From the IMG/VR virus record IMGVR_UViG_3300049919_000280, positions 19,682 to 83,681 of that record: a DNA stretch of 64,000 nt; one strand, written 5' to 3'. This DNA is from a virus (lineage: Duplodnaviria; Heunggongvirae; Uroviricota; Caudoviricetes). The translations under genes were made by a program, and so were the position numbers. The stretch's first letter is position 1; each line of letters begins with the position of its first letter. Positions 1 to 64,000 of this stretch are shown here, piece by piece. The notes beneath the pieces were generated by a model that searched no databases, had not been told where the DNA came from, and worked only from the letters and a program-made list of their open reading frames with translations.

Positions 1-35
1 CACACGGTCAATCCAATTTATTTAAGGAGAATGCA

Positions 36-161
36 ATGCAGCGAAATATTTACGCAAAAGAATTGCGCTCTCTTGGGCAGTTCAAGCAAAAGGTAGTGGA
101 TTCAAAGAAGGGTCGAGGTTCTTGGAAGCGGAAAGAGAAGCATCGAGTTTCCGAGGATTGA
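36..161 (+). CDS. small basic ORF (41 aa); may be the 3' end of a gene entering from upstream of the window
   Basis: AAGGAG sits 6 nt before the ATG at 36. The same frame stays open back to base 3, so the true start may be upstream. Confidence 0.25.
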   Translation: MQRNIYAKELRSLGQFKQKVVDSKKGRGSWKRKEKHRVSED

Positions 162-171
162 CAAAGATTTA

Positions 172-247
172 CTCTCAGTCGGTTAGCGGCTATACCACCT
201 CGTTTGGGGCGAGGATTTCGTGTGTTCGAGTCACACCTGAGAGACCA
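172..247 (+). tRNA. tRNA-Pro (anticodon UGG), CCA encoded
   Basis: Hand-folded cloverleaf: acceptor ctctcag/ctgagag; anticodon stem cctcg/cgagg with loop tttgggg; 5-nt variable loop; T arm gtgtg-ttcgagt-cacac; discriminator A then CCA. Confidence 0.7.
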
Positions 248-539
248 GAATTAAGATAGCGACGAGTATGGTCTAGAACAGAAACATCGCCGTAAATCGA
301 GGACTGGTAGGTTAGGCAACCTCGTTAAAAAGCCTACCCCAGATTTTAGAATGGAAGGATGTTGCAGATAAGTTAAAGTATTTGGAACAGTAAAAGAATT
401 CAAAGCAGTCGCATTCGGTTAATATCTGGATGGATGTGTGATGATAGGCAGATGTCAGTCTGCTCACGGTGCCGAAACTCATCGTGCTAGGGAGAAGTTG
501 GATACCGAAATCCGAAGCAAATGGGTTATACTTAACGAA

Positions 540-585
540 AGTGGTCTAATAAAACGGATACTTCCGTACCATATTAGTTGAGTAC
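540..585 (+). repeat. short member of the AAGTGGT ... CGGWTACTTC element family
   Basis: aagtggtctaataaaacggatacttccgtacc shares AAGTGGT and CGGATACTTC with the copies at 3012, 4473, 4634 and 4826. A local hairpin acgga/tccgt can form. Confidence 0.35.
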
Positions 586-780
586 CAAATGTTAAGATTG
601 GTCTAGTGGAATTGATCACCACGAAAACTGAGAGGATGCAGTGTATAAATGCCGACAAAGTTTCAAATATTTTTCGAGTAGGGCATTCTCGTCTAATGTC
701 AAAACGCTAAGACATCCGTAGGGTGTTGATCACGTTAGCGCAATCTGGGTACGATCTTAGACCAGAAAGAATTTGGTAGA

Positions 781-881
781 GTGTAAATTTGTGGAACGGC
801 GAAGTAGGAGAGTCGCGGCTGACTGTAAATCAGTTCCCTCTGGGTGAGTAAATTCGAATTTTACTTCCACAAATTTACACT
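781..881. repeat. 16-bp perfect inverted repeat (gtgtaaatttgtggaa / ttccacaaatttacac) enclosing 69 bp, just upstream of ORF 909
   Basis: Exact reverse-complement arms at 781-796 and 866-881. The enclosed segment contains the hairpin ctga-ctgtaaa-tcag. Confidence 0.55.
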
Positions 882-908
882 TTGGCCACTTCATAACTAG
901 GAGGCATT

Positions 909-1421
909 ATGTCCATGATGTTACGTTTAAACGAAGAATATGGGACAAGATTCCAGACGTTCCGAGAATTCTGCGAACTATCCGAATCGTTCAAACCAAA
1001 ACATACAGAATTCGGAACCGATGGTAAAAACGGAAAGTGGAACGAGAACGAATCCCATCACTGGACTTTCTTCTCTCATAAACCAGATCACCATGCATTC
1101 GTCCATTTGAGTAAGGAGTCTGGAGAATTTGGTTTCGGCACTCATCGTGGAGAATTTACCGACGATGTTGCAAATCACTACGATGAAGAACCAAAACATG
1201 TTGGCGAAGCATTGTCCGTGATGAATAAGGCGTTGCATGTCGCAGTGACGGGGGCAAAGGAGCATAGTCTAAAGCAGATTTTCATTCATGGTGCGAATAA
1301 CCACCTGAAACAAGTTTACGATAAGGCAATAGGAAACAAGTTTCTTCAGAAGCATATGGAAAGTCATGGATTCAAGTATTCGCATTCGTTTAAGGATCGG
1401 CATTACTTTTCTGCAGTATGA
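909..1421 (+). CDS. hypothetical protein (170 aa)
   Basis: Long ORF with the RBS aggagg 7 nt upstream. No family recognised. Confidence 0.7.
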   Translation: MSMMLRLNEEYGTRFQTFREFCELSESFKPKHTEFGTDGKNGKWNENESHHWTFFSHKPDHHAFVHLSKESGEFGFGTHRGEFTDDVANHYDEEPKHVGEALSVMNKALHVAVTGAKEHSLKQIFIHGANNHLKQVYDKAIGNKFLQKHMESHGFKYSHSFKDRHYFSAV

Positions 1422-1426
1422 TCAGT

Positions 1427-1509
1427 GCGGGAGTAGCCTAGAGGTCAGGCACCTGATTTCCAATCAGGCAGACGAGAGTCGCACGCAGGTTCAAATCCTG
1501 TCCCCCGCT
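1427..1509 (+). tRNA. type II tRNA (long variable arm); anticodon loop tttccaa gives UCC by position, so identity is unresolved
   Basis: Acceptor gcgggag/cccccgc with one A-C mismatch; 3-bp D stem gcc/ggc; anticodon stem cctga/tcagg; 16-nt variable arm with a gac-gaga-gtc hairpin; T arm gcagg-ttcaaat-cctgt. No CCA is encoded. Confidence 0.5.
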
Positions 1510-1548
1510 CACGAATTTCTCTTTTAAATCAACGAGTTACTGAAATTG

Positions 1549-1576
1549 TTGCATTCTCCTGTGATGTCTGTATAAT
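1549..1576 (+). promoter_or_regulatory. promoter TTGCAT-N16-TATAAT with upstream box AAATCAACGAGTTAC (1526-1540) and leader CATCGGAAC ... GGAG
   Basis: This is one member of a cassette repeated at least 10 times in the window; see findings. Confidence 0.5.
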
Positions 1577-1611
1577 TCATCACATCGGAACACAAACACA
1601 GGAGAAACATC

Positions 1612-1995
1612 GTGGCCTACGTCAACAAAGAAGTCATCGCAAAGTGTCGTGCTGGTGCAGCGGCAATTCGTAAACAGTATGGCATCAAGATGACGTTTTC
1701 AGTGAATCATGGATCGACTTTGGTTTGTAACATCGCCAGCGGTAATGTCGATTTCTTTGGTCAGATGACCGAGAAGAGTGCATCATATGCTGACGGAAAG
1801 TATTGCCAAGTGAATCATTACCACCTCGATTCCAGTTTCAAGGGAGAGGCTCTGGAATGTCTAGAAGCAATAAAGACTTTGATGCACGTCGATCATTGGG
1901 ATGAGTCCGATATCATGACCGATTATTTTTGCACATCATTTTACGTTAATATCCACGTGGGTAAATGGAACAAACCATACGTTTGTGTGGCATAA
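1612..1995 (+). CDS. hypothetical protein (127 aa), GTG start
   Basis: ORF directly follows the promoter/leader cassette (ggagaaacatcGTG). Confidence 0.55.
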   Translation: MAYVNKEVIAKCRAGAAAIRKQYGIKMTFSVNHGSTLVCNIASGNVDFFGQMTEKSASYADGKYCQVNHYHLDSSFKGEALECLEAIKTLMHVDHWDESDIMTDYFCTSFYVNIHVGKWNKPYVCVA

Positions 1996-2000
1996 GAATC

Positions 2001-2095
2001 AGTCCTGTAGTTTAATGGTAAAACTCCGAGCTTATACCTCGGCATTGCGGCTAGATTGGCTGATGATTTCGGTTCGAATCCGGACGGGACTACCA
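2001..2095 (+). tRNA. tRNA-like gene with a perfect anticodon arm (ccgag-cttatac-ctcgg, anticodon UAU, Ile-like) but about 25 extra nt between the anticodon and T arms; CCA encoded
   Basis: Acceptor agtcctg/cgggact; D arm gttt-aatggta-aaac; T arm ttcgg-ttcgaat-ccgga. At 95 nt it is too long for a normal tRNA. The next ORF starts 2 nt after the CCA. Confidence 0.4.
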
Positions 2096-2096
2096 A

Positions 2097-2366
2097 ATGA
2101 AAGTTGTTCATTGCAAGAAAGACCCTTTCGATATATACATCGGAAGACCAAGTAAATGGGGAAACCCATTTGAGATTGGGAAAGATGGTGATAGGAAAGC
2201 CGTTATATTGAAGTATGCGGCTTGGATACAAAAGCAACCAGACCTTCTTAGAGACATTTCAGAATTGAAGGGCAAGGTTCTTGGTTGTTGGTGCTATCCG
2301 AAAGCGTGTCATGGTGATGTTCTTTTGAGGTTGGCTAATGAATCCAGCTTATCTGATTTTATGTAA
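2097..2366 (+). CDS. DUF4326-like small protein (89 aa)
   Basis: The pattern GNPF ... GCWCYP ... CHGDVL resembles the DUF4326 family, which is often linked to ADP-ribose processing genes. Confidence 0.5.
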   Translation: MKVVHCKKDPFDIYIGRPSKWGNPFEIGKDGDRKAVILKYAAWIQKQPDLLRDISELKGKVLGCWCYPKACHGDVLLRLANESSLSDFM

Positions 2367-2381
2367 AGGGTTGGAGGTAAA

Positions 2382-2891
2382 ATGATATCAGTAAAAGAAA
2401 TATTCGCTAGGCGGCTTCAAGAGATGTTTGATTCTCCTTGGCCGACGACGGAAGATCAGGATGCGACTACTGCTGCCAATGATGACGTAAAGAACAGAAA
2501 ATTGCCGGTGTCTAGTGTTAAGGTATATGATCTTGGCGACGATAACGGTAAGATGATCACATACGTTCGCAACGGTGCATTGGAAGTGCATCATCAGGAC
2601 AATTCTGGGATATCTGGGGTTCTCCATCTAGGGAGAAATAAACCAAATCCAAGATTCGTTGGGACTATGATGCGACATCTTTTGAAGCACGGTCTAGAAA
2701 AGTCACATCCTGTTCGGATCATCGCGAAACAAAAGTTGTTCGTCCGGTATAAGTCTTTGATCGATAAACTGCTGAATCAGAAACTGTATCGGGTGGTTTA
2801 TTCGGAAGAAACTGTGGATGGTCAAGTTGTAGAAACTGCGACTATATATCCAAGGAATAAGATTTCGGAAGAGTATTTTCCGAAGTTTTGA
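2382..2891 (+). CDS. hypothetical protein (169 aa)
   Basis: Long ORF with RBS ggagg. Confidence 0.6.
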   Translation: MISVKEIFARRLQEMFDSPWPTTEDQDATTAANDDVKNRKLPVSSVKVYDLGDDNGKMITYVRNGALEVHHQDNSGISGVLHLGRNKPNPRFVGTMMRHLLKHGLEKSHPVRIIAKQKLFVRYKSLIDKLLNQKLYRVVYSEETVDGQVVETATIYPRNKISEEYFPKF

Positions 2892-2898
2892 AGTTTAT

Positions 2899-3007
2899 GG
2901 GGAGGTAATTCAGTTGGTAGAAGAGTGACAATCGGATAGTTATTGGGCAGGCGTCCTAGCTTGATTGTTGCGTTACGTCGGTGGTTCAAGTCCATCCCTC
3001 CCCACCA
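2899..3007 (+). ncRNA. tRNA-like RNA (109 nt) with acceptor, D and T arms plus CCA, but the anticodon arm is replaced by a 6-bp helix with a 29-nt loop
   Basis: Acceptor ggggagg/cctcccc followed by A-CCA; D loop agttggtag; T arm ggtgg-ttcaagt-ccatc; central helix acaatc/gattgt. No canonical anticodon stem-loop can be drawn. Confidence 0.4.
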
Positions 3008-3011
3008 ATAT

Positions 3012-3080
3012 TGACGTGGTGAAAAGAAATCGGTTACTTCATTTGGCGAAATCAATACCGAATTCTGAATGTTCCCGTCA
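3012..3080 (+). ncRNA. copy of the about 70-nt repeat-family element (gacgtggtg ... cggttacttc ... gaaa ... ataccg ... tgttccc)
   Basis: Near-colinear with the copies at 4634-4713 and 4826-4893. It lies immediately 3' of the tRNA-like gene. Confidence 0.4.
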
Positions 3081-3087
3081 TGAACTA

Positions 3088-3118
3088 CCGCGAAGCTAAA
3101 GACATCGCGGTTTTCTTG
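3088..3118 (+). terminator. rho-independent terminator (ccgcga-N11-tcgcgg followed by TTTTCTT)
   Basis: 6-bp GC-rich stem followed by a T tract. Confidence 0.6.
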
Positions 3119-3309
3119 CTTAAGGGACGATAAAGATGTGTCGTCGTGACATGAAGATTTGTCGCGACGATAATTAAGTAGAAACGGAGTCTATGACTCC
3201 ATCGGCGAACGTGGTAGCCGTTTCTGTGGCCGAAGTGATCACTGGGCAGCAGTAGCTAAGTCAAAATCAACTCTTCCAGATTATCGGACTAAATCTGACC
3301 AAATTCAAT

Positions 3310-3386
3310 GCATCCGTGGTCTAATTGTATAAGGCATCGCACTTCTAATGCGAACGATGGGAGTTAGAATCTCTCCGGGTGCACCA
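3310..3386 (+). tRNA. tRNA-Arg (anticodon UCU), CCA encoded
   Basis: Acceptor gcatccg/cgggtgc with a G-U pair; D arm gtct-aattgtata-aggc; anticodon stem tcgca/tgcga with loop cttctaa; T arm gggag-ttagaat-ctctc. Confidence 0.75.
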
Positions 3387-3420
3387 AAATACGTTGTAAA
3401 ATCAACGAGTTACAAATATC

Positions 3421-3449
3421 TTGCTTCTGCATTCACATGTCTGTATAAT
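3421..3449 (+). promoter_or_regulatory. promoter TTGCTT-N17-TATAAT with upstream AAAATCAACGAGTTAC box (3398-3413)
   Basis: Cassette member. Leader ttacatcgaaacaacaaacggagtaaacatcATG. Confidence 0.55.
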
Positions 3450-3483
3450 TCATTACATCGAAACAACAAACGGAGTAAACATC

Positions 3484-3834
3484 ATGAGCAAAAACATCGG
3501 ATACCACACTCGCCTGATCAGCAACAACGCAACAAAGGTTTGTGGCGGATCGTTTGGTGGCGAGGTTAGTGCTGATACGGTGGCCCGTTTGGTCAAGTCG
3601 CACTTTGATGTCGCAGTCAAGCCTTCTGGCGCTGTTGTTTTTGTTGATAAGAGTGGTCGCGAAGTTTCACTTTATCTCACAGTTGATCCGATGACTACTG
3701 ATATCGGCAAGGTTGCTAAGAAAGAATGGCTTGCTAAACGCAGTGCGGAACAAGACGAGTCTCGCGAAAAAATCGAGAGTCTTATGGCTGGACTTGATGA
3801 TGCTGAAATTATTCGTCGGTTGTCTGATTATTAA
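3484..3834 (+). CDS. hypothetical protein (116 aa)
   Basis: ATG follows the cassette leader. The track ORF 3348 overlaps tRNA-Arg, so the start was moved to 3484. Confidence 0.65.
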   Translation: MSKNIGYHTRLISNNATKVCGGSFGGEVSADTVARLVKSHFDVAVKPSGAVVFVDKSGREVSLYLTVDPMTTDIGKVAKKEWLAKRSAEQDESREKIESLMAGLDDAEIIRRLSDY

Positions 3835-3845
3835 GGAGATTTGCA

Positions 3846-4004
3846 ATGTGCTGCGAAGGATGGTATTACGATGACAAATGTGTCGATGGGGAGTGTCCAG
3901 ACTGCGGAGAACCCACTGTCGACGGCGAAGCCCAATCTGGTTGCCATTATTCGCCTTGCTCCTGCCAGACATGTAACTCTCGCCCGTGCGACGGAAGTTG
4001 TTGA
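3846..4004 (+). CDS. Cys-rich small protein (52 aa)
   Basis: AAGGAG RBS. The product has 11 Cys arranged in CxxC-like pairs. Confidence 0.45.
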   Translation: MCCEGWYYDDKCVDGECPDCGEPTVDGEAQSGCHYSPCSCQTCNSRPCDGSC

Positions 4005-4016
4005 CGGGAGTATAAA

Positions 4017-4142
4017 ATGAATATGCTAACATTAGAAGAAGCGTATGCCGAACATGTACATGTTCATAAAACCTTCGGAATCAAAGTGATGACCATCGAA
4101 CAATTCAGTGAATTTTGGAACCTCTTTCAGGAGACCAAATAA
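4017..4142 (+). CDS. small ORF (41 aa)
   Basis: Weak RBS gggag. Below the ORF-track cutoff. Confidence 0.3.
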   Translation: MNMLTLEEAYAEHVHVHKTFGIKVMTIEQFSEFWNLFQETK

Positions 4143-4437
4143 AGAAGTAGGTGCCAAGCTTATCATTCTGTTCCCTATGGATTGATGGCTTAAACAGGCG
4201 AAAAACACTCTTGATGTAGAGAGCCCATAGCTCAAGAGTGTCCTCATTTAAACTATGGGAGCGACTGTCGTCGTAGGTATGAGTTGCCAAAGACCATCAG
4301 AAAATGATTTAGGGATCATGAGTATGATGACAGAATAAATGGAGAGTTAACTGCTAAGGTAGCAGCGGGACTTGCTAAGTCTCTGGTCCCTGTAATATGG
4401 GATGGGAATCGTGATCTCAGCTCTCCTCCAATATTAC

Positions 4438-4466
4438 TTGACTTTGCAGAGCGATTAATGTAAAAT
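4438..4466 (+). promoter_or_regulatory. strong sigma70-type promoter TTGACT-N17-TAAAAT that fires into element E0
   Basis: Consensus-like hexamers with 17-bp spacing. The predicted start (about 4473) coincides with the conserved gaagtggt motif. Confidence 0.55.
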
Positions 4467-4472
4467 GTTTGA

Positions 4473-4590
4473 AGTGGTAAAGATTCAGCAGTAAAAGTTT
4501 TAATCCGTAGTGTAGGCATCAGTTACTTCAATGCTAATGACGAGGTGGTGGTTCGAATCCACCCAACACAAATCTGATTTGTGTTGAAGC
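4473..4590 (+). ncRNA. candidate small RNA E0: repeat-family motifs plus a perfect tRNA T-arm (ggtgg-ttcgaat-ccacc) and a 3' hairpin caacacaaat-ctg-atttgtgttg
   Basis: No ORF is present. It has its own promoter. It shares gaagtggt and cagttacttc..gctaatga with R1/R2. No acceptor or anticodon arms can be drawn, so it is not a real tRNA. Confidence 0.45.
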
Positions 4591-4633
4591 TCATGGATGA
4601 GCGCGAAAATCTCTGATGCCGTCTGTTCTCGGA

Positions 4634-4713
4634 AATGATTTATTTTAAAGTGGTGTGGATTGCGGTTACTTCCTTATAGACGAAACTTATACCGTGGTCG
4701 TTTGTTCCCTTTA
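4634..4713 (+). ncRNA. repeat-family element R1 (ttttaaagtggtgtgg ... cggttacttcc ... gaaac ... ataccgtggtcg tttgttcccttta)
   Basis: About 75% identical to R2 and to the 3012 copy. Substitutions keep the cggt/accg pairing (acgg/ccgt in R2). Confidence 0.4.
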
Positions 4714-4728
4714 ATTATGATGTATAAT

Positions 4729-4804
4729 TCCCTAGTAGCTCAGCTGGCAGAGCGTGGTGCTGTTAACACCGAGGTCACTCGTTCGAACCGAGTCTGGGGA
4801 GCCA
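4729..4804 (+). tRNA. tRNA-Asn (anticodon GUU), CCA encoded
   Basis: Acceptor tccctag/ctgggga; D arm gctc-agctggca-gagc; anticodon stem tggtg/caccg with loop ctgttaa; T arm actcg-ttcgaac-cgagt. Confidence 0.8.
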
Positions 4805-4825
4805 AAATTTGTAGTAGTTGTGAGT

Positions 4826-4893
4826 TTTAAAGTGGTGTAGACTAACGGTTACTTCTCGCTAATGAAACCATGCCGTAGTCATTTGTTCCCTTT
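4826..4893 (+). ncRNA. repeat-family element R2, directly upstream of the Ro60-like gene
   Basis: ttttaaagtggtgtagactaacggttacttctcgctaatgaaaccatgccgtagtcatttgttcccttta. It ends 15 nt before the ATG at 4909. Confidence 0.4.
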
Positions 4894-4908
4894 ACTTGGA
4901 GATTTAAA

Positions 4909-6342
4909 ATGTCGTCAATCAACAAAAAAGTTGAAGCAGAAAAGATTTACACTGATGGCGGAGCGATTGCTTCTCGCATCACTAAGATTCAAGAGCTTGA
5001 GCGAACTGTTATGTCCTGCATGCTGTGGGAAGATTCATACAGCGAAAGTGGCGTTAAAGTTGCAGATCGCATTAAGGAATTGGTGCATTCATGCAAGCCA
5101 GATGCTGTTGCAAAGATTGCTATTTCGGCACGTACCGATATGCATCTTCGTCACGTCCCGCTTTTCCTAGTTCGTGAGTTGGCTCGGCATGCTATGTCGC
5201 CTTCATATCCTAAACTCGTCGCGAATACTCTGACTGCAGTTATCCAGCGACCAGATGAAATTGCCGAATTCATGGCAATCTATCAGAAGGATGGAAAGCA
5301 GCCGCTGTCGAAGCAGGTTAAGATCGGTCTGGCTAATGCGTTCAAAAAATTCAACGAGTATAGCCTCGCAAAGTATTCTAGCGAAGGCAAGGAGTATTCG
5401 CTTCGTGATGTGTTGTTCCTAGTTCATGGCAAGCCTGCAGACGTTCCTGCTGATGCCACGAAGTATGATCGTGCTGCCCGTGTTATTGGTGTGAATCGCC
5501 AACTAACTGCAGGCGAGGCTCTGTATCGTCGTGTGTCAGAAAACGCTCTTGTGACCCCAGATACTTGGGAAGTCGAGTTGAGTTCTGGTGCGGATAAGGC
5601 GGAGACTTTTGTTCGCCTGATGGAAGAAGGCACTTTGGGTGCAATGGCGTTCCTGCGCAATCTTCGTGGTATGAAGGAAGCTAAAGTTCCGAAGATTAAT
5701 ATCAAGGAATATGCAGAAAAGGTAAAGGTTGACAAAATCCTACCGTTCCGATTTATCGCGTCTGCACGAGCGGTTCCTGAATGGGAAGATGTTATCGAGC
5801 CAATGATGCTGCGTTGCTTGGGTGGTCTGCCGAAGCTTTCTGGTAAGACTGTGTTCATTGTTGATATCTCTGGTTCCATGGGGCAACCTATTTCCAGCAA
5901 ATCAACTATGCGTCGTTATGATGCTGCGATGGCTCTTGTTATTCTGGCCAAGGAAATGTGCGAGGATGCTGTCATCTACGCAACTGCTGGTAGTGATGGA
6001 CAAGGCATTCATGCAACCGAAGTAATCCCTAATCGGAAAGGGTTTGCCATTGCCGATGCTCTTCGCAGCATGAACGCCAAGTTGGGTTTCGGTGGTATTT
6101 TCTTGAAGCAGACTTTGGATTACGTTCATGAAAGGGAATTGACTGCGGATCGAGTGATTGTATTCACCGATGAAATCGACTGCGATCATAAATGCAACCC
6201 TGCAGATGCGAAGGCGTTTGGTGGCAGCAATTACATCGTTAACATCGCTTCTCAGCGTAATGGAATTGCATACAACAAATTCACTCATATCGATGGGTGG
6301 AGTGAGCAGGTAATGGCTTTCATCCAAAAGTTGGAAGCATAA
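4909..6342 (+). CDS. rsr: Ro60/Rsr-like RNA-binding protein (helical N-terminal region plus C-terminal vWA domain with MIDAS motif DISGSMG)
   Basis: 477 aa. The vWA motif VFIVDISGSM ... TDEID sits at residues about 305-420 behind a roughly 300-aa helical N-terminal region, which is the TROVE+vWA layout. The gene is embedded among tRNA and tRNA-like RNAs, as in known rsr/Y-RNA loci. TROVE assignment is from memory, not from a search. Confidence 0.5.
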   Translation: MSSINKKVEAEKIYTDGGAIASRITKIQELERTVMSCMLWEDSYSESGVKVADRIKELVHSCKPDAVAKIAISARTDMHLRHVPLFLVRELARHAMSPSYPKLVANTLTAVIQRPDEIAEFMAIYQKDGKQPLSKQVKIGLANAFKKFNEYSLAKYSSEGKEYSLRDVLFLVHGKPADVPADATKYDRAARVIGVNRQLTAGEALYRRVSENALVTPDTWEVELSSGADKAETFVRLMEEGTLGAMAFLRNLRGMKEAKVPKINIKEYAEKVKVDKILPFRFIASARAVPEWEDVIEPMMLRCLGGLPKLSGKTVFIVDISGSMGQPISSKSTMRRYDAAMALVILAKEMCEDAVIYATAGSDGQGIHATEVIPNRKGFAIADALRSMNAKLGFGGIFLKQTLDYVHERELTADRVIVFTDEIDCDHKCNPADAKAFGGSNYIVNIASQRNGIAYNKFTHIDGWSEQVMAFIQKLEA

Positions 6343-6349
6343 AGGTTTA

Positions 6350-6421
6350 GCCGGTTTAGCTCAGTGGTAGAGCAACCGCCTTGTAAGCGGTAGGTCGTCT
6401 GTTCAATCCAGACAGCCGGCA
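6350..6421 (+). tRNA. tRNA-Thr (anticodon UGU)
   Basis: Acceptor gccggtt/agccggc; D arm gctc-agtggta-gagc; anticodon stem accgc/gcggt with loop cttgtaa; T arm gtctg-ttcaatc-cagac. No CCA is encoded. Confidence 0.8.
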
Positions 6422-6552
6422 TATAAATTTAGCACCATCTGTCTAATACCCATCAGCATATGGGAACTTAAACCACCACACATCTTGCGCAAGATTAACC
6501 GTGGATTGCTACAACTCAAATTGACAATGAGTTGGATGGTGCTAAATTTATG
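6422..6552. repeat. 17-bp perfect inverted repeat (ataaatttagcaccatc / gatggtgctaaatttat) enclosing 95 bp that include the 14-bp palindrome atcttgcgcaagat
   Basis: Arms at 6422-6439 and 6534-6552. Internal hairpin cccat-cagcat-atggg. Confidence 0.5.
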
Positions 6553-6581
6553 TTGATTTTAATATGTAAACGCGGTATAAT
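6553..6581 (+). promoter_or_regulatory. sigma70-type promoter TTGATT-N17-TATAAT for the helicase gene
   Basis: Consensus spacing. The track's ATG at 6582 lies inside this promoter, so the CDS start was moved to 6609. Confidence 0.6.
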
Positions 6582-6608
6582 ATGCGTTCATCTTCTTATA
6601 GGATTATT

Positions 6609-7901
6609 ATGGCTGATTACGCAAAACTAGCAACCAAGATGCTTGGGTTCCCTCTAAACGAAGACCAGAACGCTGCAATAAGCGAGATCGTAGAATGGGC
6701 AAACCAACCTCTTGCGGTCTCACCGTACAAAACACTGGGTGGGTATGCTGGAACTGGAAAGTCAACAATCGTAAAGGTTATCGTTAGCCTAGTTTCTAGT
6801 AACACTGCACTGTGCGCACCAACAAACAAAGCGGTTAAGGTTCTTAAGTCTCTAGGGACTGGACGAACATGCATGACCATTTATTCTCTTCTTGGTCTTC
6901 GTATGTCACAGCATGAGGATAAGCTAAAGCTCGAAAAGGCGTTGAAGGATAAGGTCGGCAGTTATAATCTAATCATCATCGATGAGGCTGGAATGATTGG
7001 CGAAGAACTTCTTGACTATATCGAGACAGCAACAAAGATGTATGGCGTTAAAGTTCTTTTCGTTGGTGACCCCGGCCAGTTGAATCCTATTGGAGAAGAC
7101 CTCTCTGAGATTTGGGGGCGTTATCCAATGATCATCCTTCGCAAGGTTGAGCGTCATGACAATCAGATTCTGGATTTTGCTACTCATATTCGCTCAACAA
7201 AAATTACTGCTCTTCGTTATGAAAATAATAACGATGGTATCGAGGGGGTATGGGATTTGGATATGACAAAATTCAAGGGTACCATCAAGGACTATGCAGC
7301 GGCTGGTTCTTTCCACGGAACAAAAAGTCGTGTTCTAGCATGGAGAAATAAAACTGTTGATGAATATAATGAATTCATTCGGCATTGCATCCATGGGGTT
7401 AGGGCTAAGAAAGAAGAATGGATTGAGGGGGATCGTGTAGTATTCACCGCACCGTTTGGCGATGATATCATTACAGACGACGAAGGCTATGTTAGGTCAA
7501 TGTCGGTTGGGTTCAGTCGAGATTATCCAAGATTCAAGTGCATCCATCTTGAAGTAATGTTGAACGACGAATATCCAATCATCGTACCAATTATTCATCC
7601 TGACTCAGATGATGATTATGTTGACGAACTCAGTCTAATATCCATGCAGGCTAGGAAATATAAAGAGGCAAAGGATTTTAAGGCTTCTGGTGCAAAGTGG
7701 AAAGAATACTGGACTCTCGTTGATTCCTTCGTGAAGATAAAGCATGGTTACGCACTTACCGCACATCGGGCACAAGGATCGACTTATGAGAACGTTTTCG
7801 TTGATGTTAGTGACATTCTAACGAACAGCAATCGCAAAGAAGCTAAGCGGTGTTTATATGTTACTGCAACCAGACCTACAACTAGGTTGTTCCTGACATG
7901 A
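6609..7901 (+). CDS. dda: Dda-like SF1B DNA helicase (430 aa)
   Basis: Walker A GYAGTGKST; C-terminal motif ALTAHRAQGSTYENVFVD typical of the RecD/Dda family. Size matches T4 Dda (439 aa). Confidence 0.7.
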   Translation: MADYAKLATKMLGFPLNEDQNAAISEIVEWANQPLAVSPYKTLGGYAGTGKSTIVKVIVSLVSSNTALCAPTNKAVKVLKSLGTGRTCMTIYSLLGLRMSQHEDKLKLEKALKDKVGSYNLIIIDEAGMIGEELLDYIETATKMYGVKVLFVGDPGQLNPIGEDLSEIWGRYPMIILRKVERHDNQILDFATHIRSTKITALRYENNNDGIEGVWDLDMTKFKGTIKDYAAAGSFHGTKSRVLAWRNKTVDEYNEFIRHCIHGVRAKKEEWIEGDRVVFTAPFGDDIITDDEGYVRSMSVGFSRDYPRFKCIHLEVMLNDEYPIIVPIIHPDSDDDYVDELSLISMQARKYKEAKDFKASGAKWKEYWTLVDSFVKIKHGYALTAHRAQGSTYENVFVDVSDILTNSNRKEAKRCLYVTATRPTTRLFLT

Positions 7902-8240
7902 GAAGGGGGCATAAAGAGCTTCCACACCATGAGTTTAAACGGGAGCCGGTGAGGATACCTAAAGATGAGTTCTCTTGGTGGCATGCCGTTTTCTTGGTGA
8001 TTCTTTTAATATTTTTGTATAACTTGATGGGGTGAAACGTGGAAAAGTATATTTGGTTTGGATTTATCGTAGTGTGGTTTGGATGGTTCGCAAAAATCTA
8101 TATCGATATTATGATCGCAGCATTCAAGAAGCGTAACGAAAACTGTTCCTCATAATTTACATTGTAAACAATTAGAAACATTCTGCGTGGGTTGTCTGCC
8201 ATCACGTAGTCTCATTTGAGGCAGAAATTTTAATAGGGAA

Positions 8241-8471
8241 ATGCATATGACTAAAGCAACTAAATCTTCAACATCGAAAATCCAAATTCTGGCCGGATCG
8301 AAAGTTACCATCCCAACCGGAACACGGATCAATACCGAAGCTGGTATGATCAAAGCAAATCGTGATTTTTCTGTCACGGTACAATCCGCACGTAGCACCC
8401 CTGCTGGCAACATCAAGGTAACTTGGCGCGGTCATCGCAGCATGAAGAGCGCCGTTATTAAGACTAAGTAA
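8241..8471 (+). CDS. hypothetical small protein (76 aa)
   Basis: ORF with RBS agggaaatgcatATG. Confidence 0.5.
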   Translation: MHMTKATKSSTSKIQILAGSKVTIPTGTRINTEAGMIKANRDFSVTVQSARSTPAGNIKVTWRGHRSMKSAVIKTK

Positions 8472-8490
8472 TCAACTAGGATTAATGGCA

Positions 8491-8524
8491 AAGACGGCTT
8501 CCACGGAAGTCGTCTTTTTGCTTT
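8491..8524 (+). terminator. rho-independent terminator (12-bp stem aagacggcttcc / ggaagtcgtctt, then TTTTTG)
   Basis: Strong hairpin with one G-U pair and a T tract. The next promoter cassette follows directly. Confidence 0.65.
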
Positions 8525-8611
8525 AAAATCAATGAGTTAATAAATGTATTGCGTTTTGTTTGAAATTTTGTTAAAGTTACTCCATCGAAACGAAACATAT
8601 GGAGAAACATC

Positions 8612-8743
8612 ATGAACAGCACCGCAACCTTCGACTGTATTAGCCAGTGTGCAGTATTCTGTGCAGAACTCGTTAAGAATGGCATCGTGTTTCGTATGGA
8701 AACCGTTGGTTCGTCGTTTCGTGTGACCATGACTGGGTATTAA
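8612..8743 (+). CDS. small protein (43 aa)
   Basis: Cassette leader ccatcgaaacgaaacatatggagaaacatcATG. Below the ORF-track cutoff. Confidence 0.5.
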   Translation: MNSTATFDCISQCAVFCAELVKNGIVFRMETVGSSFRVTMTGY

Positions 8744-8747
8744 GTAG

Positions 8748-9122
8748 ATGACAAGAATTAACGTTTTACCGCCAGAAGAACTCTGCAATCAGCACCTTCT
8801 GGCGGAGTGGCGTGAGTTGCCTAGGATGGCATGGTTTGCCGGAAAGGCTGCTTCCAAGGATGCCCCTAGAGAATATACCCTTGGTGCAGGGCACATGAAA
8901 TTTTTCCTCGACAAGGGAATATTTCTTGAGAACCGGCACACGGATTTGACCAAAGAACTTCTCAGGCGAGGGTTCCAGCTTTCTAACACGGAACCATTTA
9001 TCATGTCTGATCGGTTCGGCAAAAAAGATTACATTCCGACTGCAGATGCGGTTAGAATTAATAGGGCGCGTGTTCTGGAAAGAATGCCTGCATCACCAAG
9101 ATGGGAATTGAAAGGACTTTGA
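8748..9122 (+). CDS. denV: pyrimidine dimer DNA glycosylase (endonuclease V)
   Basis: The N-terminus MTRINVLPPEELCNQHLLAEWRELPRM aligns with T4 DenV [32 protein letters not shown]..FF is also shared. Confidence 0.85.
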   Translation: MTRINVLPPEELCNQHLLAEWRELPRMAWFAGKAASKDAPREYTLGAGHMKFFLDKGIFLENRHTDLTKELLRRGFQLSNTEPFIMSDRFGKKDYIPTADAVRINRARVLERMPASPRWELKGL

Positions 9123-9361
9123 TGTATTGTGTATACGCAAAAAATATTGAAGGTACTCCAATTGGATTGGAAATATCCGATTTGAATGCCGCAATCGAAA
9201 TGTGCGCTGCTATGCGAAAAGCAGGCACGTATCGTTTCGTCACGATGACAGTCGAAGACGAAAATCATGTAGGGAAAATGGGCGTGACCGAGGTCGATGA
9301 AACATACGACTGGGTCAAGCGTAGGGATTCAATTAAAGTTAGGAAAAATAATGAAGAGTAA
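9122..9361 (+). CDS. hypothetical protein (79 aa)
   Basis: TGATG overlap with the denV stop. The longer upstream start in the track overlaps denV. Confidence 0.5.
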   Translation: MYCVYAKNIEGTPIGLEISDLNAAIEMCAAMRKAGTYRFVTMTVEDENHVGKMGVTEVDETYDWVKRRDSIKVRKNNEE

Positions 9362-9444
9362 ATTTAAATCGTTTGTTTTGTGGGTGTGTTCGCTAGAAAG
9401 TCCGAGTATGAAGAGGTTCGCTAAACTTTATTGCCGGTGAAATA

Positions 9445-10254
9445 ATGTCAAAAATTAAAGATGCGCTTGGAGACAAGCTAAAGGAATATGAAATGGTTGA
9501 AGCTGGTCGGCGATGCATGAAAGGTCTGCCGATTGTCGCTAGACTTGATGGTCGTGCGTTTAGCAGCTTCACCAAAGGTCTGGCTCGACCTTATGATATT
9601 CGCATGAGCGCAGCGATGGTGGAGACCACGAAGTATTTGGTTGCCACCACTGGCGCTTTAATTGGTTACTGTCAGAGCGATGAAATTTCACTCCTATACT
9701 TCGTTGAAGCTGATGGGGTTGAGGATTATGCTTTTTCAGGCAGGTTCCAGAAACTAACCAGTATCCTCGCATCGACTGCTTCTGTCATGTTTTACTCTGA
9801 AGTGATTAAAAACATTCCAGAAAAGGCAGACAAACTTCCTGTGTTTGATTGCCGCATCATGCAACTTCCAACCAAAGAGATTGCAGCTGAGTGCTTCAAG
9901 TGGCGTGAATTGGATGCGACAAAGAATGCTGTTAGCATGGCTGCACATTCGATGATTCCACACAAAGAACTCGAAGGGCTCAAGGGCTGGCAAAAGCAGG
10001 AGTTAATGTTTAGTCGATTCGGCGTCAATTTCAACGATTACCCAGTGTTCTTTAAGCGTGGGACTTATGTCCGTAAGGAACCCATCCTTATCCCACTGGA
10101 CGAAGAGACACGAAATAAAATTCCAGCGGATAGGAGACCACCAAAGGGATTTTCGGTAATTCGTAATATGATGGCAGAACTTGATTGGGAGCCATGTACC
10201 AAGTATGATTCGGTTGAATGGACCAACATGATTTTTGGCGATGAGCCTAATTGA
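9445..10254 (+). CDS. Thg1-like protein (tRNA-His guanylyltransferase / 3'-5' polymerase family)
   Basis: VARLDGRAFSSF, GYCQSDEISLLY, FDCRIMQLP and KWRELDATKNA match Thg1 motifs VVRLDGRNFHRF, YGQSDEYSF, FDGRVVVYP and SWRQADCHINN (recalled from memory). Confidence 0.75.
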   Translation: MSKIKDALGDKLKEYEMVEAGRRCMKGLPIVARLDGRAFSSFTKGLARPYDIRMSAAMVETTKYLVATTGALIGYCQSDEISLLYFVEADGVEDYAFSGRFQKLTSILASTASVMFYSEVIKNIPEKADKLPVFDCRIMQLPTKEIAAECFKWRELDATKNAVSMAAHSMIPHKELEGLKGWQKQELMFSRFGVNFNDYPVFFKRGTYVRKEPILIPLDEETRNKIPADRRPPKGFSVIRNMMAELDWEPCTKYDSVEWTNMIFGDEPN

Positions 10255-10395
10255 TTTTCTTGCTGTAGTCTGGTGCGGCAGCGGCGAGCTAAAGCCTGTT
10301 TGACCAGAACGCTACCATGCTGCGCCGGGGCATGGTCTAAGACAAGTTCTACTGCGGGTTCGTGGGGGAATTAGCCGGTGCCAATTTTAGGAGCT

Positions 10396-10587
10396 ATGAT
10401 GCGATACTACGTGGATAGTGAAGGGCAAATTAAGGACGATTCGGTTCCACCTGCTGGTTATTATTTCAGTTATGAGGATGATGGTACCTATGAATCTATC
10501 CTAATCGTTAACGAAACTGATTTTGAGATCGTTGCAGAATATTGTATCTGGGACTCCCTCGAAGAACTTAAGGCTGCAATAAAGTGA
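10396..10587 (+). CDS. hypothetical protein (63 aa)
   Basis: RBS aggag 6 nt upstream of ATG 10396. Confidence 0.5.
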   Translation: MMRYYVDSEGQIKDDSVPPAGYYFSYEDDGTYESILIVNETDFEIVAEYCIWDSLEELKAAIK

Positions 10588-10949
10588 GACATATTAACAT
10601 CGCATTAGTTTGTGCCGAACGATCCACGTTCAAGCAGAGAATTGGGGCTGTAGTTTTTAAGGGCTCTAGGATTCTTGGAACTGGATTCAACCAGACCAAT
10701 AGGCACCAAAGCTTGGTCAAGACCTCATCTTGGCCCGGTTCTGTGCATGCTGAAGTTTCTGCAATTGCGGATGCCATCAGGAATTACAAAGACGTTCGTG
10801 GTGCTGATATGCTGGTCGTTAGATTAAAGAGGACTGGTGATATGGGGTTGGCTATGCCATGCGAGGCATGTTACAATGTTTTGAAGTCTGTTGGAATCCG
10901 GAGAGTCAATTTTTCCGATGTTGATGGATTTGGCTGCATCACTTTTTAG
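10584..10949 (+). CDS. CMP/dCMP deaminase family zinc-binding protein (121 aa)
   Basis: HAEVSAI ... PCEAC zinc-ligand motifs. Confidence 0.6.
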   Translation: MRHINIALVCAERSTFKQRIGAVVFKGSRILGTGFNQTNRHQSLVKTSSWPGSVHAEVSAIADAIRNYKDVRGADMLVVRLKRTGDMGLAMPCEACYNVLKSVGIRRVNFSDVDGFGCITF

Positions 10950-10957
10950 GAGTTAAA

Positions 10958-11131
10958 ATGGCTAAAATTCCCGTTATCTTAGAACCACCATACACCTGTT
11001 TATTTTGTGGTATGCCTTCTTGGGTCGATCCGTCTGATCAGTCTCCGCCACCAGATTATTGCCATGAATCCGACCATGGCGATGCCGAGGATTATATCGA
11101 GTACGCGCTTAGTCAAGGACAGGTTGATTGA
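10958..11131 (+). CDS. small protein (57 aa)
   Basis: RBS aggag. The product carries a CxxC pair. Confidence 0.45.
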   Translation: MAKIPVILEPPYTCLFCGMPSWVDPSDQSPPPDYCHESDHGDAEDYIEYALSQGQVD

Positions 11132-11150
11132 AATTAGTGTTGTAAATCAA

Positions 11151-11188
11151 GGAGTTGCGTGATTAGTTGCGTGACTCCTTTTCTTTTG
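11151..11188 (+). terminator. terminator hairpin ggagttgcgtg ... cgtgactcc plus TTTTCTTTTGG, immediately followed by an extended -10 (TGgTAGTAT) and the CATCGAAAC leader
   Basis: This terminator/promoter fusion recurs at 24189 and 37081. Confidence 0.5.
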
Positions 11189-11226
11189 GTAGTATGACTA
11201 CATCGAAACAACGTTGGAGACGCAAA

Positions 11227-11367
11227 ATGTTTAAGGGAGCCTTTTTTGTGTTTGGCGAAAATCCATTTGATGAATCTGACGAAATGGGGTTCATCATTCT
11301 CTCTGAGAAAATGGAAGCTGTTGATTTTACGACTGAATTTCCAGTTGGCTTGATCGAGGTCGAATAA
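11227..11367 (+). CDS. small acidic protein (46 aa)
   Basis: Leader ggagacgcaaaATG. Confidence 0.45.
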   Translation: MFKGAFFVFGENPFDESDEMGFIILSEKMEAVDFTTEFPVGLIEVE

Positions 11368-11368
11368 A

Positions 11369-11524
11369 ATGTTTATCATCCTTTATATTATTTCTTTCGT
11401 GCTGGTGCTCGTCGGATTCGGTGGCGTGTTGTGGGGTCGTGATACGCTCCCCGGAATGTCGTGCATGGCATCTGGTATTATTCTTAGCCTCATGGTTGCA
11501 TTCATGCATCAATCATCGATCTGA
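11369..11524 (+). CDS. small membrane protein (51 aa)
   Basis: Hydrophobic product MFIILYIISFVLVLVGFGGVLW. Confidence 0.45.
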   Translation: MFIILYIISFVLVLVGFGGVLWGRDTLPGMSCMASGIILSLMVAFMHQSSI

Positions 11525-11527
11525 ACC

Positions 11528-11803
11528 ATGAAACCACATCAAACAGCACACATCCATCATCGCTATTTTGTGTTCAGTCACGAAGATGGCGATAACATTA
11601 AACATCTTCGCTTCAATGACCTCGACGGTGGCTCTCGTTGGGTTACGCAATTCGAAGAAGCTCACATGTGGTCTAGCGAGGCAGATGCACTGGTTCAAGC
11701 AGACTATTGGGCGGATTCAATGAAACACAGCAACGTTAAGTACGTGGTTGGCCGAGTTACTGTGTCGGTCGATGGTCTTTACGCAATGATTGTCGCAGGA
11801 TAA
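11528..11803 (+). CDS. hypothetical protein (91 aa)
   Basis: ORF. Confidence 0.55.
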   Translation: MKPHQTAHIHHRYFVFSHEDGDNIKHLRFNDLDGGSRWVTQFEEAHMWSSEADALVQADYWADSMKHSNVKYVVGRVTVSVDGLYAMIVAG

Positions 11804-11979
11804 TGCAGTTCGATATGTATCATCTGATGTTTGGTAAGGCGGAAACATTTTACGATGACGCCCCACCAAAATGGCTGTTGTCGCAGGAATATAAGTGGTG
11901 GTATGATGCACATGTCCTGACGCTCAAGGTTGGACAGAGCATCAGTACGGATTTTAATGAAATTAAGAGGATTGCATAA
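11803..11979 (+). CDS. hypothetical protein (58 aa)
   Basis: TAATG start/stop overlaps at both ends. Confidence 0.45.
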   Translation: MQFDMYHLMFGKAETFYDDAPPKWLLSQEYKWWYDAHVLTLKVGQSISTDFNEIKRIA

Positions 11980-12401
11980 TGAAATCATTTAATGAAATTT
12001 GCCGCGAAATGGGTTACACTCGGGGGGATTCGTGCCCGATTCCAGTTCTGCGAGAGTTCTTTGCATACAGCAACGGGGTTGCAACAAAATTCCAAACCGA
12101 GGCAGAAGCTAGGAAAAGTTCAAAGCTCGTTGAAGTTGTTGATTGTTCTGCCGAGGCTAGGAAGAAGTGGTGGGCTGCTCGAATGGAGTTAGAGGCGAAG
12201 GCTGCTGCGATATGGTTCACTGCACTCAAAGAGCATTGGACTACTCCATGCCAAGCATTGAGTTTCGGTCTCTCTGAGGAATTGTTTCAGGTTTGCTATG
12301 ATGAAGCATACGCACGAGGACACGCTAACGGGTATGATGAGGTCGAAAATTATATGCGCGAGATTGTGGATTTTGCTCTTAAGATACGGGCGGCAAAATG
12401 A
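11979..12401 (+). CDS. hypothetical protein (140 aa)
   Basis: ORF. Confidence 0.6.
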   Translation: MKSFNEICREMGYTRGDSCPIPVLREFFAYSNGVATKFQTEAEARKSSKLVEVVDCSAEARKKWWAARMELEAKAAAIWFTALKEHWTTPCQALSFGLSEELFQVCYDEAYARGHANGYDEVENYMREIVDFALKIRAAK

Positions 12402-12727
12402 CGACATACAGTCCAGACTGCTGGGTCGTCATAAAGATATCCCAGAAGGATAAGCCAGACCTTTACAAGGTGTTCGGTTCTTGGTATGGTGGATATACCT
12501 CTGGTGATAGCTGGAAATGTAATTCCGGCATCACTAAGGTGCGACTTGTTGGTGACTGCTATGAGTTTCATGGGGTGTCTGGTAGCAAATATATTTGTCG
12601 AGTTAATGACGAAGGCACCTCTGGGTATGGTACAATGATTCTCGGTGGTTTGATTGATAGGGCAGCAGAAGCAGGATTCAAAATTGAAATTGTTCCGGTT
12701 GAGATTGTAATTAACCTAATGGGGTAG
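12398..12727 (+). CDS. hypothetical protein (109 aa)
   Basis: ORF. Confidence 0.6.
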   Translation: MTTYSPDCWVVIKISQKDKPDLYKVFGSWYGGYTSGDSWKCNSGITKVRLVGDCYEFHGVSGSKYICRVNDEGTSGYGTMILGGLIDRAAEAGFKIEIVPVEIVINLMG

Positions 12728-12731
12728 GATC

Positions 12732-13607
12732 GTGGAAAACAAAAACATCATTGTGAAAGAATCAAAGCGGTTTCCGGGGTTGTTTGTTCGGAAATACAAA
12801 AATTCAGTTTTTTATGATAATACCTGGTGCGCAGAAACCGTTGAGGCTCGCGGTCACGTATATAATGCTGCTGGGGTTCGTGTCGTAAATTCTCCCACCA
12901 AAATCTTCAATCACATGGAGAACGGACATACCATTGATCGAGATACAGAAGTCGTTGCCATCCGTAAGGTGAATGGATTCATGGCATGCGCGACTTGGAT
13001 ACCTGAACTTGATCGAGTCGTCGTTTCGACTACCGGTTCATTGGATTCCGATTTTGTTGGATATGCTGAGGAAATGTTCGCCCCAACTAACGTGATGGCT
13101 GTCGTTGCTGCAGCCGGCAAGAGAGCAGAATACAACACCACTTGGTTCTTTGAAATTTGCCATCCATCTGATCCGCATATTATTGAGGAAGCAGAAGGAG
13201 TTTATCTTCTGGGTGGTCGCTACGTTTCTTCTGGGTCGCCGTATTCATCGACAAAGGTACTGGAATCGGTATTTGATGATGTTGCAAAAGAAATGAACGT
13301 GATGCGCCCGTCATGGGCAATGTGTCGGTTTGGTGATGTTGTGAAGGAATCGAAGACGGTCAAGCACGAGGGATTCGTGTGCTACAGTGTAGATAAAGCG
13401 ATCAAGATTAAGTCGCCATATTATTTGGGGTGTAAAGCGGTTGCCCGAAAGAAGGATATCTTTACGCTGGATAAAAAGCGAGTTGATGAGGAGTTCTATC
13501 AAATCATCGATGCTTTGGTTGCAATGGGTAATGAGTTTAACGCTATGGAAGAACAGGATCGGCTGAAGTTGATTCGTAAATTGATTGAGGATGCACAAAA
13601 TGACTAA
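12732..13607 (+). CDS. Rnl1-family ATP-dependent RNA ligase, GTG start (291 aa)
   Basis: Nucleotidyltransferase motifs I K79-V-N-G, III FFEICH (E141), IV EGFV (E213) and V KIK (K225,K227). The spacing (62/72/12) matches T4 Rnl1 K99/E159/E227/K240. Confidence 0.6.
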   Translation: MENKNIIVKESKRFPGLFVRKYKNSVFYDNTWCAETVEARGHVYNAAGVRVVNSPTKIFNHMENGHTIDRDTEVVAIRKVNGFMACATWIPELDRVVVSTTGSLDSDFVGYAEEMFAPTNVMAVVAAAGKRAEYNTTWFFEICHPSDPHIIEEAEGVYLLGGRYVSSGSPYSSTKVLESVFDDVAKEMNVMRPSWAMCRFGDVVKESKTVKHEGFVCYSVDKAIKIKSPYYLGCKAVARKKDIFTLDKKRVDEEFYQIIDALVAMGNEFNAMEEQDRLKLIRKLIEDAQND

Positions 13608-13669
13608 TTCACCCGCAATAAAATCAAACACCACGGAAGAAATGCTTGAGGTAATTCAAGCCAAGGCTG

Positions 13670-13903
13670 ATGGCAAGGAAGTCCAATTCAAGCAGCAAGG
13701 TCAGCGAAATGATAAAGTGCGGTGATTGTAAATTTCTTGAGTCTGAGGATTCTGAATGGTTGGAGACTCGCGGGGCAAGTTATTGCAGAATCCAACTCCC
13801 GCCACAATTCTGGCATAAGGGTAGTCCCAGAATACACCAACCTGAAAATAGTGGTTGTGACCTAGGTATTGCGAAAGAAACCTCGATAAAAACTCCTTTG
13901 TAA
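13670..13903 (+). CDS. possible small Cys-containing protein (77 aa)
   Basis: An alternative 41-aa ORF 13600-13725 overlaps in another frame. Coding status is uncertain. Confidence 0.3.
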   Translation: MARKSNSSSKVSEMIKCGDCKFLESEDSEWLETRGASYCRIQLPPQFWHKGSPRIHQPENSGCDLGIAKETSIKTPL

Positions 13904-13923
13904 TCAACGAGTTGTGAACCGGC

Positions 13924-13952
13924 TTGACTTGGCACCAAGTCGTCTGTAGAAT
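13924..13952 (+). promoter_or_regulatory. promoter TTGACT-N17-TAGAAT overlapped by the 16-bp palindrome gacttggcaccaagtc (13926-13941); upstream TAATCAACGAGTTGT box
   Basis: The palindrome spans the -35 and spacer, so an operator is possible. Confidence 0.55.
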
Positions 13953-13983
13953 GCATCACATCGAAACCAAACGGAGCAAGACC

Positions 13984-14292
13984 ATGACTTACAAGTTATT
14001 CATTGATGACGAACGGCATCCTGTTACCAATGACTGGGTTATTGCTCGCTCGTCCAAAGAAGCAATCAAATGCGTTCAGGAAAATGGTTTGCCAGATGAA
14101 GTCGCGTTCGATCACGACCTCGGCGGCGATGACACTGTTCGCAGCTTCATTTTCGGTTTTGTGGACTATATTATCGACAATAGACTTGTTATCCCTAAGA
14201 GTTTCAAGTATAGTGTGCATAGCCAGAATCCAGTTGGTGCAGAGTGGATTCGTGGTACCATGAGCACGATCATAGAAGAATTCGGAGAATGA
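13984..14292 (+). CDS. hypothetical protein (102 aa)
   Basis: Cassette leader ends in caagaccATG. The earlier track start lies inside the promoter. Confidence 0.6.
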   Translation: MTYKLFIDDERHPVTNDWVIARSSKEAIKCVQENGLPDEVAFDHDLGGDDTVRSFIFGFVDYIIDNRLVIPKSFKYSVHSQNPVGAEWIRGTMSTIIEEFGE

Positions 14293-14293
14293 C

Positions 14294-14521
14294 ATGTTGG
14301 GATATACAACGTCTGAGTATGATGCTGCAGTGGAAGTTGCCTTGGCCGGAATGTCTGATGGACTCACCGACTTCGAGGGAAACAACTGCGAAGACTCTGG
14401 CCAAGATTGCAATGGGTGGGATGGATATAGTCGCAGATGCGAATGTGGAAATCGAAGAGTTGAATGGATTGCGGAACGGAATATGCGCGGGGAACTCGTG
14501 GCTGTTGCGGTTGCATACTAA
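14294..14521 (+). CDS. Cys-rich small protein (75 aa)
   Basis: ORF. Confidence 0.5.
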   Translation: MLGYTTSEYDAAVEVALAGMSDGLTDFEGNNCEDSGQDCNGWDGYSRRCECGNRRVEWIAERNMRGELVAVAVAY

Positions 14522-14535
14522 TTCGGAGAATCAAA

Positions 14536-14682
14536 ATGTTTACCATTTACTTTAAGATAATCGGCGATCATTTCGCCTCGGAACAGCGTGAGGTTGTTGA
14601 GGCTATTTCACGCAGCGAAGCAATCTCTAAGTTCGTTTCCAATATGGTCGGTGAAGCATATTTAATCGTTGAGGTGGTATGA
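14536..14682 (+). CDS. small protein (48 aa)
   Basis: ATG 14536. Its stop overlaps the next start (ATGA). Confidence 0.4.
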   Translation: MFTIYFKIIGDHFASEQREVVEAISRSEAISKFVSNMVGEAYLIVEVV

Positions 14683-15680
14683 TGGGCGGAAACTGCTTGA
14701 AGAATTGCGAAATTCGCCGGATGAGTCTGGTTGAATACAACATGACCTGCAAGAAGGTTCTTGAATCAATCAAAGATATGCGTGGCGAATGGGGATACTT
14801 GCGAGTTGCTAAAGTGTGTCGGTCAACTCGCAGCAAGATCGACTTTGGTGATATCGACGTTCTGATGGTTTCTGACGAATTGCCTGCGGATTGGATTGAA
14901 CAGTTATCTAAGGAATGGAAGAGCAAAGAAGTTGTCCGCAATGGCCCAGTGGTCACATTTGAAGTTGATGGCTTTCAGGTGGATGTCATCAAAACCCCAT
15001 CACATGAATTCAATTCGGCGTATGCCTACCTGGGCCAGGCCGACTGTGGCAACTTTATGGGAAAATTGTCCCGCAGACTTGGTCTGAAATACGGTCACAA
15101 TGGCCTAACCTATGTCTATCGTGATGGTGATCATGTCGTTGGTAATATCACTGTGTCCGATACTCCTGCCGAAACATTTGACCTACTCGGTTTAAATTAT
15201 GAAAAATTCCTAGAAGGATTCGATACGCTTGAAGATGTTTTTGAGTTCGTCGCATCCTCAAAATATTTCAGCCCGAAACCGTTTTCATTCGAGGAAATGA
15301 ATTCCATCGCTCGCATCCGTGACAAAAAGCGACCATCGTATAACGCGCTGCTGAAATGGATCGATGCTAACAAGGCAACTCGGGATTGGAATTATGAGTT
15401 TGCAGATAAGGATTCGTATCTCCCGATGCTCTTCGAAAGGTTTCCTAAATTCCGAGAAGAGTGGTATAATCTACGAGCTAGATCATATGTCATGCGAGAT
15501 ATTCAGGCCAAATTCAACGGCGATATTGTCAGAGATATAACTGGCCTTCAAGGTAAAGACCTTGGGTTATTCATGATTAAGTTGCGTATGGAAGGTGGAT
15601 TGACTCAAGACTTCATCCTCACTCAGTCGCAGGAAAAGATCAACCAAGTTATTGCAGATCAATTTAAGGAATCAAAATAA
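14679..15680 (+). CDS. putative Pol-beta-superfamily nucleotidyltransferase (333 aa)
   Basis: RSTRSKIDFGDIDVLMV resembles the GS-x(9-13)-DxD nucleotidyltransferase signature. The assignment is weak. Confidence 0.4.
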   Translation: MMGGNCLKNCEIRRMSLVEYNMTCKKVLESIKDMRGEWGYLRVAKVCRSTRSKIDFGDIDVLMVSDELPADWIEQLSKEWKSKEVVRNGPVVTFEVDGFQVDVIKTPSHEFNSAYAYLGQADCGNFMGKLSRRLGLKYGHNGLTYVYRDGDHVVGNITVSDTPAETFDLLGLNYEKFLEGFDTLEDVFEFVASSKYFSPKPFSFEEMNSIARIRDKKRPSYNALLKWIDANKATRDWNYEFADKDSYLPMLFERFPKFREEWYNLRARSYVMRDIQAKFNGDIVRDITGLQGKDLGLFMIKLRMEGGLTQDFILTQSQEKINQVIADQFKESK

Positions 15681-16114
15681 TGCGTAGAGACTCGTTGTTA
15701 TATTACTTCCTAAACACTTATGGAAACAAAAAGCTATGGTATCTCGAAAGAACTAATGGGCTGAATACATGTAATTTGGTCGGCATTATTTTCTCCACCA
15801 TCCTACTTTTTCTTTTGTTATATTCTACTGTTGCTGTGTTATCATATGTTCTTGTCGTGTCTCCTTTAATGTGGCTAGTTGCATATATGATGTTCGGCAG
15901 CATCGAACCAGACACACCTGCAGCTGTAGGAACCGCTTTTGTCTTTGCCGGGTCAGTGTTTTTAATTGGTGGATACACAATTCATCAAATCGAGACAAGG
16001 ATCACATCGAAATACCGTGATATAATTCACGAAAGAAATCCGGATTCCACGGTCGGAAAAATTTATTCTGCATGGCGAGATAAGGTTTGTCATAAAATCG
16101 AAATTGAGGATTGA
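15680..16114 (+). CDS. membrane protein (144 aa)
   Basis: Multiple hydrophobic segments. Confidence 0.55.
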   Translation: MRRDSLLYYFLNTYGNKKLWYLERTNGLNTCNLVGIIFSTILLFLLLYSTVAVLSYVLVVSPLMWLVAYMMFGSIEPDTPAAVGTAFVFAGSVFLIGGYTIHQIETRITSKYRDIIHERNPDSTVGKIYSAWRDKVCHKIEIED

Positions 16115-16117
16115 ATA

Positions 16118-16303
16118 ATGGAAGATTACTACATCATAGTTGGTCGCCAGCAGGTGTTGAAGTCCGAGGCGAAATGCATCCAGTGCGGAGATCCGTTCAA
16201 GAATGGGGTTAATGTCTTCACTAGGGAAGGTCATGCCGAGATCGCCATTTCAGGGGTATGTGAGCGGTGCTTCGATGCCTTATTTGAAGACGATGAGGAA
16301 TGA
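16118..16303 (+). CDS. zinc-ribbon small protein (61 aa)
   Basis: CxxC ... CxxC pairs. Confidence 0.5.
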   Translation: MEDYYIIVGRQQVLKSEAKCIQCGDPFKNGVNVFTREGHAEIAISGVCERCFDALFEDDEE

Positions 16304-16306
16304 GGA

Positions 16307-16546
16307 ATGATGAACACACGAATTGAAGAATTGAAACAGCAGGCTATGGTTGAGGTTGTGGACACTTGTCCATACAATGGTATGCCAAGTGTATCAACGG
16401 AGTTGGACGTTGATAAGTTCGCCGAACTGATCGTTGATGCGATATGTGACATCGTGATTGAGTGTGACGAAAGCAAAAGGGCTAGTATGCGTGAACCGTA
16501 CTCATTTATTATGCGCCGCATCCAAGAAGAGTTTGGAGTAGAATGA
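16307..16546 (+). CDS. tandem paralog 1 of a small-protein family (ends EEFGVE)
   Basis: Shares M(M)NxRIEELK, KFAELI and the C-terminal HFGVE with the next three ORFs. Confidence 0.55.
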   Translation: MMNTRIEELKQQAMVEVVDTCPYNGMPSVSTELDVDKFAELIVDAICDIVIECDESKRASMREPYSFIMRRIQEEFGVE

Positions 16547-16782
16547 TGAATTTACGAATTAAAGACCTGTATTCATGTGCTGTGGCATACGCATTTGACC
16601 AGAGATTCATTGAATCGCCTGATGGCCCGAGAGAACTCCAAGCGGTAATTAATGAAAAGTTCGCTGAACTGATTATTAAGGAATGTTTATTCACCGGTGA
16701 ACAATATGCGGACGGATTAATTGATACGAACCATTACTCTTTTGTTAATATGAAGATTAAAGAACACTTTGGAGTAGAATGA
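16543..16782 (+). CDS. tandem paralog 2 (ends EHFGVE)
   Basis: ATGA overlap with paralog 1. Contains KFAELIIKEC. Confidence 0.55.
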   Translation: MMNLRIKDLYSCAVAYAFDQRFIESPDGPRELQAVINEKFAELIIKECLFTGEQYADGLIDTNHYSFVNMKIKEHFGVE

Positions 16783-16982
16783 TGCGCGAACGAATTAAGG
16801 AATTACTCACAAAATGCAATTACCCAACGGATGGTACTTGTGATCTAACTCGCGAAGAAAAGCTCACCAAATTGATCATTGAAGAAGTCATCAAAGTAGG
16901 AAAAGATGAGTTTACTAAAGATCACAGCATATTGCCGATCTTTCCGGCACATAAAATTCGTCAACATTTTGGGGTGGACTGA
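16779..16982 (+). CDS. tandem paralog 3 (ends QHFGVD)
   Basis: ATGA overlap with paralog 2. Confidence 0.55.
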   Translation: MMRERIKELLTKCNYPTDGTCDLTREEKLTKLIIEEVIKVGKDEFTKDHSILPIFPAHKIRQHFGVD

Positions 16983-16983
16983 T

Positions 16984-17166
16984 ATGAACAATCGAATTGA
17001 AGCACTATGGCTAGAAGCACATAAACGGGGTGGGATAGTTGGCATCGAAGAAATTGAAAAGTTCGCTGAACTGATTATCAAGGAATGTGCTAAAGTCATG
17101 AACGATAACGATTTTGATGATAGTACAATTGGTGATTGCATCAAAGAACACTTTGGAGTAGAATAA
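16984..17166 (+). CDS. tandem paralog 4 (ends EHFGVE), 60 aa
   Basis: MNNRIEALW ... KFAELIIKEC. The track's longer start overlaps paralog 3. Confidence 0.55.
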   Translation: MNNRIEALWLEAHKRGGIVGIEEIEKFAELIIKECAKVMNDNDFDDSTIGDCIKEHFGVE

Positions 17167-17459
17167 TGCAAGACCGTGAACTGATCGAATTCGCAGCAAA
17201 GGCATCTGGTATAGAAGGTTGGTGGGAGACTGAATACCTATCTTTCATTAAACGCTCCGGTGGTGTGTGGGCACCGCTAGACGATGATGGTGATGCCTTT
17301 CGCTTAGCAGTTAAGCTGCACCTTGGTGTTTTATCCGAGGACGTTTCTTCCGTTGCATGGGATTTTAACTTTCGAGAGGAAGTCACAAATAAAGATTCGT
17401 GTATGGCAACTCGTAGGGCAATCGTTCTATGCGCAGCAAAAATTGGAAAGGAAATGTAA
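17166..17459 (+). CDS. hypothetical protein (97 aa)
   Basis: TAATG overlap. Confidence 0.5.
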   Translation: MQDRELIEFAAKASGIEGWWETEYLSFIKRSGGVWAPLDDDGDAFRLAVKLHLGVLSEDVSSVAWDFNFREEVTNKDSCMATRRAIVLCAAKIGKEM

Positions 17460-17761
17460 TGAGAAAAAGTTTCAAAAAAGAAATCAAAAGAGTTTATCTA
17501 GAAGGTAACTTATTGGAGGTTAAGAACCTCATTGATGAATTGATCGAAATTCATGGGGCTTCCGCCACGCTAGAAGAAACAGAGCAATACTATATGTACG
17601 AGAATACCCCGGACAAGTACATCGCTCTATTCAAAATGGTAGAGGAAACCGAGGCTGAAATGGTGGTTCGTATCGCAAACGAAACTAAATTGAAACAAGA
17701 TCAAGATAAGCATGACCGTGCGCTACTTGAACAACTCAAGAAAAAACTAGGAGAGAAATAA
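17459..17761 (+). CDS. hypothetical protein (100 aa)
   Basis: TAATG overlap. Confidence 0.5.
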   Translation: MRKSFKKEIKRVYLEGNLLEVKNLIDELIEIHGASATLEETEQYYMYENTPDKYIALFKMVEETEAEMVVRIANETKLKQDQDKHDRALLEQLKKKLGEK

Positions 17762-18270
17762 TGGCATTAGAAATCGAAAGAAAATGGCTGATCAATCGAA
17801 TCCCAAATGGAATTCAGGATGGGTTCAGCATCAATGAAATTCGTCAAGCATACGTGCTAAACAAAGCACATACGGTGCTTCGAGTGCGTTCAATCAGAGA
17901 ACACCAAGACGGCGAAATGTTCAATGAGTATGGAGTCATTACAGTCAAAGGCCCATCTGATGTTGAAAACGCACCTAGGGAATATGAAATGGAGATTCCT
18001 ATCGATCTGGCCAATAATCTAATATCAGGATGCAATGTAGTTTTGCTGAAGCGTCGGCACAACATTCCATACGGCGAGCATTTAATTGAACTGGATATCT
18101 TTGAAGGTAAATTGAATGGGCTTATCGTCGCAGAGGTTGAGTTCTCCGGATTGGATGATAGGGATTCTTTCGTTGCACCTGATTGGTTTGGTCTCGAAGT
18201 AACAGGAATGCACACATATGCAAATTCTAACTTGATTAAGTTGGATAAGGCACCGGAAGAAATTCAATGA
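17761..18270 (+). CDS. CYTH-domain protein (triphosphate tunnel metalloenzyme family)
   Basis: The N-terminal EIERKW signature (ExExK) is characteristic of CYTH/CyaB-type enzymes. Confidence 0.55.
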   Translation: MALEIERKWLINRIPNGIQDGFSINEIRQAYVLNKAHTVLRVRSIREHQDGEMFNEYGVITVKGPSDVENAPREYEMEIPIDLANNLISGCNVVLLKRRHNIPYGEHLIELDIFEGKLNGLIVAEVEFSGLDDRDSFVAPDWFGLEVTGMHTYANSNLIKLDKAPEEIQ

Positions 18271-18524
18271 GATATGTGATGCAATATGATGTTGGTGATG
18301 GTTATACTTGGTACGGCACGGAAAATGTCCCTATTGAATTTGACGGGGATAAGGAAACCTTAGCGGCTGCGTTCCTTGTGGCACTTGACGAAAAAAAGTA
18401 CCACACAAATTGTGGTGAATTTACTTTCGCAGGTGAGAATTTTCAGTCATGCGATTTTTATGAGAATGGTCAGTTTATTGAGCCACGCTTTTTGACTGTC
18501 GATGAATGGTTTGGGGTAAAATAA
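18267..18524 (+). CDS. hypothetical protein (85 aa)
   Basis: ATGA overlap. Confidence 0.5.
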   Translation: MRYVMQYDVGDGYTWYGTENVPIEFDGDKETLAAAFLVALDEKKYHTNCGEFTFAGENFQSCDFYENGQFIEPRFLTVDEWFGVK

Positions 18525-18775
18525 TGCAATACATTTTGAGTGAAGAAGAGTACGAAGCTTTGCAATCGAAGCAAACGGAACAATTGCAGTTGAACAATAA
18601 GAAACTACAAGCACTATGCACAAAGATCGCAAACGAAATGCCAGTCAAATGGGGCTGGGGTGGGCCAGACCCTAAACCATGGGGATGTAAGTTGACAGAC
18701 GAAGATGAATGGCACTGCGATAAATGTCCAGTGAGCGAAATTTGTCCTTCTGATGATAAAGATTGGAGTAAATAA
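18524..18775 (+). CDS. hypothetical Cys-containing protein (83 aa)
   Basis: TAATG overlap. Motif CDKCPVSEIC. Confidence 0.5.
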   Translation: MQYILSEEEYEALQSKQTEQLQLNNKKLQALCTKIANEMPVKWGWGGPDPKPWGCKLTDEDEWHCDKCPVSEICPSDDKDWSK

Positions 18776-19236
18776 TGATTGGCGCTAAGAGAATTATAAC
18801 TAGATCAGAATCTTTCAGTTGGATCGACAAACTCGCGGGCAAGACAATCAAGGAAGCATACGACATATTGGAAAGTGCCCAAGCGAAATATGGAAGCAAT
18901 GCAGTGTTGGAGTGTGAGCATCACGATTATTATGCTACGAGTTGTGTGGAAGTGACACGGGAAGAAACCGACGAAGAGTACAATTCTCGCATTCGGAAAG
19001 AAGAAATGATGGCGGCAAGTCTGCTCGCAAGAGAACGCATCGAGTTTGAACGGCTGTCTGAAAAATTTGCTACGGAAGAAAATAAGCCGATGCCGATGGG
19101 GTATGATGATTGGTGTAAAATCACTAAGCCGGTATATGAACCATTGATCCTGAGTTTTGGTAACGAGGATGTCATCAACAACTTTCTGCATCGCAAGTAC
19201 AAAGAGTATGTAATTCAATTTAATAATGGAGTATAA
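18775..19236 (+). CDS. hypothetical protein (153 aa)
   Basis: ORF. Confidence 0.55.
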   Translation: MIGAKRIITRSESFSWIDKLAGKTIKEAYDILESAQAKYGSNAVLECEHHDYYATSCVEVTREETDEEYNSRIRKEEMMAASLLARERIEFERLSEKFATEENKPMPMGYDDWCKITKPVYEPLILSFGNEDVINNFLHRKYKEYVIQFNNGV

Positions 19237-19238
19237 TT

Positions 19239-19376
19239 ATGAAAAAGGAAATTGAACTGCTCGAAAAGGTTGTTATGTATGAGGGTACCGAATACGGTGA
19301 AATGCTTCAGGTATTGCTTCTGTTAGAATCCAAATCAGCGCATTACTCGGAAGCACTTTATGCGGCATATCGGTAA
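19239..19376 (+). CDS. small protein (45 aa) whose last 6 codons lie inside the 112-bp repeat
   Basis: Ends YAAYR*, the same C-terminus as the ORF ending at 20580. Confidence 0.35.
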   Translation: MKKEIELLEKVVMYEGTEYGEMLQVLLLLESKSAHYSEALYAAYR

Positions 19377-19470
19377 AAGTTATTTGTTTTCAATGAGTTA
19401 TATTAATGGTTGACGGATACCCTTGCATTTGTTAATATTCGTTATCGAAAAGTAAACGAGGCAACAAAAT
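19359..19470 (+). repeat. 112-bp perfect direct repeat, copy 1, containing the TCAATGAGTTAT box and the promoter TTGACG-N17-TAATAT
   Basis: Checked base by base as identical to 20563-20674. Confidence 0.9.
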
Positions 19471-19497
19471 TTGGGTTCGCTCTAAAGAAGAGGATGA

Positions 19498-19680
19498 ATG
19501 ATGGCTAAAGTAATCGGGTTTGATGAAAAGGTGTATAAGAAATTCACTTGTCGAGATTGCGGTGCGATTGTTCAATATGCACCTAATGAAGAAAAGTGGA
19601 ACGGTCTGCGCGATGAAGGAACGCAGATTTTCGGGCTCGATTGCCCAAATTGTGGCAAATTCCATAGGACGAATCCGTGA
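19498..19680 (+). CDS. zinc-ribbon small protein (60 aa)
   Basis: CRDCG ... CPNCG. Confidence 0.5.
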   Translation: MMAKVIGFDEKVYKKFTCRDCGAIVQYAPNEEKWNGLRDEGTQIFGLDCPNCGKFHRTNP

Positions 19681-19928
19681 AACCGTGCCCGTTTTGCGGT
19701 AAAGAGGTTGATATGGAAGACCCAGATACTTGCTATCCAACTGGAACCGGTTGGAAGATTTTTAAGAACGGCGAAGATGAAATGCGTTCATATCACAACT
19801 TCAGAGACGTACCAAAAGAACAATGGTGCTATTCGTTGCATTGCTTACCGCATGCTGGCGGGTGTGGTGCTGAAATGCACGGTGATAGCAAAGAAGAAGT
19901 GATTGAAAATTGGAATCGAAGAACATGA
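19677..19928 (+). CDS. Lar-family (restriction alleviation) like protein (83 aa)
   Basis: N-terminal MKPCPFCG and C-terminal EEVIENWNRR resemble Lar-family proteins. Confidence 0.5.
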   Translation: MKPCPFCGKEVDMEDPDTCYPTGTGWKIFKNGEDEMRSYHNFRDVPKEQWCYSLHCLPHAGGCGAEMHGDSKEEVIENWNRRT

Positions 19929-20116
19929 AAACAAAGTTTAACTATGGTGTGGGGCATTATTGGGACGAGGGTGAGGGTTCAGTTGGACTCTACACTTACC
20001 ACAATGATATGTTCTTTGGCACGATGAAAGAGGCAAAGAAGTTTCGTGAGTATGTGAAGAAACAGAGTCCAGATCGTGAGTGGAAAATCTTTCAATTGGT
20101 GGAGGTGCCAGAATGA
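19925..20116 (+). CDS. hypothetical protein (63 aa)
   Basis: ATGA overlaps at both ends. Confidence 0.45.
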   Translation: MKTKFNYGVGHYWDEGEGSVGLYTYHNDMFFGTMKEAKKFREYVKKQSPDREWKIFQLVEVPE

Positions 20117-20580
20117 ATACTTTTATCAAAGCACCTGAGCGGTTCGTGAGAACCACCAGACACGACAAACGACCAACCATATTTCTGGCCGGCGGAATCA
20201 CTGGGTGTCGCAACTGGCAACAAGATGTTGAGAATAAACTCTCTGACAACCTTGATGCTGTAATATTCAATCCTAGACAAGCAGACTTCGATGTTCGCGA
20301 TCCTAAAGGTAGCGAGAAGCAAATTGAATGGGAACATTATCACCTAGAAATTGCCGAATACGTCCTGTTCTGGTTTCCTGCAGAAGGGCAATGCATGATC
20401 ACCCTATTCGAATTGGGTAAGTGCCTTGCCGGTGGAAAGAAGGTGATTCTTGGGTGTCATCCAGACTACGTGAGATATATCGACGTGGTAGTTCAATCGA
20501 GATTGATGCAACCTGATATTATGATTGCCGAAGACCTAGACGAACTTGTTGCCTTTATTGAGTATGCGGCATATCGGTAA
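20113..20580 (+). CDS. nucleoside 2-deoxyribosyltransferase-like protein (155 aa)
   Basis: The pattern IFLAGGITG ... W ... E ... LF resembles the Nuc_deoxyrib_tr-like (DUF4406) fold. Its final codons lie inside repeat copy 2. Confidence 0.5.
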   Translation: MNTFIKAPERFVRTTRHDKRPTIFLAGGITGCRNWQQDVENKLSDNLDAVIFNPRQADFDVRDPKGSEKQIEWEHYHLEIAEYVLFWFPAEGQCMITLFELGKCLAGGKKVILGCHPDYVRYIDVVVQSRLMQPDIMIAEDLDELVAFIEYAAYR

Positions 20581-20674
20581 AAGTTATTTGTTTTCAATGA
20601 GTTATATTAATGGTTGACGGATACCCTTGCATTTGTTAATATTCGTTATCGAAAAGTAAACGAGGCAACAAAAT
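20563..20674 (+). repeat. 112-bp perfect direct repeat, copy 2
   Basis: Identical to 19359-19470. The two copies bracket 1.1 kb carrying the Zn-ribbon, Lar-like, 63-aa and NDT-like genes. Confidence 0.9.
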
Positions 20675-20843
20675 GCGTATTTTTGAATTGGTTGGATTCT
20701 ACGATGGTGGGGAAGAACCAGAATACCGTAAAATATGTGCTTCATTAGAAGAGTCCGAAGCACAAATGCGGATTGAGATTCAAGCTTACACGTATAAAGG
20801 TGAGTGCAAATGGGAGTTTAAGATAAATGAGGTTGAATTATGA
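20673..20843 (+). CDS. small protein (56 aa)
   Basis: ATG directly after the repeat. Confidence 0.4.
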   Translation: MRIFELVGFYDGGEEPEYRKICASLEESEAQMRIEIQAYTYKGECKWEFKINEVEL

Positions 20844-21013
20844 AGAATCATGATGAAAATGAGTTGGCTGCACTGAAAGAAGAATTTAACGCCTTGATGG
20901 GCAAGTCAATGACGGTTGGTGAACGATTTAGCAATGAGGGGCAGGCAAAGATTGACCGAATTTGCGATCTGCGCGACATACTAAACCTGTGGAATTTTGA
21001 GGATCGGGCATGA
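20840..21013 (+). CDS. small protein (57 aa)
   Basis: ATGA overlap. Confidence 0.4.
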   Translation: MKNHDENELAALKEEFNALMGKSMTVGERFSNEGQAKIDRICDLRDILNLWNFEDRA

Positions 21014-21381
21014 AACGAGAAACAAAATCAGAACGGTTGGCTAGGCTCGAAGCAATTCGAGAAGCTGAAGCTGCTGTTGAGAAAGCACAGTATCCCATGA
21101 CCTTGATGGAAACCATGATGCTCGCTAGTAAAGCTGGTGCTAGCATCTTCGTGGAGGATGTGTCCACATTCAGTGTTACCATCACAGACCAGTGGGATGA
21201 CAGGGTTGAATTTTTTGTTGGAGTAGAACATTCCCAAGCATATGTCGACTCACTCGATCAATTGCGATATACTGCACTATCTAGGATTGAGAAGGAAGCA
21301 GCGGCAAAGGCGTTGTATGACGCTCGGTTAGCCGCACTAGCAAAATTGACTAATGCAGAACGAGAAATTCTAGGAGTTTGA
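21010..21381 (+). CDS. hypothetical protein (123 aa)
   Basis: ORF. Confidence 0.55.
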   Translation: MKRETKSERLARLEAIREAEAAVEKAQYPMTLMETMMLASKAGASIFVEDVSTFSVTITDQWDDRVEFFVGVEHSQAYVDSLDQLRYTALSRIEKEAAAKALYDARLAALAKLTNAEREILGV

Positions 21382-21382
21382 A

Positions 21383-22186
21383 ATGAGTGTAAAATTATTT
21401 GGTGGGAATCAGTTCATCGAGCTTAAATGGTGGGATTTCCCTGCAGGCGAGCGTGGGGTTAAGATCGTTGATCCGTTGGATATTGAGCGATACAAGTCAT
21501 TCACGGTGCATTGCTTGTTCAAGGGTTCGAGCGACCTGATTGATGTTATGCTTCTGGTAAATGCCTGCCGTAATGTTATGGGAACGGTGAAGTTGCGTCT
21601 GCAGATTCCATATTTTCCTTATGCTCGGCAGGATCGGGTTTCTGTTGCAGGAGAATCGTTTTCATTGCAGATTGCTGCGGATGTCATCAAGTCATGCAAC
21701 TTCTATGAGGTTGAAGTCTGGGATGCACATAGTGACGTTCTTGCTGGAATGTTTCCAGCAGGTGTCTTGAAGAATAAGACACAAGCTGAACTGGCAGATA
21801 TCTTTTTCATTCTAGGCGGATATTCTTCTGATCAGGTTGCCATCATTTCACCTGACGCTGGAGCCCTGAAGAAAATTTATGCGGTTGCCAAGCGGATCAA
21901 TTGTGATGTAATTTGTGCAAGCAAGAATCGTGATCCGAAGACTGGCAATATCACTGAGACGACGATTGACAGCAGTGAGTTTCATCGGTATGATAGAATG
22001 GTAATTGTGGATGATATCTTAGATGGCGGAAAAACATTTTTGGATTTGGGTAATCTCATTCGAAAAACATATTCCGGAGAACTTGGGTTGCACGTAACAC
22101 ACGGGCTATTTACCAAGGGTAAGGATGCGCTTCTGGAAAATTTTGATGGTATTAGCGCGGCCATCGACTACACTGAAACTAATTGA
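21383..22186 (+). CDS. truncated ribose-phosphate pyrophosphokinase (Prs) homolog; candidate ADP-ribose pyrophosphokinase (Adps)
   Basis: VKLFGGNQFIEL, IPYFPYARQDRV, IISPDAGAL and VIVDDILDGGKTF align with E. coli Prs MKLFAGNATPEL, IPYFGYARQDRR, VVSPDIGGV and VLVDDMIDTGGTL. It is 267 aa versus 315. Confidence 0.7.
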   Translation: MSVKLFGGNQFIELKWWDFPAGERGVKIVDPLDIERYKSFTVHCLFKGSSDLIDVMLLVNACRNVMGTVKLRLQIPYFPYARQDRVSVAGESFSLQIAADVIKSCNFYEVEVWDAHSDVLAGMFPAGVLKNKTQAELADIFFILGGYSSDQVAIISPDAGALKKIYAVAKRINCDVICASKNRDPKTGNITETTIDSSEFHRYDRMVIVDDILDGGKTFLDLGNLIRKTYSGELGLHVTHGLFTKGKDALLENFDGISAAIDYTETN

Positions 22187-22197
22187 GGAGTAATATT

Positions 22198-23946
22198 ATG
22201 GGACGATTTAAGCAGACTGCATTGACTTCAGTGGATAGTTACAAAACGGCACATGCCGATATGCTACCCACTGGAACTGAGCAAATTTACAGCAACTTCA
22301 CTCCTCGTTCAATGAAGCACTTCAATGTGCCGGAAGAGTACAAGGCAGACAAGAAGATCGTTTGGGTTGGCCTGCAGGCATTCATGTACGAGTTGAAGGA
22401 AGTGTGGCAAGAGACCTTCTTCGAGCGTCATGTTGATGCGGTATGTAATGAATTTTCTGAATTCGTCGCCCCGTTTGCTGGCCCTCGTGGCTTCAACATT
22501 GAACGGGTTCGCGCATTACACAAACTTGGGTATCTGCCAATTCGCATCAAGTCACTACCAGAAGGTTCGCGGGTTAATGTTGGAGTTCCATGCCTGACTA
22601 TCACCAACACGGTAAGCGAATTTGCATGGCTTACGAACTATCTGGAAACTTGGATTAGTTGCGAAATGTGGAAGATTTGTACGAGTGCCACTACCGCTGC
22701 AGTGTATCGCAAGATTTGTGAGAAATATGCAGACCTTACTGGTGGATCGAAGGAATTCATTCAATGGCAATGCCATAATTTTGCGGATCGTGGGCAAAGT
22801 GGAATCCAAGATGCTGCGAAGTCTGGTGTTGGTCACTTGCTGAGTTTCACCGGCACAGATTCATTGTCTTCTGTTAAGCTGATCAATGACGTTTATGAAG
22901 GCAAAAAGACATTTGTTGGCGGTAGTGTTCCTGCCTCCGAACATATGGTGCAATGTGCAGGTTCGATGGAAGGTGAGTTGGAAACATATCGTCGCCTGAT
23001 CAAGGATTACCCTAGCGGTGTTGTTTCTATCGTGTCAGATACTTGGAATTTTTGGGATGTCATCACTAAGACTGCAGCTACTCTGAAAGAAGAAATTCTT
23101 GCTCGGGTTCCTGATCAGTTTGGATTGGCAAAGGTCGTGTTCCGCCCAGATTCTGGTGATCCGGTTGATATCATTTGTGGCGATGAAATTCGTGATATTT
23201 CTAGCTATCTAACCGAAAATTCGACAATTGAAGCGATAGGTGCGGAAGCGGTAGATTTCCTAAGCGGTGCAGTATTTATCAAAACCCCTCATGGTGAGTG
23301 TGGTGACAGCAGCCCCTCAGCGATATTCAAATGTTTCGGTAAATACTACAAAGTAACAGCTAACATCGAATGGAATCGTTACGACAAGCAGTATTATTAC
23401 ATCGATGGCAGCAACCTAGAATCAATTGAAGAAGTCCAATTGTCTCCGGCGCAAAAGGGCGCAGTAGAATGTCTCGCTGAAATTTTTGGCACCACCACTA
23501 ATGACAAGGGATTCAAAACTCTGAATCAACGAGTTGGTTTGATTTATGGCGACAGCATCACTCCGCAGCGTGCCATTGCGATTTTCGAGCGACTTGCAGC
23601 TAAGGGATATGCCAGCGACAATATCGTTTTTGGGGTGGGTAGTTATACTTACTCCTATGTAACTCGGGACTCACTAGGTTTCGCAATGAAGGCAACTAAC
23701 GTCGTTATCAATGGCGAAAGTCGAGCGATTTTCAAAGACCCAGCCACTGACACTGACAAGACCAAGAAGTCTGCAAAGGGTCTTCTTCGAGTTGATCGAG
23801 TTGGCAAGGACTTTGTGCTGCGGGATAACGTCACTGCAGAAGAGGAAGCTGGTGGCGAGTTGAAAGTCGTGTTTGAAAACGGCAACATCTTGTCGAGAGA
23901 GAACTTTGCGGACATGCGCAGCCGTTTGGAATTGGCTTCTCAGTAG
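22198..23946 (+). CDS. nicotinamide phosphoribosyltransferase family enzyme (Nampt/NadV-like; candidate Namat)
   Basis: The N-terminal TDSYKTAH motif matches Nampt TDSYK. Large (582 aa) and directly 3' of the Prs homolog. Confidence 0.6.
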   Translation: MGRFKQTALTSVDSYKTAHADMLPTGTEQIYSNFTPRSMKHFNVPEEYKADKKIVWVGLQAFMYELKEVWQETFFERHVDAVCNEFSEFVAPFAGPRGFNIERVRALHKLGYLPIRIKSLPEGSRVNVGVPCLTITNTVSEFAWLTNYLETWISCEMWKICTSATTAAVYRKICEKYADLTGGSKEFIQWQCHNFADRGQSGIQDAAKSGVGHLLSFTGTDSLSSVKLINDVYEGKKTFVGGSVPASEHMVQCAGSMEGELETYRRLIKDYPSGVVSIVSDTWNFWDVITKTAATLKEEILARVPDQFGLAKVVFRPDSGDPVDIICGDEIRDISSYLTENSTIEAIGAEAVDFLSGAVFIKTPHGECGDSSPSAIFKCFGKYYKVTANIEWNRYDKQYYYIDGSNLESIEEVQLSPAQKGAVECLAEIFGTTTNDKGFKTLNQRVGLIYGDSITPQRAIAIFERLAAKGYASDNIVFGVGSYTYSYVTRDSLGFAMKATNVVINGESRAIFKDPATDTDKTKKSAKGLLRVDRVGKDFVLRDNVTAEEEAGGELKVVFENGNILSRENFADMRSRLELASQ

Positions 23947-23956
23947 GAGATTTGAC

Positions 23957-24166
23957 ATGGATCGATTCGATTTAGAGCAGCAGATTATGGAATGTTGGAA
24001 CGTTACTTCTGACATTAAGACATTGGCCGAGGGTGTGCTGGAAACTGATATATCAAAGGATCAGGTGGCTAATGTTCTTATTGGTATGGAAGAACTTTAT
24101 AACATTCGATTCGACAAACTCTTCCGCACATACGAACAGTTGATCCGGAGCCATCAACTCAAGTAA
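23957..24166 (+). CDS. hypothetical protein (69 aa)
   Basis: ORF. Confidence 0.45.
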   Translation: MDRFDLEQQIMECWNVTSDIKTLAEGVLETDISKDQVANVLIGMEELYNIRFDKLFRTYEQLIRSHQLK

Positions 24167-24188
24167 GTTAAAATATACTTAAAAACAA

Positions 24189-24226
24189 GGAGTTACGTGA
24201 TTATTTGCGTAACTCCTTTTCTTTTG
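24189..24226 (+). terminator. terminator ggagttacg-N10-cgtaactcc plus TTTTCTTTTGG, followed by an extended -10 TGgTATTAT and a CCGAAACATCGG leader with no ORF
   Basis: 9-bp perfect stem. The unit that follows (24227-24300) has no start codon, so it may be an orphan leader or small RNA. Confidence 0.6.
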
Positions 24227-24313
24227 GTATTATTGATGTTCCGAAACATCGGTAGTTGTAAAGAAGTGGCGATCTTTCGTAACATCAATAAAATCAACGA
24301 GTTACAATTTGAC

Positions 24314-24342
24314 TTGACTTAAAGAACCGGCATCTGTAGAAT
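24314..24342 (+). promoter_or_regulatory. promoter TTGACT(TTGACT)-N17-TAGAAT with AAAATCAACGAGTTAC box (24290-24305)
   Basis: Cassette member with a tandem -35. Confidence 0.55.
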
Positions 24343-24369
24343 TCATTACATCGAATCAACGCACGGAGA

Positions 24370-24654
24370 ATGACCATGAAAACCAAGACCTACAAGTTTT
24401 ACTCAGATTCCGGCCATGGTTGGCTTGCTGTTAAGCGTACCGAGCTTATCAAGCTTGGCATCCTCGATAAGATCAGTCATTATTCTTATCAGCGTGGTGA
24501 GACAAAATATCTAGAAGAGGATTGCGACATGTCTATCTTCTTCAAGGCAAAGGGGTGGACTGCCGAAGACTTCAAGACTAACGTTGTTGAAGGTAAGTTT
24601 CAGGATCGTTCCCCGATTCGCAGCTATGAGTCGTTTTCAGATAAGGTAGCATAA
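24370..24654 (+). CDS. hypothetical protein (94 aa)
   Basis: Leader cggagaatgaccATG. Confidence 0.55.
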   Translation: MTMKTKTYKFYSDSGHGWLAVKRTELIKLGILDKISHYSYQRGETKYLEEDCDMSIFFKAKGWTAEDFKTNVVEGKFQDRSPIRSYESFSDKVA

Positions 24655-24663
24655 GGAATTATA

Positions 24664-25176
24664 ATGGCACAATTAGTGATTATTCGTGGATTGCCCGGAA
24701 GTGGTAAGACCACCATCGCGAAGAAAGAATTTCCGAATCATTTCCATACAGAAGCCGACCAGTGGTTCATCGACCCGCAGACTGGTGAGTACCGATTCGA
24801 CCCAACCAAATTGAATGGTGCCCATCGTGGGTGTCAGGCTGCGACTTTCAAGGCACTGCAATCAGGACATGACGTGGTCGTCACCAACACTTTCACTCAG
24901 AATTGGGAATTCGATTCCTATTTCGATATTTGCGACGAATTGGAAATTGAGGACATTCTGGTAATCGAAATGAAAACCCAGTACCAGAATATTCATGGTG
25001 TCCCTGAAGAAAAGATGGAAGTCATGCGCCGTCGCTGGCATGCATGGGGCTCATTCGAAGTTCCTGAATGTGTTCAGTATCAGGAAGTTTGGCCGATTCG
25101 AACCGATGAGCAAAAGAACTGCGACTGCATGTCAGAAGATCACTTCGACCCTGAAGCTGGAGTGATGCCATCATGA
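24664..25176 (+). CDS. P-loop kinase, polynucleotide 5'-kinase-like (170 aa)
   Basis: The N-terminus LVIIRGLPGSGKTTIAKK resembles the T4 Pnk kinase domain ILTIGCPGSGKSTWAR. Confidence 0.55.
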   Translation: MAQLVIIRGLPGSGKTTIAKKEFPNHFHTEADQWFIDPQTGEYRFDPTKLNGAHRGCQAATFKALQSGHDVVVTNTFTQNWEFDSYFDICDELEIEDILVIEMKTQYQNIHGVPEEKMEVMRRRWHAWGSFEVPECVQYQEVWPIRTDEQKNCDCMSEDHFDPEAGVMPS

Positions 25177-25394
25177 CCAGAGTGTTTGTGGTTACCGCAT
25201 ATCGTTTCGGCGACGACGAGTCTCACAGCTATGTTGTTGGTGCATTCTCCACCAGAGTTCAGGCGAAGCTTCACTCTGAGGTTGAGGAATCGTGGCGTGG
25301 TGGGAAATATTTGTGTCGCATAACGGAGCTGCTACTCGATGTTCCATGCGATACCGAAATGCTGGATTATCACTACAGTTGTACTCATATCTAG
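25173..25394 (+). CDS. hypothetical protein (73 aa)
   Basis: ATGA overlap. Confidence 0.45.
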   Translation: MTRVFVVTAYRFGDDESHSYVVGAFSTRVQAKLHSEVEESWRGGKYLCRITELLLDVPCDTEMLDYHYSCTHI

Positions 25395-25439
25395 TACGAT
25401 TGTACTCATATCCGATACATTATTGAATCCGAGGAAAAT

Positions 25440-25664
25440 ATGCAATATAGAATACGAGAGTCGGCAGATGACGGAAGGTTTTATCCAGAATGTAAGACTT
25501 GGTTCAACCCATGGAAGCCTTTTGATGTTGATCGAAATGGTCTATATACTCCAAGCATTTCGTTCGACTCATTAGCGGAGGCAAGGAATTTCATAACCAC
25601 TAGCACCAAGAAAGATTCGTTCCACGAATACCGCACGTTCAGAAAATCCTTTAAAAATCAATAA
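25440..25664 (+). CDS. hypothetical protein (74 aa)
   Basis: ORF. Confidence 0.5.
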   Translation: MQYRIRESADDGRFYPECKTWFNPWKPFDVDRNGLYTPSISFDSLAEARNFITTSTKKDSFHEYRTFRKSFKNQ

Positions 25665-25739
25665 GTTACGATATCACTTGCGATCTTTACTCCATTTTGT
25701 TAATATAGCCACATCGAAACAAACAACGGAGTAAAGATC

Positions 25740-26162
25740 ATGATCTACGTTCTCAACACTGAAACCGAATGCCGTGCCATCGAGTCAAAGGAAGCCGCTG
25801 ATCGGAAGTGGCTTAATGTTGAATGCCGTCGTGACTGGAATAGCATGGAACAAGCTGCGGATGTCGCACGTAAGCTTTCTGATGCTTCTGGGGAACTTTA
25901 CCTTGCAACGGATTCCGGAGAATGGTGTCTTCCTAGGTACGATGTTATTCGTGCACCGAAAGTTGGCGATGCAGTAAGTTACAGTTTTAATGGTGATTCA
26001 TACCCCTGTGGCCATATCGCAAAGATTAGCGATTCGATGAAGCTTATTACCACAACTGATGGCAAGAAGTTTTATCGCAGAAAGCTTAGTGGTTCGTGGG
26101 TTCGCAATAGCACTTGGTCGCTCATTCAAGGTCATCACAGAGAACAGAATCCGTCGTTCTGA
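25740..26162 (+). CDS. hypothetical protein (140 aa)
   Basis: Cassette leader ggagtaaagatcATG. Confidence 0.6.
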   Translation: MIYVLNTETECRAIESKEAADRKWLNVECRRDWNSMEQAADVARKLSDASGELYLATDSGEWCLPRYDVIRAPKVGDAVSYSFNGDSYPCGHIAKISDSMKLITTTDGKKFYRRKLSGSWVRNSTWSLIQGHHREQNPSF

Positions 26163-26257
26163 AAATCGTTTAGAATCAGTGAGTTAGGAAATAACTTGAC
26201 TCACTGATTATAAAGTGAGAAAATACACTCCTCGAAACAAACACCGGAGCAAAGATC

Positions 26258-26428
26258 ATGATGCCATTCCACGAACAGAGAGACGCGATTGCTTGGGTTC
26301 CTGCCTGCGGTGGTACGGAGACCCCCTTCACGAAGGAAGGGAAGCAATATCAGTACATGTGGAATTACCGCACTGGCGAGCATGCATACTACTGCATCAC
26401 CGACGACATTTTTGTAGATGGGATTTAA
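26258..26428 (+). CDS. small protein (56 aa)
   Basis: Cassette leader ccggagcaaagatcATG. Confidence 0.45.
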   Translation: MMPFHEQRDAIAWVPACGGTETPFTKEGKQYQYMWNYRTGEHAYYCITDDIFVDGI

Positions 26429-26429
26429 A

Positions 26430-27104
26430 ATGACAAGTAAAAAGATTTGGTTTTGTGCAGATTTACATCTGGGGCATCGTAACATCATGAAGTTTTCCCC
26501 AGATAGAATCGATATTCTCGGGTTAGATAAGTTCTACTCGAAGGAGTTGATAGCTCGTGCCTTTCAGGCGACGACCCTTAAACAAGATAGCCAAGCAGAG
26601 ATTGCGGAAGCACAGAATATATTGAGTCGCGCTCGGGATAAGATGGACGAACTGATCATCAAACAGTGGAACGAGACCATTGGATTTTCTGATGACGTGT
26701 ATATCCTTGGTGATGTATCATTCTGGAAAGCGGATAAAACTGAACGGTTGTTGAATCAGATGCATGGTCGGTTGCACCTAATCCGGGGTAACCATGATCA
26801 TGGCACGGACATGCTGGATCGCTGGGAATTGGTTAAGGATTATGCTGAAATTAAGTTCGATGGCATTCCGACTATCATGTTTCATTTCCCTATCCAGGAA
26901 TTTTGTATGCAACATCGAGGGGCAATTCATATTCATGGGCATACCCATAACAACCTACCAAAGCATCTGGGGAAGGTGTTAGATGTCGGAATGGAATCTC
27001 TCGGTAAGATCGCAATAGAATGGGCAGAATTAAAGGATTATATGGCAACCCGCCCGATTACACCACATGGCGATTCGGACGAAAATCAAACTCACGGATA
27101 TTGA
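26430..27104 (+). CDS. calcineurin-like metallophosphoesterase (224 aa)
   Basis: DLHLGH ... GNHD ... HGHTH metal-ligand motifs. Confidence 0.65.
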   Translation: MTSKKIWFCADLHLGHRNIMKFSPDRIDILGLDKFYSKELIARAFQATTLKQDSQAEIAEAQNILSRARDKMDELIIKQWNETIGFSDDVYILGDVSFWKADKTERLLNQMHGRLHLIRGNHDHGTDMLDRWELVKDYAEIKFDGIPTIMFHFPIQEFCMQHRGAIHIHGHTHNNLPKHLGKVLDVGMESLGKIAIEWAELKDYMATRPITPHGDSDENQTHGY

Positions 27105-27119
27105 ATAAAGGAAACCAAA

Positions 27120-27422
27120 ATGACGAAGAAAATTGAAGTTGAATTCACCCCGGAACAAGCCGCAACTATCTATAGCCTTCTTTATAGTCTCGGCGGCAGC
27201 ACCGATATATCGGCCAGAGGATTTGCAGATGAGGTTCGATTGAAGTTAGAGGGAGAATTTACGGAAACTCAGCGGATCGCATTGGAACGGCTAACAATTC
27301 TAAACGCACATAAGTATTTTGCTGATGGCACCAAAGGTGCAATCAGAGGTATCATGTTCGAGCCGAAATCTGAAATTATGGTGGATGGATATTATTATGT
27401 TCTCGCCCCAAATCAGTTCTGA
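27120..27422 (+). CDS. hypothetical protein (100 aa)
   Basis: ORF. Confidence 0.55.
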   Translation: MTKKIEVEFTPEQAATIYSLLYSLGGSTDISARGFADEVRLKLEGEFTETQRIALERLTILNAHKYFADGTKGAIRGIMFEPKSEIMVDGYYYVLAPNQF

Positions 27423-27575
27423 ATCATTGATCGAACGTCTGCAGAAGAGGGCGGCAATTCGCAGGCAAATTTCAACAAGGAAGTCGGTGCAGGAGGGTAA
27501 GCCTGATCGCATCGCCGACCTTCTCGAAGAGGCTGCAGCGGCACTGATTAAATGTAATTACACTGAGGAGTTAAA

Positions 27576-28010
27576 ATGATTAAGTACATGGATTGGCCGC
27601 CGCCAGAGTTGGTTGGATTGTTTAAAACGAAATACGACTTTTACCTAGGTGGAAGTCGTCGTATGGCAAAGAAATTCTACGAAGAAGTTCATGTAAATTC
27701 TGCCACAGATTACGACCTGTATGCGACCAGCAGCCAAGATGCAGAAGATATTCTAGCAATGGCAGGATTCACTCGCAGTTTGATAGATGATTTGTATCTG
27801 GACGACCAAGCAGTTTCAATTTGGAAGAAGGGTGACGTTCAAGTGGTATTGCGAAAAAATGCCGAATTCTATGAAAAAGTATTCGAGAGCATTTCTGCGG
27901 AATATTATGTTAATCACCTATGGAAAAGCTCACAAGTTTTTGAATCCCATCCTGAACGGCGAGCATTAATCGGCGAACACTTCAACCAAATGTTTAGGAG
28001 TGCGGCATGA
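27576..28010 (+). CDS. putative minimal nucleotidyltransferase (144 aa)
   Basis: LGGSRRM ... SATDYDLY resembles the GS ... DxD nucleotidyltransferase signature. Weak. Confidence 0.35.
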   Translation: MIKYMDWPPPELVGLFKTKYDFYLGGSRRMAKKFYEEVHVNSATDYDLYATSSQDAEDILAMAGFTRSLIDDLYLDDQAVSIWKKGDVQVVLRKNAEFYEKVFESISAEYYVNHLWKSSQVFESHPERRALIGEHFNQMFRSAA

Positions 28011-28366
28011 TCATTTTTAGGGTGGATAAATCTGCTGTGAAAAAGGCGGCGAAGTTTCTTCTAAAGAAGAATCCGTCCATACTAACTTGGCCGGATTTTA
28101 GATACAATCAAAACGTGTCAGTCGAATCTGTTTATGATGTTATCATGAAGTGTGTTATTAACGGTGCGACTATGCGCACTCGGTATCTTAAGAATGACGG
28201 CACCTCAGATGAGTGGTCTGGTTGGCAATCTACCGGTGGATATACGATCATTTACACTGCAGAATTTTACGACTCAACTGGAGATTGGGTTATGGAAGCT
28301 GAGGTGACCGTTGATCCTGCGGTCATGGTAAGGAATCGTAAGTATCACGAAGAGCGACTTGTTTAG
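28007..28366 (+). CDS. hypothetical protein (119 aa)
   Basis: ORF. Confidence 0.55.
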   Translation: MIIFRVDKSAVKKAAKFLLKKNPSILTWPDFRYNQNVSVESVYDVIMKCVINGATMRTRYLKNDGTSDEWSGWQSTGGYTIIYTAEFYDSTGDWVMEAEVTVDPAVMVRNRKYHEERLV

Positions 28367-28375
28367 GAGACAACT

Positions 28376-28657
28376 GTGAAGAAAAAGAAATTATTTGATG
28401 TATTCGGTAAAGAAGTAAAATTACCTAAATGTAAAGTATATCTTTCGCGCAGGAATCTTGAGGCGTTGATATCTAAGCTTGATCGTGTTGCTGCAGGAGA
28501 GTCGTCGGAGTGTGCCATCATAAAGCGAGATAACGCACATCCAGAATATGCTCAGTCGATGAAGGAGATTATGGTGGTTGCAGTCGAGAACGAAAAATAC
28601 TACGTGGATCGTCCTGCTGGGCTGATGATGCCTGCTGATGTGAAGACCATATCGTGA
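28376..28657 (+). CDS. hypothetical protein (93 aa), GTG start
   Basis: ORF. Confidence 0.5.
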   Translation: MKKKKLFDVFGKEVKLPKCKVYLSRRNLEALISKLDRVAAGESSECAIIKRDNAHPEYAQSMKEIMVVAVENEKYYVDRPAGLMMPADVKTIS

Positions 28658-29301
28658 ATACCGACTTCAAAAAGCGAGTCGTATTTGTTGATATCGACGG
28701 CCCGATGGTTTCGGATCGCACTATCCGATTCGACCCAAAGAATAAGTCGAACCATCCAACTGTTCAGGACTTCATTGCGAAGCATTGTGACGAAGGAGAC
28801 TTTGCCGCTCGTGTAATCACATACATCCACTTCGACACAGTTGCCGTTGGTATGATGAATGAGTTATATGATCAATATCCGTATGAAATGGTGTTGTCGA
28901 GTTCGTGGTTCCATATCATCAACGAGAAGCAAACTCGTGCCCTATTTGAATACAATGGAATTAAAGCTCCATGGCATAAACGATGGAACACCCCTCGCAG
29001 ATTCAATTCCACAAGGGGAGAGGAAATTTCTTGGTGGCTGAAAGAAAATTCGTCGTATGACTACATCGTATTGGACGATCCTAGTAGTTTTCCAGATTCG
29101 TCTGATCCTAATGTTCTTCGCCAATTTGATATCGATCCAGACTATTGCATTATTGTCGATCCTTTCATTGGTCTTGAATATCACCACTTTGACCAGATGA
29201 AGAACATTTTTGCAGGGGAATCAATAGCCGCGAGGCACGGTAAGATGGTGGCAAAGGTGGTAAACGAGCAGATTTACCAAAAAACCCTTACAGATCAGTG
29301 A
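28654..29301 (+). CDS. HAD-like phosphatase (215 aa), GTG start
   Basis: The N-terminal VVFVDIDGPMVSD (DxDG) resembles the phosphatase domain of T4 Pnkp and 5'-nucleotidases. Confidence 0.45.
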   Translation: MNTDFKKRVVFVDIDGPMVSDRTIRFDPKNKSNHPTVQDFIAKHCDEGDFAARVITYIHFDTVAVGMMNELYDQYPYEMVLSSSWFHIINEKQTRALFEYNGIKAPWHKRWNTPRRFNSTRGEEISWWLKENSSYDYIVLDDPSSFPDSSDPNVLRQFDIDPDYCIIVDPFIGLEYHHFDQMKNIFAGESIAARHGKMVAKVVNEQIYQKTLTDQ

Positions 29302-29379
29302 GTTGCAAAGTGTTGTGTTTTGGTTTCGATGCGTGTATAATTCATTACATCGAAACCAACAACGCAAAGTGAGATTAAA

Positions 29380-29631
29380 ATGTTATCAACCAACCAGTTC
29401 AGATTCGATAAGGCTTCTAGAAATTTGGTCGCTTCGGTTAATACGTTTAATGAGAGTTATCTTGGTGGGTTTCCGGTGACCATGGAAATTCATTCGCCGA
29501 AGACCGGTAATGTTTGCCGGTTCTTCATCGATGCCGCCGCTGCTGAGCGCAATGAGTATTGGGATGGTGAAGAAATGCAGTATATTTCTGCGGAAACTGA
29601 TGTCCGCGTTATTTTACATTGTGGAGAGTAA
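29380..29631 (+). CDS. hypothetical protein (83 aa)
   Basis: Cassette leader. Confidence 0.55.
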   Translation: MLSTNQFRFDKASRNLVASVNTFNESYLGGFPVTMEIHSPKTGNVCRFFIDAAAAERNEYWDGEEMQYISAETDVRVILHCGE

Positions 29632-29633
29632 AG

Positions 29634-30677
29634 ATGAGTCGTGAAAACAATCAAATGAGCTACATCGCGGAAATCACCCATCTGGTGCCGATCCGCGATG
29701 CTGATGCCATCGAAAAAGCAGTCATCAACGCGGGGTGGCCTGTTGTGGTTAAGAAGGGCGAATTCAACGTTGGCGATTTGGTAATATACATGGAAATCGA
29801 CAGCTGGTGCCCGACTGAGTTGGCACCGTTCCTATCAAAGGGAAACGAACCTCGCGAATACAATGGGGTAAAGGGAGAGCGTCTGCGTGGTATTAAATTG
29901 CGCGGACAGCGCAGCCAAGGTCTCGTCCTACCACTCCAAAAGAAAATGGGCGGTTGGCTGTTGCCTATGCCTTACGATCAAACGCTAGTCGAAAAAGGCC
30001 AATTGATCGGCGATGTTCTTGGAATTCAGAAGTGGGAAGCCCCAGAAGGATTCTCGTCTGGTAATGCTAAGGGCAATTTCCCATCTGTTGTGCCGAAGAC
30101 TGATGCAGAACGCATCCAGAACCTTCGCCATGAACTGCAAGACTGGATCGAGCGGGGTCTTACCTTTGAAGTCACTGAAAAGCTACATGGTACTTCGTTC
30201 ACTGCTCTTGTCGTAGATGGTGAATTCGGTGTATGTTCGCGGAATCTACTTCTCCAAGAAGGAGAAGGTACATATTGGTCTGTAGCTGAAAAGCATGGCC
30301 TCAAGGAAAAGATGCTTGCCATGGGTCGAAACTTCGCGGTGCAAGGCGAAATCATTGGGCCGGGAATCCTCGGAAACCAGTATGGATTGCCTGAATCCGA
30401 AGTGTTCGTGTTCAATGTGTTTGACATTGACAAAAAAGGATACGTCACTCCGGAAGAACGGCATAGCATTATCGAAGAACTTGAATTGAAGCATGTACCT
30501 ATCATCTGCAAATGGCATAGTATGAGCGAACATACTATCGATTCATTACTTGAACTTGCAGAAGGAAAGAGTGTGCTCAACAGCAGCGAACGTGAGGGAT
30601 TGGTATTCAAGTGTATCGAAGACCCTAGCATTCAGTTCAAGAGTGTGAGTAATCGCTGGTTGGATAAGGAAAAGTGA
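29634..30677 (+). CDS. ATP-dependent RNA ligase, Rnl2/Rnl5-like, with N-terminal extension (347 aa)
   Basis: Motif I EKLHGTSF (KxHG as in T4 Rnl2 KIHGTN), then FAVQGEIIG, EGLVFK and a KxK tail. The nucleotidyltransferase module is C-terminal behind a roughly 170-aa N-domain, as in DraRnl-type ligases. Confidence 0.6.
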   Translation: MSRENNQMSYIAEITHLVPIRDADAIEKAVINAGWPVVVKKGEFNVGDLVIYMEIDSWCPTELAPFLSKGNEPREYNGVKGERLRGIKLRGQRSQGLVLPLQKKMGGWLLPMPYDQTLVEKGQLIGDVLGIQKWEAPEGFSSGNAKGNFPSVVPKTDAERIQNLRHELQDWIERGLTFEVTEKLHGTSFTALVVDGEFGVCSRNLLLQEGEGTYWSVAEKHGLKEKMLAMGRNFAVQGEIIGPGILGNQYGLPESEVFVFNVFDIDKKGYVTPEERHSIIEELELKHVPIICKWHSMSEHTIDSLLELAEGKSVLNSSEREGLVFKCIEDPSIQFKSVSNRWLDKEK

Positions 30678-30680
30678 AAA

Positions 30681-30851
30681 ATGATTGAAAAATTAAAGAA
30701 ACACCCACTCAATGTTAAACTTTCGTATGCGTTTTTAATATTGTTGGATTTTGGTTTGGTTATTACGTTCCCAATCGCAGGAGGTATGATAAATTGTGCG
30801 ATTGGTATTTTGGTGGCTGTTATAACGTTGGCCGATTATCATACGAGGTAA
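30681..30851 (+). CDS. small membrane protein (56 aa)
   Basis: Hydrophobic. Confidence 0.4.
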   Translation: MIEKLKKHPLNVKLSYAFLILLDFGLVITFPIAGGMINCAIGILVAVITLADYHTR

Positions 30852-30855
30852 TTAA

Positions 30856-31062
30856 ATGGGACTATCGATTGGAATTTCCACAATGGGTGATGAAGTTGGC
30901 ACTAAACAAATCGATGCCGTAGAATTGAGCCTAGGCAACCATTCATTTAAATGCAGTAGCGGTGTTGCTCGCTTCCATGCAAAACAATTACTGCTTGCCG
31001 CTGATTTTGTGGATGGAATTTTTGAATCGGACGATATTAAGGAATCAGTAGATAAGGAATAA
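30856..31062 (+). CDS. hypothetical protein (68 aa)
   Basis: ORF. Confidence 0.45.
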   Translation: MGLSIGISTMGDEVGTKQIDAVELSLGNHSFKCSSGVARFHAKQLLLAADFVDGIFESDDIKESVDKE

Positions 31063-31065
31063 AAT

Positions 31066-31245
31066 ATGAAAGTTTGGATTTTAATGGCGGTGGTATACAA
31101 TGGCCATTTTGTCTGGCCCATTGTTCCAACTATTGAATTTTCAACTCAACAGAAATGCGAGCAGGCGAGAATAAAAATTACCGAAGAAATTCAGAAATTT
31201 CCGAGAGGAAAGTTTGAAGGTTATTGTTTGGAGATCGAAAAATGA
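31066..31245 (+). CDS. small membrane protein (59 aa)
   Basis: Hydrophobic N-terminus. Confidence 0.4.
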   Translation: MKVWILMAVVYNGHFVWPIVPTIEFSTQQKCEQARIKITEEIQKFPRGKFEGYCLEIEK

Positions 31246-31424
31246 TTTATGAGGGCAAGCAATATGCGCTAGTTCAGATTAAAAACAAAACGCCGCAGTC
31301 GTGGTACGAGGTATGCAGAAGTTGTGCTTTTGATAAAAAAATACGCGGGTGCAGTATAGCTGAGTGCGCACCTTATTCAGATATTGATACCTTTTTTGTT
31401 GAGATAGGAGTAGTAAATGTTTAA
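31242..31424 (+). CDS. Cys-containing small protein (60 aa)
   Basis: ATGA overlap. Confidence 0.45.
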   Translation: MIYEGKQYALVQIKNKTPQSWYEVCRSCAFDKKIRGCSIAECAPYSDIDTFFVEIGVVNV

Positions 31425-31593
31425 AATGATTTTAGTCTTTGTATTAGTATCGATTATAATTGCTGGTGGAATCCAGATTTTTCGTAATATGTCTGGTAAG
31501 GAAAAGTGGACATTGACGAAAATTGTAGGTTATGCGATAATGTGTTCTGGTATTGCAATTAGTATTCTCTCCGCTATTGTTGTTCTCTTTTAA
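31417..31593 (+). CDS. small membrane protein (58 aa)
   Basis: Two hydrophobic helices. Confidence 0.45.
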   Translation: MFKMILVFVLVSIIIAGGIQIFRNMSGKEKWTLTKIVGYAIMCSGIAISILSAIVVLF

Positions 31594-31609
31594 TTAAAGG
31601 AAATTTAAA

Positions 31610-32407
31610 ATGAATAAAATGTTTAAGTTTGGTATTGCTGCTCTTGTTATTGCGTCTGCTATTGGTTGCTCAAGAATTGAATCTGGTACTGTCGGTGTTC
31701 GTGTTAATGCAAGTAAAGAAATTCAGGGTTCAGAGCTTCAGGTTGGATCGTGGAATCAGACCATCATTGGTGACGTGCTTGAGTTTCCGGTTCGCGACCT
31801 AACCATCAATCTGGAAAACAAAACACCGCTAACTGCTGATAACTCCGCACTTGCTGACTTCGACGTTACTGTTGTTTATGGAATTAACCCTGCATCTGTA
31901 GCAGAAATCTACACCAAGAAATCCAAGGCTTTCCACGCATACGATAGGGGCGATATTTACCTGATGTATAACTACGTTTCGACTCTTGTCAATAACGCAT
32001 CATATAAAGCAGTTCGTGGTTACAAGTCACTTGAAGTTGCAGACAACCGTCAGAAAATCGAAGGAGAAATCCGCGACCTAGTTACCGCACAGTTGAAGTC
32101 AGAAGGTCTTGATACTTCTATCACATTGACTGTTGTTCAGGTTCGGAACGTCACGCCAAATGCTGCGATTCTTGCTGCTGCAACCGAGTATGTCCGCAGC
32201 CAAAACGAAATTCTTATTAAATCTGCTGAAGTGAAAGTAGCAAAACTCGAAGCAGAAAGAATGGCAGCATTATCAATTAATAGTCAGCAATCTATTGCCT
32301 ACATGAATGCCCAAGCAAACGTAATTATTGCCAATGCGGTGAAAGACGGAAAGATATCTACTATTCTGATTCCGCATGGTATGACGGTTCTTGGATCACT
32401 GAAGTAA
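31610..32407 (+). CDS. SPFH/band-7 domain lipoprotein (265 aa)
   Basis: Lipobox LVIASAIGC at the N-terminus; SPFH-like core (DFDVTVVYGINP). Confidence 0.5.
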   Translation: MNKMFKFGIAALVIASAIGCSRIESGTVGVRVNASKEIQGSELQVGSWNQTIIGDVLEFPVRDLTINLENKTPLTADNSALADFDVTVVYGINPASVAEIYTKKSKAFHAYDRGDIYLMYNYVSTLVNNASYKAVRGYKSLEVADNRQKIEGEIRDLVTAQLKSEGLDTSITLTVVQVRNVTPNAAILAAATEYVRSQNEILIKSAEVKVAKLEAERMAALSINSQQSIAYMNAQANVIIANAVKDGKISTILIPHGMTVLGSLK

Positions 32408-32552
32408 GTTTTCTTCTTTTAGCTTCTTTAAGAACTACAAATATCGAACCTGATCAATCGGTGTGAAGAAGCACTTGAAAACATCGAAGAAGGGGACGAG
32501 CAGTCTGGAAGACGGATTCTTGCTGAAATCATTAAAGAAGGGCGGAAATAAA

Positions 32553-32957
32553 ATGGATGCTAATCAATTTGCATGGGCTTACCTAGTTATGAACGGTCAT
32601 GCCAACAAACGCTCGTCGTACTATGGTGGAATGGAGCCTGTTGACCATAAAGCTCCGGGTAAGGTCGCCGTACATTGGACGGACTCGTGGAACGATGCCT
32701 TCATCAAACAGATTAAGACAATCGGAGTTAATTGGAAAAAGACTAATGCACCAGCTTCGGACAGCGTTTCGATTTTCCTCGGCACGTTCTGCAAAGAGCA
32801 AGGGCATAAAGAAGTCATTGAGGGCACGCTGGTGCTGAAGAACGGTACTAAGCAGGTATGGGAAGCAGAGGCTCTTGAAGTGTCTAACATCTTTGCTGTG
32901 ATGGCAGACACCACGGAATTGCAGAAATTTTACGCAGAAGTATTTGGAGCAGAGTGA
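32553..32957 (+). CDS. hypothetical protein (134 aa)
   Basis: RBS ggcggaaataaaATG. The longer track start has no RBS. Confidence 0.5.
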   Translation: MDANQFAWAYLVMNGHANKRSSYYGGMEPVDHKAPGKVAVHWTDSWNDAFIKQIKTIGVNWKKTNAPASDSVSIFLGTFCKEQGHKEVIEGTLVLKNGTKQVWEAEALEVSNIFAVMADTTELQKFYAEVFGAE

Positions 32958-33292
32958 TGACGGATAAAAGTACATTCGACAAACAGGTAGAGGATGCAAC
33001 CGAAAAATATTATAATCGGGTATTCGGTGCATGTAACGACGACCTTCGAGTTATCGCGAATGCATTGGCAAAATCAGCAGCAACGGCAGAAATCAATGCT
33101 ACATGGGGAGATATCCGAAATGCTGACCCCGGCAAATGCATTCGCGAGTACAACATGTTTCTCGCAGGATATAATTTCGCAAAGGGTGGCGCAATGATTG
33201 ATCAGTATAGCTGGATAATCAAAGAGCATAGGCTGAAGGCAGATGCGGAATATGCAGAATATCAACGACTCAAAACAAAATTTGAAGGATAA
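32954..33292 (+). CDS. hypothetical protein (112 aa)
   Basis: ATGA overlap. Confidence 0.55.
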   Translation: MMTDKSTFDKQVEDATEKYYNRVFGACNDDLRVIANALAKSAATAEINATWGDIRNADPGKCIREYNMFLAGYNFAKGGAMIDQYSWIIKEHRLKADAEYAEYQRLKTKFEG

Positions 33293-33297
33293 TAATC

Positions 33298-34155
33298 GTG
33301 GATAATTTCACCCCATCACCGGAATTTATTAAAATGTTGCGAGATCAAGTTGCAGAGTGGAAGACAAAACATTATAATCTTGAAGAGACATTCATTACAC
33401 AACGTGAAACCTTCGGCGCGATGGTTGCTGATCGTGATGCAAAGATCGCAGCACTCAATGCAGAGAACGAAAGACTGAAAACCGTCCCCATGAAGTATCG
33501 GCGGATGGAGTTCAACGCACAATTACAGAACGAGAATTTTTCTCTCCGGACAGAGTTAAAAAAACTAAAGTCTGATTACCACAAAGCCAATGCAGAATGG
33601 CAGGACGAACTTGATGAGGTTATTCAGCACAACGCAGCAATCAAGGCTGAGTTGGCAGAGGCGAAACTTGAAATGCAGAAGGTGAATGACGTTGCATTTC
33701 AGGAATGCATGGAACGTATCTCTGCAACCGAACGTTGGAAAATAGCCGTTGATGATTGTGTTAGATTTTCCGACGAATTGGAAACATCCAAGGCTGAGTT
33801 GGCAAGAGAGAAGGAAATGCGTAACGCTACGCAATTGGTTCTTGAGCAGACTGAGAATGAGTTACTCAAGGCGCAGCCGGAGCCGGTTGCTACATTTCGG
33901 GGACACTTTCCGTGCGGCGACAAAGTTTATACCTGCATTGAGTTGCACGGTGCTTTGCCTCGCGGAGCAAAACTATACACCCACCCCGCCCCGGCAGACA
34001 AAGGCGCTATATGGAACGAAGCTATAGAAGCCGCAGCGAAGTGTGCAAAGAACTTTGAGCCTAAATATCGTGAGTATCTTGTCTGTCCTACAAATGCAAT
34101 TCTTAGCTTAAAGCGAAACGCAGCCATGAAGGAGGTAATCCGTGATCGAAATTAG
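33298..34155 (+). CDS. coiled-coil protein (285 aa), GTG start
   Basis: Long heptad-like region rich in E, K and L. Confidence 0.55.
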   Translation: MDNFTPSPEFIKMLRDQVAEWKTKHYNLEETFITQRETFGAMVADRDAKIAALNAENERLKTVPMKYRRMEFNAQLQNENFSLRTELKKLKSDYHKANAEWQDELDEVIQHNAAIKAELAEAKLEMQKVNDVAFQECMERISATERWKIAVDDCVRFSDELETSKAELAREKEMRNATQLVLEQTENELLKAQPEPVATFRGHFPCGDKVYTCIELHGALPRGAKLYTHPAPADKGAIWNEAIEAAAKCAKNFEPKYREYLVCPTNAILSLKRNAAMKEVIRDRN

Positions 34156-34333
34156 AGACTATCAAGGCAAGACACACTTTGTCGCACCGTCAGCGATAGC
34201 TCAAATCACAGAGGCGGCAGCAAGTAGTCAGTGGCACGGCATACGAGCCTATGTGAAGTTATTTGATGGCTCTTCTATTGAAGCTGGGGACTCAGCCGAC
34301 CGTATTGCAACAGCCATGAAGGAGGGGAAGTGA
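34142..34333 (+). CDS. hypothetical protein (63 aa)
   Basis: ORF. Confidence 0.45.
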   Translation: MIEIRDYQGKTHFVAPSAIAQITEAAASSQWHGIRAYVKLFDGSSIEAGDSADRIATAMKEGK

Positions 34334-34536
34334 TGAAACTATCTAAATTGTTGCAATCAGTCACACAAGTTACAGCAAAAGACCCTACTGATCCAGACGG
34401 CACGCGCTGGTATCCAGTACGGCCACAGACCGCTGAAAACACTTTTTTGAGACACAGAATTAGAGCAGCAATGCGGGTTCTGTTAGGGAAAAGCGATGCT
34501 GTTGAGTGGGATTACCCGATGAAGGAGGGGAAGTGA
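34330..34536 (+). CDS. hypothetical protein (68 aa)
   Basis: ORF. Both this and the previous ORF end MKEGK*. Confidence 0.45.
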   Translation: MMKLSKLLQSVTQVTAKDPTDPDGTRWYPVRPQTAENTFLRHRIRAAMRVLLGKSDAVEWDYPMKEGK

Positions 34537-34537
34537 G

Positions 34538-34792
34538 ATGGAACCAAAGATAGGTTGCGTGCAGCACGACTGCGCTAAGTGCCAGCAAGAGGTAAGCGAA
34601 ATCGCCCGCATCACCAAGCAGCGCGATGAACTGGTTGCTTCTCTTTCGTTGGCTGTACGTCAAAACAGCCACGACATGATGATGACCGGCGACGAGTTAC
34701 GTATCTGCGAAGAGACACTCGCCAAAGTGAAGGAGTCGAAAGGAATCGTTACCTCGCTGATGTTGCAGCCTTCGCACAGCCGTTCATTGTGA
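34538..34792 (+). CDS. hypothetical protein (84 aa)
   Basis: ORF. Confidence 0.5.
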   Translation: MEPKIGCVQHDCAKCQQEVSEIARITKQRDELVASLSLAVRQNSHDMMMTGDELRICEETLAKVKESKGIVTSLMLQPSHSRSL

Positions 34793-34914
34793 TGGCTATA
34801 GGCGGAAAAGATATGACCGTCGTTGGAGCCAACTTGGCTTTCGCTTACGTCGTAGGTGTGTGGCTTGCAGGTATGGCTATATGGCTGTGCGCTATTTTGG
34901 AGCATAACAAATGA
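34792..34914 (+). CDS. small hydrophobic protein (40 aa), holin-like in size
   Basis: One transmembrane helix. TGATG overlap. Confidence 0.35.
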   Translation: MAIGGKDMTVVGANLAFAYVVGVWLAGMAIWLCAILEHNK

Positions 34915-34967
34915 AACAAGAATGGAAAGAACTAAAGCCCCTGCAAGTTTGGAGGGATTTTTCATAA

Positions 34968-35192
34968 ATGCTAGAATACAAACCGATGGACGGAATCTAC
35001 ATAACGCTTCCAGATTCAGCACCGTTTACCCTAGCTGAACCCCCACCACCAAGCGAATGGAAGTGTTATCTTTTTGGTGGGGATCATTACGGAATGGTAT
35101 TCTATCCTAGGAAGGGGAAGCATCCGAACTGGTTCTGGCGGAAGATGCAATTTTTATGCTTTGGTAATAGATGGGTGAGGGAATCGAAATGA
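34968..35192 (+). CDS. hypothetical protein (74 aa)
   Basis: ORF. Confidence 0.45.
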   Translation: MLEYKPMDGIYITLPDSAPFTLAEPPPPSEWKCYLFGGDHYGMVFYPRKGKHPNWFWRKMQFLCFGNRWVRESK

Positions 35193-35380
35193 AAGACCCA
35201 GTATTTTTATGCCCTGAATGTGGCACAGATGACGTAATCGTAAGGGCCGTGACTTCGTATAAGGTTAACGGTGGTTATTTTTACTGCCATAGTGTAAAGA
35301 CACACGACAGCGATGCAGAAGTAATGTGTCTCGACTGCGACTGGGATGGGAAACTTCATGAGTTGAAGGAATCAAAATGA
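35189..35380 (+). CDS. zinc-ribbon protein (63 aa)
   Basis: CPECG ... CLDCDW. Confidence 0.5.
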   Translation: MKDPVFLCPECGTDDVIVRAVTSYKVNGGYFYCHSVKTHDSDAEVMCLDCDWDGKLHELKESK

Positions 35381-35691
35381 GAGAGTTCAATTTCAAAGGT
35401 TCTTACAAAGCAACCATCGAAACAAGCGGGTGTAAGGCTGCTACACTGAAACGGATTCATAAGTTATTGGGCAACAAGCTGATGCTTCGAATCTGCAAAT
35501 TGCTTCCATTCAAACAACAAGAGGATAAAGGTTTAATAATCATGGAATCAATGTACCCAAAGGACAATTGGGCTTTGATGTGGAACAACGGATCGTCATG
35601 GCATATGTTTTGTTGTATCATGGTTACATCAAAGCCACAGAGAGATTTTTTACGCGATGGTTATATTGTATTGGGTGGAGAATTTAAATGA
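35377..35691 (+). CDS. hypothetical protein (104 aa)
   Basis: ORF. Confidence 0.55.
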   Translation: MREFNFKGSYKATIETSGCKAATLKRIHKLLGNKLMLRICKLLPFKQQEDKGLIIMESMYPKDNWALMWNNGSSWHMFCCIMVTSKPQRDFLRDGYIVLGGEFK

Positions 35692-36038
35692 ATAAAGGAA
35701 TGCCATTAAAAGAATTCATCGCCGAGTTGGAGTCAACCACGGAAGGTAAGGAAGCGATGGATAAAGGCAGGGAATGGGTGCAGGAAACATTCTACCCTGA
35801 TCGAGTGGCTAAACATCTGCATTATCCTGAGTGTTGGGATACCGCAGCCTACCCAACACTCAAGGACGCAATCTCTGCAATTGGACACTCCAAATGTACG
35901 AACGACGAGTGTGAGCAAGTTAAGAACGTTATTGAGAGAATCGAACATGCCGTTAGAATTTTGTCTTCGGTGACTACTTTCGAAGGTAGGAAGGCGATGC
36001 GGATACTAGAAAACCTACTTGAAGATATGGAGAAATAA
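35688..36038 (+). CDS. hypothetical protein (116 aa)
   Basis: ORF. Confidence 0.55.
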   Translation: MNKGMPLKEFIAELESTTEGKEAMDKGREWVQETFYPDRVAKHLHYPECWDTAAYPTLKDAISAIGHSKCTNDECEQVKNVIERIEHAVRILSSVTTFEGRKAMRILENLLEDMEK

Positions 36039-36866
36039 ATGTTTGGAATTTACCCACATCGCCGAAAATATTGGGCTTTATCTAAACCTGTACTTTGGAT
36101 AAGATCGAAGTTCGGGCCAAATCTTGAGTACGGAACCGCAGAGGAATGGGATTCCCATTCAGCATATTGGGAGAACGAGCGCCCCATCATCAACTGGCTA
36201 ACAGATAATCTTGTTGATAAGGTTCAGGATTTTGTTTACTTTCCATACGACCTAAAGAAGCACGTCGAGTATAAACTTGGTGCTAGGTTCTTCCACAGAT
36301 ATTATTCGGCATCGAGCGATCTTAATAAATGGGAGTATCATGATATCGATTCTCGCATGCTTCATTGCAATTTCCAGATGCTTGTGGATTTTGTTGAGGT
36401 CGAACGAGCAGGATATAAGAACGAAAAGTGGTACCACAGTGGATTCTCATCTTTCATATTTGGTCTTCTTCGCGATCCAGACGAAGGGATAAAATATCTT
36501 GACTGGGAGGCCACTTTAAAGTATGATGAATCCTTCTTTGGTGGAGACCTCACAGAAGCAGAGGCAAGAGAAAATTTCGGTGATAGTTATGGTAAGCCGA
36601 CTCCACAAGCAGAGAGGGCCATAGAGGCACTTGAACTGTACCATTGGTGGGTTACTAGACCGTTCAGGCCCGATCCTTGGGTTGATAGCGGATATCAGGC
36701 TGCACTGGACACCGAGGGGGACTCTGGAAAAATTCTTTCATTATCACTGAGTCCAGCTAGGAAAGAAGCTCATGTTAAGCTTCGTGAGTTGGAAGAGAAG
36801 TATCAAAAAGAGGATGACGAAATGCTTATTCGATTGATTAAGATTCGTCATGGATTGTGGTCTTGA
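36039..36866 (+). CDS. hypothetical protein (275 aa)
   Basis: ORF. Confidence 0.6.
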   Translation: MFGIYPHRRKYWALSKPVLWIRSKFGPNLEYGTAEEWDSHSAYWENERPIINWLTDNLVDKVQDFVYFPYDLKKHVEYKLGARFFHRYYSASSDLNKWEYHDIDSRMLHCNFQMLVDFVEVERAGYKNEKWYHSGFSSFIFGLLRDPDEGIKYLDWEATLKYDESFFGGDLTEAEARENFGDSYGKPTPQAERAIEALELYHWWVTRPFRPDPWVDSGYQAALDTEGDSGKILSLSLSPARKEAHVKLRELEEKYQKEDDEMLIRLIKIRHGLWS

Positions 36867-36892
36867 ATACTTCAATTAACTAGGAGCATCAC

Positions 36893-37069
36893 ATGCAATA
36901 TGCATTTATAGCAATGATTTCGGTTTTAATTATTTGGGTTGTTCCACTAGCAGCAATTTGGTCCATCAATACTCTGTTCCCTGTTTTGTCGATTGGAACT
37001 GGTCTTGCAGAATGGGCGGCGATGCTAGTTTTTCTCATGATGTTCGTTCCTAAACCTAGTAAAAGATGA
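36893..37069 (+). CDS. small membrane protein (58 aa)
   Basis: RBS taggag. Two hydrophobic helices. Confidence 0.45.
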   Translation: MQYAFIAMISVLIIWVVPLAAIWSINTLFPVLSIGTGLAEWAAMLVFLMMFVPKPSKR

Positions 37070-37080
37070 TGTAAATCAAG

Positions 37081-37119
37081 GAGTTGCACATTTAGTTGCG
37101 CAACTCCTCTTGTTTTGGT
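37081..37119 (+). terminator. terminator ggagttgc-N12-gcaactcc plus TCTTGTTTTGG, followed by an extended -10 TGgTAATAT and the CATCGAAAC leader
   Basis: Third copy of the terminator/promoter fusion. Confidence 0.55.
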
Positions 37120-37156
37120 AATATAGCTACATCGAAACGAGAAACAAGGAACGGAA

Positions 37157-37459
37157 ATGAACATCAAAAACGAAGCAGCCTACGCAGAGTTCATCCTGAA
37201 AAATGCAGGTGGTGATCGTATCATCGCTAATGGTGATATGCTCACTGAGGCGATGGAAGATGGTTACCTCTACGATGAGTTTGTTCTTGATCAATTTGCA
37301 GACCTTGGTTCGCGGTCTTCTTACTGCCTCGCAGGTTCCGAGTATTCTCTCGGGTATAGCCTGCAATCAGATGCAGAGCAACTGTTCATCGATAACCTCG
37401 ATCTTCAACCGAAGATGCGGGAAATTGCAAAAGGTTTCCTCTGGACTCTGAAAGGATAA
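37157..37459 (+). CDS. hypothetical protein (100 aa)
   Basis: Cassette leader. Confidence 0.55.
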   Translation: MNIKNEAAYAEFILKNAGGDRIIANGDMLTEAMEDGYLYDEFVLDQFADLGSRSSYCLAGSEYSLGYSLQSDAEQLFIDNLDLQPKMREIAKGFLWTLKG

Positions 37460-37461
37460 TC

Positions 37462-37638
37462 ATGAATGAACTTTTGAAGGTTTTGATTGAGCGCGATGAA
37501 CTTACCAAAAAGGAAGCGTTGCTCTGGCTTAAGGATTGCGCTGCGATGGTGAATGAAGGTGAAGACGCTGCGGATGTTCTTATGGATGAATTGGGCCTGG
37601 AGCCGGATTATATTTTCGACCTGATCGAATATTGTTAA
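37462..37638 (+). CDS. small protein (58 aa)
   Basis: ORF below the track cutoff. Confidence 0.4.
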   Translation: MNELLKVLIERDELTKKEALLWLKDCAAMVNEGEDAADVLMDELGLEPDYIFDLIEYC

Positions 37639-37649
37639 AAGAGGGAAAT

Positions 37650-37856
37650 ATGGAAATTACGAATAAGGGCGTGGTATTTGAGTCGTATCGATCAGTCAAT
37701 CCGAGTGAAGGGTACTCTTGTTTCACTGATGAAGATGGCGCAAAACTGCTGATCAAAACTACAACCTTGGTTAAAATGTATGAGATTGTCAAGTATGATC
37801 TTGAACGCCGAAATGGATGGGCTGGACTAATGGCTACTCTGGAGGAAGAGCGGTGA
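37650..37856 (+). CDS. hypothetical protein (68 aa)
   Basis: RBS gagggaaatATG. Confidence 0.5.
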   Translation: MEITNKGVVFESYRSVNPSEGYSCFTDEDGAKLLIKTTTLVKMYEIVKYDLERRNGWAGLMATLEEER

Positions 37857-38617
37857 AAATCAGAATCTGGTCAGATTTGCACCAAGATGGTGCAAGATTC
37901 CTATTCGACAAAAACTGCCAAGACGAAGTGCTTGTTCTTGCAGGAGACACGTCGAACAGCCTCGCAGGAACGGTAAACTTTATCAACGGCATCCATGACC
38001 TGTTTAAGGCTGTGATTGTAGTCGCCGGGAATCACGAATATTATAGACACGACCCTTTATCGACCTTCACCGAATTATTCCGAGCGGAATTTGCTGGAAA
38101 GAATGTCCATCTGTTGAATCCAGATTCAGTTAAGATCGATGCCGTGACATTCATTGGTGGCACCCTCTGGTCGGACTTCAACAGAGGCGATCCCCTGTGT
38201 ATGTGGGCCGCGCAGAGAGGCATCAATGATTTCCGACTAATCGAAACCAAGCCGGGAGTTAGAATCACCCCAGAATGGATGATTCGACAGTGTGAATATG
38301 AACTGAACTTCATTCGGGAAGAGTGTAAGCGGGTTGAAGGCAAGAAAGTTATCGTCACGCATTTTCCGATGCTCCGTGACTTCCAACATCCTAAGTGGGG
38401 CTCTTTGTCAGAGAATCCTCTTAACGGATATTTCATGTCTGATTTCAGCCATAAGGTTATGGATTTGGAATTCGATTTGGCGGTGGCTGGCCACACGCAT
38501 TCTTCCGCAGCATTTGAAAAATACGGAAAACGCTGGGTGGCCAATCCTAGGGGATACTGTTATAAGGGTATTGCGGAAAACGAAGAATGGGATGAAAATC
38601 TAGTCATTTCGGTCTAA
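37853..38617 (+). CDS. calcineurin-like metallophosphoesterase (254 aa), GTG start
   Basis: DLHQD ... GNHEYY ... GHTH motifs. Confidence 0.6.
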
Positions 38618-39403
38618 CTTCCTTCGTAATCTACTTGCTCTAGACTGTGGATTTGCGTCTCCTTTAACACTAAGTCGCCCTCTACACATATCATGTATTC
38701 TAACATCGTCCAAGAATACATGATATGAGGTAACTCCGTCATTTATCCATATCTTCCCTCCCTTCTGCACGTTTCCATGCAGTCTTCCCTTTATTAGGTT
38801 TAACTTTACTATTTTGGGGTCACTCGGGTATAGTCGATAGTCAAATGTTCCGTCGTTATAACACTTTTTATCTTTATTGTTGTTTCGTATTTCTCCTGTG
38901 GCCCATCTTGGGTCTGACGATTGCACCTTACCCAAAAGGATTCCAGTTGCGGTGCAGTATGCAGTAGAAAGGCCAAGCTGCCTTTCACTATTTCGTCTAT
39001 TTTCCTCAGCCGAATACTTCTTTCCTGCTGCGCCGTTGCCACCATCTTGAACATTTTCCAGTATTCCGGTGCCATCTGTTTTCTTTCCCCACCATCGTAT
39101 CAGGCGGCGCTCTATGGAAAACGCACCAAGTTCGCTTAAGTTTCGCTCCAGGATTACTATCTGTGTATCATCTGGCACCAATAGACGCCCGGTGTGGTAT
39201 CCTTTTGTTTTTCCCCAAGCACGATTTCCCTTACCCTTGCCGATGTAATATGGGGTTCCTGCTTTTGCTGTTTTGGAATCTTTCGCTCTGAGGTAAGCAT
39301 AGACGTAATAAATATACTCGCTGGACATGTTGATCCTTTCAATGTTAGAATGTCTAGAACCACTGGGAATTTGCCGTTCCGCGAGTGGTATTTTATTTGA
39401 CAA
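38600..39403 (-). CDS. GIY-YIG homing endonuclease (Seg-like), the only - strand gene in the early region
   Basis: YIYYVYAYL ... [12 protein letters not shown] matches the GIY-X(10)-YIG-R motif. The likely true start is the internal Met at MSSEY (about 39328). Confidence 0.7.
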
Positions 39404-39467
39404 GAAATGTTTCCTGTGTTAGTATTTATCTTTTATGTGATAGGTCGCTTTATCTAAAGGAACTAAT

Positions 39468-39710
39468 GTGAAAATCAAAGATCAAATTGCAGCGTGTCAA
39501 GGAAACCCAGATCAACTTAGAGCGGTCATGAATTCATTGCACGAGGAGCGAAAGCGAAAGGCGGAGACTGCTGAAATCAAGCGATTGATTAAAGAGATTG
39601 CATTGAGAGAGAAACAAAAACAGGCAGAGATTACTGGTCGAGGTCTTCGAGCAAGAAAAATGAAGATCACCAGACCAAGTGCTGTGATCATCACGAAATT
39701 TGATAAATAG
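39468..39710 (+). CDS. hypothetical basic protein (80 aa), GTG start
   Basis: ORF. Confidence 0.45.
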   Translation: MKIKDQIAACQGNPDQLRAVMNSLHEERKRKAETAEIKRLIKEIALREKQKQAEITGRGLRARKMKITRPSAVIITKFDK

Positions 39711-39739
39711 TAACTTAACTAGCATATTTAGGAAATAAA

Positions 39740-39940
39740 ATGAAACCGAACCTTACGAACAAATACTTCATCAAGAAGATTGTATCTAGTGGCAACCCGT
39801 TTGAGCTTTACAATAACGCCACGGCATATCTGGAATTCATCAAGTTTCGCCGTGATTATGCAAGCTCACTTTATTGCAAATCGATTCGAGAGAACGATAT
39901 CAATGGGGTTATTGATGCCATGACGATTCGCCTACATTGA
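39740..39940 (+). CDS. hypothetical protein (66 aa)
   Basis: ORF. Confidence 0.45.
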   Translation: MKPNLTNKYFIKKIVSSGNPFELYNNATAYLEFIKFRRDYASSLYCKSIRENDINGVIDAMTIRLH

Positions 39941-39981
39941 CATTGGTTGTTTAACCTGCTATAATTGGGTATCGTAATAAC

Positions 39982-40251
39982 ATGGGAAACAACAAAATTA
40001 TGTTCGGACTAGAAGCATCATTAGAGCATGAAGACACATACTTCATGACTCAAACGTCTTTCCAGATGGCAATTGAAAATCTGGTATCAGATGGTAGGAC
40101 GTATCTTGAGGCAATCGTGGAGTACAGCGAGGACAATGACATTGATTTCGATGATGTCGGTAAATTGATGACGACCAATCTTAAAGATAAACTTAAACTT
40201 GTCGCGATGGAAGAAGGATACATTCGACAGGAATCGACCTTACCAATCTAG
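39982..40251 (+). CDS. hypothetical protein (89 aa)
   Basis: ORF. Confidence 0.5.
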   Translation: MGNNKIMFGLEASLEHEDTYFMTQTSFQMAIENLVSDGRTYLEAIVEYSEDNDIDFDDVGKLMTTNLKDKLKLVAMEEGYIRQESTLPI

Positions 40252-40258
40252 GCATACC

Positions 40259-40474
40259 ATGACACCAACGTTCAAATGGTCCGGTAACGAGACCAATAAA
40301 GAAGGCATCGCTGAATTTAAGATCGGAAACATGACTACGACGATCCCACTTAACGATTTCAGCACGGCACTCATGATTTCCAAAATGAATATCAATGCAT
40401 ATGAGGATGGAATTTACGAAGGTATTGAGCGAGTTTCATCCCTAGTTAAAACCGCAATGGCGAATGTTAAATGA
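40259..40474 (+). CDS. hypothetical protein (71 aa)
   Basis: ORF. Confidence 0.45.
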   Translation: MTPTFKWSGNETNKEGIAEFKIGNMTTTIPLNDFSTALMISKMNINAYEDGIYEGIERVSSLVKTAMANVK

Positions 40475-40926
40475 TTAAAATTATTGAAGGTGATTTGTTG
40501 GCAGTCGAACGTGGGTTCATGGTTCAAGGCTGCAATGCTCACGGATATGGCGGTGCCGGTATCATCATGCAATTCCGAAAGCATTATCCAGAATCGTATG
40601 AGGTATATCGAAAATCAAATCTGACTATTGGGCACATTTCAACCTGTCCAGTCAATGTAGATAAAACAAAATGGGTGGTTAACGCCATCACACAGCAATC
40701 AACCGGTATCGGCAAGCAGGTATCATATGATGCAATCGAATCGTGCTTTGAGCGAATCGTAAATTTTCATGCATATGTCGAAGCCGACACTGGAATCAAC
40801 CTACCGATCTGCTTTCCTATGATAGGCGCAGGATTAGGAGGAGGTTCATGGCCCATCATCGAAAAAATAATTGATGAAACGGTGCCAAACTCTATAGAAA
40901 AACATCTTTATATCTTCAAGGGGTAA
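40471..40926 (+). CDS. macro domain protein (ADP-ribose binding/processing), 151 aa
   Basis: GCNAHGYGGAGI and ICFPMIGAGLGGGSWP resemble macro motifs VNAAH..L.GGGGV and IAFPAISTGVYG. Confidence 0.55.
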   Translation: MIKIIEGDLLAVERGFMVQGCNAHGYGGAGIIMQFRKHYPESYEVYRKSNLTIGHISTCPVNVDKTKWVVNAITQQSTGIGKQVSYDAIESCFERIVNFHAYVEADTGINLPICFPMIGAGLGGGSWPIIEKIIDETVPNSIEKHLYIFKG

Positions 40927-40928
40927 TC

Positions 40929-41525
40929 TTGGATGCATTTACTTTTTTCTCCCTCCATCAGGCTTTGAAATTGCACTTCACATCGAATTATGACGTAATA
41001 CGATATTGTGGTAAGGTCACCAACATAAACGAGAATTCTTTTTATGCAAGGACAGATTGCCGCCAATTCGAGTATGTTGCAAAGAAGTGCGACAACAAAA
41101 AGATAGGCGGAGAGCTTTGTTTAGCCAATTTTATGAAACGGGATGATTGGATACATAAAGACGTTGAAACAATATTCTCGACGTATAACGACAGAAAAGA
41201 GAAAAGAAAAGACCTCACAAAAAACATTCAGGACGACATAGCCTTCCTGAATTCCATCGTAGAAGAAAAGAAAGTTAGAGAATTCCATGACCTTTTTCAA
41301 AAGACGAAAACCGGAAACAAACCACCAGCAATGCAGCTTTATTTTGTGGGTAAATTATTACCTGACACAATATTATCCATCGATGATCACAATGCTGGGC
41401 GTATTCTCGAATCGTGGGTAGAGTTTGGTGGATTGGACCCACTAATAAAAAAGAATATGTTCAAGTTAAATAAGTTCAAACCGTTCGCAAAAATAATTAA
41501 ATTGGATATCCCAATTTTCTTTTAA
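40929..41525 (+). CDS. 59: gp59-like helicase loading protein (198 aa)
   Basis: SLHQALKLHFTSNYDVIRY resembles T4 gp59 KLYLMIKQHMNGKYDVIKY. It sits immediately upstream of gene 32, as in T4. Confidence 0.5.
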   Translation: MDAFTFFSLHQALKLHFTSNYDVIRYCGKVTNINENSFYARTDCRQFEYVAKKCDNKKIGGELCLANFMKRDDWIHKDVETIFSTYNDRKEKRKDLTKNIQDDIAFLNSIVEEKKVREFHDLFQKTKTGNKPPAMQLYFVGKLLPDTILSIDDHNAGRILESWVEFGGLDPLIKKNMFKLNKFKPFAKIIKLDIPIFF

Positions 41526-41540
41526 AAGGAGAAGTAAGTC

Positions 41541-41732
41541 GTGGCAAACACAAAGCATCGTCAGTATCAATCAGACCGCAGCAGCCCGTATGACGAAACA
41601 GAGCAGCAAATGATGGTGAGGGATTATCGAAAGCAACGTGCTGAATGCGTTATGGATATTGAGGACGATGAAGATTTGAAAGAATGTGGGCACTACCAAG
41701 ATATCGCATATTTTCTTAGTCGGTATAAATAA
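41541..41732 (+). CDS. hypothetical protein (63 aa), GTG start
   Basis: ORF. Confidence 0.4.
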   Translation: MANTKHRQYQSDRSSPYDETEQQMMVRDYRKQRAECVMDIEDDEDLKECGHYQDIAYFLSRYK

Positions 41733-41751
41733 TCATCTTGACTTATAAATA
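41724..41751 (+). promoter_or_regulatory. two T4-type late promoter motifs TATAAATA (41724-41731 and 41744-41751) upstream of gene 32
   Basis: Exact matches to the T4 gp55-dependent late -10 consensus. Confidence 0.45.
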
Positions 41752-41872
41752 CAAGTCATGTTAAAATTACATATTGAGTAGTACAGTTGTATTGGAGTAG
41801 GCAATTCTGCCACACCATCGAATCTCCGGATGGTATCGCATAAAGCGCAAAAATCGTTTATAAGGATTACAT

Positions 41873-42769
41873 ATGGCAAATAACAAAGCGTATTCAAACC
41901 TCCTATCAGCAGTCACAAAGATGAAGGAGGGCAATGGATTCAAAGACCCAAACGAAGGAAAATTCTGGAAACTTTCTGGAGACAAAGCAGGTAACGCATC
42001 TGCTGTTATTAGATTCCTACCCGGTAAAGATGACGACACCCTACCATTCACTCGGGTTTATGCCCACGGATTCCAGAACGACGCCGGTCGCTGGTTCATC
42101 GAAGAGTGTTTGACCACTCTAGGTAAAGATTGTCCTGTGTGTGCAGCCAACAGTCTTCTGTGGAACACTGGAGCGGAAGTAAATAAGGAGATCGTTCGCA
42201 AGCGCAAGCGCAAGCTGTCATATATTGCTAACGTGCTGGTGGTCGAAGACAAAGCAAACCCAGACAATGAAGGTAAGATTTTTCTTTATAAGTTCGGCCA
42301 AAAAATCTTTTCGAAGATTGAAGATAAGCTGGCACCAGAGTTTGAAGATGAAAAATCCTTCAATGCATTTGACCTAACTTCTGGCGCGGATTTCCGAATC
42401 AAGATGCGTCGGGTTGAGGGCTTTCCTAACTTCGACAAATCCGAGTTTAAGGAACCTGCTGAATGTGATATGAAGGCAAGTACGGTTATCCAAAGTCTTC
42501 ATGATCTATCGCAATTCTCCGACCCAAAAATGTTCAAGTCCTACGAAGAGATCGAATCTAAGTTTAACAAGATTGTTAACGGCCCTTCAACAAACGCTGA
42601 ACGTCAGTCACACAAAGACAAGGTCGAAGATGATACAGATGATGATTTCCTTCGTCAGGCCACAGAGAAGCAGGAAGCCAAGAAGGAAAGAAAGGTCGAG
42701 AAGCCAAGTTTGGATGACGACGATTCTTCCGATCTTGAATATTTCAAGAAGCTTGCAGCTGAAGATTAA
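41873..42769 (+). CDS. 32: gp32 single-stranded DNA-binding protein
   Basis: AVIRFLPGKDDDTLPF ... HGFQNDAGRWFIEEC ... CPVCAANS ... YIANVLVVEDKANPDNEGKIFLYKFGQKIFSKIE aligns with T4 gp32, including the zinc ligands and the acidic C-terminal tail. Confidence 0.85.
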   Translation: MANNKAYSNLLSAVTKMKEGNGFKDPNEGKFWKLSGDKAGNASAVIRFLPGKDDDTLPFTRVYAHGFQNDAGRWFIEECLTTLGKDCPVCAANSLLWNTGAEVNKEIVRKRKRKLSYIANVLVVEDKANPDNEGKIFLYKFGQKIFSKIEDKLAPEFEDEKSFNAFDLTSGADFRIKMRRVEGFPNFDKSEFKEPAECDMKASTVIQSLHDLSQFSDPKMFKSYEEIESKFNKIVNGPSTNAERQSHKDKVEDDTDDDFLRQATEKQEAKKERKVEKPSLDDDDSSDLEYFKKLAAED

Positions 42770-42810
42770 TTAGATGGATGTGGGGATGATATTTGATTAT
42801 CATCCCCCTT

Positions 42811-45057
42811 TCAATTCAGCCTACCACTTAAGTACATTTGCAGTATCTGATCGCCTTCTGTTTGTCTTGGGCTAAATGTTCCTCCCTGCACACTGGTTTG
42901 CGCATTTATGACACTTGTACCACCGGTATTAGAAACGTTGACTTGGGTAGCAGTCGTTTTCTTAGCTGAGTCCAGTTCTGTCCTCGTGGCGTTTGTTGCT
43001 TCTAGATTTTTTGCCATCTTGCTTCGCTCTGTCGGAGATACCCCAGCAGTATTGTTTGCGGCTGCTAATTTAGCCATCCTATCTTTATCTGCTGGAGAAA
43101 CAGCGGCAGTTGCGTCCATCGATCCACCAGCGACTTCGCCTTTGTTCTTTTTGTTGTGGTAGTAAACCTCTGCTGTTTTTTCTCCAGCTGCTGCCCCACC
43201 AAAGCTACCTGCAACACCACCAATAAGACCACCTATAGCCATCCCCAGAGGCCCACCAAAGGCACCTAGCATGGCACCAGTGGCTGCACCTGCTGCTGCC
43301 CCAGCTAGACCACCACCAGTGCCTGCATGCGCGACGTTCTTCTGCTCTCTAGTCTTTGTTGTATCTGTTTCTGTGCTCATTATATCGATACCGGCACCAA
43401 TGACAGTGAGGGGGACTGCCACTCGTTTTAATACATTTCCGGCAAACTTAGCTGTGCTTTTCAATGCACTCTTTGAAGTGTCTTCTACCACATCCTTTGC
43501 TATATTTGCATCCTTCGCTGATATATCAACACCATCGACCTTTGGCACTTTACTAACTATCCCAACACCTTCCTTTGGAATAATTGTGGCTTTAGTCACT
43601 GGATCGATTGTTGGCACAGCAGCCTTCGCCGTGCTCTTTGGTGCGTTATCTACCAATTCCTTCGCAGTAGAAACGTCGCCAACCTTTGTTGCTTTATTAA
43701 CGACAGCATCTGCTTCCTTTGGAAATGCCGTTTGGGTTGCAATTGGTTCAACTTTTACGAAGCGACCTTTAGCGTCTCGAATCCGCTCTTGCTTTACTTG
43801 TGCTTCTGGAGCACCTGCAACGGGTACTGTACCCGTTGCAGGTATTACAGGCTTTTTGGTTACAGGATCGATTGTGGCAGCAGGAACCTTTGTTGCTTTA
43901 TTAACGACAGGATCGATTGTGGCAGCAGGAACCTTTGTTGCTTTATTAACGACAGGATCGATTGTGGCAGCAGGAACCTTTGTTGCTTTATTAACGACAG
44001 GATCTGCTTCCTTTGGAAATGCCGTTTGGGTTGCAATTGGTTCAACTTTTACGAAGCGACCTTTAGCGTCTCGAATCCGCTCTTGCTTTATTGGAGAATC
44101 CGTGGAACCAACAACTGGTGCTTTATTAACGACAGCATCCGTTGCAGGTATTACAGGCTTTTTGGTTACAGGATCGATTGTGGCAGCAGGAACCTTTGTT
44201 GCTTTATTAACGACAGGATCTGCTTCCTTTGGAAATGCCGTTTGGGTTGCAATTGGTTCAACTTTTACGAAGCGACCTTTAGCGTCTCGAATCCGCTCTT
44301 GCTTTATAGGTGTATCAACAGCTTTCTTTCCTGTAGCATCAGGAACTGGATCAACAGCTTTCTTTACCGTCTTATCAGCAACCTCACCTACCTTAGACGG
44401 AACCTTTTCCGCAACGGCACTACCTGCCTTAGCCAAATCTTTCTTTCTTCCGGTAACCATATCGAATATCTTCGATCCGATCCCCATGAGAGCCTTTCCG
44501 ATCAAACCAACAATGCCCATTATGGCAGCACCGAATGTTTTTAGAACTGTTATGACTCCCTTAATGGCTGCAGTGGTATGTGGCATAAGTGCTGCCAGCA
44601 TACCAAAAAAACCAGTCGATTTTGAGTCGTCATCGTCGCCTTCAGCTAGTGGAGTTTTTTCCGCATCGCCTTCATTGACCTTTTTAAGATTTAAGAGGTC
44701 TGGATCAGTATTCTCTTCGATTTTCTTCAACAATCCAATCATGGATTGGGTGTCTTTTTTCTCACCAAATATAAGCCTAGAAAATATGCCTTGGGGCTTT
44801 TTGTCATCACTAATAATTGACTCCGAGGGTAGTCTGGACACTCTCTTAACATCAACTGCCTCGGTCTCTTTTCCCTTTACGCCAACAGCAACGCCACCTT
44901 TAAGAAGCTTCTCCAACCAAGCAGAAGAGAAGCTCTTTTTCAGAGCATCCTTCTTTTCCTCCTGAAGCTGAACTTCGAGAAGTTGCCCAAGAAAGTCTTC
45001 TATCTTAACTAGAACATTTTCAATCTTTGATGGCAATACTACCGTGACATTAGGCAT
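42811..45057 (-). CDS. large repeat-containing protein (748 aa) with glycine-rich hydrophobic C-terminal segment; likely virion or injected protein
   Basis: Three copies of an approximately 28-aa unit IKQERIRDAKGRFVKVEPIATQTAFPKEAD and at least five copies of the 11-aa unit VNKATKVPAATIDPV, all in frame. Confidence 0.6.
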   Translation of the reverse strand: MPNVTVVLPSKIENVLVKIEDFLGQLLEVQLQEEKKDALKKSFSSAWLEKLLKGGVAVGVKGKETEAVDVKRVSRLPSESIISDDKKPQGIFSRLIFGEKKDTQSMIGLLKKIEENTDPDLLNLKKVNEGDAEKTPLAEGDDDDSKSTGFFGMLAALMPHTTAAIKGVITVLKTFGAAIMGIVGLIGKALMGIGSKIFDMVTGRKKDLAKAGSAVAEKVPSKVGEVADKTVKKAVDPVPDATGKKAVDTPIKQERIRDAKGRFVKVEPIATQTAFPKEADPVVNKATKVPAATIDPVTKKPVIPATDAVVNKAPVVGSTDSPIKQERIRDAKGRFVKVEPIATQTAFPKEADPVVNKATKVPAATIDPVVNKATKVPAATIDPVVNKATKVPAATIDPVTKKPVIPATGTVPVAGAPEAQVKQERIRDAKGRFVKVEPIATQTAFPKEADAVVNKATKVGDVSTAKELVDNAPKSTAKAAVPTIDPVTKATIIPKEGVGIVSKVPKVDGVDISAKDANIAKDVVEDTSKSALKSTAKFAGNVLKRVAVPLTVIGAGIDIMSTETDTTKTREQKNVAHAGTGGGLAGAAAGAATGAMLGAFGGPLGMAIGGLIGGVAGSFGGAAAGEKTAEVYYHNKKNKGEVAGGSMDATAAVSPADKDRMAKLAAANNTAGVSPTERSKMAKNLEATNATRTELDSAKKTTATQVNVSNTGGTSVINAQTSVQGGTFSPRQTEGDQILQMYLSGRLN

Positions 45058-45283
45058 TTTCTTGTCTTTCTTTTTCTAATTTGTCTTTTAAATACTGAAT
45101 CAACAACGAAACATAAATCTCCCTCTCCCAAGGTATCATATCTTCGAGTTCCCTTAGCGCATATTTGTGTTCTTGCATCAGGGTGAAGTTGACTCGATAA
45201 TAATCAATAAGGGTTTCCTGTGAGAGGATTAATCGAAAAAACTTTGCAGTCCTTCCAGCTGAATGACATTTTCTGAGCGACAC
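45050..45283 (-). CDS. hypothetical protein (77 aa, or 43 aa from an internal Met)
   Basis: Its 5' end overlaps the upstream gene by 55 nt. The shorter start at about 45181 is as likely. Confidence 0.35.
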   Translation of the reverse strand: MSLRKCHSAGRTAKFFRLILSQETLIDYYRVNFTLMQEHKYALRELEDMIPWEREIYVSLLIQYLKDKLEKERQENA

Positions 45284-45936
45284 TTGACACAGGTGTATGC
45301 ATCATTAAGCACAATCTTAGGTATATTTCCGAAGAATGCATCGATCATATCAAACTTTTCTCTTGGTAATTTTTCCAACCAGTCTATGATGTCTGACTGT
45401 TTCTGATCCTTACAATCAAAGGAACTCTCACCCTTTAATATTGAAACGATGCATTTCGACAATATCGACATAACTTGGTCATAATTCTTTGCCGCATTCA
45501 TCGCAAATCCCATTTCCAAGGTCGGCAACTTCACCGTAACCCATAGGTCGGAATCTAGTTGAATAACTGGATCGATTTTCATTGTTGGATATTTGATTTC
45601 AATCTTGTTTAGGTCTAATACCATAGGAGTTTTGTGTCCACAATTTGAGCACTCAACCTCGACATCCACCCCCTCACCCATGGACTTATTTCTTATCATA
45701 ATGAATAGGTATTCAATATCCACCTGACTTAGAGAACCAACTTCTAGTTTATTCATTGTGCAATCTGAAATAACGGTTTTTATCGCCGTTATCATACAGT
45801 CCTGAGAATCTTCCTGCATTGCAATAAGAAGATTCTTTTCTTCCCGAACCGTGAATGGGCGATACTCAACCTTCTGCTTTGTGCTAGGGAGAGTTGCGGT
45901 GTATTTTGGTAGTGATACTAATGGTAATCCTGACAT
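45229..45936 (-). CDS. hypothetical structural/assembly protein with zinc ribbon (235 aa)
   Basis: CSNCGH ... CVKC. Confidence 0.55.
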   Translation of the reverse strand: MSGLPLVSLPKYTATLPSTKQKVEYRPFTVREEKNLLIAMQEDSQDCMITAIKTVISDCTMNKLEVGSLSQVDIEYLFIMIRNKSMGEGVDVEVECSNCGHKTPMVLDLNKIEIKYPTMKIDPVIQLDSDLWVTVKLPTLEMGFAMNAAKNYDQVMSILSKCIVSILKGESSFDCKDQKQSDIIDWLEKLPREKFDMIDAFFGNIPKIVLNDAYTCVKCRSENVIQLEGLQSFFD

Positions 45937-45954
45937 AATTGTTCCTCAATATAA

Positions 45955-46737
45955 TTAAATTTGATTTCGGATGCTTCCAACAATTCCACCTGCAGCACTC
46001 GCACCATTTATGATGAGATTTTGTGCCTGTGGGATGAGATTCTTTAGACGCCCTATTAGGGTGTCCGACTTCTTGACAAAATTTGGGCCGGGTTCTGGTG
46101 CAGTGCCAGCCTGTGGATATGATGAGTAAAGAAATTCAAACGCAAACTCTACCGTTACGGTTTGTAAAAGCTGAGAATCATTACTAAGAGTCACCTGCCC
46201 TATATTTACTGGGTAGACATTTATGAATTTATGTCTAGCGACAACCATCTCTTCAAAAATTGCCTCAACAGGAGGCTTTTGCGTAAATGCGTTAATGATG
46301 GCTTGAGTAAAAGGTATCTCCTCAGTCAAGTCCGCAAGGTTTGTGAGTCTCGGTGCAAGCTCAGAAATTGTTAAGTCCATGACGTAGTCGTCATAGTAAT
46401 TAAGAATATTGCTATTGCAATCAACAACGGTTTGCATCCAACCCTCAAGAACTCCCTTAATGACATGTCTAGTGTCTATCAAGAAGGTTATGCTGAACCT
46501 ATCACCAAACTTAAAGTCAGTTGGAATGAAGTGTGGTTTGGACCCATATCTAATGGGCATAACATCGACATTTCTGTTGGGTAAAGTTAGTGCATTGGCA
46601 TAAAAAGCCATTAACCTAAGAGTTTCAGAATCATTTCCCTTACCTCTTATGTCTGGGAAGTCAATTCGATACCTATTTGTCTTAGCTACTCCATAACTAC
46701 CTACGGTGGCTATAAATTCAGTTATTTTTCCTGGCAT
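45955..46737 (-). CDS. hypothetical structural protein (260 aa); C-terminus loosely resembles tail-tube-associated gp54/gp48
   Basis: Loose resemblance in TVEFAFEFLY ... GASAAGGIVGS to the gp54 C-terminal region. Weak. Confidence 0.45.
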   Translation of the reverse strand: MPGKITEFIATVGSYGVAKTNRYRIDFPDIRGKGNDSETLRLMAFYANALTLPNRNVDVMPIRYGSKPHFIPTDFKFGDRFSITFLIDTRHVIKGVLEGWMQTVVDCNSNILNYYDDYVMDLTISELAPRLTNLADLTEEIPFTQAIINAFTQKPPVEAIFEEMVVARHKFINVYPVNIGQVTLSNDSQLLQTVTVEFAFEFLYSSYPQAGTAPEPGPNFVKKSDTLIGRLKNLIPQAQNLIINGASAAGGIVGSIRNQI

Positions 46738-46746
46738 AGTATTCCT

Positions 46747-47502
46747 TTAGAGTTGTCCAGACCAAACGTTAGAGGCAGATTGCTTTTTAAAGTTTTCGCA
46801 TGGTAGTAAACATGCCATAGCCCAATTTTCAGGCTCAATCTTCAAGAAGTTGCTCTTGACGTGTGGAAGATGGTACATATGAACACATGGTGCGACCATG
46901 TTCATCTGGGCGGCACCCTTAAGAAGCTGCCATGATAACTGCATCTTTGTGTTTGGTGTGAGCCTATCATTTGATGCGAACTGCATCAGCTTTGTGAGAA
47001 GCTTCAGCCGAAGTTGTGGGTGTAGGTAATGAATGTTAAGACCTGTCATATACTCCCCCTTCTTTCCGGGGAATCTAGTAAAACTAAACGGCAACACCAA
47101 AGGAAAGGTGTCATAAACTGGTAGGGTTTCTTTGTGGATTGGCGAATATGTAAACATAAACATCGAACCGATCTCTGGCTTAGATGTCTGCAGCTTCAAT
47201 CCATCACCTAGTAGTCGCATAGGGCCGACACCACGTTGGCTATTGAACTCCCTGACGTTCTTCATGAACCAAGCCACGGAATTCTTAATACTATACTGCC
47301 CTCCTACGTTGTTTCGAATCTCATCGTAAATGGATTGGTTTGATAACCGTTTCTTGTTTGGTTCTAGTCCCGGTGCCAGTTTGCTTTGTGGAATGTATGG
47401 TGCAGGGGCGTTCGACGCCCGATTTGGATTCGGGCGCAAGCCATTTGCAAGCTGATCCTGCGGGATCGCTGGCGCTGTTGGTTGTCTTGCTGGAACGCTC
47501 AT
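46747..47502 (-). CDS. hypothetical structural/assembly protein (251 aa), Pro-rich N-terminus
   Basis: ORF. Confidence 0.5.
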   Translation of the reverse strand: MSVPARQPTAPAIPQDQLANGLRPNPNRASNAPAPYIPQSKLAPGLEPNKKRLSNQSIYDEIRNNVGGQYSIKNSVAWFMKNVREFNSQRGVGPMRLLGDGLKLQTSKPEIGSMFMFTYSPIHKETLPVYDTFPLVLPFSFTRFPGKKGEYMTGLNIHYLHPQLRLKLLTKLMQFASNDRLTPNTKMQLSWQLLKGAAQMNMVAPCVHMYHLPHVKSNFLKIEPENWAMACLLPCENFKKQSASNVWSGQL

Positions 47503-47960
47503 AAACCCAAATCCCTCTCGGTAATTATTTTGAATACAAATCCATTATCTAATGCCCATTCTCTCGCTGCCTTCCATTTCGCATCATTGGTTGCATACGT
47601 CATCACTTCATTTATATATTGCTTCGTTTGCTTCCGTTTCTTTGGTGGAAGAGTCTGGGCGTAAGGCTTGACTTCGATAATTTCCCTCTTAATTTCACCA
47701 TCTGCGTTTTTATACATGACGGTAAAGTCGAGGTAATATGTGTGAATTTTTTTGTCGACAGGCGAATAATACCTCACTGTTGTTTCCTCGCTACCCCATT
47801 TAATAACGTCTTTGTTCGAATCAAAAAACAACATTAACTTCTTTTCCCACGAGGAACGGAAAATAATTTTCGATACATCGCCCACATATTTTTGTGGGTT
47901 TCTTGGTACAAAGGTTCCTTGGGAATATGCTCGCATCTTGGGATAAATACTAGAATTCAA
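47499..47960 (-). CDS. hypothetical protein (153 aa); size and position of a T4 gp4-like head completion protein
   Basis: The track start is TTG. The first ATG gives 145 aa (start about 47936). Confidence 0.45.
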   Translation of the reverse strand: MNSSIYPKMRAYSQGTFVPRNPQKYVGDVSKIIFRSSWEKKLMLFFDSNKDVIKWGSEETTVRYYSPVDKKIHTYYLDFTVMYKNADGEIKREIIEVKPYAQTLPPKKRKQTKQYINEVMTYATNDAKWKAAREWALDNGFVFKIITERDLGL

Positions 47961-47984
47961 TCATGTATTTATCTCGGGCATAAA

Positions 47985-49181
47985 ATGGCAAAATACAACA
48001 GAGCAACCCTAAGTAAACACCAAACCATTGGGGAAGAGGGCGCGAAAAAATATTATGAGGTCACATCATTCCCAGCAGACGTTGGTATAACATACAAAGG
48101 TGGGACTGCGGAAGAGAATTTCGACTACACTCGATCCCCATTCTGCATGGCGTTTTTCATGAATGTTACATATAGGGCGCTTGACGAAGCGGTTGCACCA
48201 AAGAATAGGACTTTATACGACATAGACTTGCGTAGAGGTGGCAACAGCGCACTTAACCTTAGTAGGTCAGGGGGCACAGTCATCGGAACTGTTGTTGGTG
48301 CTGCTGGTGGTGCGGCACTAGCGAAAAAATTTGGTACTAATGTTGCTGTTGGGGCAGTAGCTGGCGCTGCTGCAGGTGGTATTGCAGGTGGTGCTGCCGA
48401 TGCATTAGGAGTATCCAAGGGACTTTCAGATATCGTCTTCGCCACAAGAAAAAGACTAGCAGAAACAATCATCCTACCTATGCCAATGGGTCTAGAATTC
48501 GCAGATAACACATCCTACGGTGAAGCAGGGATTGGTGGTTCTCTTGGCACTCTACTCAACGCAGGAGCCAACGTGGCATCAATGAGGGATGCTGCTGGTG
48601 CCGGTGGAGGTGCTGGTATGCAACTACTGCTCGATTCCATGAAATACGATCTTAATGAAGCTCTCGCAGGTAAGGGAAGAAGCAGGGGTATCGGAGAAAA
48701 GTTCGGCATAACCAACATGGATGGGGTGATCGACAAGGCAGTTGGTGCAGTCAACAACCCAAGACTTGAGCAAGTATTTAAGGGAAAAGAGTTTAGAAAG
48801 TTCTCTTTCGTTTGGCAATTAGCCCCAAGAAACGAACAAGAAAGTGAATCGATCAGAACAATAATTAAGAAATTCAGAATGCATATGACACCAGAGGTCA
48901 CCGATCATCTTGGTGGTGCGTTCTTGGTTATGCCAGACGAATTTGATATCGTATTTTACAAGATAGATGGCGACCCAGAGACCAATTCTGGTGCAAAATT
49001 TACAGAAAACACCAACATACCAAAGATCGCAACCTGTGTGATGACAGACTTTAACGTAGATTACCAACCAAATAACCATTGGAGTTCATTTGCAGATGGT
49101 TCGGTTGGTCATTATGTAATTAAGATTGCCTTCAAGGAAGTTGAGCCGATCTATCGCAAGCAAATCGAGGATGGGTTCTAA
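47985..49181 (+). CDS. baseplate/tail-tube-associated structural protein (398 aa) with Gly/Ala-rich central region
   Basis: First ATG with the RBS gggcataaaATG. Divergent from the - strand block. Confidence 0.5.
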   Translation: MAKYNRATLSKHQTIGEEGAKKYYEVTSFPADVGITYKGGTAEENFDYTRSPFCMAFFMNVTYRALDEAVAPKNRTLYDIDLRRGGNSALNLSRSGGTVIGTVVGAAGGAALAKKFGTNVAVGAVAGAAAGGIAGGAADALGVSKGLSDIVFATRKRLAETIILPMPMGLEFADNTSYGEAGIGGSLGTLLNAGANVASMRDAAGAGGGAGMQLLLDSMKYDLNEALAGKGRSRGIGEKFGITNMDGVIDKAVGAVNNPRLEQVFKGKEFRKFSFVWQLAPRNEQESESIRTIIKKFRMHMTPEVTDHLGGAFLVMPDEFDIVFYKIDGDPETNSGAKFTENTNIPKIATCVMTDFNVDYQPNNHWSSFADGSVGHYVIKIAFKEVEPIYRKQIEDGF

Positions 49182-49183
49182 AC

Positions 49184-50026
49184 ATGCCAAATTACTTTGC
49201 AAAAATGCCAGTCGTATTATACGACTTCACAATCCAATCAGATTCCACAGAAAAACACCTAACCTTAGCAGATGTAACATCTAGGGCAACACTAAAGCTT
49301 TCTTCTGAAACCGAAGATCAGGTTATGAATAATCATATGATAAAAGAATGGGAGACTCCGAGATCAATATCTGAATATTATTACGGAACAGGGGATTATT
49401 ATTGGCTAATAATGTACCTCAACAGTATTGTAGATATACAAAACGATTGGGTAAAGAGTGAATTTAATTTGGTTGAATTTTGCAAGAAAAAATATTCGGC
49501 TAGTGCAAAGGAATATCGCCCCGAAGAGGTTTTTTCTATGTATGTTGAGGATTTGGATACTGCATCATTCAACCTTACCGTATCAACTTCTGACCTTGAA
49601 AAAATTGGCGATATCATATTGGGTAGTTATATTGAATTGGAAAATTATCTTGCGCCAGACACTAAGGTCACTGGGATCAACGACAATATATTGACAATCG
49701 ATAAAAAACCATTGGTAATCACATCACCAGATTTAGCAGTTCCTGTTTTAATCATACCAGTCATCGAAGGACATCTTGGCTTACATCACTATGAGGATGA
49801 TGTAGGTAATGTTAGTGATATAACATATACCAACGGGACCATGTCTTCGGTTGGTATGAGCGATGAAAACGAACCAATTTATGAACTTTCAGTATACACA
49901 GCATCTGGAATATCCAACCTTGAATATGAGCAGAGAATTAATGAGTCGAAAAGAATTATTCGGGTTGTCAAGCCTGACTACATCGTTGATTTTATTCGTA
50001 AATTTGATGCGGCAAGCTTCAAATGA
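49184..50026 (+). CDS. hypothetical structural protein (280 aa)
   Basis: ORF in the late structural operon. Confidence 0.5.
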   Translation: MPNYFAKMPVVLYDFTIQSDSTEKHLTLADVTSRATLKLSSETEDQVMNNHMIKEWETPRSISEYYYGTGDYYWLIMYLNSIVDIQNDWVKSEFNLVEFCKKKYSASAKEYRPEEVFSMYVEDLDTASFNLTVSTSDLEKIGDIILGSYIELENYLAPDTKVTGINDNILTIDKKPLVITSPDLAVPVLIIPVIEGHLGLHHYEDDVGNVSDITYTNGTMSSVGMSDENEPIYELSVYTASGISNLEYEQRINESKRIIRVVKPDYIVDFIRKFDAASFK

Positions 50027-51303
50027 GCGTATCTAAACCCGGAGATATTGTAATCAAAGGTATTCTTATCTCCGGTAACGAGGAGGTGAGAATCGAATTT
50101 GGTGGGGTTTTTGTTGAGTTTGATATGTATGAAGATATATTGAAAAGCAGCATAACCGGACTCATCACCATTACAGATTCAGTTGATCTGATCGCCAAAA
50201 TGCCGATCATCGGGGAAGAGACCCTAGAAGTGGAGTTTAGCACCCCCAACACAGATTTCATTATAAAGAAAACATTCAGGGTTTACTCCATTGAAACAAA
50301 GGCAACTGATGGTAGCAAATCCGTTTATATAATGAATCTGATGACTAAGCCTGCATTTGATAGCATGAATACCAAGAGGTCTAGGGCATATTCCGGATTC
50401 ACGCATGATATCGTGAAATCCATTTTGGGCGAAACCGATTTGGCTGTTGATGCAGCAGCAATCGAAGATTCTGTAACAAAAATAAAATTTATTTCGAATT
50501 ATTGGACTCCGATGAAATGCATCAGTTATTGTGCATCAAGGTCCATGGACGTGAAGGCAATGTCTCCGAACTTTATATTTTATGAAGGAAATAAGGGATT
50601 TCAATTTGTGTCAGTAAATTCATTATTTGACCCAAAAATTGATAAGGATATGCTTGAATCCGCAAAACGAAACTATTCATGGGATGCATCAACCACCAGA
50701 ACCGATCTTGGTAATGGTCTTGGTAGCGTTTCCGATCAAGCAGCAAAGCTAACCCAAATACTAGACCTTAAGGTTGTTAGGCAATTCAATTACCTAAGAA
50801 ATCTTATGTTGGGTGCATACTCAAATCGAGTGGTAGAGCATGATATATTAAGAAAAACATTAAGGGACAACACATATAACTATTGGTACAACTTCGAAGA
50901 TAATAATCACCTCGGGACAAAACCGGTGCATTCTAAATATATTGATTTCAACGATGTTGATTCAGAGGTATCCAGCCGCACAATATTCACTCATGCTCAT
51001 AGTGGTATAACAGAAGATCGTTCTGCAAAAATTCAGGCTGCTAGGATTCCGCTATTAAGCCAGCTTGAATTTATCGCATTTGATATTACCGTTGTTGGTA
51101 GAACTGACGTTCAAGTAGGTGAATTAATTTGGATGAATATTAAATCCGCTGAGCCAATAATAGATGAAAGCGGGGCGGCACCAGACAAGGATTATACCGA
51201 TCAGCGGCTTAGTGGGAGATATCTCATTTCTGCAATTCAACATCGTATCGCATCAAATGAACACCAAATGATTATGCGTGTAACCAAGGACTCATTCAAT
51301 TGA
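50023..51303 (+). CDS. putative baseplate hub protein (gp27-like position, 426 aa)
   Basis: Directly precedes the gp5-like spike. No strong motif found. Confidence 0.4.
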   Translation: MSVSKPGDIVIKGILISGNEEVRIEFGGVFVEFDMYEDILKSSITGLITITDSVDLIAKMPIIGEETLEVEFSTPNTDFIIKKTFRVYSIETKATDGSKSVYIMNLMTKPAFDSMNTKRSRAYSGFTHDIVKSILGETDLAVDAAAIEDSVTKIKFISNYWTPMKCISYCASRSMDVKAMSPNFIFYEGNKGFQFVSVNSLFDPKIDKDMLESAKRNYSWDASTTRTDLGNGLGSVSDQAAKLTQILDLKVVRQFNYLRNLMLGAYSNRVVEHDILRKTLRDNTYNYWYNFEDNNHLGTKPVHSKYIDFNDVDSEVSSRTIFTHAHSGITEDRSAKIQAARIPLLSQLEFIAFDITVVGRTDVQVGELIWMNIKSAEPIIDESGAAPDKDYTDQRLSGRYLISAIQHRIASNEHQMIMRVTKDSFN

Positions 51304-53759
51304 AATTAAAATTTGGAGTAATCGAATCAACTGACGACCCACTTAGAATCGGAAGATGCCGAGTTCGTATTGTTGGTATTCATAATGCTGATCGGGTAAT
51401 TCTACCAACCAACGATCTTCCTTGGGCAACCCCATTACAGCCTATAAACAGTGCTGCGGTTTCTGGTGTTGGTATATCACCAACTGGTGCAACAAATGGG
51501 GCTTGGGTGGTCGTCACGTTTCTGGATGAGGATGAGCAGAATCCAATCATTTTGGGATCAATCGGCGGAGTGCCAAGCGGCAATTCCAATGATTTTATGT
51601 TTCCAGACGAAAGTGATGCTAAGGATACCTTTGATCCACCAGACACAGAAAAATTGCCGATACAAAAAGAAGAGTCGACAATCGAACCAAACGATTTGTA
51701 TCTAGGGTCTCTTACCAAAGCTCAATACGAAAAATATAAGGAAGCGATAAAACAGAAGGAATCATCTGGCGACTCACAGGTGGTTAATCGCATTGGGTAT
51801 ATTGGATGGTATCAGTTTGGTATGCAAGCACTTGAGTCTTTGGGTTACATCAAAAAAGGATCATGGTCGAAGCACCAAAAAAACTCTGCCATGGACCTCG
51901 ATGAAGTTTGGACTGCCAAGGGTGGTATAACCTCAAAGTCGGCTTTCTTGCACAGCAAGAGCGAGCAGGATGCTGCGTTCTTGGCTTTCGTCCAGTATAA
52001 CTACAACTTGTTAAAGGGAAATAATACAGTATCGGCCAGCACTCCACCGGAAAAGCTTGCTGGTCTTCTAGGTGTTGCGCATAATCAGGGGCATGTAGCA
52101 GCCAAAAAATATGTCAAAGGAGTGGTCGGTGTTGATGGTAATAATGTATCTGGCACGGTATATTACAACCTTGGTTTCACGGCTGTTCGTGGTAACACTA
52201 CCCTAGAACACCCAGATGAAAAGACCATAGAAAGAGAACCATTAGACACATCACTTAATAGACCTAACGACAACTCAAAATACGATGTTACAGGGTCTCC
52301 TGCCCTTGGAAATGCCGCATTGACGGAAGCTGGGTTCAATGATCCGGATGGTAGGTATCCGAAGAAAGATTGGCTTGACGAACCAGACACCCATCGTTTA
52401 GCGAGAAATCATAAGATTAACAAAACAATTGTTGGGGATAAAGAAGCGACTAGGGTGACCGATGTTTCGATAGCACTAAGCGGTTCCACTTGGAACCAAC
52501 CTGCCATTCCATACAACACGAAGTATCCTTATAACAAAGTCATATCAACAGAATCCGGCCATGCATTTGAGATGGACGACACACCGGATAGCGAAAGAAT
52601 AAACCTGCATCATAGCTCTGGAACCTTTACTGAGGTTGATGCTAACGGCACTCAGACGAATAGGATCGTTGGGAATTCTTGCACCATCGTTGAGAAGGAT
52701 GGATTGATTTTAATCAAAGGCTCCGGTCATGTTAAAGTCGAAGGCAACATAACCATTCATGTATCTCAGAACGTGCATATGGAATGTGATGGAGACTTCA
52801 ACCTAAAGGCCAACAAGATAAACCTAGATGGGGTTGATTCAATCACGATGACCTCTCCCAAAATCAATGTTTTGGGAGAAGAATCTGTAAATCTTGAGTC
52901 GCAAACCGTTGGTATTGATGGTAAAACGAGTGTTCTTATACGAAGTGCTGCAATATCATCTTCTGCGGCGGCAATAGCGGAGGATGGTTATATATCAACC
53001 AACGTCGGAATGGCAACCGCAGCTACTGCTGCCATAATACCAATCATTAAAAACGACATGGCATATAATGGGTCTGTGCATGAACTGTACGTCAAGACTC
53101 GTGGTGAGGAAGCGGATTTCCTACTAGAAGGTACCGATGAGGCTGCTGCTAGGGGAGAGATGAGTGCATTAGTATCGGAGGGAGAGACAGTGACAGAACA
53201 ATCAAGTGGCATAGAAACAAAACAGGAACCCGCCATAGTTGGGTGCGACCTTATCCTTCCGCTGAAGATGTCAACACAGCTTTCAACCAATTTCACGATA
53301 GAAAAATTATGTATTAAGGAGAACTTCGCTTTTGGAGGACAGCATAATTTGTCTGCTGCAGAACTTGCCTGCAACATGAAGAATCTCTGCATAAACGTGG
53401 TTGAACCATTATTCTCCAGATATAGGGAAAAGGGTATTAAGATAAATGATGGTTTCCGACGTGCTGGCAGTAAAACTTCTCAATCAAAAACAATATCACA
53501 GCACGAAAAGGGAGAGGCTGTGGATATAGGGTTTAGTAATATTCGTGGACTACCTAATGATCGTGAGTTGTATTATGAGCTTGCCCAAGAGATTCGAAAT
53601 GTAATTCCATTTGACCAGATGTTGTTTGAATATAACCAAAAAGGCAATGTGTGGATTCACATCTCTTTCACAACGAAGAAACAGCTTCGATACGAAATCT
53701 TTACCTACAGCGAAGGTAAAAACATTGGCCCTGGTCTAATTCTCAAGAGTAAAAAATAA
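51300..53759 (+). CDS. 5: gp5-like baseplate central spike: N-terminal OB domain, muralytic region, beta-helix, C-terminal M15 zinc peptidase
   Basis: LKFGVIESTDDPLRIGRCRVRIVGIHN aligns with the T4 gp5 N-terminus (GRVRVRIVGLH). Beta-helix-like repeats around VEGNITIHVSQNVHMECDGDFNL. C-terminal SQHEKGEAVDIGF (SxHxxGxAxD) is the M15 peptidase signature. The track start codon is TTG. Confidence 0.65.
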   Translation: MKLKFGVIESTDDPLRIGRCRVRIVGIHNADRVILPTNDLPWATPLQPINSAAVSGVGISPTGATNGAWVVVTFLDEDEQNPIILGSIGGVPSGNSNDFMFPDESDAKDTFDPPDTEKLPIQKEESTIEPNDLYLGSLTKAQYEKYKEAIKQKESSGDSQVVNRIGYIGWYQFGMQALESLGYIKKGSWSKHQKNSAMDLDEVWTAKGGITSKSAFLHSKSEQDAAFLAFVQYNYNLLKGNNTVSASTPPEKLAGLLGVAHNQGHVAAKKYVKGVVGVDGNNVSGTVYYNLGFTAVRGNTTLEHPDEKTIEREPLDTSLNRPNDNSKYDVTGSPALGNAALTEAGFNDPDGRYPKKDWLDEPDTHRLARNHKINKTIVGDKEATRVTDVSIALSGSTWNQPAIPYNTKYPYNKVISTESGHAFEMDDTPDSERINLHHSSGTFTEVDANGTQTNRIVGNSCTIVEKDGLILIKGSGHVKVEGNITIHVSQNVHMECDGDFNLKANKINLDGVDSITMTSPKINVLGEESVNLESQTVGIDGKTSVLIRSAAISSSAAAIAEDGYISTNVGMATAATAAIIPIIKNDMAYNGSVHELYVKTRGEEADFLLEGTDEAAARGEMSALVSEGETVTEQSSGIETKQEPAIVGCDLILPLKMSTQLSTNFTIEKLCIKENFAFGGQHNLSAAELACNMKNLCINVVEPLFSRYREKGIKINDGFRRAGSKTSQSKTISQHEKGEAVDIGFSNIRGLPNDRELYYELAQEIRNVIPFDQMLFEYNQKGNVWIHISFTTKKQLRYEIFTYSEGKNIGPGLILKSKK

Positions 53760-54970
53760 TGGCACAAAAATGCGTAGAGATTTCATTATCCAGTCTTAAT
53801 TTCACCGGAATGGATGCGCTTCTTGGCATCATAGGATCATTCAAAATACCTAGCATGCCAATCGTACCAGACCCACTCATGGGAGATCAATCATATCCAT
53901 TGATGGAGAAGATGGAGAAGCTTGGTTCAATCGTCATGTCTGCGATCATGAAATACTTCAAGGAGTTTATCCTTGACCCAATAAACATCATAATCAGTCA
54001 GGTTAAAGTTTTTATCGCGGCAGCTGGGGACTTATGGGACGAAATAATTAATTTTGAGATACCTCACCTAGGGGTTAAGTTTATGGATTTCATCGATGAT
54101 TTGATTGCTAGGGGTGGTGTAGCCATTTCAGAATTGGTTGATAAAATAAAAAACATTGTCGATTCGATTAAGCCTATCCAGCTTCCAGACCCACTAATCG
54201 CAACCGGTAAAAATCCAATCTGGGAAGCTATTCAGAAGGTACAGGCTGCTATTAAAGAAGCTAGCTTGATCGTTTTCAAGAAGTGCATGGATATCATGGA
54301 TTTGGTGATTAACAAGGTAAAGTTGGCAATGGACATTGCTGGTGTGAGTCTCGGTCCTATGATTGACGCATTCTTTACAATGTTAACTAATGTTGGCGAG
54401 CTAATAAGTAAAGGCTGGACTGCTTTGATGGCGATGTTTGGTCTCGGTGATATTGATTCTAGTGGTATATTAAAATCCTTATCGGATAAAGTAGCTTCTG
54501 CAGTTGGTGAAGCGAAAAGGATTGCTGCAGAACAACTTAAGGCTGCTATGCAGGTTGTTCAGGATATGAAAGTTAAGATCATTGAGTTCATGGCCAAGTT
54601 AACTGTGTTATTTGATACCATACCAATCCCTGGACTACCAGATTTCGCTACCATATTAGGTGGAAAGGCAGTGGACTTCTATAAACAATTCACAATGTAT
54701 ATTTCTAACTGGTGGACTTCAATGACATCAGCCATAATGAACGTTTTTACCGAAGCGATGAAGGAATTCAAGACGAGTGTAGAACAGATGCTTGCGATAA
54801 TAAATGCTCTGGGTCAACAAGCTAAGAACGACATGGTAAATATGATAAACCAAGTAACAGGCGGCATGATGTCATTTATAACCGGTCTTCCAGCAATGCT
54901 AGCTGGATTGACTACAGGTAAAATAACTTATTGTATTGACGTTGAAGAACCGACTTTACCAGCCACCTAA
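53759..54970 (+). CDS. alpha-helical structural protein (403 aa); tape-measure-like composition
   Basis: Helical and rich in I, L and M. Lies between the spike and the wedge genes. Confidence 0.45.
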   Translation: MAQKCVEISLSSLNFTGMDALLGIIGSFKIPSMPIVPDPLMGDQSYPLMEKMEKLGSIVMSAIMKYFKEFILDPINIIISQVKVFIAAAGDLWDEIINFEIPHLGVKFMDFIDDLIARGGVAISELVDKIKNIVDSIKPIQLPDPLIATGKNPIWEAIQKVQAAIKEASLIVFKKCMDIMDLVINKVKLAMDIAGVSLGPMIDAFFTMLTNVGELISKGWTALMAMFGLGDIDSSGILKSLSDKVASAVGEAKRIAAEQLKAAMQVVQDMKVKIIEFMAKLTVLFDTIPIPGLPDFATILGGKAVDFYKQFTMYISNWWTSMTSAIMNVFTEAMKEFKTSVEQMLAIINALGQQAKNDMVNMINQVTGGMMSFITGLPAMLAGLTTGKITYCIDVEEPTLPAT

Positions 54971-54974
54971 AAGA

Positions 54975-55163
54975 ACAAATAACGGAAACCAGAATCGGGA
55001 GCGAAGCGATGCGACCGAAGGGCGCTACTTGAAGTCTATGAAGTCACTTTATCGCCTATTAAAACGAGTAATAAGCGAAATTATATCCGGTAAAAGTGGT
55101 ATCAAAGTATACAAATAACGGAAACCAGAATCGGGAGCGAAGCGATGCGACCGAAGGGCGCTA
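54975..55163 (+). repeat. two identical 49-bp direct repeats (54975-55023 and 55113-55161) inside an ~800-bp noncoding island
   Basis: caaataacggaaaccagaatcgggagcgaagcgatgcgaccgaagggcgcta occurs twice 138 bp apart. An imperfect inverted copy lies at 55283-55320. Confidence 0.8.
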
Positions 55164-55731
55164 TATTACCGTTTAACGAATTTTAAGTTTCTCTAGAATC
55201 GTTTTAAGTTACTTCTATCGCCTGTTAAATTTTTTTTAAATTAAAGTTGTCTCAAGAATCATTCTGAGGAACTTAAGTACACCCTTCGGGTGGTCGCTTC
55301 GCTCCAGGTTCTGTGGTCACTTATTTTAGTTCTAGAGTTGGTCTAGAGTTGTTCTAGGATTATTCCGAATGATTCTTGAGAGAATTCCGTGTCCCCCATA
55401 TTTCGGTTTTAAACTTTAGTGTGAAAACCGAGGCGTGACGAGGGGTTGCGCCCTGCCTGAACAACAAACGTGGACTTCTCCTAAGTAAATCTTATTTAAA
55501 GTCGAGGAGCGCAATGATACTGGCGGTTATCGACTCTCGACTGGTAGGGAGGTATGCCAGCGGCGTTTCTATTTGCGGTTTTGTTTCCGTATTACATACT
55601 TACTTATCCATCTGACAATAGGTCAGATGCAAAAAATCGAGCTTTGTTACAATTCGTAACAATTCTTTTTACTAACCTTCGGAATATTAACACCAAAATC
55701 GTGATCTTGTCAAGCACTTTCTTCCCTATGC

Positions 55732-55739
55732 CATAAATA
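55732..55739 (+). promoter_or_regulatory. late-promoter-like motif CATAAATA (7/8 match to TATAAATA), 26 bp upstream of the gp25-like gene
   Basis: Position and spacing fit a T4-type late promoter. Confidence 0.35.
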
Positions 55740-55764
55740 CTAAGATCACATAACCGGCACAATT

Positions 55765-56151
55765 ATGGCTACCATCACAACTTACTCAGACATAGACTTG
55801 TTTTTGACTAAACATCCCGGTACTGGGGACATCACAAAAAAGATAAACACCGAAGCTGTCAAGGGTGCGATGAAAAACATTCTCCTAACAGACATTGGTC
55901 AGAAGCCGTTCGACCAGTATTTTGGTCTTGGTCTGCAGGCTATGTTATTTAATTTGAATACCCCAGGCCAGCGTGTTGTCCTTGAGAGATTGATCAGGGA
56001 GAAGATCGGCATCTACGAACCTAGAGTCGGTATCGAAGAGATTACCATAGTAGATTCCGATAGCGGAAACGTTTCTGTTGAGATTTATTACTACATCATG
56101 GGCATAGAAAATTTACAAACATTATCCATTTCAGTTGAGAGAACAAGATGA
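55765..56151 (+). CDS. 25: gp25-like baseplate wedge protein (GPW family), 128 aa
   Basis: The pattern IKGAMKNILLTDIGQKPFDQYFGLGL ... IGIYEPRVGIEEITIV is typical of the gp25/GPW family. Confidence 0.65.
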   Translation: MATITTYSDIDLFLTKHPGTGDITKKINTEAVKGAMKNILLTDIGQKPFDQYFGLGLQAMLFNLNTPGQRVVLERLIREKIGIYEPRVGIEEITIVDSDSGNVSVEIYYYIMGIENLQTLSISVERTR

Positions 56152-57929
56152 CAGCAAAGAAAATTAGAGTTTCTGACTTTGACTTTGACACAATCAAAGC
56201 AGATTTCAAAAATTATCTCTCAGGGACACCGGAATTCACCGACTACAACTTTGAGGGATCGAACCTTAATGTCTTGTTTGATATCCTAGCATACAATACC
56301 CACTACACAGCCTTAATGGCAAACTTCGTCGCAAACGAAATGTATATCGACACCGCAGCAAAGAGAAGCAGCGTTGTTTCTCATGCAAAGAAGCTTGGGT
56401 ATCTGCCAAAATCTGCCACTGCATCAAAGGCTGTCGTAAACGTCATCATAAACACTTCAGCAGTATCAACACCAACTTCCCTAGTTCTACCTGCTGGTAC
56501 TAGGTTCATCTCGTCAGTTGACGGGGAGACCTATATATTTTCTACCACGTCTGCATACACCTCGACAAGAGTCGGATCAAACCCATACTCATTCACTTTT
56601 TTTAATGTGAATATCTTTGGTGGTACATTGGTTCGTCAGGAATTGGCTTACAGTGAGCTACTAAACAAGGTCGAAATAATGAATTCGACTATGGATTCTA
56701 GTACATTGACCGTTAGAGTTGATTCTCCCGACTCACAAGTTGATGTTGTTTATAATCTGGTGTCAGATGTTCTTGAGGTTAATGGCAACAGTAAGATATT
56801 TTACCTACAGGAGGGGTTTCTTCAGGAATATGAAGTTCTTTTCGGGGACAATATTCTTGGTGAGCGTCCTATTGATGGTTCTGTCGTATCTGTTGAGTAT
56901 ATTGCTGCCTCTCCTTCCACTTCAAACGGTGCTAAGAATTTCACTCTATCAACAAGTTTCGGTGTTGGTATGCCATTCACGTCTCAGGTGATAACCCTAC
57001 AGTCTGCTCGTGGTGCAGCTGACCGTGAGAGCATCGACTCGGTTAGGTTCAATGCTGTTAATTACTTCGGATCACAAAACAGAGCGGTTATCACGAATGA
57101 TTATAAACTTCTTGTCTCATTAAACGCAGACAACGTAAAGTCTGTTCTTGCTTGGGGTGGTGAAGATAATGTACCGCCAAAATTCGGTCATGTGATGCTT
57201 TGTATTATTCCAGATCAGGGTGAGCTTATTACACCAGACGAAGAGGTTTCAATTAGGGATTATATTAAAACAAAATCTGTCGCTAATACCATAATCGAAT
57301 TCGTCCCGCCAGAATATTTGGATTTGGTTGTTGATACCACTATCGTGTATGACAAAACTAAGATAACAACAGGTGTTTTTGAATTGGAATCTGCTGTTCG
57401 ATCACAAATAAATGAATATGCTGTCGAAAAGCTTAGCCAATTCGGAGGCGTGTTTAGATATTCGACCCTCATTCACGAAATCGATATTTCTGATCCTGCC
57501 ATTATAAATAATACTCTAACGATGAGGGTTATTAAAGAACTTATTCCAACGTTATTTGAATTGAGAGATATGACAATAACAGTTGGTAACGCATTAAACC
57601 AGAAAGATATTCTACCTTGTGTTGTCAGCACCGGATTCTTCATTCCAAATAACAATAATAAAATGTTCTTTGAAGATGATCGAAACGGTAAAATGAAGAT
57701 GATATATTATTCTGGAATTGAGAAGTTTTCCTTCAATAGTTCGGCAGGGACCGTAGATTACACAAAGGGTATCATTTATCTAAACCCCATCGAAATAACC
57801 TCTTATGATGGAGACGTTCTTTCGTTCAATATAGGTGCTGCAAGTAATGATCTAGTTTCGACTAGAAATGTGGTTCTTAGGTTGAAAGACGAAAATATCA
57901 CCGTCAAATCCCGTTCGGATTATGTTTAA
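56148..57929 (+). CDS. 6: gp6-like baseplate wedge protein (593 aa)
   Basis: Directly follows gp25 with an ATGA overlap. Size and synteny match T4 gp6. Confidence 0.55.
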   Translation: MTAKKIRVSDFDFDTIKADFKNYLSGTPEFTDYNFEGSNLNVLFDILAYNTHYTALMANFVANEMYIDTAAKRSSVVSHAKKLGYLPKSATASKAVVNVIINTSAVSTPTSLVLPAGTRFISSVDGETYIFSTTSAYTSTRVGSNPYSFTFFNVNIFGGTLVRQELAYSELLNKVEIMNSTMDSSTLTVRVDSPDSQVDVVYNLVSDVLEVNGNSKIFYLQEGFLQEYEVLFGDNILGERPIDGSVVSVEYIAASPSTSNGAKNFTLSTSFGVGMPFTSQVITLQSARGAADRESIDSVRFNAVNYFGSQNRAVITNDYKLLVSLNADNVKSVLAWGGEDNVPPKFGHVMLCIIPDQGELITPDEEVSIRDYIKTKSVANTIIEFVPPEYLDLVVDTTIVYDKTKITTGVFELESAVRSQINEYAVEKLSQFGGVFRYSTLIHEIDISDPAIINNTLTMRVIKELIPTLFELRDMTITVGNALNQKDILPCVVSTGFFIPNNNNKMFFEDDRNGKMKMIYYSGIEKFSFNSSAGTVDYTKGIIYLNPIEITSYDGDVLSFNIGAASNDLVSTRNVVLRLKDENITVKSRSDYV

Positions 57930-57938
57930 GGAATAAAA

Positions 57939-60900
57939 ATGGCAATTTCGATCAAGGCAACAAACTCCGATATCGTTCAATATCAGTTACCTGAGCATCA
58001 TCAAGATAAAGCACAATTCATAAAGTTCCTACAATATTATTATAAATGGATGGAAGAGGCTAATGGCTCGACAACATTCCTTCAGAATTTGGTTGAAACA
58101 ACTGATATTGATAACGCTGACGAAGATACCCTTGCTCTAGTTGTCGAACAGATTTTTGGTATTATTCCAAGAACAACATTCGCGGATAAAAGAATTATCG
58201 CGAAGCACCTGAAAACATTCCTTCAGGCTAAAGGTTCTTTACCATCCTATGAATTCATCATGACAGCTTTGTTTGGTGAAGAAATGAAAATGGAATGGAT
58301 GAGCGATTATGTTTTTAAGGCGTCTGCTAACTCTTTTTCTCAGGTTTCCAAGATTTGCGTTGAGAGCGGAACCTCAGATTTCTCTCTTTGTCTTGGGGGT
58401 AGAGTTACCCAAATCACCCCTCGTGCATCTGCCACTATCGAATCTGTTTCAGACGCAGCAATTAATGGAATCTCTTATAACATAATCAAGATCGATCCAA
58501 AAACAATAAACGGGACCTTCATCATAGGTAAGGAAGTCCGAGCATTGCATAGATCGGTTGATTCGTCAAAAACAGCGGTTGAAGATTATTACCCTAAAGT
58601 ATTATGGGTTTCTAGTACAAAAACCCTCGTGGTAAAAACAAATGAATTTAAGAATGTTAGATATACCTCTTTATTAATCAAGCAATTAGGATCAACTTTT
58701 TCTGGTGTTATTGATAAACTCGCCGCTACTTCGACTGCAAACAATACTCTTGAGTTTATCCTTTCATCATATACAGGGTCTATTGGTAGTGGAGATTTCT
58801 TCATCATCCCTCCTATTCTAGAAGGAAAATATTACACTCGCGAAGATTATGAATATGGCTTTGTTTCAGAATCTTTGGTTGGTGTTAATATGACAAATGC
58901 AGGCTCGCTTGCCACTTCCGGTGGGGAGTTTAATGTTGTCGGCGGTTCTGGCGATGGGGCAAGAGGGTATATCTCCGATCTTGGAAGAGGTTCTGTTGAT
59001 TCAGTGTTCGTCTTAGCAAAGGGACAAGGATATTCTGTTGGGGATCAGGTTTCTGTCAGTGACCATGAATCTGGCGGATATGGATTTTCAGCAGAGGTTT
59101 CTGCTATCGACGGTTATGGGGCAGAAATCGTTCCTGTTATGGAACTAGATGATGTTCAGATCATATCAGGTGGCGAAAATTACCAAGCAGGCGAGTCTTT
59201 CACCTTACTACATCCTAGTTTGGTTAATTGTACCTTTTCGGTCTCCACGGTAAACCAGACAACGCTTCGATTAGAAAACGTCAGAATTGGAAGCATGGGC
59301 GCTGGATATCAATATGCAAAGGTTGCGCTTTCCAATAACGGTGGTGCTCCTATTGCTGGCCTAGCCGCAGATGTCATCCTGAATAATGGTGATAAGATCG
59401 TGGCGAATACCACTTATGCATTATTGGATACATCTAAAATGTATCCTGATCCTCCTTTGGGGGCCATCATTGATATCCAATTTACTGCTAAACCGACTGG
59501 TCTAAGTGCTGTTGGTACGCATTCAATAAAAATTAATGGTTATGGTGCATCTGCAACCGCAACCCTTTCGTCAGGTGTTGTAACAGGGACTTCTGCCCTT
59601 GTTGGCGGATGGAATTATGTTGATCCGATTGTGATGGTCGCAGGGCCGGGACAAGGGGCGGTTCTTAGCTTAGTTAAGAATGGGGCAGGTTCTATCACTT
59701 CAATTGTGGTCGAGAAGGGTGGTACAGGATACACAACCGCAACCATAGTAATTAAAGAAAGATATGGCTCCGGTGCAGTTATATCACCAGTCATTTACAC
59801 AAACGTTTCAAAAGGAACGATTCTCACTAAGACGATTGTAAACCGTGGTGAATTCTACAGTTTACCGTCAACATTTTCTGCGGTACAAAAGAATTACGCA
59901 ACCCCTGGGGGCAACCAGATTCTTAATTACACAACCATCGATCCAGTGGAACCGGGCGAAGGTGCAAAGTTCGGATTAACCTTTAAGGTTAAACGTTTGG
60001 AATTAAGAAACAGCGGGAAGTTTTATAAAACACCGAGTGTTGTTGAATTCTCTGGTGGGCTTGGTTCTGGCTTTGCCGGAAACGCAGTCCTTAACGGCGC
60101 TACACTAGAACGCATCGACGTTGTTTCTGTTGGTTCTGGGTATCCAGAAGACAGTGCCATTACCTTCAGTGGGACTTGGTCTGTGATGCCTGTAGCCACG
60201 GTTTTAGTGTCCAATGGAAAGATATCATCGATCAAGATAATAAACGCAGGGTCCGGTCTAACATCCAATTTGTCATTCACGATAGCATCACCAAGTTCTA
60301 CCACGGCTACAGCAACTGCTACGATTTCAGGAAATGGTCAGATAAGGTCTGCCTCTGTTCAATCTGGTGGTTCTGATTACTTTACGGTAAATGAATATAC
60401 TCCATTATCATTGAGTGTTACTGGGCATCCAAACGTTTTGCTCGATCCAATATTGGACGATGTCGGAAGTCTTGTCGGTGCCAATATAATTTCAGGCGCA
60501 TCTTCAAATATGACTTCAGAAGATGCAGTTGTGGTGGTCTCTGGTGGTATCATAAACGGGGGATCGGTAAAAACAGCATCCGTAACCGCCAAGATGTTCC
60601 AAGGCGGGTGTGTTTCTGTTGATGTTGCCACATCTGATTCTGGATACAAGTATGGCACCAGAATAAATGCAGTTGGCACCGGAACTGGTGCAGTTTTGGT
60701 TCCTGTTGTAGAGTCTGGCGTTGACAAAACGAACTTGTATTATGCAGGTGAAGTAGGTGCATACCCACCAAATAAAATATATCAACTAACAGTAACTGAT
60801 GCAAATTCAATCTCGACACCGGCACAAACATTTGTAGCTGCAATCATAAACGTTACTACAAACTCGGTTGGGCAGGTATCTAACGTGACAATTTTCAGTT

Positions 60901-63900
60901 CTGGTAGAGGACATGTTCTCCCAGTTCTTCCAGCGATACCAGACCTAGCAGTCGGGTTTGATCCTGCAATCATATATCTCTATGCGACAAGACCTGTCGT
61001 GGGTGTTGTTGTATCAGCAGGTGGCACCAATTATGAATACGCAGACCTATCTGTTGTTGGGGATGGCAGTCGCGCAAAGATTTCTGCCACTCTTGACAAA
61101 CTTGGTTCTGTCGATGCAGTCACGTTTGGTGCCTCTGGAAGAAAATATACCTCAGTGCCTAAAGTTTCAGTCGTTGATCAATCTGAATTTGGTGCGGTGT
61201 CAAAGGTGAGTATAACTGACTATGGTCAGCTGTATCTAAAGTTGCCGCTAGTCTCCCTTCCTGTGACGGTATCAAAATTTGGAGCTAAGCTTGGACTTTA
61301 TTCCAAAACAATTGGTAAGGTTATCGGCACTGAAATGTCATCTTTTGGGTATGGTTGGGATGAGTCTCCTAGCATCCTATTCCCATTCAATGCAATTGTT
61401 TCTTCTACTGCAGGATTTAAGCTCGGTGAGCTTGTAAAACCTGCCAATGCAAAACCAAAACTAATCACATCGAATATTGCTTCCATAGCAGGCAATGGTA
61501 CGACTACCCTCGTCATTACTCTTAAGACACAAACAAATTCTGCGGTGATCGACCAGTCTGTTAGAACTTCATACGACCTTCGTATAAAAGAAGGAGACTT
61601 CGTCACAATCGTTGCCGCCTCTCAGGTTTGGGGTGGTACATGGAAGGTTTCATCTGTTACAAAAACAACCGTCACACTAATTCTAGACGTTGTCGTAGGG
61701 GTTAATCCAGCACTCTCTTTCACAGAAGTTAGGGTAGATTCTGAAAAAGATTACTCCCATGCAAACATCGTATTACTAGATGGTGCAAGAAACATAATGG
61801 GCTTCGCTAATGCTACCGATAATCAGATTATCATCACCGAAAGCGGAGACCCTATCATTTCAGAAACCTCTGCATATATTGGCACTGAGGAGTCTTTCGA
61901 TTTTGGTTACGGAAAGATTGTAGGCACTTCTTCTGGCGCGATTTCTGCCATCCTCAATATCAACAGACCTGCTGGATTGCCTGTTATAGGGTCGGTTGGA
62001 AAGACAGAAAAGAAATTCCAAAACATCATTGGTATGCTATCTGAGAGAAGAGTTCGCCTAAACGATAACGACAAATACATGGATCATGCGTATGTTATTT
62101 CAACTGGCTTGTCGCTTTCTGATTACGAATCTTACCTAAAACGCACGGTGCACCCTGCAGGATATCGTATGCTTGGTGAAGTCGTTATTAATGAGTCAGT
62201 AAACCTACCTGGCCTAACACTACCTGCAATTGATGAAAGCTCTGGTACCGTAATCCTATTGATCTTCACCCTAACACCAGTATCCCTAATCAATGAGATG
62301 CGAAAGGGAGACAACAACATTAGATTGTATGAGACTCGTTTCGACTGGGGTGAAACTCGCATAAGCGATTATGATTCCATGATTGGTGTTAGTTCGATGC
62401 AGATCAAGGATTTCGATTGGAGTGATTATGGTGATACCTCAAAGTACAGACCTATTTTCATGGAAGCATACATCACGAAGAAGGCTGATGTTTATGCAAC
62501 ATATTCTAAAGACAATGGTGTCCTTACAATTACTAGCGATAGTGATGTTAGATTTACTGACCAAGTTGAGTTGCAGGCATACGAGCCAATGAATCTTAAT
62601 TCCAATGCTGTGACATTTTCACGGTCTAGTATTGGCACATATTATGATTCAACTGGTGTTATGCGAGTAACCCCAGTTAACCTTTTGACATACAGTGAGC
62701 AGTTTGATAATGGTGCTTGGACAAAGAATGATTTGACCGTAACAGCGAACTCGCCGATGGTAAAAGCACCAAATGAGGCATACGTCGCAGATAAACTTGT
62801 TGAGAGTGCTACAACCGCTTGGCATTATCTAGGTCGAGCTGGTGTGGCGATCACTACGATTTCATACGGCATGTCGATTTACGCGAAGGCTGGTGAGAGA
62901 ACCGTTCTGCAGATAGTACCTAATGGAAACGCATTCCCAACATCGTATGCCAACTTTGATTTATTAAACGGCACTGTATCTGCTAGTTCAGGGGTCGATT
63001 CCGCCAGCATAGTCAGTATAGGTGATGGGTGGTACAGATGTATCGTTACTGACACCGCAACTACTGCTACATCGGGTTCACCATTCAGCATAACGATGCA
63101 GAATTCGCCAACTGCAGCCAGAGTGGCTACGTATGCAGGGGATGGAGTATCTGGATTGTATATCTGGGGCGCTCAGTTCGAGACCGGTCCAGTTGTCACT
63201 CCATACATAAAAACCGAGGCTGCATCTACTGGCTTGCCTAGATTCGACTACAATCCAAACACCTTTGCTAGTCTTGGTTTGTTTATTGAAGAACCAAGAA
63301 CCAATCTGCTGTTGAATTCCGAAGATTTCAATACGACATGGACTTCATCAAACACCCTCATTGGTGCTAATATCATAGCAGCACCTGATGGTACGATGAC
63401 TGCAGATAAGATTATCCCAACTGCAACTACACCAGACAGTCCTTACTTCACGAAGAGTCAGGTTGTTACAACTGCATCCCTAACCTTCACCGCTTCCATA
63501 TTCTTTAAGGCTGGTGAGTATGGTTATGCTGGCCTGAGATTGGATGATAACGGCTCGGCAAACACATTAACTGCAACGTATAACATATCAGCAGGAACAA
63601 TTTTCGATGCTGCAACTTCGTCTGGTACAGTCACCACCCCTAGTGCCACAATAACTGCTGTTGGTAACGGTTGGTATCGTTGCACCCTGACAGGCACTTG
63701 GGCTGCGATGACAACACTCAGGATTTTTGTTCGTGTTCCTGATGATACAGGCAACCTTGCCTTCACAGGTGATGGTACGAGTGGAATATATGCATGGGGT
63801 GCTCAGGTAGAGGCGGCAGCATTTGCCACGAGTTATATACCTTCGCTTAATGCTTTCACCTCCCGCGCCGCTGCCGGATCGTATTATGATTCAACCGGAG

Positions 63901-64000
63901 TTTTATGTAGCGCAGCAACGAACACAATTAGATATACCTACAACCCATCGAATCTTGGACTAGCACCAAAGATGCTGTTGGAATTGGCGGCAACAAACCT
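57939..64000 (+). CDS. very large structural protein (more than 2020 aa, 3' end beyond the window); gp7-like wedge or tail-fiber protein with internal repeated domains
   Basis: ATG 57939 with the RBS aaggaataaaaATG. No + strand ORF boundary is reported through 64000, and every - strand ORF there is short. Repeated YIWGAQFE / YAWGAQVE modules recur about 215 aa apart. Confidence 0.55.
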   Translation, partial: MAISIKATNSDIVQYQLPEHHQDKAQFIKFLQYYYKWMEEANGSTTFLQNLVETTDIDNADEDTLALVVEQIFGIIPRTTFADKRIIAKHLKTFLQAKGSLPSYEFIMTALFGEEMKMEWMSDYVFKASANSFSQVSKICVESGTSDFSLCLGGRVTQITPRASATIESVSDAAINGISYNIIKIDPKTINGTFIIGKEVRALHRSVDSSKTAVEDYYPKVLWVSSTKTLVVKTNEFKNVRYTSLLIKQLGSTFSGVIDKLAATSTANNTLEFILSSYTGSIGSGDFFIIPPILEGKYYTREDYEYGFVSESLVGVNMTNAGSLATSGGEFNVVGGSGDGARGYISDLGRGSVDSVFVLAKGQGYSVGDQVSVSDHESGGYGFSAEVSAIDGYGAEIVPVMELDDVQIISGGENYQAGESFTLLHPSLVNCTFSVSTVNQTTLRLENVRIGSMGAGYQYAKVALSNNGGAPIAGLAADVILNNGDKIVANTTYALLDTSKMYPDPPLGAIIDIQFTAKPTGLSAVGTHSIKINGYGASATATLSSGVVTGTSALVGGWNYVDPIVMVAGPGQGAVLSLVKNGAGSITSIVVEKGGTGYTTATIVIKERYGSGAVISPVIYTNVSKGTILTKTIVNRGEFYSLPSTFSAVQKNYATPGGNQILNYTTIDPVEPGEGAKFGLTFKVKRLELRNSGKFYKTPSVVEFSGGLGSGFAGNAVLNGATLERIDVVSVGSGYPEDSAITFSGTWSVMPVATVLVSNGKISSIKIINAGSGLTSNLSFTIASPSSTTATATATISGNGQIRSASVQSGGSDYFTVNEYTPLSLSVTGHPNVLLDPILDDVGSLVGANIISGASSNMTSEDAVVVVSGGIINGGSVKTASVTAKMFQGGCVSVDVATSDSGYKYGTRINAVGTGTGAVLVPVVESGVDKTNLYYAGEVGAYPPNKIYQLTVTDANSISTPAQTFVAAIINVTTNSVGQVSNVTIFSSGRGHVLPVLPAIPDLAVGFDPAIIYLYATRPVVGVVVSAGGTNYEYADLSVVGDGSRAKISATLDKLGSVDAVTFGASGRKYTSVPKVSVVDQSEFGAVSKVSITDYGQLYLKLPLVSLPVTVSKFGAKLGLYSKTIGKVIGTEMSSFGYGWDESPSILFPFNAIVSSTAGFKLGELVKPANAKPKLITSNIASIAGNGTTTLVITLKTQTNSAVIDQSVRTSYDLRIKEGDFVTIVAASQVWGGTWKVSSVTKTTVTLILDVVVGVNPALSFTEVRVDSEKDYSHANIVLLDGARNIMGFANATDNQIIITESGDPIISETSAYIGTEESFDFGYGKIVGTSSGAISAILNINRPAGLPVIGSVGKTEKKFQNIIGMLSERRVRLNDNDKYMDHAYVISTGLSLSDYESYLKRTVHPAGYRMLGEVVINESVNLPGLTLPAIDESSGTVILLIFTLTPVSLINEMRKGDNNIRLYETRFDWGETRISDYDSMIGVSSMQIKDFDWSDYGDTSKYRPIFMEAYITKKADVYATYSKDNGVLTITSDSDVRFTDQVELQAYEPMNLNSNAVTFSRSSIGTYYDSTGVMRVTPVNLLTYSEQFDNGAWTKNDLTVTANSPMVKAPNEAYVADKLVESATTAWHYLGRAGVAITTISYGMSIYAKAGERTVLQIVPNGNAFPTSYANFDLLNGTVSASSGVDSASIVSIGDGWYRCIVTDTATTATSGSPFSITMQNSPTAARVATYAGDGVSGLYIWGAQFETGPVVTPYIKTEAASTGLPRFDYNPNTFASLGLFIEEPRTNLLLNSEDFNTTWTSSNTLIGANIIAAPDGTMTADKIIPTATTPDSPYFTKSQVVTTASLTFTASIFFKAGEYGYAGLRLDDNGSANTLTATYNISAGTIFDAATSSGTVTTPSATITAVGNGWYRCTLTGTWAAMTTLRIFVRVPDDTGNLAFTGDGTSGIYAWGAQVEAAAFATSYIPSLNAFTSRAAAGSYYDSTGVLCSAATNTIRYTYNPSNLGLAPKMLLELAATN

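What the first reader, a model, noticed from the sequence alone, without database searches (positions are those of the whole stretch)
4438..6342. Ro60/Rsr-like TROVE-vWA gene sits in a nest of tRNA-like and repeated small-RNA elements, a candidate phage rsr / Y-RNA module
The 477-aa protein at 4909-6342 has the Ro60 layout: a helical N-terminal region followed by a vWA domain with the MIDAS motif DISGSM. Ro60 orthologs act with Y RNAs, which are normally encoded next to rsr and carry tRNA-like domains. Here the gene is immediately preceded by three related elements: R2 (4826-4893), tRNA-Asn, R1 (4634-4713) and E0 (4473-4590). E0 has no ORF, its own TTGACT-N17-TAAAAT promoter, a perfect tRNA T-arm (GGTGGTTCGAATCCACC) and a closing hairpin. 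That fits a tRNA-mimic small RNA. The resulting model is a phage RNA-surveillance module working with the RNA-repair genes elsewhere in the window.
Basis: partly seen in the sequence, partly recalled or inferred. Interest (0 to 1): 0.85.

Follow-up and report, generated by a model that had tools for sequence, protein, structure and literature searches.

The report
Phage Ro60 gene with Y RNAs
A T4-like phage carries a Ro60-type RNA-binding protein gene preceded by four small structured RNA genes, one of them a tRNA mimic; they belong to a large conserved family of Y RNAs, a known kind of system in a form that the public RNA catalogue does not cover.

Summary
The finding is real and its core interpretation holds. 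The 477-aa protein (4909-6342) is a Ro60/TROVE-vWA homolog. It passes the Pfam TROVE and Ro60-vWA thresholds. Its closest solved structure is Thermus phage phiLo Ro60 (E 3e-21).

R1 and R2 are genuine, and two corrections apply. E0 really spans 4503-4634. Its "closing hairpin" is the acceptor-like stem of a circularly permuted tRNA-like domain (V, T arm, acceptor-like stem, D arm), which is the YrlA layout. A fourth copy at 3012-3080 was missed.

All four share one core:
- a terminal helix with a single bulged U (NNNNG[U]RG / CYCNNNN);
- an asymmetric internal loop;
- a second helix, then UACUUC.

Covariance models find more than 100 such elements in 44 of 49 related viral loci, every one on the Ro60 gene's strand and mostly within 500 nt upstream. 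A model built without E0 scores it at 79 bits (E 4e-18). Compensatory changes are abundant. Starting from the RNA pattern alone, 97 of 119 viral stretches carry a Ro60 homolog, always on the same strand.

Phage Ro60/Y-RNA modules are already known, so this is a new member. Rfam's YrlA model misses this subfamily. Any link to the window's RNA-repair genes is untested.

The parts
4909..6342 (+). Ro60/Rsr-like protein gene (477 aa): TROVE (HEAT-repeat ring) region followed by a Ro60-type vWA domain with MIDAS motif DISGS. RBS GGAG at 4898-4901.
   Evidence: Pfam TROVE E 2.7e-13 and vWA_Ro60 above cut-off. PHROG phrog_850 'RNA-binding protein' E 1.4e-28, residues 4-476. PDB 9KOP/9L5Y phiLo Ro60 E 3.4e-21, residues 28-476.
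4503..4634 (+). Long-form Y RNA (corrected E0), YrlA-like. P1: 4504-4507 + 4509-4510 pair with 4628-4633, with U4508 bulged. P2: GGCAUCAG 4515-4522 / CUGAUGCC 4613-4620. UUACUUC 4523-4529 opens the V region (to 4546). T arm 4547-4563. Acceptor-like stem 4564-4586 (10 bp, loop CUG). AA. D arm 4589-4602.
   Evidence: Model R2, built from 28 related sequences without this one, matches it end to end at 79 bits, E 4.4e-18 in 64 kb. The unconstrained MFE fold reproduces all helices. Weak Rfam tRNA (23.4 bits) and permuted-tmRNA-type hits fall on the T arm and acceptor-like stem.
4646..4713 (+). Short-form Y RNA (R1): P1 UAAAG[U]GG / CCCUUUA, 4x7 internal loop, P2 GAUUGCGGU / ACCGUGGUC, apical loop UACUUC...CGAAAC.
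   Evidence: Model R1 65.4 bits, E 2e-14. MFE fold equals the family consensus.
4828..4894 (+). Short-form Y RNA (R2). It ends 14 nt before the Ro60 start codon. Relative to R1, its P2 keeps pairing through U-G>C-G, U-G>U-A and G-U>A-U changes.
   Evidence: Model R1 63.6 bits. Folds.
3012..3080 (+). Fourth, previously unnoticed short-form Y RNA, directly after an atypical tRNA-like gene (2899-3004).
   Evidence: Model R1 59.1 bits, E 1e-12. Regex hit. MFE fold.
4729..4804 (+). tRNA-Asn(GUU), lying between R1 and R2. It probably supplies RNase P/Z processing sites for a polycistronic transcript (inferred).
   Evidence: ARAGORN. Rfam tRNA 55.6 bits.
6350..6421 (+). tRNA-Thr(UGU), starting 8 nt after the Ro60 stop codon. 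Part of the same tightly packed gene string.
   Evidence: ARAGORN. Rfam tRNA 71 bits.
4438..4466 (+). Sigma-70-like promoter match TTGACT-N17-TAAAAT, a candidate start of the Y RNA / tRNA / Ro60 transcript (unproven).
   Evidence: Consensus scan, 10 of 12 matches. Such sites are not enriched over shuffles.
4467..4502 (+). Leader carrying an orphan copy of the 5' P1 motif (UGAAGUGGUAAAG) with no UACUUC and no 3' partner. Likely a truncated element.
   Evidence: Alignment A1. No model hit. Can pair with UUACUUCAA of E0 in an alternative fold.

Best explanation
This is a phage-encoded Ro60 ribonucleoprotein module.

The gene string is: promoter-like site, leader, long Y RNA, short Y RNA, tRNA-Asn, short Y RNA, Ro60 gene, tRNA-Thr. 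It is probably transcribed as one unit, with tRNA-type processing cutting it into stable RNAs of 67-132 nt (inferred). A further short Y RNA lies 1.9 kb upstream.

Each RNA presents the same protein-recognition platform: a terminal helix with one bulged U next to invariant G-C pairs, plus a conserved asymmetric internal loop. By analogy with animal, Deinococcus and Thermus-phage Ro60, this platform docks on the outer face of the Ro60 ring and gates its cavity (inferred).

The long form also carries a circularly permuted tRNA-like domain. As in YrlA/Yrn1, that domain could tether the ring to a tRNA-binding or exoribonuclease partner such as host PNPase. The complex would then reshape the decay or quality control of structured RNAs (tRNAs, rRNA) during infection, possibly as a counter-defence measure.

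Shown here: the protein family, the RNA family, its structure, and its linkage to Ro60 genes. Inferred: transcription, processing, binding, partners and physiological role.
For: Protein:
- TROVE and Ro60-vWA hits are above the Pfam cut-offs.
- phrog_850 matches over the full length.
- The best PDB relative is phiLo Ro60, which binds two upstream Y-like RNAs and host PNPase in vitro (PMC12135203).

RNA family:
- A regex for the core gives 52 hits on the gene strand and 0 on the other strand.
- RNAalifold on a plain MAFFT alignment recovers P1 with the bulge, plus P2; 12 of 15 pairs show compensatory changes.
- For the short form, 92.4% of cells are paired against 64% in shuffles, and the covariation score is 0.80 against 0.23, with 0 of 500 shuffles as high.
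- For the long form, 97.7% of cells are paired and 21 of 23 pairs are compensatory.
- The G-C to A-U switch across the bulge (GUGG/UUCCC versus GUAG/UUCUC) recurs in E0 and in L012, L022, L028 and L037.

Distribution:
- Model R1 finds 104 hits in 44 of 50 sources, all on the gene strand: 99 upstream, median 220 nt from the gene.
- Model R2 finds 123 hits, all on the gene strand.
- E0 scores 79 bits with a model that excludes it.
- Rfam YrlA matches the long form of L044 at 48.8 bits, E 5e-10.
- Starting from the RNA pattern, 97 of 119 viral stretches and 50 of 120 bacterial stretches hold a Ro60 homolog, always on the same strand.
- Cultured phages carry the same arrays: 8 elements in CcrColossus, 5 in Xanthomonas phage Olaya, and elements downstream of the gene in a crAss-like phage.
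Against: - There are no expression, processing or binding data for this phage.
- Folding energies of the single sequences are no better than shuffled sequence.
- Rfam YrlA gives no hit to E0 even at E<=10.
- The published YrlA 5' motif GNCGAAN0-1G is absent at the equivalent place. UUACUUC sits there instead.
- Only 3 of the 8 phiLo Ro60 residues shown to contact RNA are basic at the aligned positions, although the alignment is about 22% identical and imprecise.
- The sequences used in the alignments were partly chosen for pairing in P1 and in the T, acceptor-like and D helices. That inflates the paired percentages for those helices. P2 was not selected for.
- About 18% of the viral stretches ascertained by RNA show no Ro60 gene in the stored flank.
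Confidence: 0.78

Rival explanations
1. The elements act mainly in cis. They would be Ro60-binding operators and/or processing signals within the leader of the Ro60 mRNA (autoregulation of translation or transcript stability), not free-standing small RNAs.
For: R2 ends 14 nt before the start codon, just ahead of the RBS. In the related loci, the nearest element often ends 12-30 nt from the gene start. The elements are densely packed with tRNAs, as in a single transcript.
Against: Elements also occur downstream of the gene (L002, L007, L021, a crAss-like phage). They occur separated from it by tRNAs and ORFs (window 3012-3080; L010). In 22 viral stretches no Ro60 gene is present in the stored flank. 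Arrays of up to 8 copies, and the tRNA-like domain, are hard to explain as an operator. Cis and trans roles are not mutually exclusive.
Confidence: 0.1
2. The tRNA-like long form, and perhaps the short forms too, are decoys or baits that work independently of Ro60. Examples would be soaking up host anticodon nucleases, tRNA-modifying enzymes or tRNA-sensing defence systems. The linkage to Ro60 would then be only shared regulation within a tRNA-centred counter-defence island.
For: The module sits in a tRNA cluster (8 tRNA-type genes in 1-6421) in a phage that also encodes Thg1-like, RNA ligase and SAK-type HAD repair proteins. Orphan elements without a nearby Ro60 gene exist. A Ro60-like protein of phage Bas63, encoded next to tRNA genes, counters the ppl defence system (PMC11482910).
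Against: The most conserved part of every element is the bulged terminal helix and internal loop, not the tRNA-like domain, and short forms lack that domain altogether. Where a Ro60 gene is present the strand linkage is 97/97 and 50/50. That fits a dedicated protein partner better.
Confidence: 0.09
3. The elements are decayed tRNA genes and selfish or recombinational repeats with no function of their own.
For: E0 gives a weak tRNA hit of 23.4 bits. tRNA finders and annotators call parts of related elements as tRNA: CcrColossus 'tRNA-Gln', and ARAGORN tRNA-Asn in phage Olaya. An orphan half-element lies at 4467-4502.
Against: Structure is preserved through many compensatory changes across loci whose Ro60 proteins are 35-56% identical to the window's. 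Strand bias and gene linkage are absolute. The primary sequence in the unpaired loops is conserved. Decaying genes do not behave this way.
Confidence: 0.03

Closest known systems
YrlA (Rfam RF02553), the tRNA-like Y RNA of Salmonella, Mycobacterium smegmatis and many bacteria and phages (Chen et al. 2014, PMC4201824)
   Same: It is encoded next to Ro60 on the same strand. The 5' and 3' ends pair to form a stem. The interior holds V, T arm, acceptor-like stem-loop and D arm in that permuted order. The T loop is UUCGAAU and the D loop contains GG. The YUAY that opens the V region equals UUAC of UUACUUC. The long form in related locus L044 matches the Rfam model at 48.8 bits, E 5e-10.
   Different: The Rfam gathering score of 69 is never reached in 39 related loci, and E0 is not matched at all. 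The GNCGAAN0-1G motif is absent at the 5' side. This subfamily adds an outer helix with a bulged U and a conserved YGNAG/UUGUU internal loop that lie outside the Rfam model. E0 has AA rather than UA between the acceptor-like stem and the D arm, a short 6-nt D loop and a 10-bp acceptor-like stem.
Thermus phage phiLo Ro60 with Yrl1/Yrl2 (PDB 9KOP, 9L5Y; PMC12135203)
   Same: It is the closest solved protein (E 3.4e-21 over residues 28-476). It is phage-encoded, with short stem-bulge-stem RNAs encoded next to the gene. The RNAs bind the protein, and with host PNPase they form a RYPER-like complex that slows PNPase in vitro.
   Different: Identity is only about 22%. In the phiLo locus, models R1 and R2 give only weak hits, which lie downstream of the gene (21.5 and 15.5 bits), so Yrl1/2 are not clear members of this RNA family. 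phiLo's RNAs were defined by a CGAA motif near the 5' end; here CGAA(A) occurs in 3 of 4 elements but on the 3' side of the apical region.
Deinococcus radiodurans Rsr-Yrn1-PNPase (RYPER), and Salmonella Rsr with YrlA/YrlB
   Same: Several Y RNAs are encoded per locus upstream of the gene. One carries tRNA-like features and another is shorter (YrlB-like). The Y RNA tethers the ring to an exoribonuclease.
   Different: Those are bacterial stress-response operons (in Salmonella, with rtcB/rtcA). Here the module is in a lytic T4-like phage, embedded in a tRNA cluster, with no adjacent rtcBA. No phage PNPase was seen among the ORFs scanned.
Metazoan Ro60 with Y RNAs (hY1-5, Xenopus Y3)
   Same: The RNA is about 70-130 nt. 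The terminal stem is formed by both ends and has a conserved single-nucleotide bulge in the 5' strand flanked by G-C pairs. A large internal or apical loop carries the variable module.
   Different: The bulged base and helix sequence differ (C in GGUC[C]GA versus U in G[U]GG). Metazoan Y RNAs are Pol III transcripts with La-binding U tails, and have no tRNA-like domain.
Escherichia phage Bas63 gp130 (PhageMaP preprint, PMC11482910)
   Same: A Ro60-like phage protein encoded beside a tRNA gene cluster. The authors suspected that some 'tRNA genes' there are Y RNAs. Misannotation of Y RNA parts as tRNA is shown here for CcrColossus.
   Different: gp130 was linked to Ro60 by structural similarity. 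No homolog from Escherichia phages was prominent in the tblastn results. Its anti-ppl role has not been tested for this family.

Membership tests
Ro60 / Rsr (TROVE-vWA) proteins | TROVE (HEAT-repeat ring) domain recognised by the curated profile | tested here: met
   PF05731, 50.3 bits against a cut-off of 23, E 2.7e-13. phrog_850 aligned over residues 4-476.
Ro60 / Rsr (TROVE-vWA) proteins | C-terminal Ro60-type vWA domain with MIDAS motif DxSxS | tested here: met
   PF25045, 28.6 bits against a cut-off of 27.7 (marginal). DISGS is present in the sequence and aligns with DVSGS of phiLo Ro60.
Ro60 / Rsr (TROVE-vWA) proteins | Full-length similarity to a Ro60 with a solved ring structure | tested here: met
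   9KOP/9L5Y, E 3.4e-21, query residues 28-476 aligned to chain residues 36-483.
Ro60 / Rsr (TROVE-vWA) proteins | Closed toroid with a central cavity, and a basic outer surface for the Y RNA stem | tested here: inconclusive
   No structure was predicted. Of the 8 phiLo residues whose mutation weakens RNA binding (paper numbering R137, K141, K142, R163, R169, R173, R178, K193), 3 align with K/R in the window protein (K138, R166, K175) and 3 more have a K/R within 1-3 residues. The alignment is too weak to decide.
YrlA (Rfam RF02553) | Permuted tRNA-like domain: V, T arm, acceptor-like stem-loop, D arm, enclosed by a stem formed from both ends | tested here: met
   For E0: T arm 4547-4563, acceptor-like stem 4564-4586, D arm 4589-4602, P2 4515-4522/4613-4620, P1 4504-4510/4628-4633. 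The helices covary across 29 sequences.
YrlA (Rfam RF02553) | Score at or above the Rfam gathering threshold (69 bits) | tested here: not met
   No YrlA hit to E0 at E<=10. The best relative scores 48.8 bits. There were no gathering-level hits in 39 loci.
YrlA (Rfam RF02553) | GNCGAAN0-1G motif near the 5' end (Chen et al. 2014) | tested here: not met
   The equivalent position carries CAGUUACUUC (family consensus GGUUACUUC). CGAA occurs instead 3' of the D arm (GCGCGAAAAUC, 4602-4612).
YrlA (Rfam RF02553) | Encoded within 4 kb of Ro60 on the same strand | tested here: met
   E0 ends 274 nt upstream of the start codon, on the + strand. The same holds for 99 of 104 family hits.
Y RNA (functional class) | RNA of 80-130 nt with a long terminal stem holding a conserved bulged helix, plus a large internal or apical loop | tested here: met
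   Sizes are 67-69 nt (short forms, slightly below the classical range) and 132 nt (long form). P1 with one bulged U, and covariation across the bulge, are shown.
Y RNA (functional class) | Stable transcript bound by Ro60 in vivo | not testable with these tools
   Needs Northern blot or RNA-seq and RIP/CLIP from infected cells.
Canonical tRNA (for E0) | Cloverleaf with anticodon arm and 5'/3' acceptor ends; tRNA-finder call | tested here: not met
   ARAGORN makes no call at 4503-4634. Rfam tRNA scores 23.4 bits, below the threshold of 29. There is no anticodon arm, and the acceptor-like stem is closed by a loop.
Phage/bacterial Y-RNA subfamily defined here (models R1 and R2) | NNNNG[U]RG ... 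(G/A)UWCUUC ... UGUUCYCNNNN core with P1 and P2 | tested here: met
   Window elements score 59.1, 63.6 and 65.4 bits with R1 (these three were in its seed). E0 scores 79 bits with R2, which excluded it.

The most novel reading that the evidence does not exclude
The short-form elements (R1, R2, 3012-3080) and their tRNA-like long-form relatives may define a large, so far uncatalogued Y-RNA subfamily. It would have its own recognition helix (G[U]GG/CCC plus a YGNAG/UUGUU loop). It occurs in tandem arrays of up to 8 copies interleaved with tRNA genes, across diverse phages (T4-like, Caulobacter jumbo phages, Xanthomonas phages, crAss-like phages) and many bacterial genomes. On this reading the array is a set of interchangeable adaptors that load one Ro60 ring onto different partners. 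The module would serve phage counter-defence or tRNA-pool maintenance rather than a stress response.
Probability: 0.35. Interest if true: 0.65.

Novelty: new member of a known kind. Interest (0 to 1): 0.45.

Why it matters
Ro60-Y RNA particles are conserved from bacteria to humans and are a major lupus/Sjogren autoantigen, yet their roles in bacteria and phages remain poorly defined.

This window gives a clean, compact example. The comparative work it prompted yields a precise and testable RNA recognition element: one bulged U flanked by covarying pairs and a conserved internal loop. That element is shared by hundreds of loci which the curated YrlA model misses.

The work also shows that parts of these RNAs are being annotated as tRNA genes in phage genomes. 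It provides two covariance models that could re-annotate them, including in crAss-like gut phages, whose Ro60 homologs may be relevant to the proposed microbial triggers of anti-Ro60 autoimmunity.

The kind of system is already known in phages, so the value is in definition and scope rather than surprise.

Tried and rejected
1. Near-identity DNA search of 4100-6600 against GenBank phages found only tRNA-Thr fragments, so there are no close relatives.
2. Rfam at permissive thresholds on the window gave no Y_RNA or YrlA hit, only a weak tRNA hit and a permuted-tmRNA-type hit on the T arm plus acceptor-like stem.
3. Single-sequence thermodynamic folding was uninformative (z about -0.4 to -0.6).
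4. E0's hairpin as an intrinsic terminator was rejected: no U tract follows it, it was not called by the terminator scan, and it is positionally the acceptor-like stem.
5. Minus-strand transcription of R1/R2 was rejected: the G-U pairs work only on the + strand, and there are 0 minus-strand family hits.
6. The short-form model does not detect E0 (7.7 bits). A separate long-form model was needed.
7. The phiLo Yrl1/Yrl2 region was tested as a member of this RNA family. Only weak hits were found, downstream of the gene, so membership is not established.
8. I looked for an alternative partner gene next to 'orphan' elements. The downstream ORFs are heterogeneous, with no recurring candidate.
9. Conservation of the phiLo RNA-contact residues was inconclusive.
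10. No supplementary tables of Chen et al. 2014 are held. I therefore could not check which phage YrlA copies, for example in CcrColossus, they had already listed.
11. The Sim et al. 2020 review was not available.
12. The exact-pattern scan of the 596-Gb genome collection should yield on the order of hundreds of chance matches by my own estimate. Bacterial stretches without a Ro60 gene (70 of 120) were therefore not interpreted.
Full report
**Setting**

The window is part of a T4-like myovirus. It encodes gp32 (41873-42769), gp5 and gp6 baseplate proteins and a Dda/RecD-type helicase (6582-7901). The gp32 is about 40% identical to that of Synechococcus T4-like phages. No close DNA relative exists in GenBank phages.

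The first 6.4 kb form a tRNA cluster. ARAGORN calls seven tRNAs, and Rfam adds an eighth, atypical tRNA-like gene at 2899-3004.

**The protein**

The ORF at 4909-6342 (477 aa) passes three independent tests:
- Pfam TROVE: 50.3 bits against a cut-off of 23.
- Pfam Ro60-specific vWA domain: 28.6 bits against a cut-off of 27.7.
- PHROG phrog_850 'RNA-binding protein', aligned over its whole length.

Its best match among solved structures is the Ro60 homolog of Thermus phage phiLo (9KOP/9L5Y, E 3.4e-21, residues 28-476). The MIDAS motif DISGS is present and aligns with DVSGS of phiLo.

The protein is a Ro60/Rsr homolog. tblastn finds homologs at about 40% identity in 93 GenBank phages, including Brevundimonas and Caulobacter jumbo phages, Xanthomonas phages and crAss-like Bacteroides phages. 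It also finds them in 49 IMG/VR contigs at 35-56% identity.

**Anatomy of the RNAs in the window**

R1 and R2 are clear direct repeats.

In E0, the T arm (4547-4563) directly abuts a 10-bp hairpin (4564-4586). This is followed by AA and a D-arm-like hairpin, GCUC-AUGGAU-GAGC (4589-4602). The whole is enclosed by GGCAUCAG (4515-4522) pairing with CUGAUGCC (4613-4620). That is the order V - T - acceptor-like stem - D described for YrlA RNAs (PMC4201824).

**The comparative step that settles it**

A scan of the 49 loci looked for a T arm abutting a hairpin followed by a D arm. It found such modules in about half of the loci, almost all just upstream of the Ro60 homolog on its strand, often two or three per locus.

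Reading the upstream DNA of the closest relatives showed tandem arrays of one element:

5' NNNNG-U-RG-YGNAG - helix - (G/A)UWCUUC - variable insert - helix' - UUGUUCYC-NNNN 3'

The insert is either about 20 nt (short form) or a V/T/acceptor-like stem/D tRNA-like domain (long form).

E0 (4503-4634) is a long form. The stretch 4467-4502 carries only an orphan copy of the 5' motif.

**Structure and statistics**

- On a plain MAFFT alignment of 19 short forms, RNAalifold predicts P1 (four variable pairs, G-C, a bulged U, R-Y, G-C) and P2 (8-9 bp). 12 of 15 pairs are kept through double changes.
- Pair counting on that alignment gives 92.4% paired cells against 63.9% in shuffles, and about 39-50% when partners are slid by 1-3 columns. 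The covariation score is 0.80 against 0.23, with 0 of 500 shuffles as high.
- For 29 long forms, P1, the T arm, the acceptor-like stem and the D arm are 97.7% paired, with 21 of 23 pairs compensatory.
- Where GUGG becomes GUAG, UUCCC becomes UUCUC. This is seen in E0 and in L012, L022, L028 and L037. Where G becomes A at the pair before the bulge, C becomes U (L015, L002, L007). This fixes the U as a bulge.

Caveat: I chose sequences partly by requiring pairing in P1 and in the T, acceptor-like and D helices. Those percentages are therefore inflated. P2 and the strand and linkage statistics are free of that bias.

**Searches with models**

- Model R1 (short form) finds 104 matches in the window plus 43 of the 49 loci, every one on the gene strand. 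99 are upstream, with a median of 220 nt from the gene and 76 within 500 nt. There are one to five per source.
- Model R2 (long form, built without E0) finds 123 matches in the loci, all on the gene strand.
- In the 64-kb window, R2 matches E0 end to end at 79 bits, E 4.4e-18. The only other significant matches are R1 and the 3012 element.
- In cultured phages the same arrays appear in unannotated DNA beside the TROVE gene. There are eight elements in Caulobacter phage CcrColossus, five in Xanthomonas phage Olaya, and weaker ones downstream of the gene in a crAss-like phage.

**Linkage tested from the RNA side**

An exact-pattern scan of IMG/VR for the core returned at least 119 stretches. Of these, 97 contain a Ro60 homolog, always on the same strand as the RNA and usually 14-600 nt downstream of it. 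The other 22 carry high-scoring elements (26-69 bits) but no detectable Ro60 gene in the stored flank. One of them comes from a contig whose Ro60 gene lies in another stored stretch, so some are distant extra copies, like 3012-3080 here.

The same pattern occurs in bacterial genomes. 50 of 120 stretches carry a same-strand homolog that is 52-65% identical to the phage proteins. Chance matches are expected in a collection that large, so the remaining 70 were not interpreted.

**Relation to known families**

Rfam's YrlA model matches the long form of L044 at 48.8 bits (E 5e-10), below its gathering score of 69. It does not match E0 at E<=10. It gives no gathering-level hit in 39 loci, including CcrColossus and Olaya.

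In that alignment the family's CGGUUACUUC lies where YrlA has its GNCGAAN0-1G motif. The outer bulged helix lies outside the Rfam model.

E0 is therefore YrlA-like in architecture but fails two sequence-level criteria. The short forms have no Rfam counterpart; functionally they resemble YrlB or phiLo Yrl2.

Phage Ro60/Y-RNA modules are already published:
- YrlA-like RNAs in 22 phages (PMC4201824).
- phiLo Ro60 binding Yrl1/Yrl2 and host PNPase (PMC12135203).
- TROVE proteins noted in jumbo-phage RNA-repair contexts (PMC7824862).
- Bas63 gp130, a Ro60-like protein next to tRNA genes that counters the ppl defence (PMC11482910).

**How it most likely works**

Shown here: a Ro60 gene; four RNA genes with a shared covarying structure whose most conserved part is a bulged terminal helix plus internal loop; tight packing with tRNA genes (spacers of 11-23 nt, with R2 ending 14 nt before the start codon).

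Inferred:
- The string is co-transcribed from about 4473 and processed by tRNA-maturation enzymes.
- The bulged helix is the Ro60 docking site, as in Xenopus, Deinococcus and phiLo.
- The tRNA-like domain of the long form recruits a partner such as host PNPase.
- The short forms act as simple gates or competitors.

The physiological role is open. Candidates are RNA quality control of the phage/host tRNA pool, modulation of host RNA decay, or counter-defence. The Thg1-like, RNA ligase and SAK-HAD genes elsewhere in the window fit an RNA-maintenance theme, but nothing tested here links them to the module.

**Verdict**

The system is a new member of a known kind, with a well-defined RNA subfamily that current catalogues miss. 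Interest is moderate.

Noticed in passing
window 2899-3004: An atypical 106-nt tRNA-like gene. Rfam tRNA scores it at 38.8 bits (above threshold), but ARAGORN does not call it. It has a 7-bp acceptor stem, an encoded CCA and about 35 extra nt between the D and T arms. The fourth Y RNA starts 8 nt after it.
   Followed up: partly
window 1427-1510, 2001-2095, 769-892: tRNA-Gly(UCC) and tRNA-Ile(UAU) carry 13- and 22-nt inserts at the variable-arm position, which is unusual for these isoacceptors. tRNA-Tyr (789-873) is flanked by a 28-nt inverted repeat (769-796/865-892) that would extend its acceptor stem.
   Followed up: no
window 6422-6552: A 131-nt element closed by a perfect 17-18-bp stem, immediately after tRNA-Thr and before the helicase promoter-like sites. 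Its fold energy is -42.4 kcal/mol, z = -6.8. On the minus strand it contains a minimal P1-like hairpin AUGUG[U]GG...CCCAUAU (6458-6483; 13.4 bits, E 0.018 in 4 kb), which may be chance.
   Followed up: partly
window 4467-4502: An orphan 5' half of a Y element (UGAAGUGGUAAAG...) lies between the promoter-like site and E0. It can pair with UUACUUCAA of E0 in an alternative fold. It is a possible remnant of recombination between array copies.
   Followed up: partly
window 1526-1592 and 3399-3465: A repeated cassette (15 nt at 100% and 29 nt at 93% identity, the latter containing TATAAT) follows tRNA-Gly and tRNA-Arg. It looks like a repeated promoter for the next small ORFs.
   Followed up: no
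L051 1673-1740 (Caulobacter phage CcrColossus JX100810) and L053 2285-2355 (Xanthomonas phage Olaya): The annotated 'tRNA-Gln' of CcrColossus is the 5' half of a long-form Y RNA (R2 hit 1670-1832, 90.7 bits), and ARAGORN finds no tRNA there. Conversely, ARAGORN calls a tRNA-Asn inside a 105-bit Y RNA hit in Olaya. Y RNAs are being mistaken for tRNA genes.
   Followed up: yes
L054-L172 (22 of 119 stretches, e.g. L116, L153, L064, L078): High-scoring Y elements (26-69 bits) occur with no Ro60 homolog in several kb of stored flank. The downstream genes are heterogeneous. They are either distant extra copies or orphan RNAs that use a Ro60 encoded elsewhere.
   Followed up: partly
window 9445-10254, 28654-29301, 29619-30677, 21383-23946: The window encodes a Thg1-like 3'-5' polymerase, a HAD domain of the 'Swiss Army Knife' RNA-repair type, an Rnl-type RNA ligase, and an NAD salvage pair (PRPP synthetase and NAMPT). 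Together they form a tRNA/RNA-maintenance and NAD-restoration toolkit typical of counter-defence.
   Followed up: partly
L013 1353-1739, L016 1690-2083, L230: In related loci the Ro60/Y-RNA arrays sit next to phage tmRNA genes (permuted tmRNA in L013, standard tmRNA in L016). In one case they sit next to an array of about 20 tRNA genes in a bacterial MAG 'chromosome' (L230), probably a prophage or a mis-binned phage.
   Followed up: no

What the first reader, a model, noticed from the sequence alone, without database searches (positions are those of the whole stretch)
9445..30677. Expanded RNA-repair toolkit: two RNA ligases (Rnl1-like and Rnl2/Rnl5-like), Pnk-like kinase, HAD phosphatase, two metallophosphoesterases, Thg1-like enzyme, CYTH protein and putative nucleotidyltransferases
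T4 carries Rnl1 plus Pnkp to reseal tRNAs cut by host anticodon nucleases. This window has homologs of that pair split into separate genes: kinase at 24664-25176 and a DxDG phosphatase at 28654-29301. It adds a second ligase of the N-domain Rnl2/Rnl5 type (29634-30677). It also adds a Thg1-like 3'-5' polymerase that can rebuild tRNA 5' ends (9445-10254), a CYTH triphosphatase (17761-18270), two calcineurin-like phosphoesterases (26430-27104 and 37853-38617) and two Pol-beta-type nucleotidyltransferase candidates. With the tRNA genes and the Ro60-like protein, this looks like a layered defence against host tRNA- and RNA-targeting immunity (PrrC/RloC-like nucleases, HEPN nucleases, tRNA-acceptor cleavers). 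A Thg1-like enzyme in a phage is particularly unusual.
Basis: partly seen in the sequence, partly recalled or inferred. Interest (0 to 1): 0.75.

Follow-up and report, generated by a model that had tools for sequence, protein, structure and literature searches.

The report
Phage RNA-repair and tRNA-rescue gene set
A new T4-like phage carries a very full set of genes for mending cut RNA (two ligases, end-healing enzymes, a tRNA 5'-end polymerase, a Ro60 protein with four partner RNAs), but sets like this are already described in giant phages.

Summary
The ligase it left without coordinates is at 12732-13607, a T4 Rnl1-type nucleotidyltransferase domain. One Pol-beta-type nucleotidyltransferase is at 14682-15680, with a family X polymerase fold.

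I also found:
- a cRec domain next to Rnl1;
- four Y-RNA-like genes upstream of the Ro60/TROVE gene, belonging to an RNA family with strong covariation that is found beside TROVE in most of the 49 viral loci searched;
- a borderline ArfA-like ribosome-rescue ORF.

The window is the accessory arm of a distant T4-like myovirus. The repair genes are scattered over about 30 kb among NAD-salvage, dCMP deaminase and DenV genes. They do not form one operon.

The kinase, phosphoesterase 26430-27104 and the Rnl1-like ligase are linked by more than proximity. Their homologs sit side by side in two other phage genera.

- Thg1-like genes are not unusual in phages (164 records).
- The HAD is of the "Swiss-army-knife" family, not the T4 Pnkp type.
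- Nothing ties CYTH, the second phosphoesterase or the polymerase-X-like protein to RNA repair.

Iyer et al. 2021 already describe this repertoire in jumbo phages. This is a new member of a known kind, and function is inferred only.

The parts
36..161 (+). 41-aa ArfA-like ORF (alternative ribosome-rescue factor). Borderline match.
   Evidence: PF03889 scores 25.4 bits against a cut-off of 25.5, E 9.5e-6. The motif KKGRGSWKRKEKH is visible. tblastn found no relative in the phage collection.
172..6421 (+). tRNA gene cluster. Pro 172-247, Gly 1427-1510, Ile(UAU)-like 2001-2095, tRNA-like 2899-3004, Arg 3310-3386, Asn 4729-4804, Thr 6350-6421. Tyr 789-873 is called by ARAGORN only.
   Evidence: ARAGORN and Rfam tRNA. 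No tRNA-His is present in the window or in the 1.6 kb upstream of it.
3010..3082 (+). Y-RNA-like gene, short form
   Evidence: Covariance model R1, 46.5 bits, E 9e-13.
4501..4636 (+). Y-RNA-like gene with an inserted tRNA-like domain (YrlA architecture). It has the T-arm GGUGGUUCGAAUCCACC and a D-arm-like hairpin.
   Evidence: R1 35.7 bits with an 81-nt insertion. Rfam tRNA gives a weak match at 4506-4571.
4644..4715 (+). Y-RNA-like gene, short form
   Evidence: R1 63.8 bits. Covariation of the family is shown.
4826..4896 (+). Y-RNA-like gene, short form, immediately upstream of the TROVE start codon
   Evidence: R1 59 bits.
4909..6342 (+). Ro60 ortholog (TROVE plus vWA)
   Evidence: PF05731 2.7e-13 and PF25045 1.6e-6. 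Relatives occur in 94 phage records.
9445..10254 (+). Thg1-like protein of the bacterial TLP type (3'-5' nucleotidyltransferase)
   Evidence: PF04446 1.8e-28. Best PDB match is Bacillus thuringiensis TLP 4KGK at 2.9e-38, against 2.6e-13 for a eukaryal Thg1. The catalytic D and DE residues are conserved.
12732..13607 (+). Rnl1-like ATP-dependent RNA ligase: nucleotidyltransferase domain plus a short tail
   Evidence: phrog_562 1.9e-40. There are 1912 homolog clusters, most carrying PF09511. The profile hits T4 Rnl1 residues 49-252 at E 5.6e-9. K79, N81, G82, E213, G214, K225 and K227 are invariant.
13984..14292 (+). cRec (cyclic-phosphate-processing receiver) domain protein
   Evidence: PF20274 3.5e-20. 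Iyer et al. 2021 report operonic links between cRec and RNA ligases.
14682..15680 (+). Family-X-polymerase-like nucleotidyltransferase (palm plus thumb) with a C-terminal helical domain. The family is uncharacterised and its link to RNA repair is unproven.
   Evidence: 41 homolog clusters, none with a Pfam domain. D58, D60 and D102 are invariant. The model has pLDDT 93.9. Foldseek top hits are PolX, Pol lambda and Pol beta at E 3e-7. The neighbours of its homologs are NAD and nucleotide enzymes, not ligases.
17761..18270 (+). CYTH domain protein. Its role in RNA repair is not supported.
   Evidence: PF01928 24.5 bits against a cut-off of 23.2. phrog_6660 2.3e-22.
21383..23946 (+). NAD+ salvage pair: PRPP synthetase-like protein (21383-22186) and NAMPT (22198-23946). 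This module recurs next to phage RNA ligases.
   Evidence: Pfam. The same pair lies beside the Rnl1-like ligase and kinase in phiPsa397, and beside Rnl5 in phage pf16.
24664..25176 (+). Small P-loop kinase of the polynucleotide-kinase clade (candidate 5'-OH kinase)
   Evidence: AAA_33 1e-7. phrog_2071 4.5e-28 and phrog_505 PNK 1.9e-6. The family profile matches CthPnkp, T4 Pnk, Pnkp1 and PNKP kinase domains at E 4e-6 to 4e-5. It is adjacent to the Rnl1-like ligase in other phages.
26430..27104 (+). Metallophosphoesterase MPE1 (candidate 2',3'-cyclic-phosphate / 3'-phosphate esterase)
   Evidence: PF00149 2.2e-6 and phrog_547 2.6e-46. Its homolog lies directly upstream of the Rnl1-like ligase in 2L372X and phiPsa397, and near Rnl5 in L079 and L082.
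27576..28010 (+). 144-aa ORF with a GGS...DYD...DD motif. Possible minimal Pol-beta nucleotidyltransferase, unverified.
   Evidence: Motif seen by eye. Only one other homolog cluster exists. No Pfam match. The model has pLDDT 44.6.
28654..29301 (+). Stand-alone HAD phosphatase of the 'Swiss-army-knife' RNA-repair family
   Evidence: PF18143 1.2e-12. Motifs DIDG, SSS and DD are visible. It lies 330 nt upstream of Rnl5.
29634..30677 (+). Rnl5-type (DraRnl/NgrRnl) RNA ligase: N-terminal OB fold plus nucleotidyltransferase domain
   Evidence: PF21189 1.9e-23 and PF09414 6.9e-28. TIGR02306 scores 166 bits against 151. 5COT matches at 2.3e-62 over the full length, and motif I reads KLHG.
31610..32407 (+). 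SPFH/Band-7 protein. The association is by position only.
   Evidence: PF01145 1.6e-16. An SPFH gene also lies 6.8 kb downstream of Rnl5 in cyanophage S-CREM1.
37853..38617 (+). Second metallophosphoesterase, MPE2. No link to RNA repair was found.
   Evidence: PF00149 6.3e-8 and phrog_1649 1.5e-36.
40471..40926 (+). Macro domain protein (ADP-ribose processing), next to gp59 and gp32
   Evidence: PF01661 3e-5.

Best explanation
The window is the accessory (early-gene) arm of a previously unsequenced, distant T4-like myovirus. It has accumulated a near-complete set of known-type modules for keeping the translation apparatus working while the host attacks RNA.

Proposed working (inferred, not shown):
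1. [quoted passage not shown]
2. MPE1, and possibly cRec and the Swiss-army-knife HAD, remove the cyclic or 3' phosphate.
3. The small PNK-clade kinase phosphorylates the 5'-OH.
4. The Rnl1-like ligase seals single-stranded loop breaks.
5. The Rnl5 ligase seals nicks in duplex RNA.
6. The Thg1-like protein refills 5'-truncated tRNA acceptor stems by templated 3'-5' addition.
7. Phage tRNAs replace lost ones.
8. Ro60 with its four Y RNAs handles misfolded or damaged RNAs, probably with a host exonuclease.
9. NAMPT with PRPP synthetase, and the Macro protein, counter NAD+-based defences in parallel.

The genes are dispersed and are probably independent acquisitions that act as separate modules. 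They do not form one operon.
For: - **Domains and catalytic motifs are intact** for every enzyme.
- **The phage is T4-like.** It has gp32, gp59, a Dda-like helicase and baseplate proteins gp5, 6, 25 and 53.
- **Gene neighbourhood elsewhere links three of the genes.** An MPE1 homolog, an Rnl1-like ligase and the kinase are adjacent in Aeromonas phage 2L372X and in Pseudomonas phage phiPsa397. In phiPsa397 they are followed by PRPP synthetase and NAMPT.
- **Kinase and Rnl1-like homologs share nearly the same phage genus distribution**, in 552 and 612 records respectively.
- **Other neighbours recur near Rnl5 in viral contigs:** cRec and MPE1 homologs lie within 3 kb of it in L079, an MPE1 homolog lies near it in L082, and Macro or NAMPT lie near it in other contigs.
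- **cRec sits 380 nt after Rnl1 here.** Iyer et al. 2021 report cRec-ligase operons.
- **The HAD_SAK_2 gene sits directly before Rnl5.**
- **Ro60 has cognate RNAs.** A two-helix RNA family shows 92% of cells paired against 61% in shuffles, and a covariation score of 0.85 against 0.23 (0 of 500 shuffles reach it). The model gives 131 hits at E <= 0.01 in the window plus 49 viral TROVE loci. All are on the TROVE strand and nearly all lie next to the gene. Four are in this window, and with filters off nothing else in its 64 kb scores above 16 bits.
- **The same repertoire is described for jumbo phages** and interpreted the same way (PMC7824862).
Against: - No functional data exist for any of these proteins.
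- The genes are spread over about 30 kb. Between them lie DenV, dCMP deaminase, a nucleoside deoxyribosyltransferase-like protein and dozens of small ORFs.
- The Rnl1-like ligase has nothing matching T4 Rnl1 beyond residue 252. By my recollection that region is the T4 tRNA-specificity domain, so tRNA targeting cannot be inferred.
- PNK-clade kinases, MPEs and PolX act on DNA ends as well.
- Iyer et al. read CYTH as an NTP hydrolase.
- Homologs of the PolX-like protein sit beside NAD and nucleotide enzymes, not ligases.
- The only phage Ro60 studied so far binds host PNPase. That points to RNA decay or hijacking, not repair.
Confidence: 0.6

Rival explanations
1. This is a coincidental collection. 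The genes are unrelated cargo of the hyperplastic region of a large T4-like genome, and several serve DNA or nucleotide metabolism or virion assembly rather than RNA repair. The kinase, MPEs and PolX-like protein could process DNA ends. CYTH could hydrolyse NTPs. The Rnl1-like ligase could act in tail-fibre attachment, as T4 gp63 does.
For: - The layout is dispersed, with unrelated genes in between.
- phrog_562 is named 'RNA ligase and tail fiber protein attachment catalyst'.
- The PolX-like protein's best structural matches are DNA polymerases, and its homologs sit beside NAD and nucleotide enzymes.
- Iyer et al. read CYTH as an NTP hydrolase.
- MPE2 has no informative neighbours.
Against: - The conserved MPE1 / Rnl1-like / kinase cassette in two other phage genera argues for a shared pathway for those three genes.
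- HAD_SAK_2 and cRec are families defined by their association with RNA repair.
- Two RNA-specific ligase families, a TLP and a Ro60/Y-RNA module all act on RNA.
Confidence: 0.25
2. The modules serve RNA maturation or host takeover, not damage repair. The Thg1-like protein matures phage-encoded tRNAs. Ro60 with its Y RNAs recruits host PNPase to remodel RNA decay. The ligases process phage transcripts or tRNA-like RNAs.
For: - TLP, Ro60, the Y RNAs and the tRNA genes lie in one 10-kb stretch.
- Thermus phage phiLo Ro60 binds two upstream Y-like RNAs and host PNPase (PMC12135203).
- TROVE genes in related viral contigs sit beside tRNA and even tmRNA genes.
- Some of the window's tRNAs are odd: an Ile-like and a Gly tRNA with long variable arms, and a 106-nt tRNA-like sequence.
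Against: - No tRNA-His lies in or just upstream of the window.
- ARAGORN draws the acceptor stems paired at their 5' ends, so no need for 5' editing is visible.
- Maturation does not explain the kinase, phosphoesterase and ligase cassette.
Confidence: 0.15

Closest known systems
T4 Rnl1 plus Pnkp tRNA repair pathway (counter to the PrrC anticodon nuclease)
   Same: It has an Rnl1-family ligase domain (profile E 5.6e-9 to 2C5U). Its kinase family matches the T4 Pnk kinase domain by profile (9.7e-6). It is a T4-like phage with tRNA genes.
   Different: - The kinase is a stand-alone protein of about 125 aa core, not fused to a phosphatase.
- The candidate phosphatases are an MPE, a cRec protein and a Swiss-army-knife HAD, not the PNK-fused HAD.
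- The ligase has nothing that matches T4 Rnl1 beyond residue 252.
- The genes lie 11-17 kb apart.
Jumbo-phage RNA-repair repertoires described by Iyer, Anantharaman, Krishnan, Burroughs and Aravind 2021 (Viruses 13:63). Among my phage hits: Burkholderia BcepSauron/Saruman, Ralstonia RsoM2USA, Brevundimonas and Caulobacter jumbo phages.
   Same: The parts list matches: Rnl1- and Rnl2-like ligases, PNK, Swiss-army-knife HAD, calcineurin-like esterases, cRec, Thg1, TROVE, many tRNAs, NAMPT-based NAD salvage and Macro. The best phage matches for Thg1 and TROVE here are those same jumbo phages.
   Different: - The backbone here is T4-like (best gp32 matches are cyanomyoviruses at about 41%), not one of the named jumbo groups.
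- No RlaP or CCA-adding Pfam match appeared among the roughly 60 ORFs I scanned, and no RtcB or PTH either.
- A PolX-like nucleotidyltransferase is present instead.
Bacterial Pnkp-Hen1 and Pnkp1-Rnl-Hen1 RNA repair systems
   Same: The chemistry is predicted to be the same: a P-loop 5' kinase, a metallophosphoesterase 2',3'-phosphatase and an ATP-dependent ligase (abstracts; PDB profile hits 4GP7 and 4XRP).
   Different: Here these are three separate small proteins. In the bacterial systems they form one multidomain polypeptide or a defined complex. No Hen1 methyltransferase was found.
Rsr(Ro60)-YrlA/YrlB ribonucleoproteins of bacteria and phages (Chen et al. 2014) and Thermus phage phiLo Ro60-Yrl1/Yrl2 (NAR 2025)
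   Same: The TROVE plus vWA protein has several small RNAs encoded just upstream on the same strand. One carries a permuted tRNA-like domain. The others are stem / internal loop / stem hairpins.
   Different: - The conserved 5' motif is GUGG(C/U)G(U/A)(A/U)G with a 3' UGUUCC. The published motif is GNCGAA(N)G / CGAA.
- No Rfam family matches these RNAs.
- This window holds four copies, and related viral loci hold up to about eight.
Naegleria gruberi / Deinococcus radiodurans RNA ligase (Rnl5)
   Same: It aligns over the full length, with the OB-then-nucleotidyltransferase domain order and conserved motifs. It passes the TIGR02306 equivalog cut-off.
   Different: Motif I reads KLHG where NgrRnl has KLDG. 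By my recollection T4 Rnl2 also has His at this position. Relatives occur in 343 phage records.
Bacillus thuringiensis Thg1-like protein (BtTLP, PDB 4KGK)
   Same: This is the best structural-database match (2.9e-38), with the catalytic carboxylates conserved.
   Different: The phage protein has an extra C-terminal tail of about 55 aa. Its substrate is unknown.

Membership tests
Thg1 / Thg1-like protein (PF04446) | Thg1 catalytic domain scores above the Pfam gathering score | tested here: met
   99.5 bits against 29.2. Thg1C scores 27.5 against 26.3.
Thg1 / Thg1-like protein (PF04446) | Catalytic carboxylates (D in RxDG, DE in SDE) are conserved, and the protein is closer to bacterial TLPs than to eukaryal Thg1 | tested here: met
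   The alignment to 4KGK shows RLDGRAF matched to RIDGAHF and QSDEISLL matched to QSDEISIL. E is 2.9e-38 for the TLP against 2.6e-13 for Candida Thg1.
Thg1 / Thg1-like protein (PF04446) | 3'-5' nucleotide addition activity on tRNA | not testable with these tools
   Needs enzymology.
Rnl1 (T4 RnlA, PF09511) | Sequence membership in the Rnl1 nucleotidyltransferase family | tested here: met
   The protein itself has no Pfam hit at E <= 0.01. It matches phrog_562 at 1.9e-40. Most of its 1912 homolog clusters carry PF09511. The profile hits T4 Rnl1 at 5.6e-9.
Rnl1 (T4 RnlA, PF09511) | Ligase motifs I (KxxG), IV (EGxV) and V (KxK) | tested here: met
   K79, N81, G82, E213, G214, K225 and K227 are invariant in 24 homologs.
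Rnl1 (T4 RnlA, PF09511) | C-terminal helical tRNA-specificity domain of T4 Rnl1 (residues about 255-374, from my own knowledge) | tested here: not met
   The profile alignment to T4 Rnl1 ends at residue 252. Only about 50 residues remain in the 291-aa protein.
Rnl5 (DraRnl/NgrRnl, TIGR02306) | N-terminal OB fold followed by the nucleotidyltransferase domain, and an equivalog score above the cut-off | tested here: met
   PF21189 and PF09414. TIGR02306 scores 166.3 against 151.15. 5COT matches at 2.3e-62 over residues 18-352.
Rnl5 (DraRnl/NgrRnl, TIGR02306) | Motif I KxDG | tested here: inconclusive
   The lysine is present, but Asp is replaced by His: KLHG against KLDG. The effect on activity is unknown.
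T4-type bifunctional Pnkp | Polynucleotide 5'-kinase P-loop domain | tested here: met
   The single sequence finds no PDB hit. A profile of 40 homologs matches CthPnkp, T4 Pnk, Pnkp1 and PNKP kinase domains at 4e-6 to 4e-5. G9, G12, G14, K15 and D32 are invariant.
T4-type bifunctional Pnkp | Kinase fused to a PNK-type HAD 3'-phosphatase | tested here: not met
   The kinase is a 170-aa stand-alone protein. The HAD lies 3.5 kb away and belongs to HAD_SAK_2. The HAD has no sequence match to T4 Pnkp in the PDB.
HAD 'Swiss-army-knife' RNA-repair phosphatase (PF18143) | Pfam match above the cut-off and the DxD nucleophile motif | tested here: met
   48.8 bits against 27.5. VDIDGP is visible.
cRec (PF20274) | Pfam match above the cut-off, and adjacency to an RNA ligase | tested here: met
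   72.9 bits against 27. It lies 380 nt downstream of the Rnl1-like gene. A homolog lies 1.5 kb from Rnl5 in L079.
CYTH (PF01928) | Pfam match and the N-terminal ExExK motif | tested here: met
   24.5 bits against 23.2, which is marginal. The N-terminus reads MALEIERKW. Any link to RNA repair was not tested.
Ro60-Y RNA ribonucleoprotein | TROVE plus vWA protein | tested here: met
   PF05731 2.7e-13 and PF25045 1.6e-6.
Ro60-Y RNA ribonucleoprotein | Structured small RNAs encoded next to the gene on the same strand, at least one with a tRNA-like domain | tested here: met
   14 of 16 pairs show compensatory changes. All covariation controls are passed. The model gives 131 hits, all on the TROVE strand. 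The window copy at 4501-4636 holds T-arm and D-arm-like hairpins.
Ro60-Y RNA ribonucleoprotein | Published Ro-binding motif GNCGAA(N)G; physical binding | tested here: inconclusive
   Only a variant motif, GG(C/U)G(U/A)(A/U)G, is present. Binding cannot be tested here.
RlaP (PF10127) ligase-associated Pol-beta nucleotidyltransferase | Pfam PF10127 match in an ORF near the ligases | tested here: not met
   No PF10127 hit in any of the roughly 60 ORFs scanned.
Family X DNA polymerase | Pol-beta-type palm with three catalytic Asp, plus a thumb | tested here: met
   D58, D60 and D102 are invariant. Foldseek gives probability 1.0 to PolX, Pol lambda and Pol beta over about 180 residues.
Family X DNA polymerase | Fingers and 8-kDa domains; polymerase activity | tested here: not met
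   Only about 180 of 333 residues align (query-normalised TM about 0.4). The rest is a helical C-terminal domain with no match. Activity cannot be tested here.

The most novel reading that the evidence does not exclude
The Ro60 protein with its four Y RNAs, one of them tRNA-like, might act as a scaffold. It would bring damaged tRNAs to the phage's own healing, sealing and 5'-refilling enzymes, forming a virus-encoded RNA 'repairosome'. In that reading the uncharacterised PolX-like nucleotidyltransferase family (41 clusters, no Pfam domain) would be a new RNA- or NAD-linked enzyme filling the role RlaP plays elsewhere.
Probability: 0.08. Interest if true: 0.7.

Novelty: new member of a known kind. 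Interest (0 to 1): 0.38.

Why it matters
It extends the broad RNA-repair, tRNA-rescue and NAD-salvage counter-defence repertoire, so far catalogued mainly in jumbo phages, to a divergent T4-like lineage.

It also gives concrete material for experiments:
- a three-gene heal-and-seal cassette (MPE, Rnl1-like ligase, small PNK-clade kinase) that is conserved across phage genera;
- a phage TLP;
- a well-supported covariance model for a phage Y-RNA family that Rfam does not detect;
- an uncharacterised PolX-like nucleotidyltransferase family.

None of this overturns current understanding.

Tried and rejected
- **Near-identity DNA search.** Megablast of 9000-31000 against 50,697 phage records found nothing. 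The phage is new at the DNA level.
- **Single-sequence PDB searches.** The Rnl1-like ligase, the kinase, the PolX-like protein and the HAD gave nothing useful. Profiles or a structure model were needed.
- **NCBIfam.** It was informative only for Rnl5.
- **The non-coding-looking gap 30677-31610.** I suspected an ncRNA beside the SPFH gene. Gene calls on an identical Logan contig fill the gap with five small ORFs, and Rfam finds nothing there. I dropped the idea.
- **Rfam.** It finds no Y RNA in the window or in 20 related TROVE loci.
- **Exact-pattern scan of viral contigs.** Scanning with the Y-RNA 3' arm returned 22 unrelated chance matches. nhmmer built from the two window copies also found nothing.
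- **Fold energies of the single Y copies.** They are no better than shuffles. The support for the structure comes from covariation.
- **Relatives of the HAD.** None in viral contigs, and only one weak hit in the phage collection.
- **Second Pol-beta nucleotidyltransferase candidate, 27576-28010.** There is only one other homolog cluster, and the model is unusable at pLDDT 44.6. I ran no fold search on it.
- **RNA-ligase association of the PolX-like family.** I looked in three homolog contexts and did not find one.
- **ArfA-like peptide.** No tblastn hit in phages.
- **Burroughs and Aravind 2016 (PMC5062991).** The paper is not held in the library.

Full report
**What the window is**

The plus strand from about 1 to 38.6 kb is a dense run of mostly small genes. 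It ends at a Macro protein, a gp59-like loader and gp32 (40471-42769). T4-type baseplate genes follow: gp5 OB, gp6, gp25, gp53 and the T4_baseplate family. A Dda-like SF1 helicase lies at 6582-7901.

The best phage matches for gp32 are cyanomyoviruses at about 41% identity. Megablast of 22 kb finds nothing among 50,697 phage records. The same DNA occurs in a JGI metagenome contig of 98,759 b and in Logan assemblies of SRR35532964. This is therefore the accessory arm of a new, distant T4-like myovirus.

**Checking the observation**

| Coordinates | Assignment | Evidence |
|---|---|---|
| 9445-10254 | Thg1-like protein | PF04446 1.8e-28, Thg1C, phrog_4717 2.4e-71 |
| 17761-18270 | CYTH | 24.5 bits against cut-off 23.2; ExExK visible |
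| 24664-25176 | P-loop kinase | AAA_33; phrog_2071 4.5e-28; weak PNK phrog_505 |
| 26430-27104 and 37853-38617 | Metallophosphoesterases | All metal-binding motifs present |
| 28654-29301 | HAD | PF18143 HAD_SAK_2, 1.2e-12; DIDG |
| 29634-30677 | Rnl5-type ligase | N-terminal OB plus nucleotidyltransferase domain; TIGR02306 above its equivalog cut-off; 2.3e-62 to Naegleria RNA ligase over the full length |

- **Thg1-like protein.** Its best solved relative is the Bacillus thuringiensis Thg1-like protein (4KGK, 2.9e-38). Eukaryal Thg1 scores only 2.6e-13, and the catalytic D and DE residues are conserved. It is a bacterial-type TLP.
- **Rnl5-type ligase.** Motif I reads KLHG where NgrRnl has KLDG.
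- **Rnl1-like ligase.** It is at 12732-13607.
  - The protein has no Pfam hit of its own at E <= 0.01, but it matches phrog_562, the T4 gp63 family, at 1.9e-40.
  - It has 1912 homolog clusters, most carrying PF09511.
  - A profile of 24 homologs hits T4 Rnl1 (2C5U) at 5.6e-9 over T4 residues 49-252.
  - Motifs I, IV and V are invariant.
  - Nothing matches T4 Rnl1 beyond residue 252. By my recollection that is the T4 C-terminal tRNA-specificity domain, so tRNA targeting cannot be inferred.
- **Pol-beta-type nucleotidyltransferases.**
  - One is real, at 14682-15680. It has 41 homolog clusters with no Pfam domain and invariant MGG, D58, D60 and D102.
  - Its AlphaFold model has pLDDT 93.9. The Foldseek top hits are Thermus PolX, Pol lambda and Pol beta with probability 1.0 over about 180 residues.
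  - The other candidate, 27576-28010, has only a GGS...DxD...DD motif, one other homolog cluster and an unusable model. It remains unverified.

**What else is there**

- **cRec domain protein.** PF20274, 3.5e-20, lying 380 nt after the Rnl1-like gene.
- **NAD salvage.** A PRPP-synthetase-like protein and NAMPT at 21383-23946.
- **Other domain proteins.** An SPFH protein at 31610-32407 and a Macro protein at 40471-40926.
- **ArfA-like ORF.** A 41-aa ORF at 36-161 scores 25.4 bits against an ArfA cut-off of 25.5. It carries KKGRGSWKRKEKH. This is borderline.
- **Unrelated genes lie between the repair genes.** These are DenV (8748-9122), dCMP deaminase (10584-10949), a nucleoside deoxyribosyltransferase-like protein (20080-20580) and dozens of small ORFs. 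The 'toolkit' is dispersed over about 30 kb, with no single operon.

**The Ro60 module has its RNAs**

Upstream of the TROVE plus vWA gene (4909-6342) I noticed two 82%-identical copies of a roughly 72-nt element flanking tRNA-Asn. I also saw a weak tRNA-like match inside a larger predicted fold.

The 500 nt upstream of TROVE genes in related IMG/VR contigs hold tandem elements with the same features:
- a 5' GUGG(C/U)G(U/A)(A/U)G motif;
- a stem followed by (A/U)UACUUC or GAGUUCAUC;
- a loop, and a 3' ...UGUUCC.

Some copies have an inserted T-arm followed by a D-arm. That is the permuted tRNA-like domain that defines YrlA.

Evidence that the structure is real:
- An alignment of 23 short copies from the window and 12 viral loci gives two helices. 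In 14 of 16 pairs there are compensatory changes.
- 92.4% of cells are paired against 61% in shuffles. The covariation score is 0.85 against 0.23, reached by 0 of 500 shuffles. Slid controls score 0.22 or less.
- A covariance model finds 131 matches at E <= 0.01 in the window plus 49 TROVE loci. All are on the TROVE strand and nearly all lie just beside the gene.
- In the window, with filters off, it finds 3010-3082, 4501-4636 (with an 81-nt tRNA-like insertion), 4644-4715 and 4826-4896. Nothing else in the 64 kb scores above 16 bits.

Rfam detects none of these RNAs.

This is a known kind of RNA. Chen et al. 2014 reported YrlA-like RNAs next to Ro60 in 254 bacteria and 22 phages, with a GNCGAA(N)G motif. 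Thermus phage phiLo Ro60 binds two upstream Y-like RNAs and host PNPase. The motif here is a variant of the published one.

**Are the repair genes functionally linked?**

Position within this window says little, but other genomes help.

- **Shared distribution.** Kinase homologs occur in 552 phage records and Rnl1-like homologs in 612. The genus distributions are nearly the same: Escherichia 190 and 199, Pseudomonas 172 and 175, Vibrio 88 and 83, Campylobacter 23 and 23.
- **Adjacent cassette.** In Aeromonas phage 2L372X the order is phosphoesterase, Rnl1-like ligase, kinase. The phosphoesterase is an MPE1 homolog (2e-21) and the ligase is 36% identical. Pseudomonas phage phiPsa397 has the same trio, followed by PRPP synthetase and NAMPT.
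- **Kinase clade.** By profile, the kinase family's longest PDB matches are polynucleotide kinases. These are CthPnkp 4.4e-6, T4 Pnk 9.7e-6, Pnkp1 1.3e-5 and mammalian PNKP 4e-5, plus tRNA(Sec) kinase.
- **Rnl5 neighbours.** Around Rnl5 in viral contigs I find an MPE1 homolog and cRec (L079), MPE1 (L082), Macro (L078) and NAMPT (pf16, L078, L079).

The kinase, MPE1 and the Rnl1-like ligase therefore look like a genuine heal-and-seal trio. cRec and the Swiss-army-knife HAD are plausible extra end-healers.

By contrast, homologs of the PolX-like protein sit beside a CTP_transf_like enzyme in Janthinobacterium. In phage contigs they sit near NMNAT-Nudix, Nuc_deoxyri_tr2, HD and Macro genes, and never near a ligase in the three contexts read. 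Its link to RNA repair is not supported. I found nothing linking CYTH or MPE2 either. Iyer et al. read phage CYTH proteins as NTP hydrolases.

**Most likely mechanism**

All steps are inferred from family knowledge. None is shown here.

1. [quoted passage not shown]
2. MPE1, possibly with cRec or the HAD, opens and removes the phosphate.
3. The kinase phosphorylates the 5' end.
4. The Rnl1-like ligase seals single-stranded breaks.
5. Rnl5 seals nicks in duplex RNA. NgrRnl seals nicked duplexes whose 3'-OH strand is RNA (abstract of PMC4408790).
6. The TLP refills 5'-truncated acceptor stems (a bacterial TLP activity, from my own knowledge).
7. Phage tRNAs replace losses.
8. Ro60 with its Y RNAs handles damaged or misfolded RNA, probably with host PNPase.
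9. The NAD-salvage genes and Macro answer NAD-based defences.

Two points bear on the maturation reading of the TLP. No tRNA-His is present in or just upstream of the window. ARAGORN draws the acceptor stems paired at their 5' ends. A maturation role for the TLP therefore has no visible substrate here.

**Comparison with what is known**

Section 3.4.9 of Iyer et al. 2021 (PMC7824862) lists essentially this repertoire for jumbo phages:
- combinations of Rnl1, Rnl2 and RtcB;
- PNK and HAD phosphatases of the PNK-fused or Swiss-army-knife families;
- calcineurin-like esterases, and cRec linked to ligases;
- RlaP and CCA-adding enzymes;
- TROVE, many tRNAs and NAD salvage.

Thg1 homologs occur in 164 phage records and TROVE in 94. 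They often occur in the same phages: Brevundimonas phages, Ralstonia RsoM2USA, Caulobacter CcrPW and CcrColossus.

What differs here:
- the backbone is T4-like;
- the kinase / MPE / ligase trio is dispersed instead of adjacent;
- no RlaP, RtcB or CCA-adding enzyme match appeared among the ORFs scanned;
- a PolX-like nucleotidyltransferase is present;
- there are four Y RNAs.

**Verdict**

This is a new member of a known kind. It is a good, unusually complete example, and it yields useful by-products: a Y-RNA covariance model, the conserved three-gene cassette and an uncharacterised PolX-like family. A specialist would not find it surprising.

Noticed in passing
window 3010-3082, 4501-4636, 4644-4715, 4826-4896; also L027-L075 upstream of their TROVE genes: A family of Y-RNA-like genes lies in tandem next to viral Ro60/TROVE genes and is not detected by Rfam. 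It has two helices with strong covariation, conserved GUGG(C/U)G...UACUUC...UGUUCC, and some copies carry a permuted tRNA-like insert. The model gives 131 hits in the window plus 49 viral loci, all on the TROVE strand.
   Followed up: yes
window 36-161 (+): A 41-aa ORF resembles the ribosome-rescue factor ArfA (PF03889 25.4 bits against a cut-off of 25.5; KKGRGSWKRKEKH). It lies just upstream of tRNA-Pro. tblastn found no phage relatives.
   Followed up: partly
L039 853-1239 and L042 1190-1583: tmRNA genes (Rfam tmRNA, beta_tmRNA and permuted tmRNA) lie about 1-1.5 kb upstream of TROVE genes in two related viral contigs. tRNA genes flank TROVE in several others.
   Followed up: no
window 14682-15680; L086, L087, L088: An uncharacterised family of about 330 aa has a family-X-polymerase palm and thumb plus a helical C-terminal domain (41 clusters, no Pfam domain). 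In Janthinobacterium it lies 10 nt downstream of a CTP_transf_like gene. In phage contigs it lies near NMNAT-Nudix, Macro and HD genes.
   Followed up: partly
window 2001-2095, 1427-1510, 2899-3004, 789-873: Several tRNAs are odd. The Ile(UAU) and Gly(UCC) genes have long variable arms. A 106-nt tRNA-like match is found by Rfam only (38.8 bits) and abuts the Y RNA at 3010. A Tyr gene is called by ARAGORN but not by Rfam.
   Followed up: no
window 2097-2366 (+): A DUF4326 protein (PF14216, 7.9e-29) sits inside the tRNA cluster. A DUF4326 gene also lies near the PolX-like homolog in L087.
   Followed up: no
window 38600-39403 (-): A lone minus-strand ORF of 267 aa has a GIY-YIG-like motif seen by eye (YVYAYL...[10 protein letters not shown]). 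It may be a homing endonuclease. Only PHROGs of unknown function match it.
   Followed up: no
window 1564-1592 and 3437-3465: A 29-nt direct repeat, ATGTCTGTATAATTCAT(C/T)ACATCG(G/A)AACA, contains an extended -10-like TGTATAAT. The motif TGTATAATTC recurs at 4719-4728. It may be a phage early promoter.
   Followed up: no
window 29619-30677, residues KLHG: Motif I of the Rnl5-type ligase has His where NgrRnl has Asp (KLDG).
   Followed up: no
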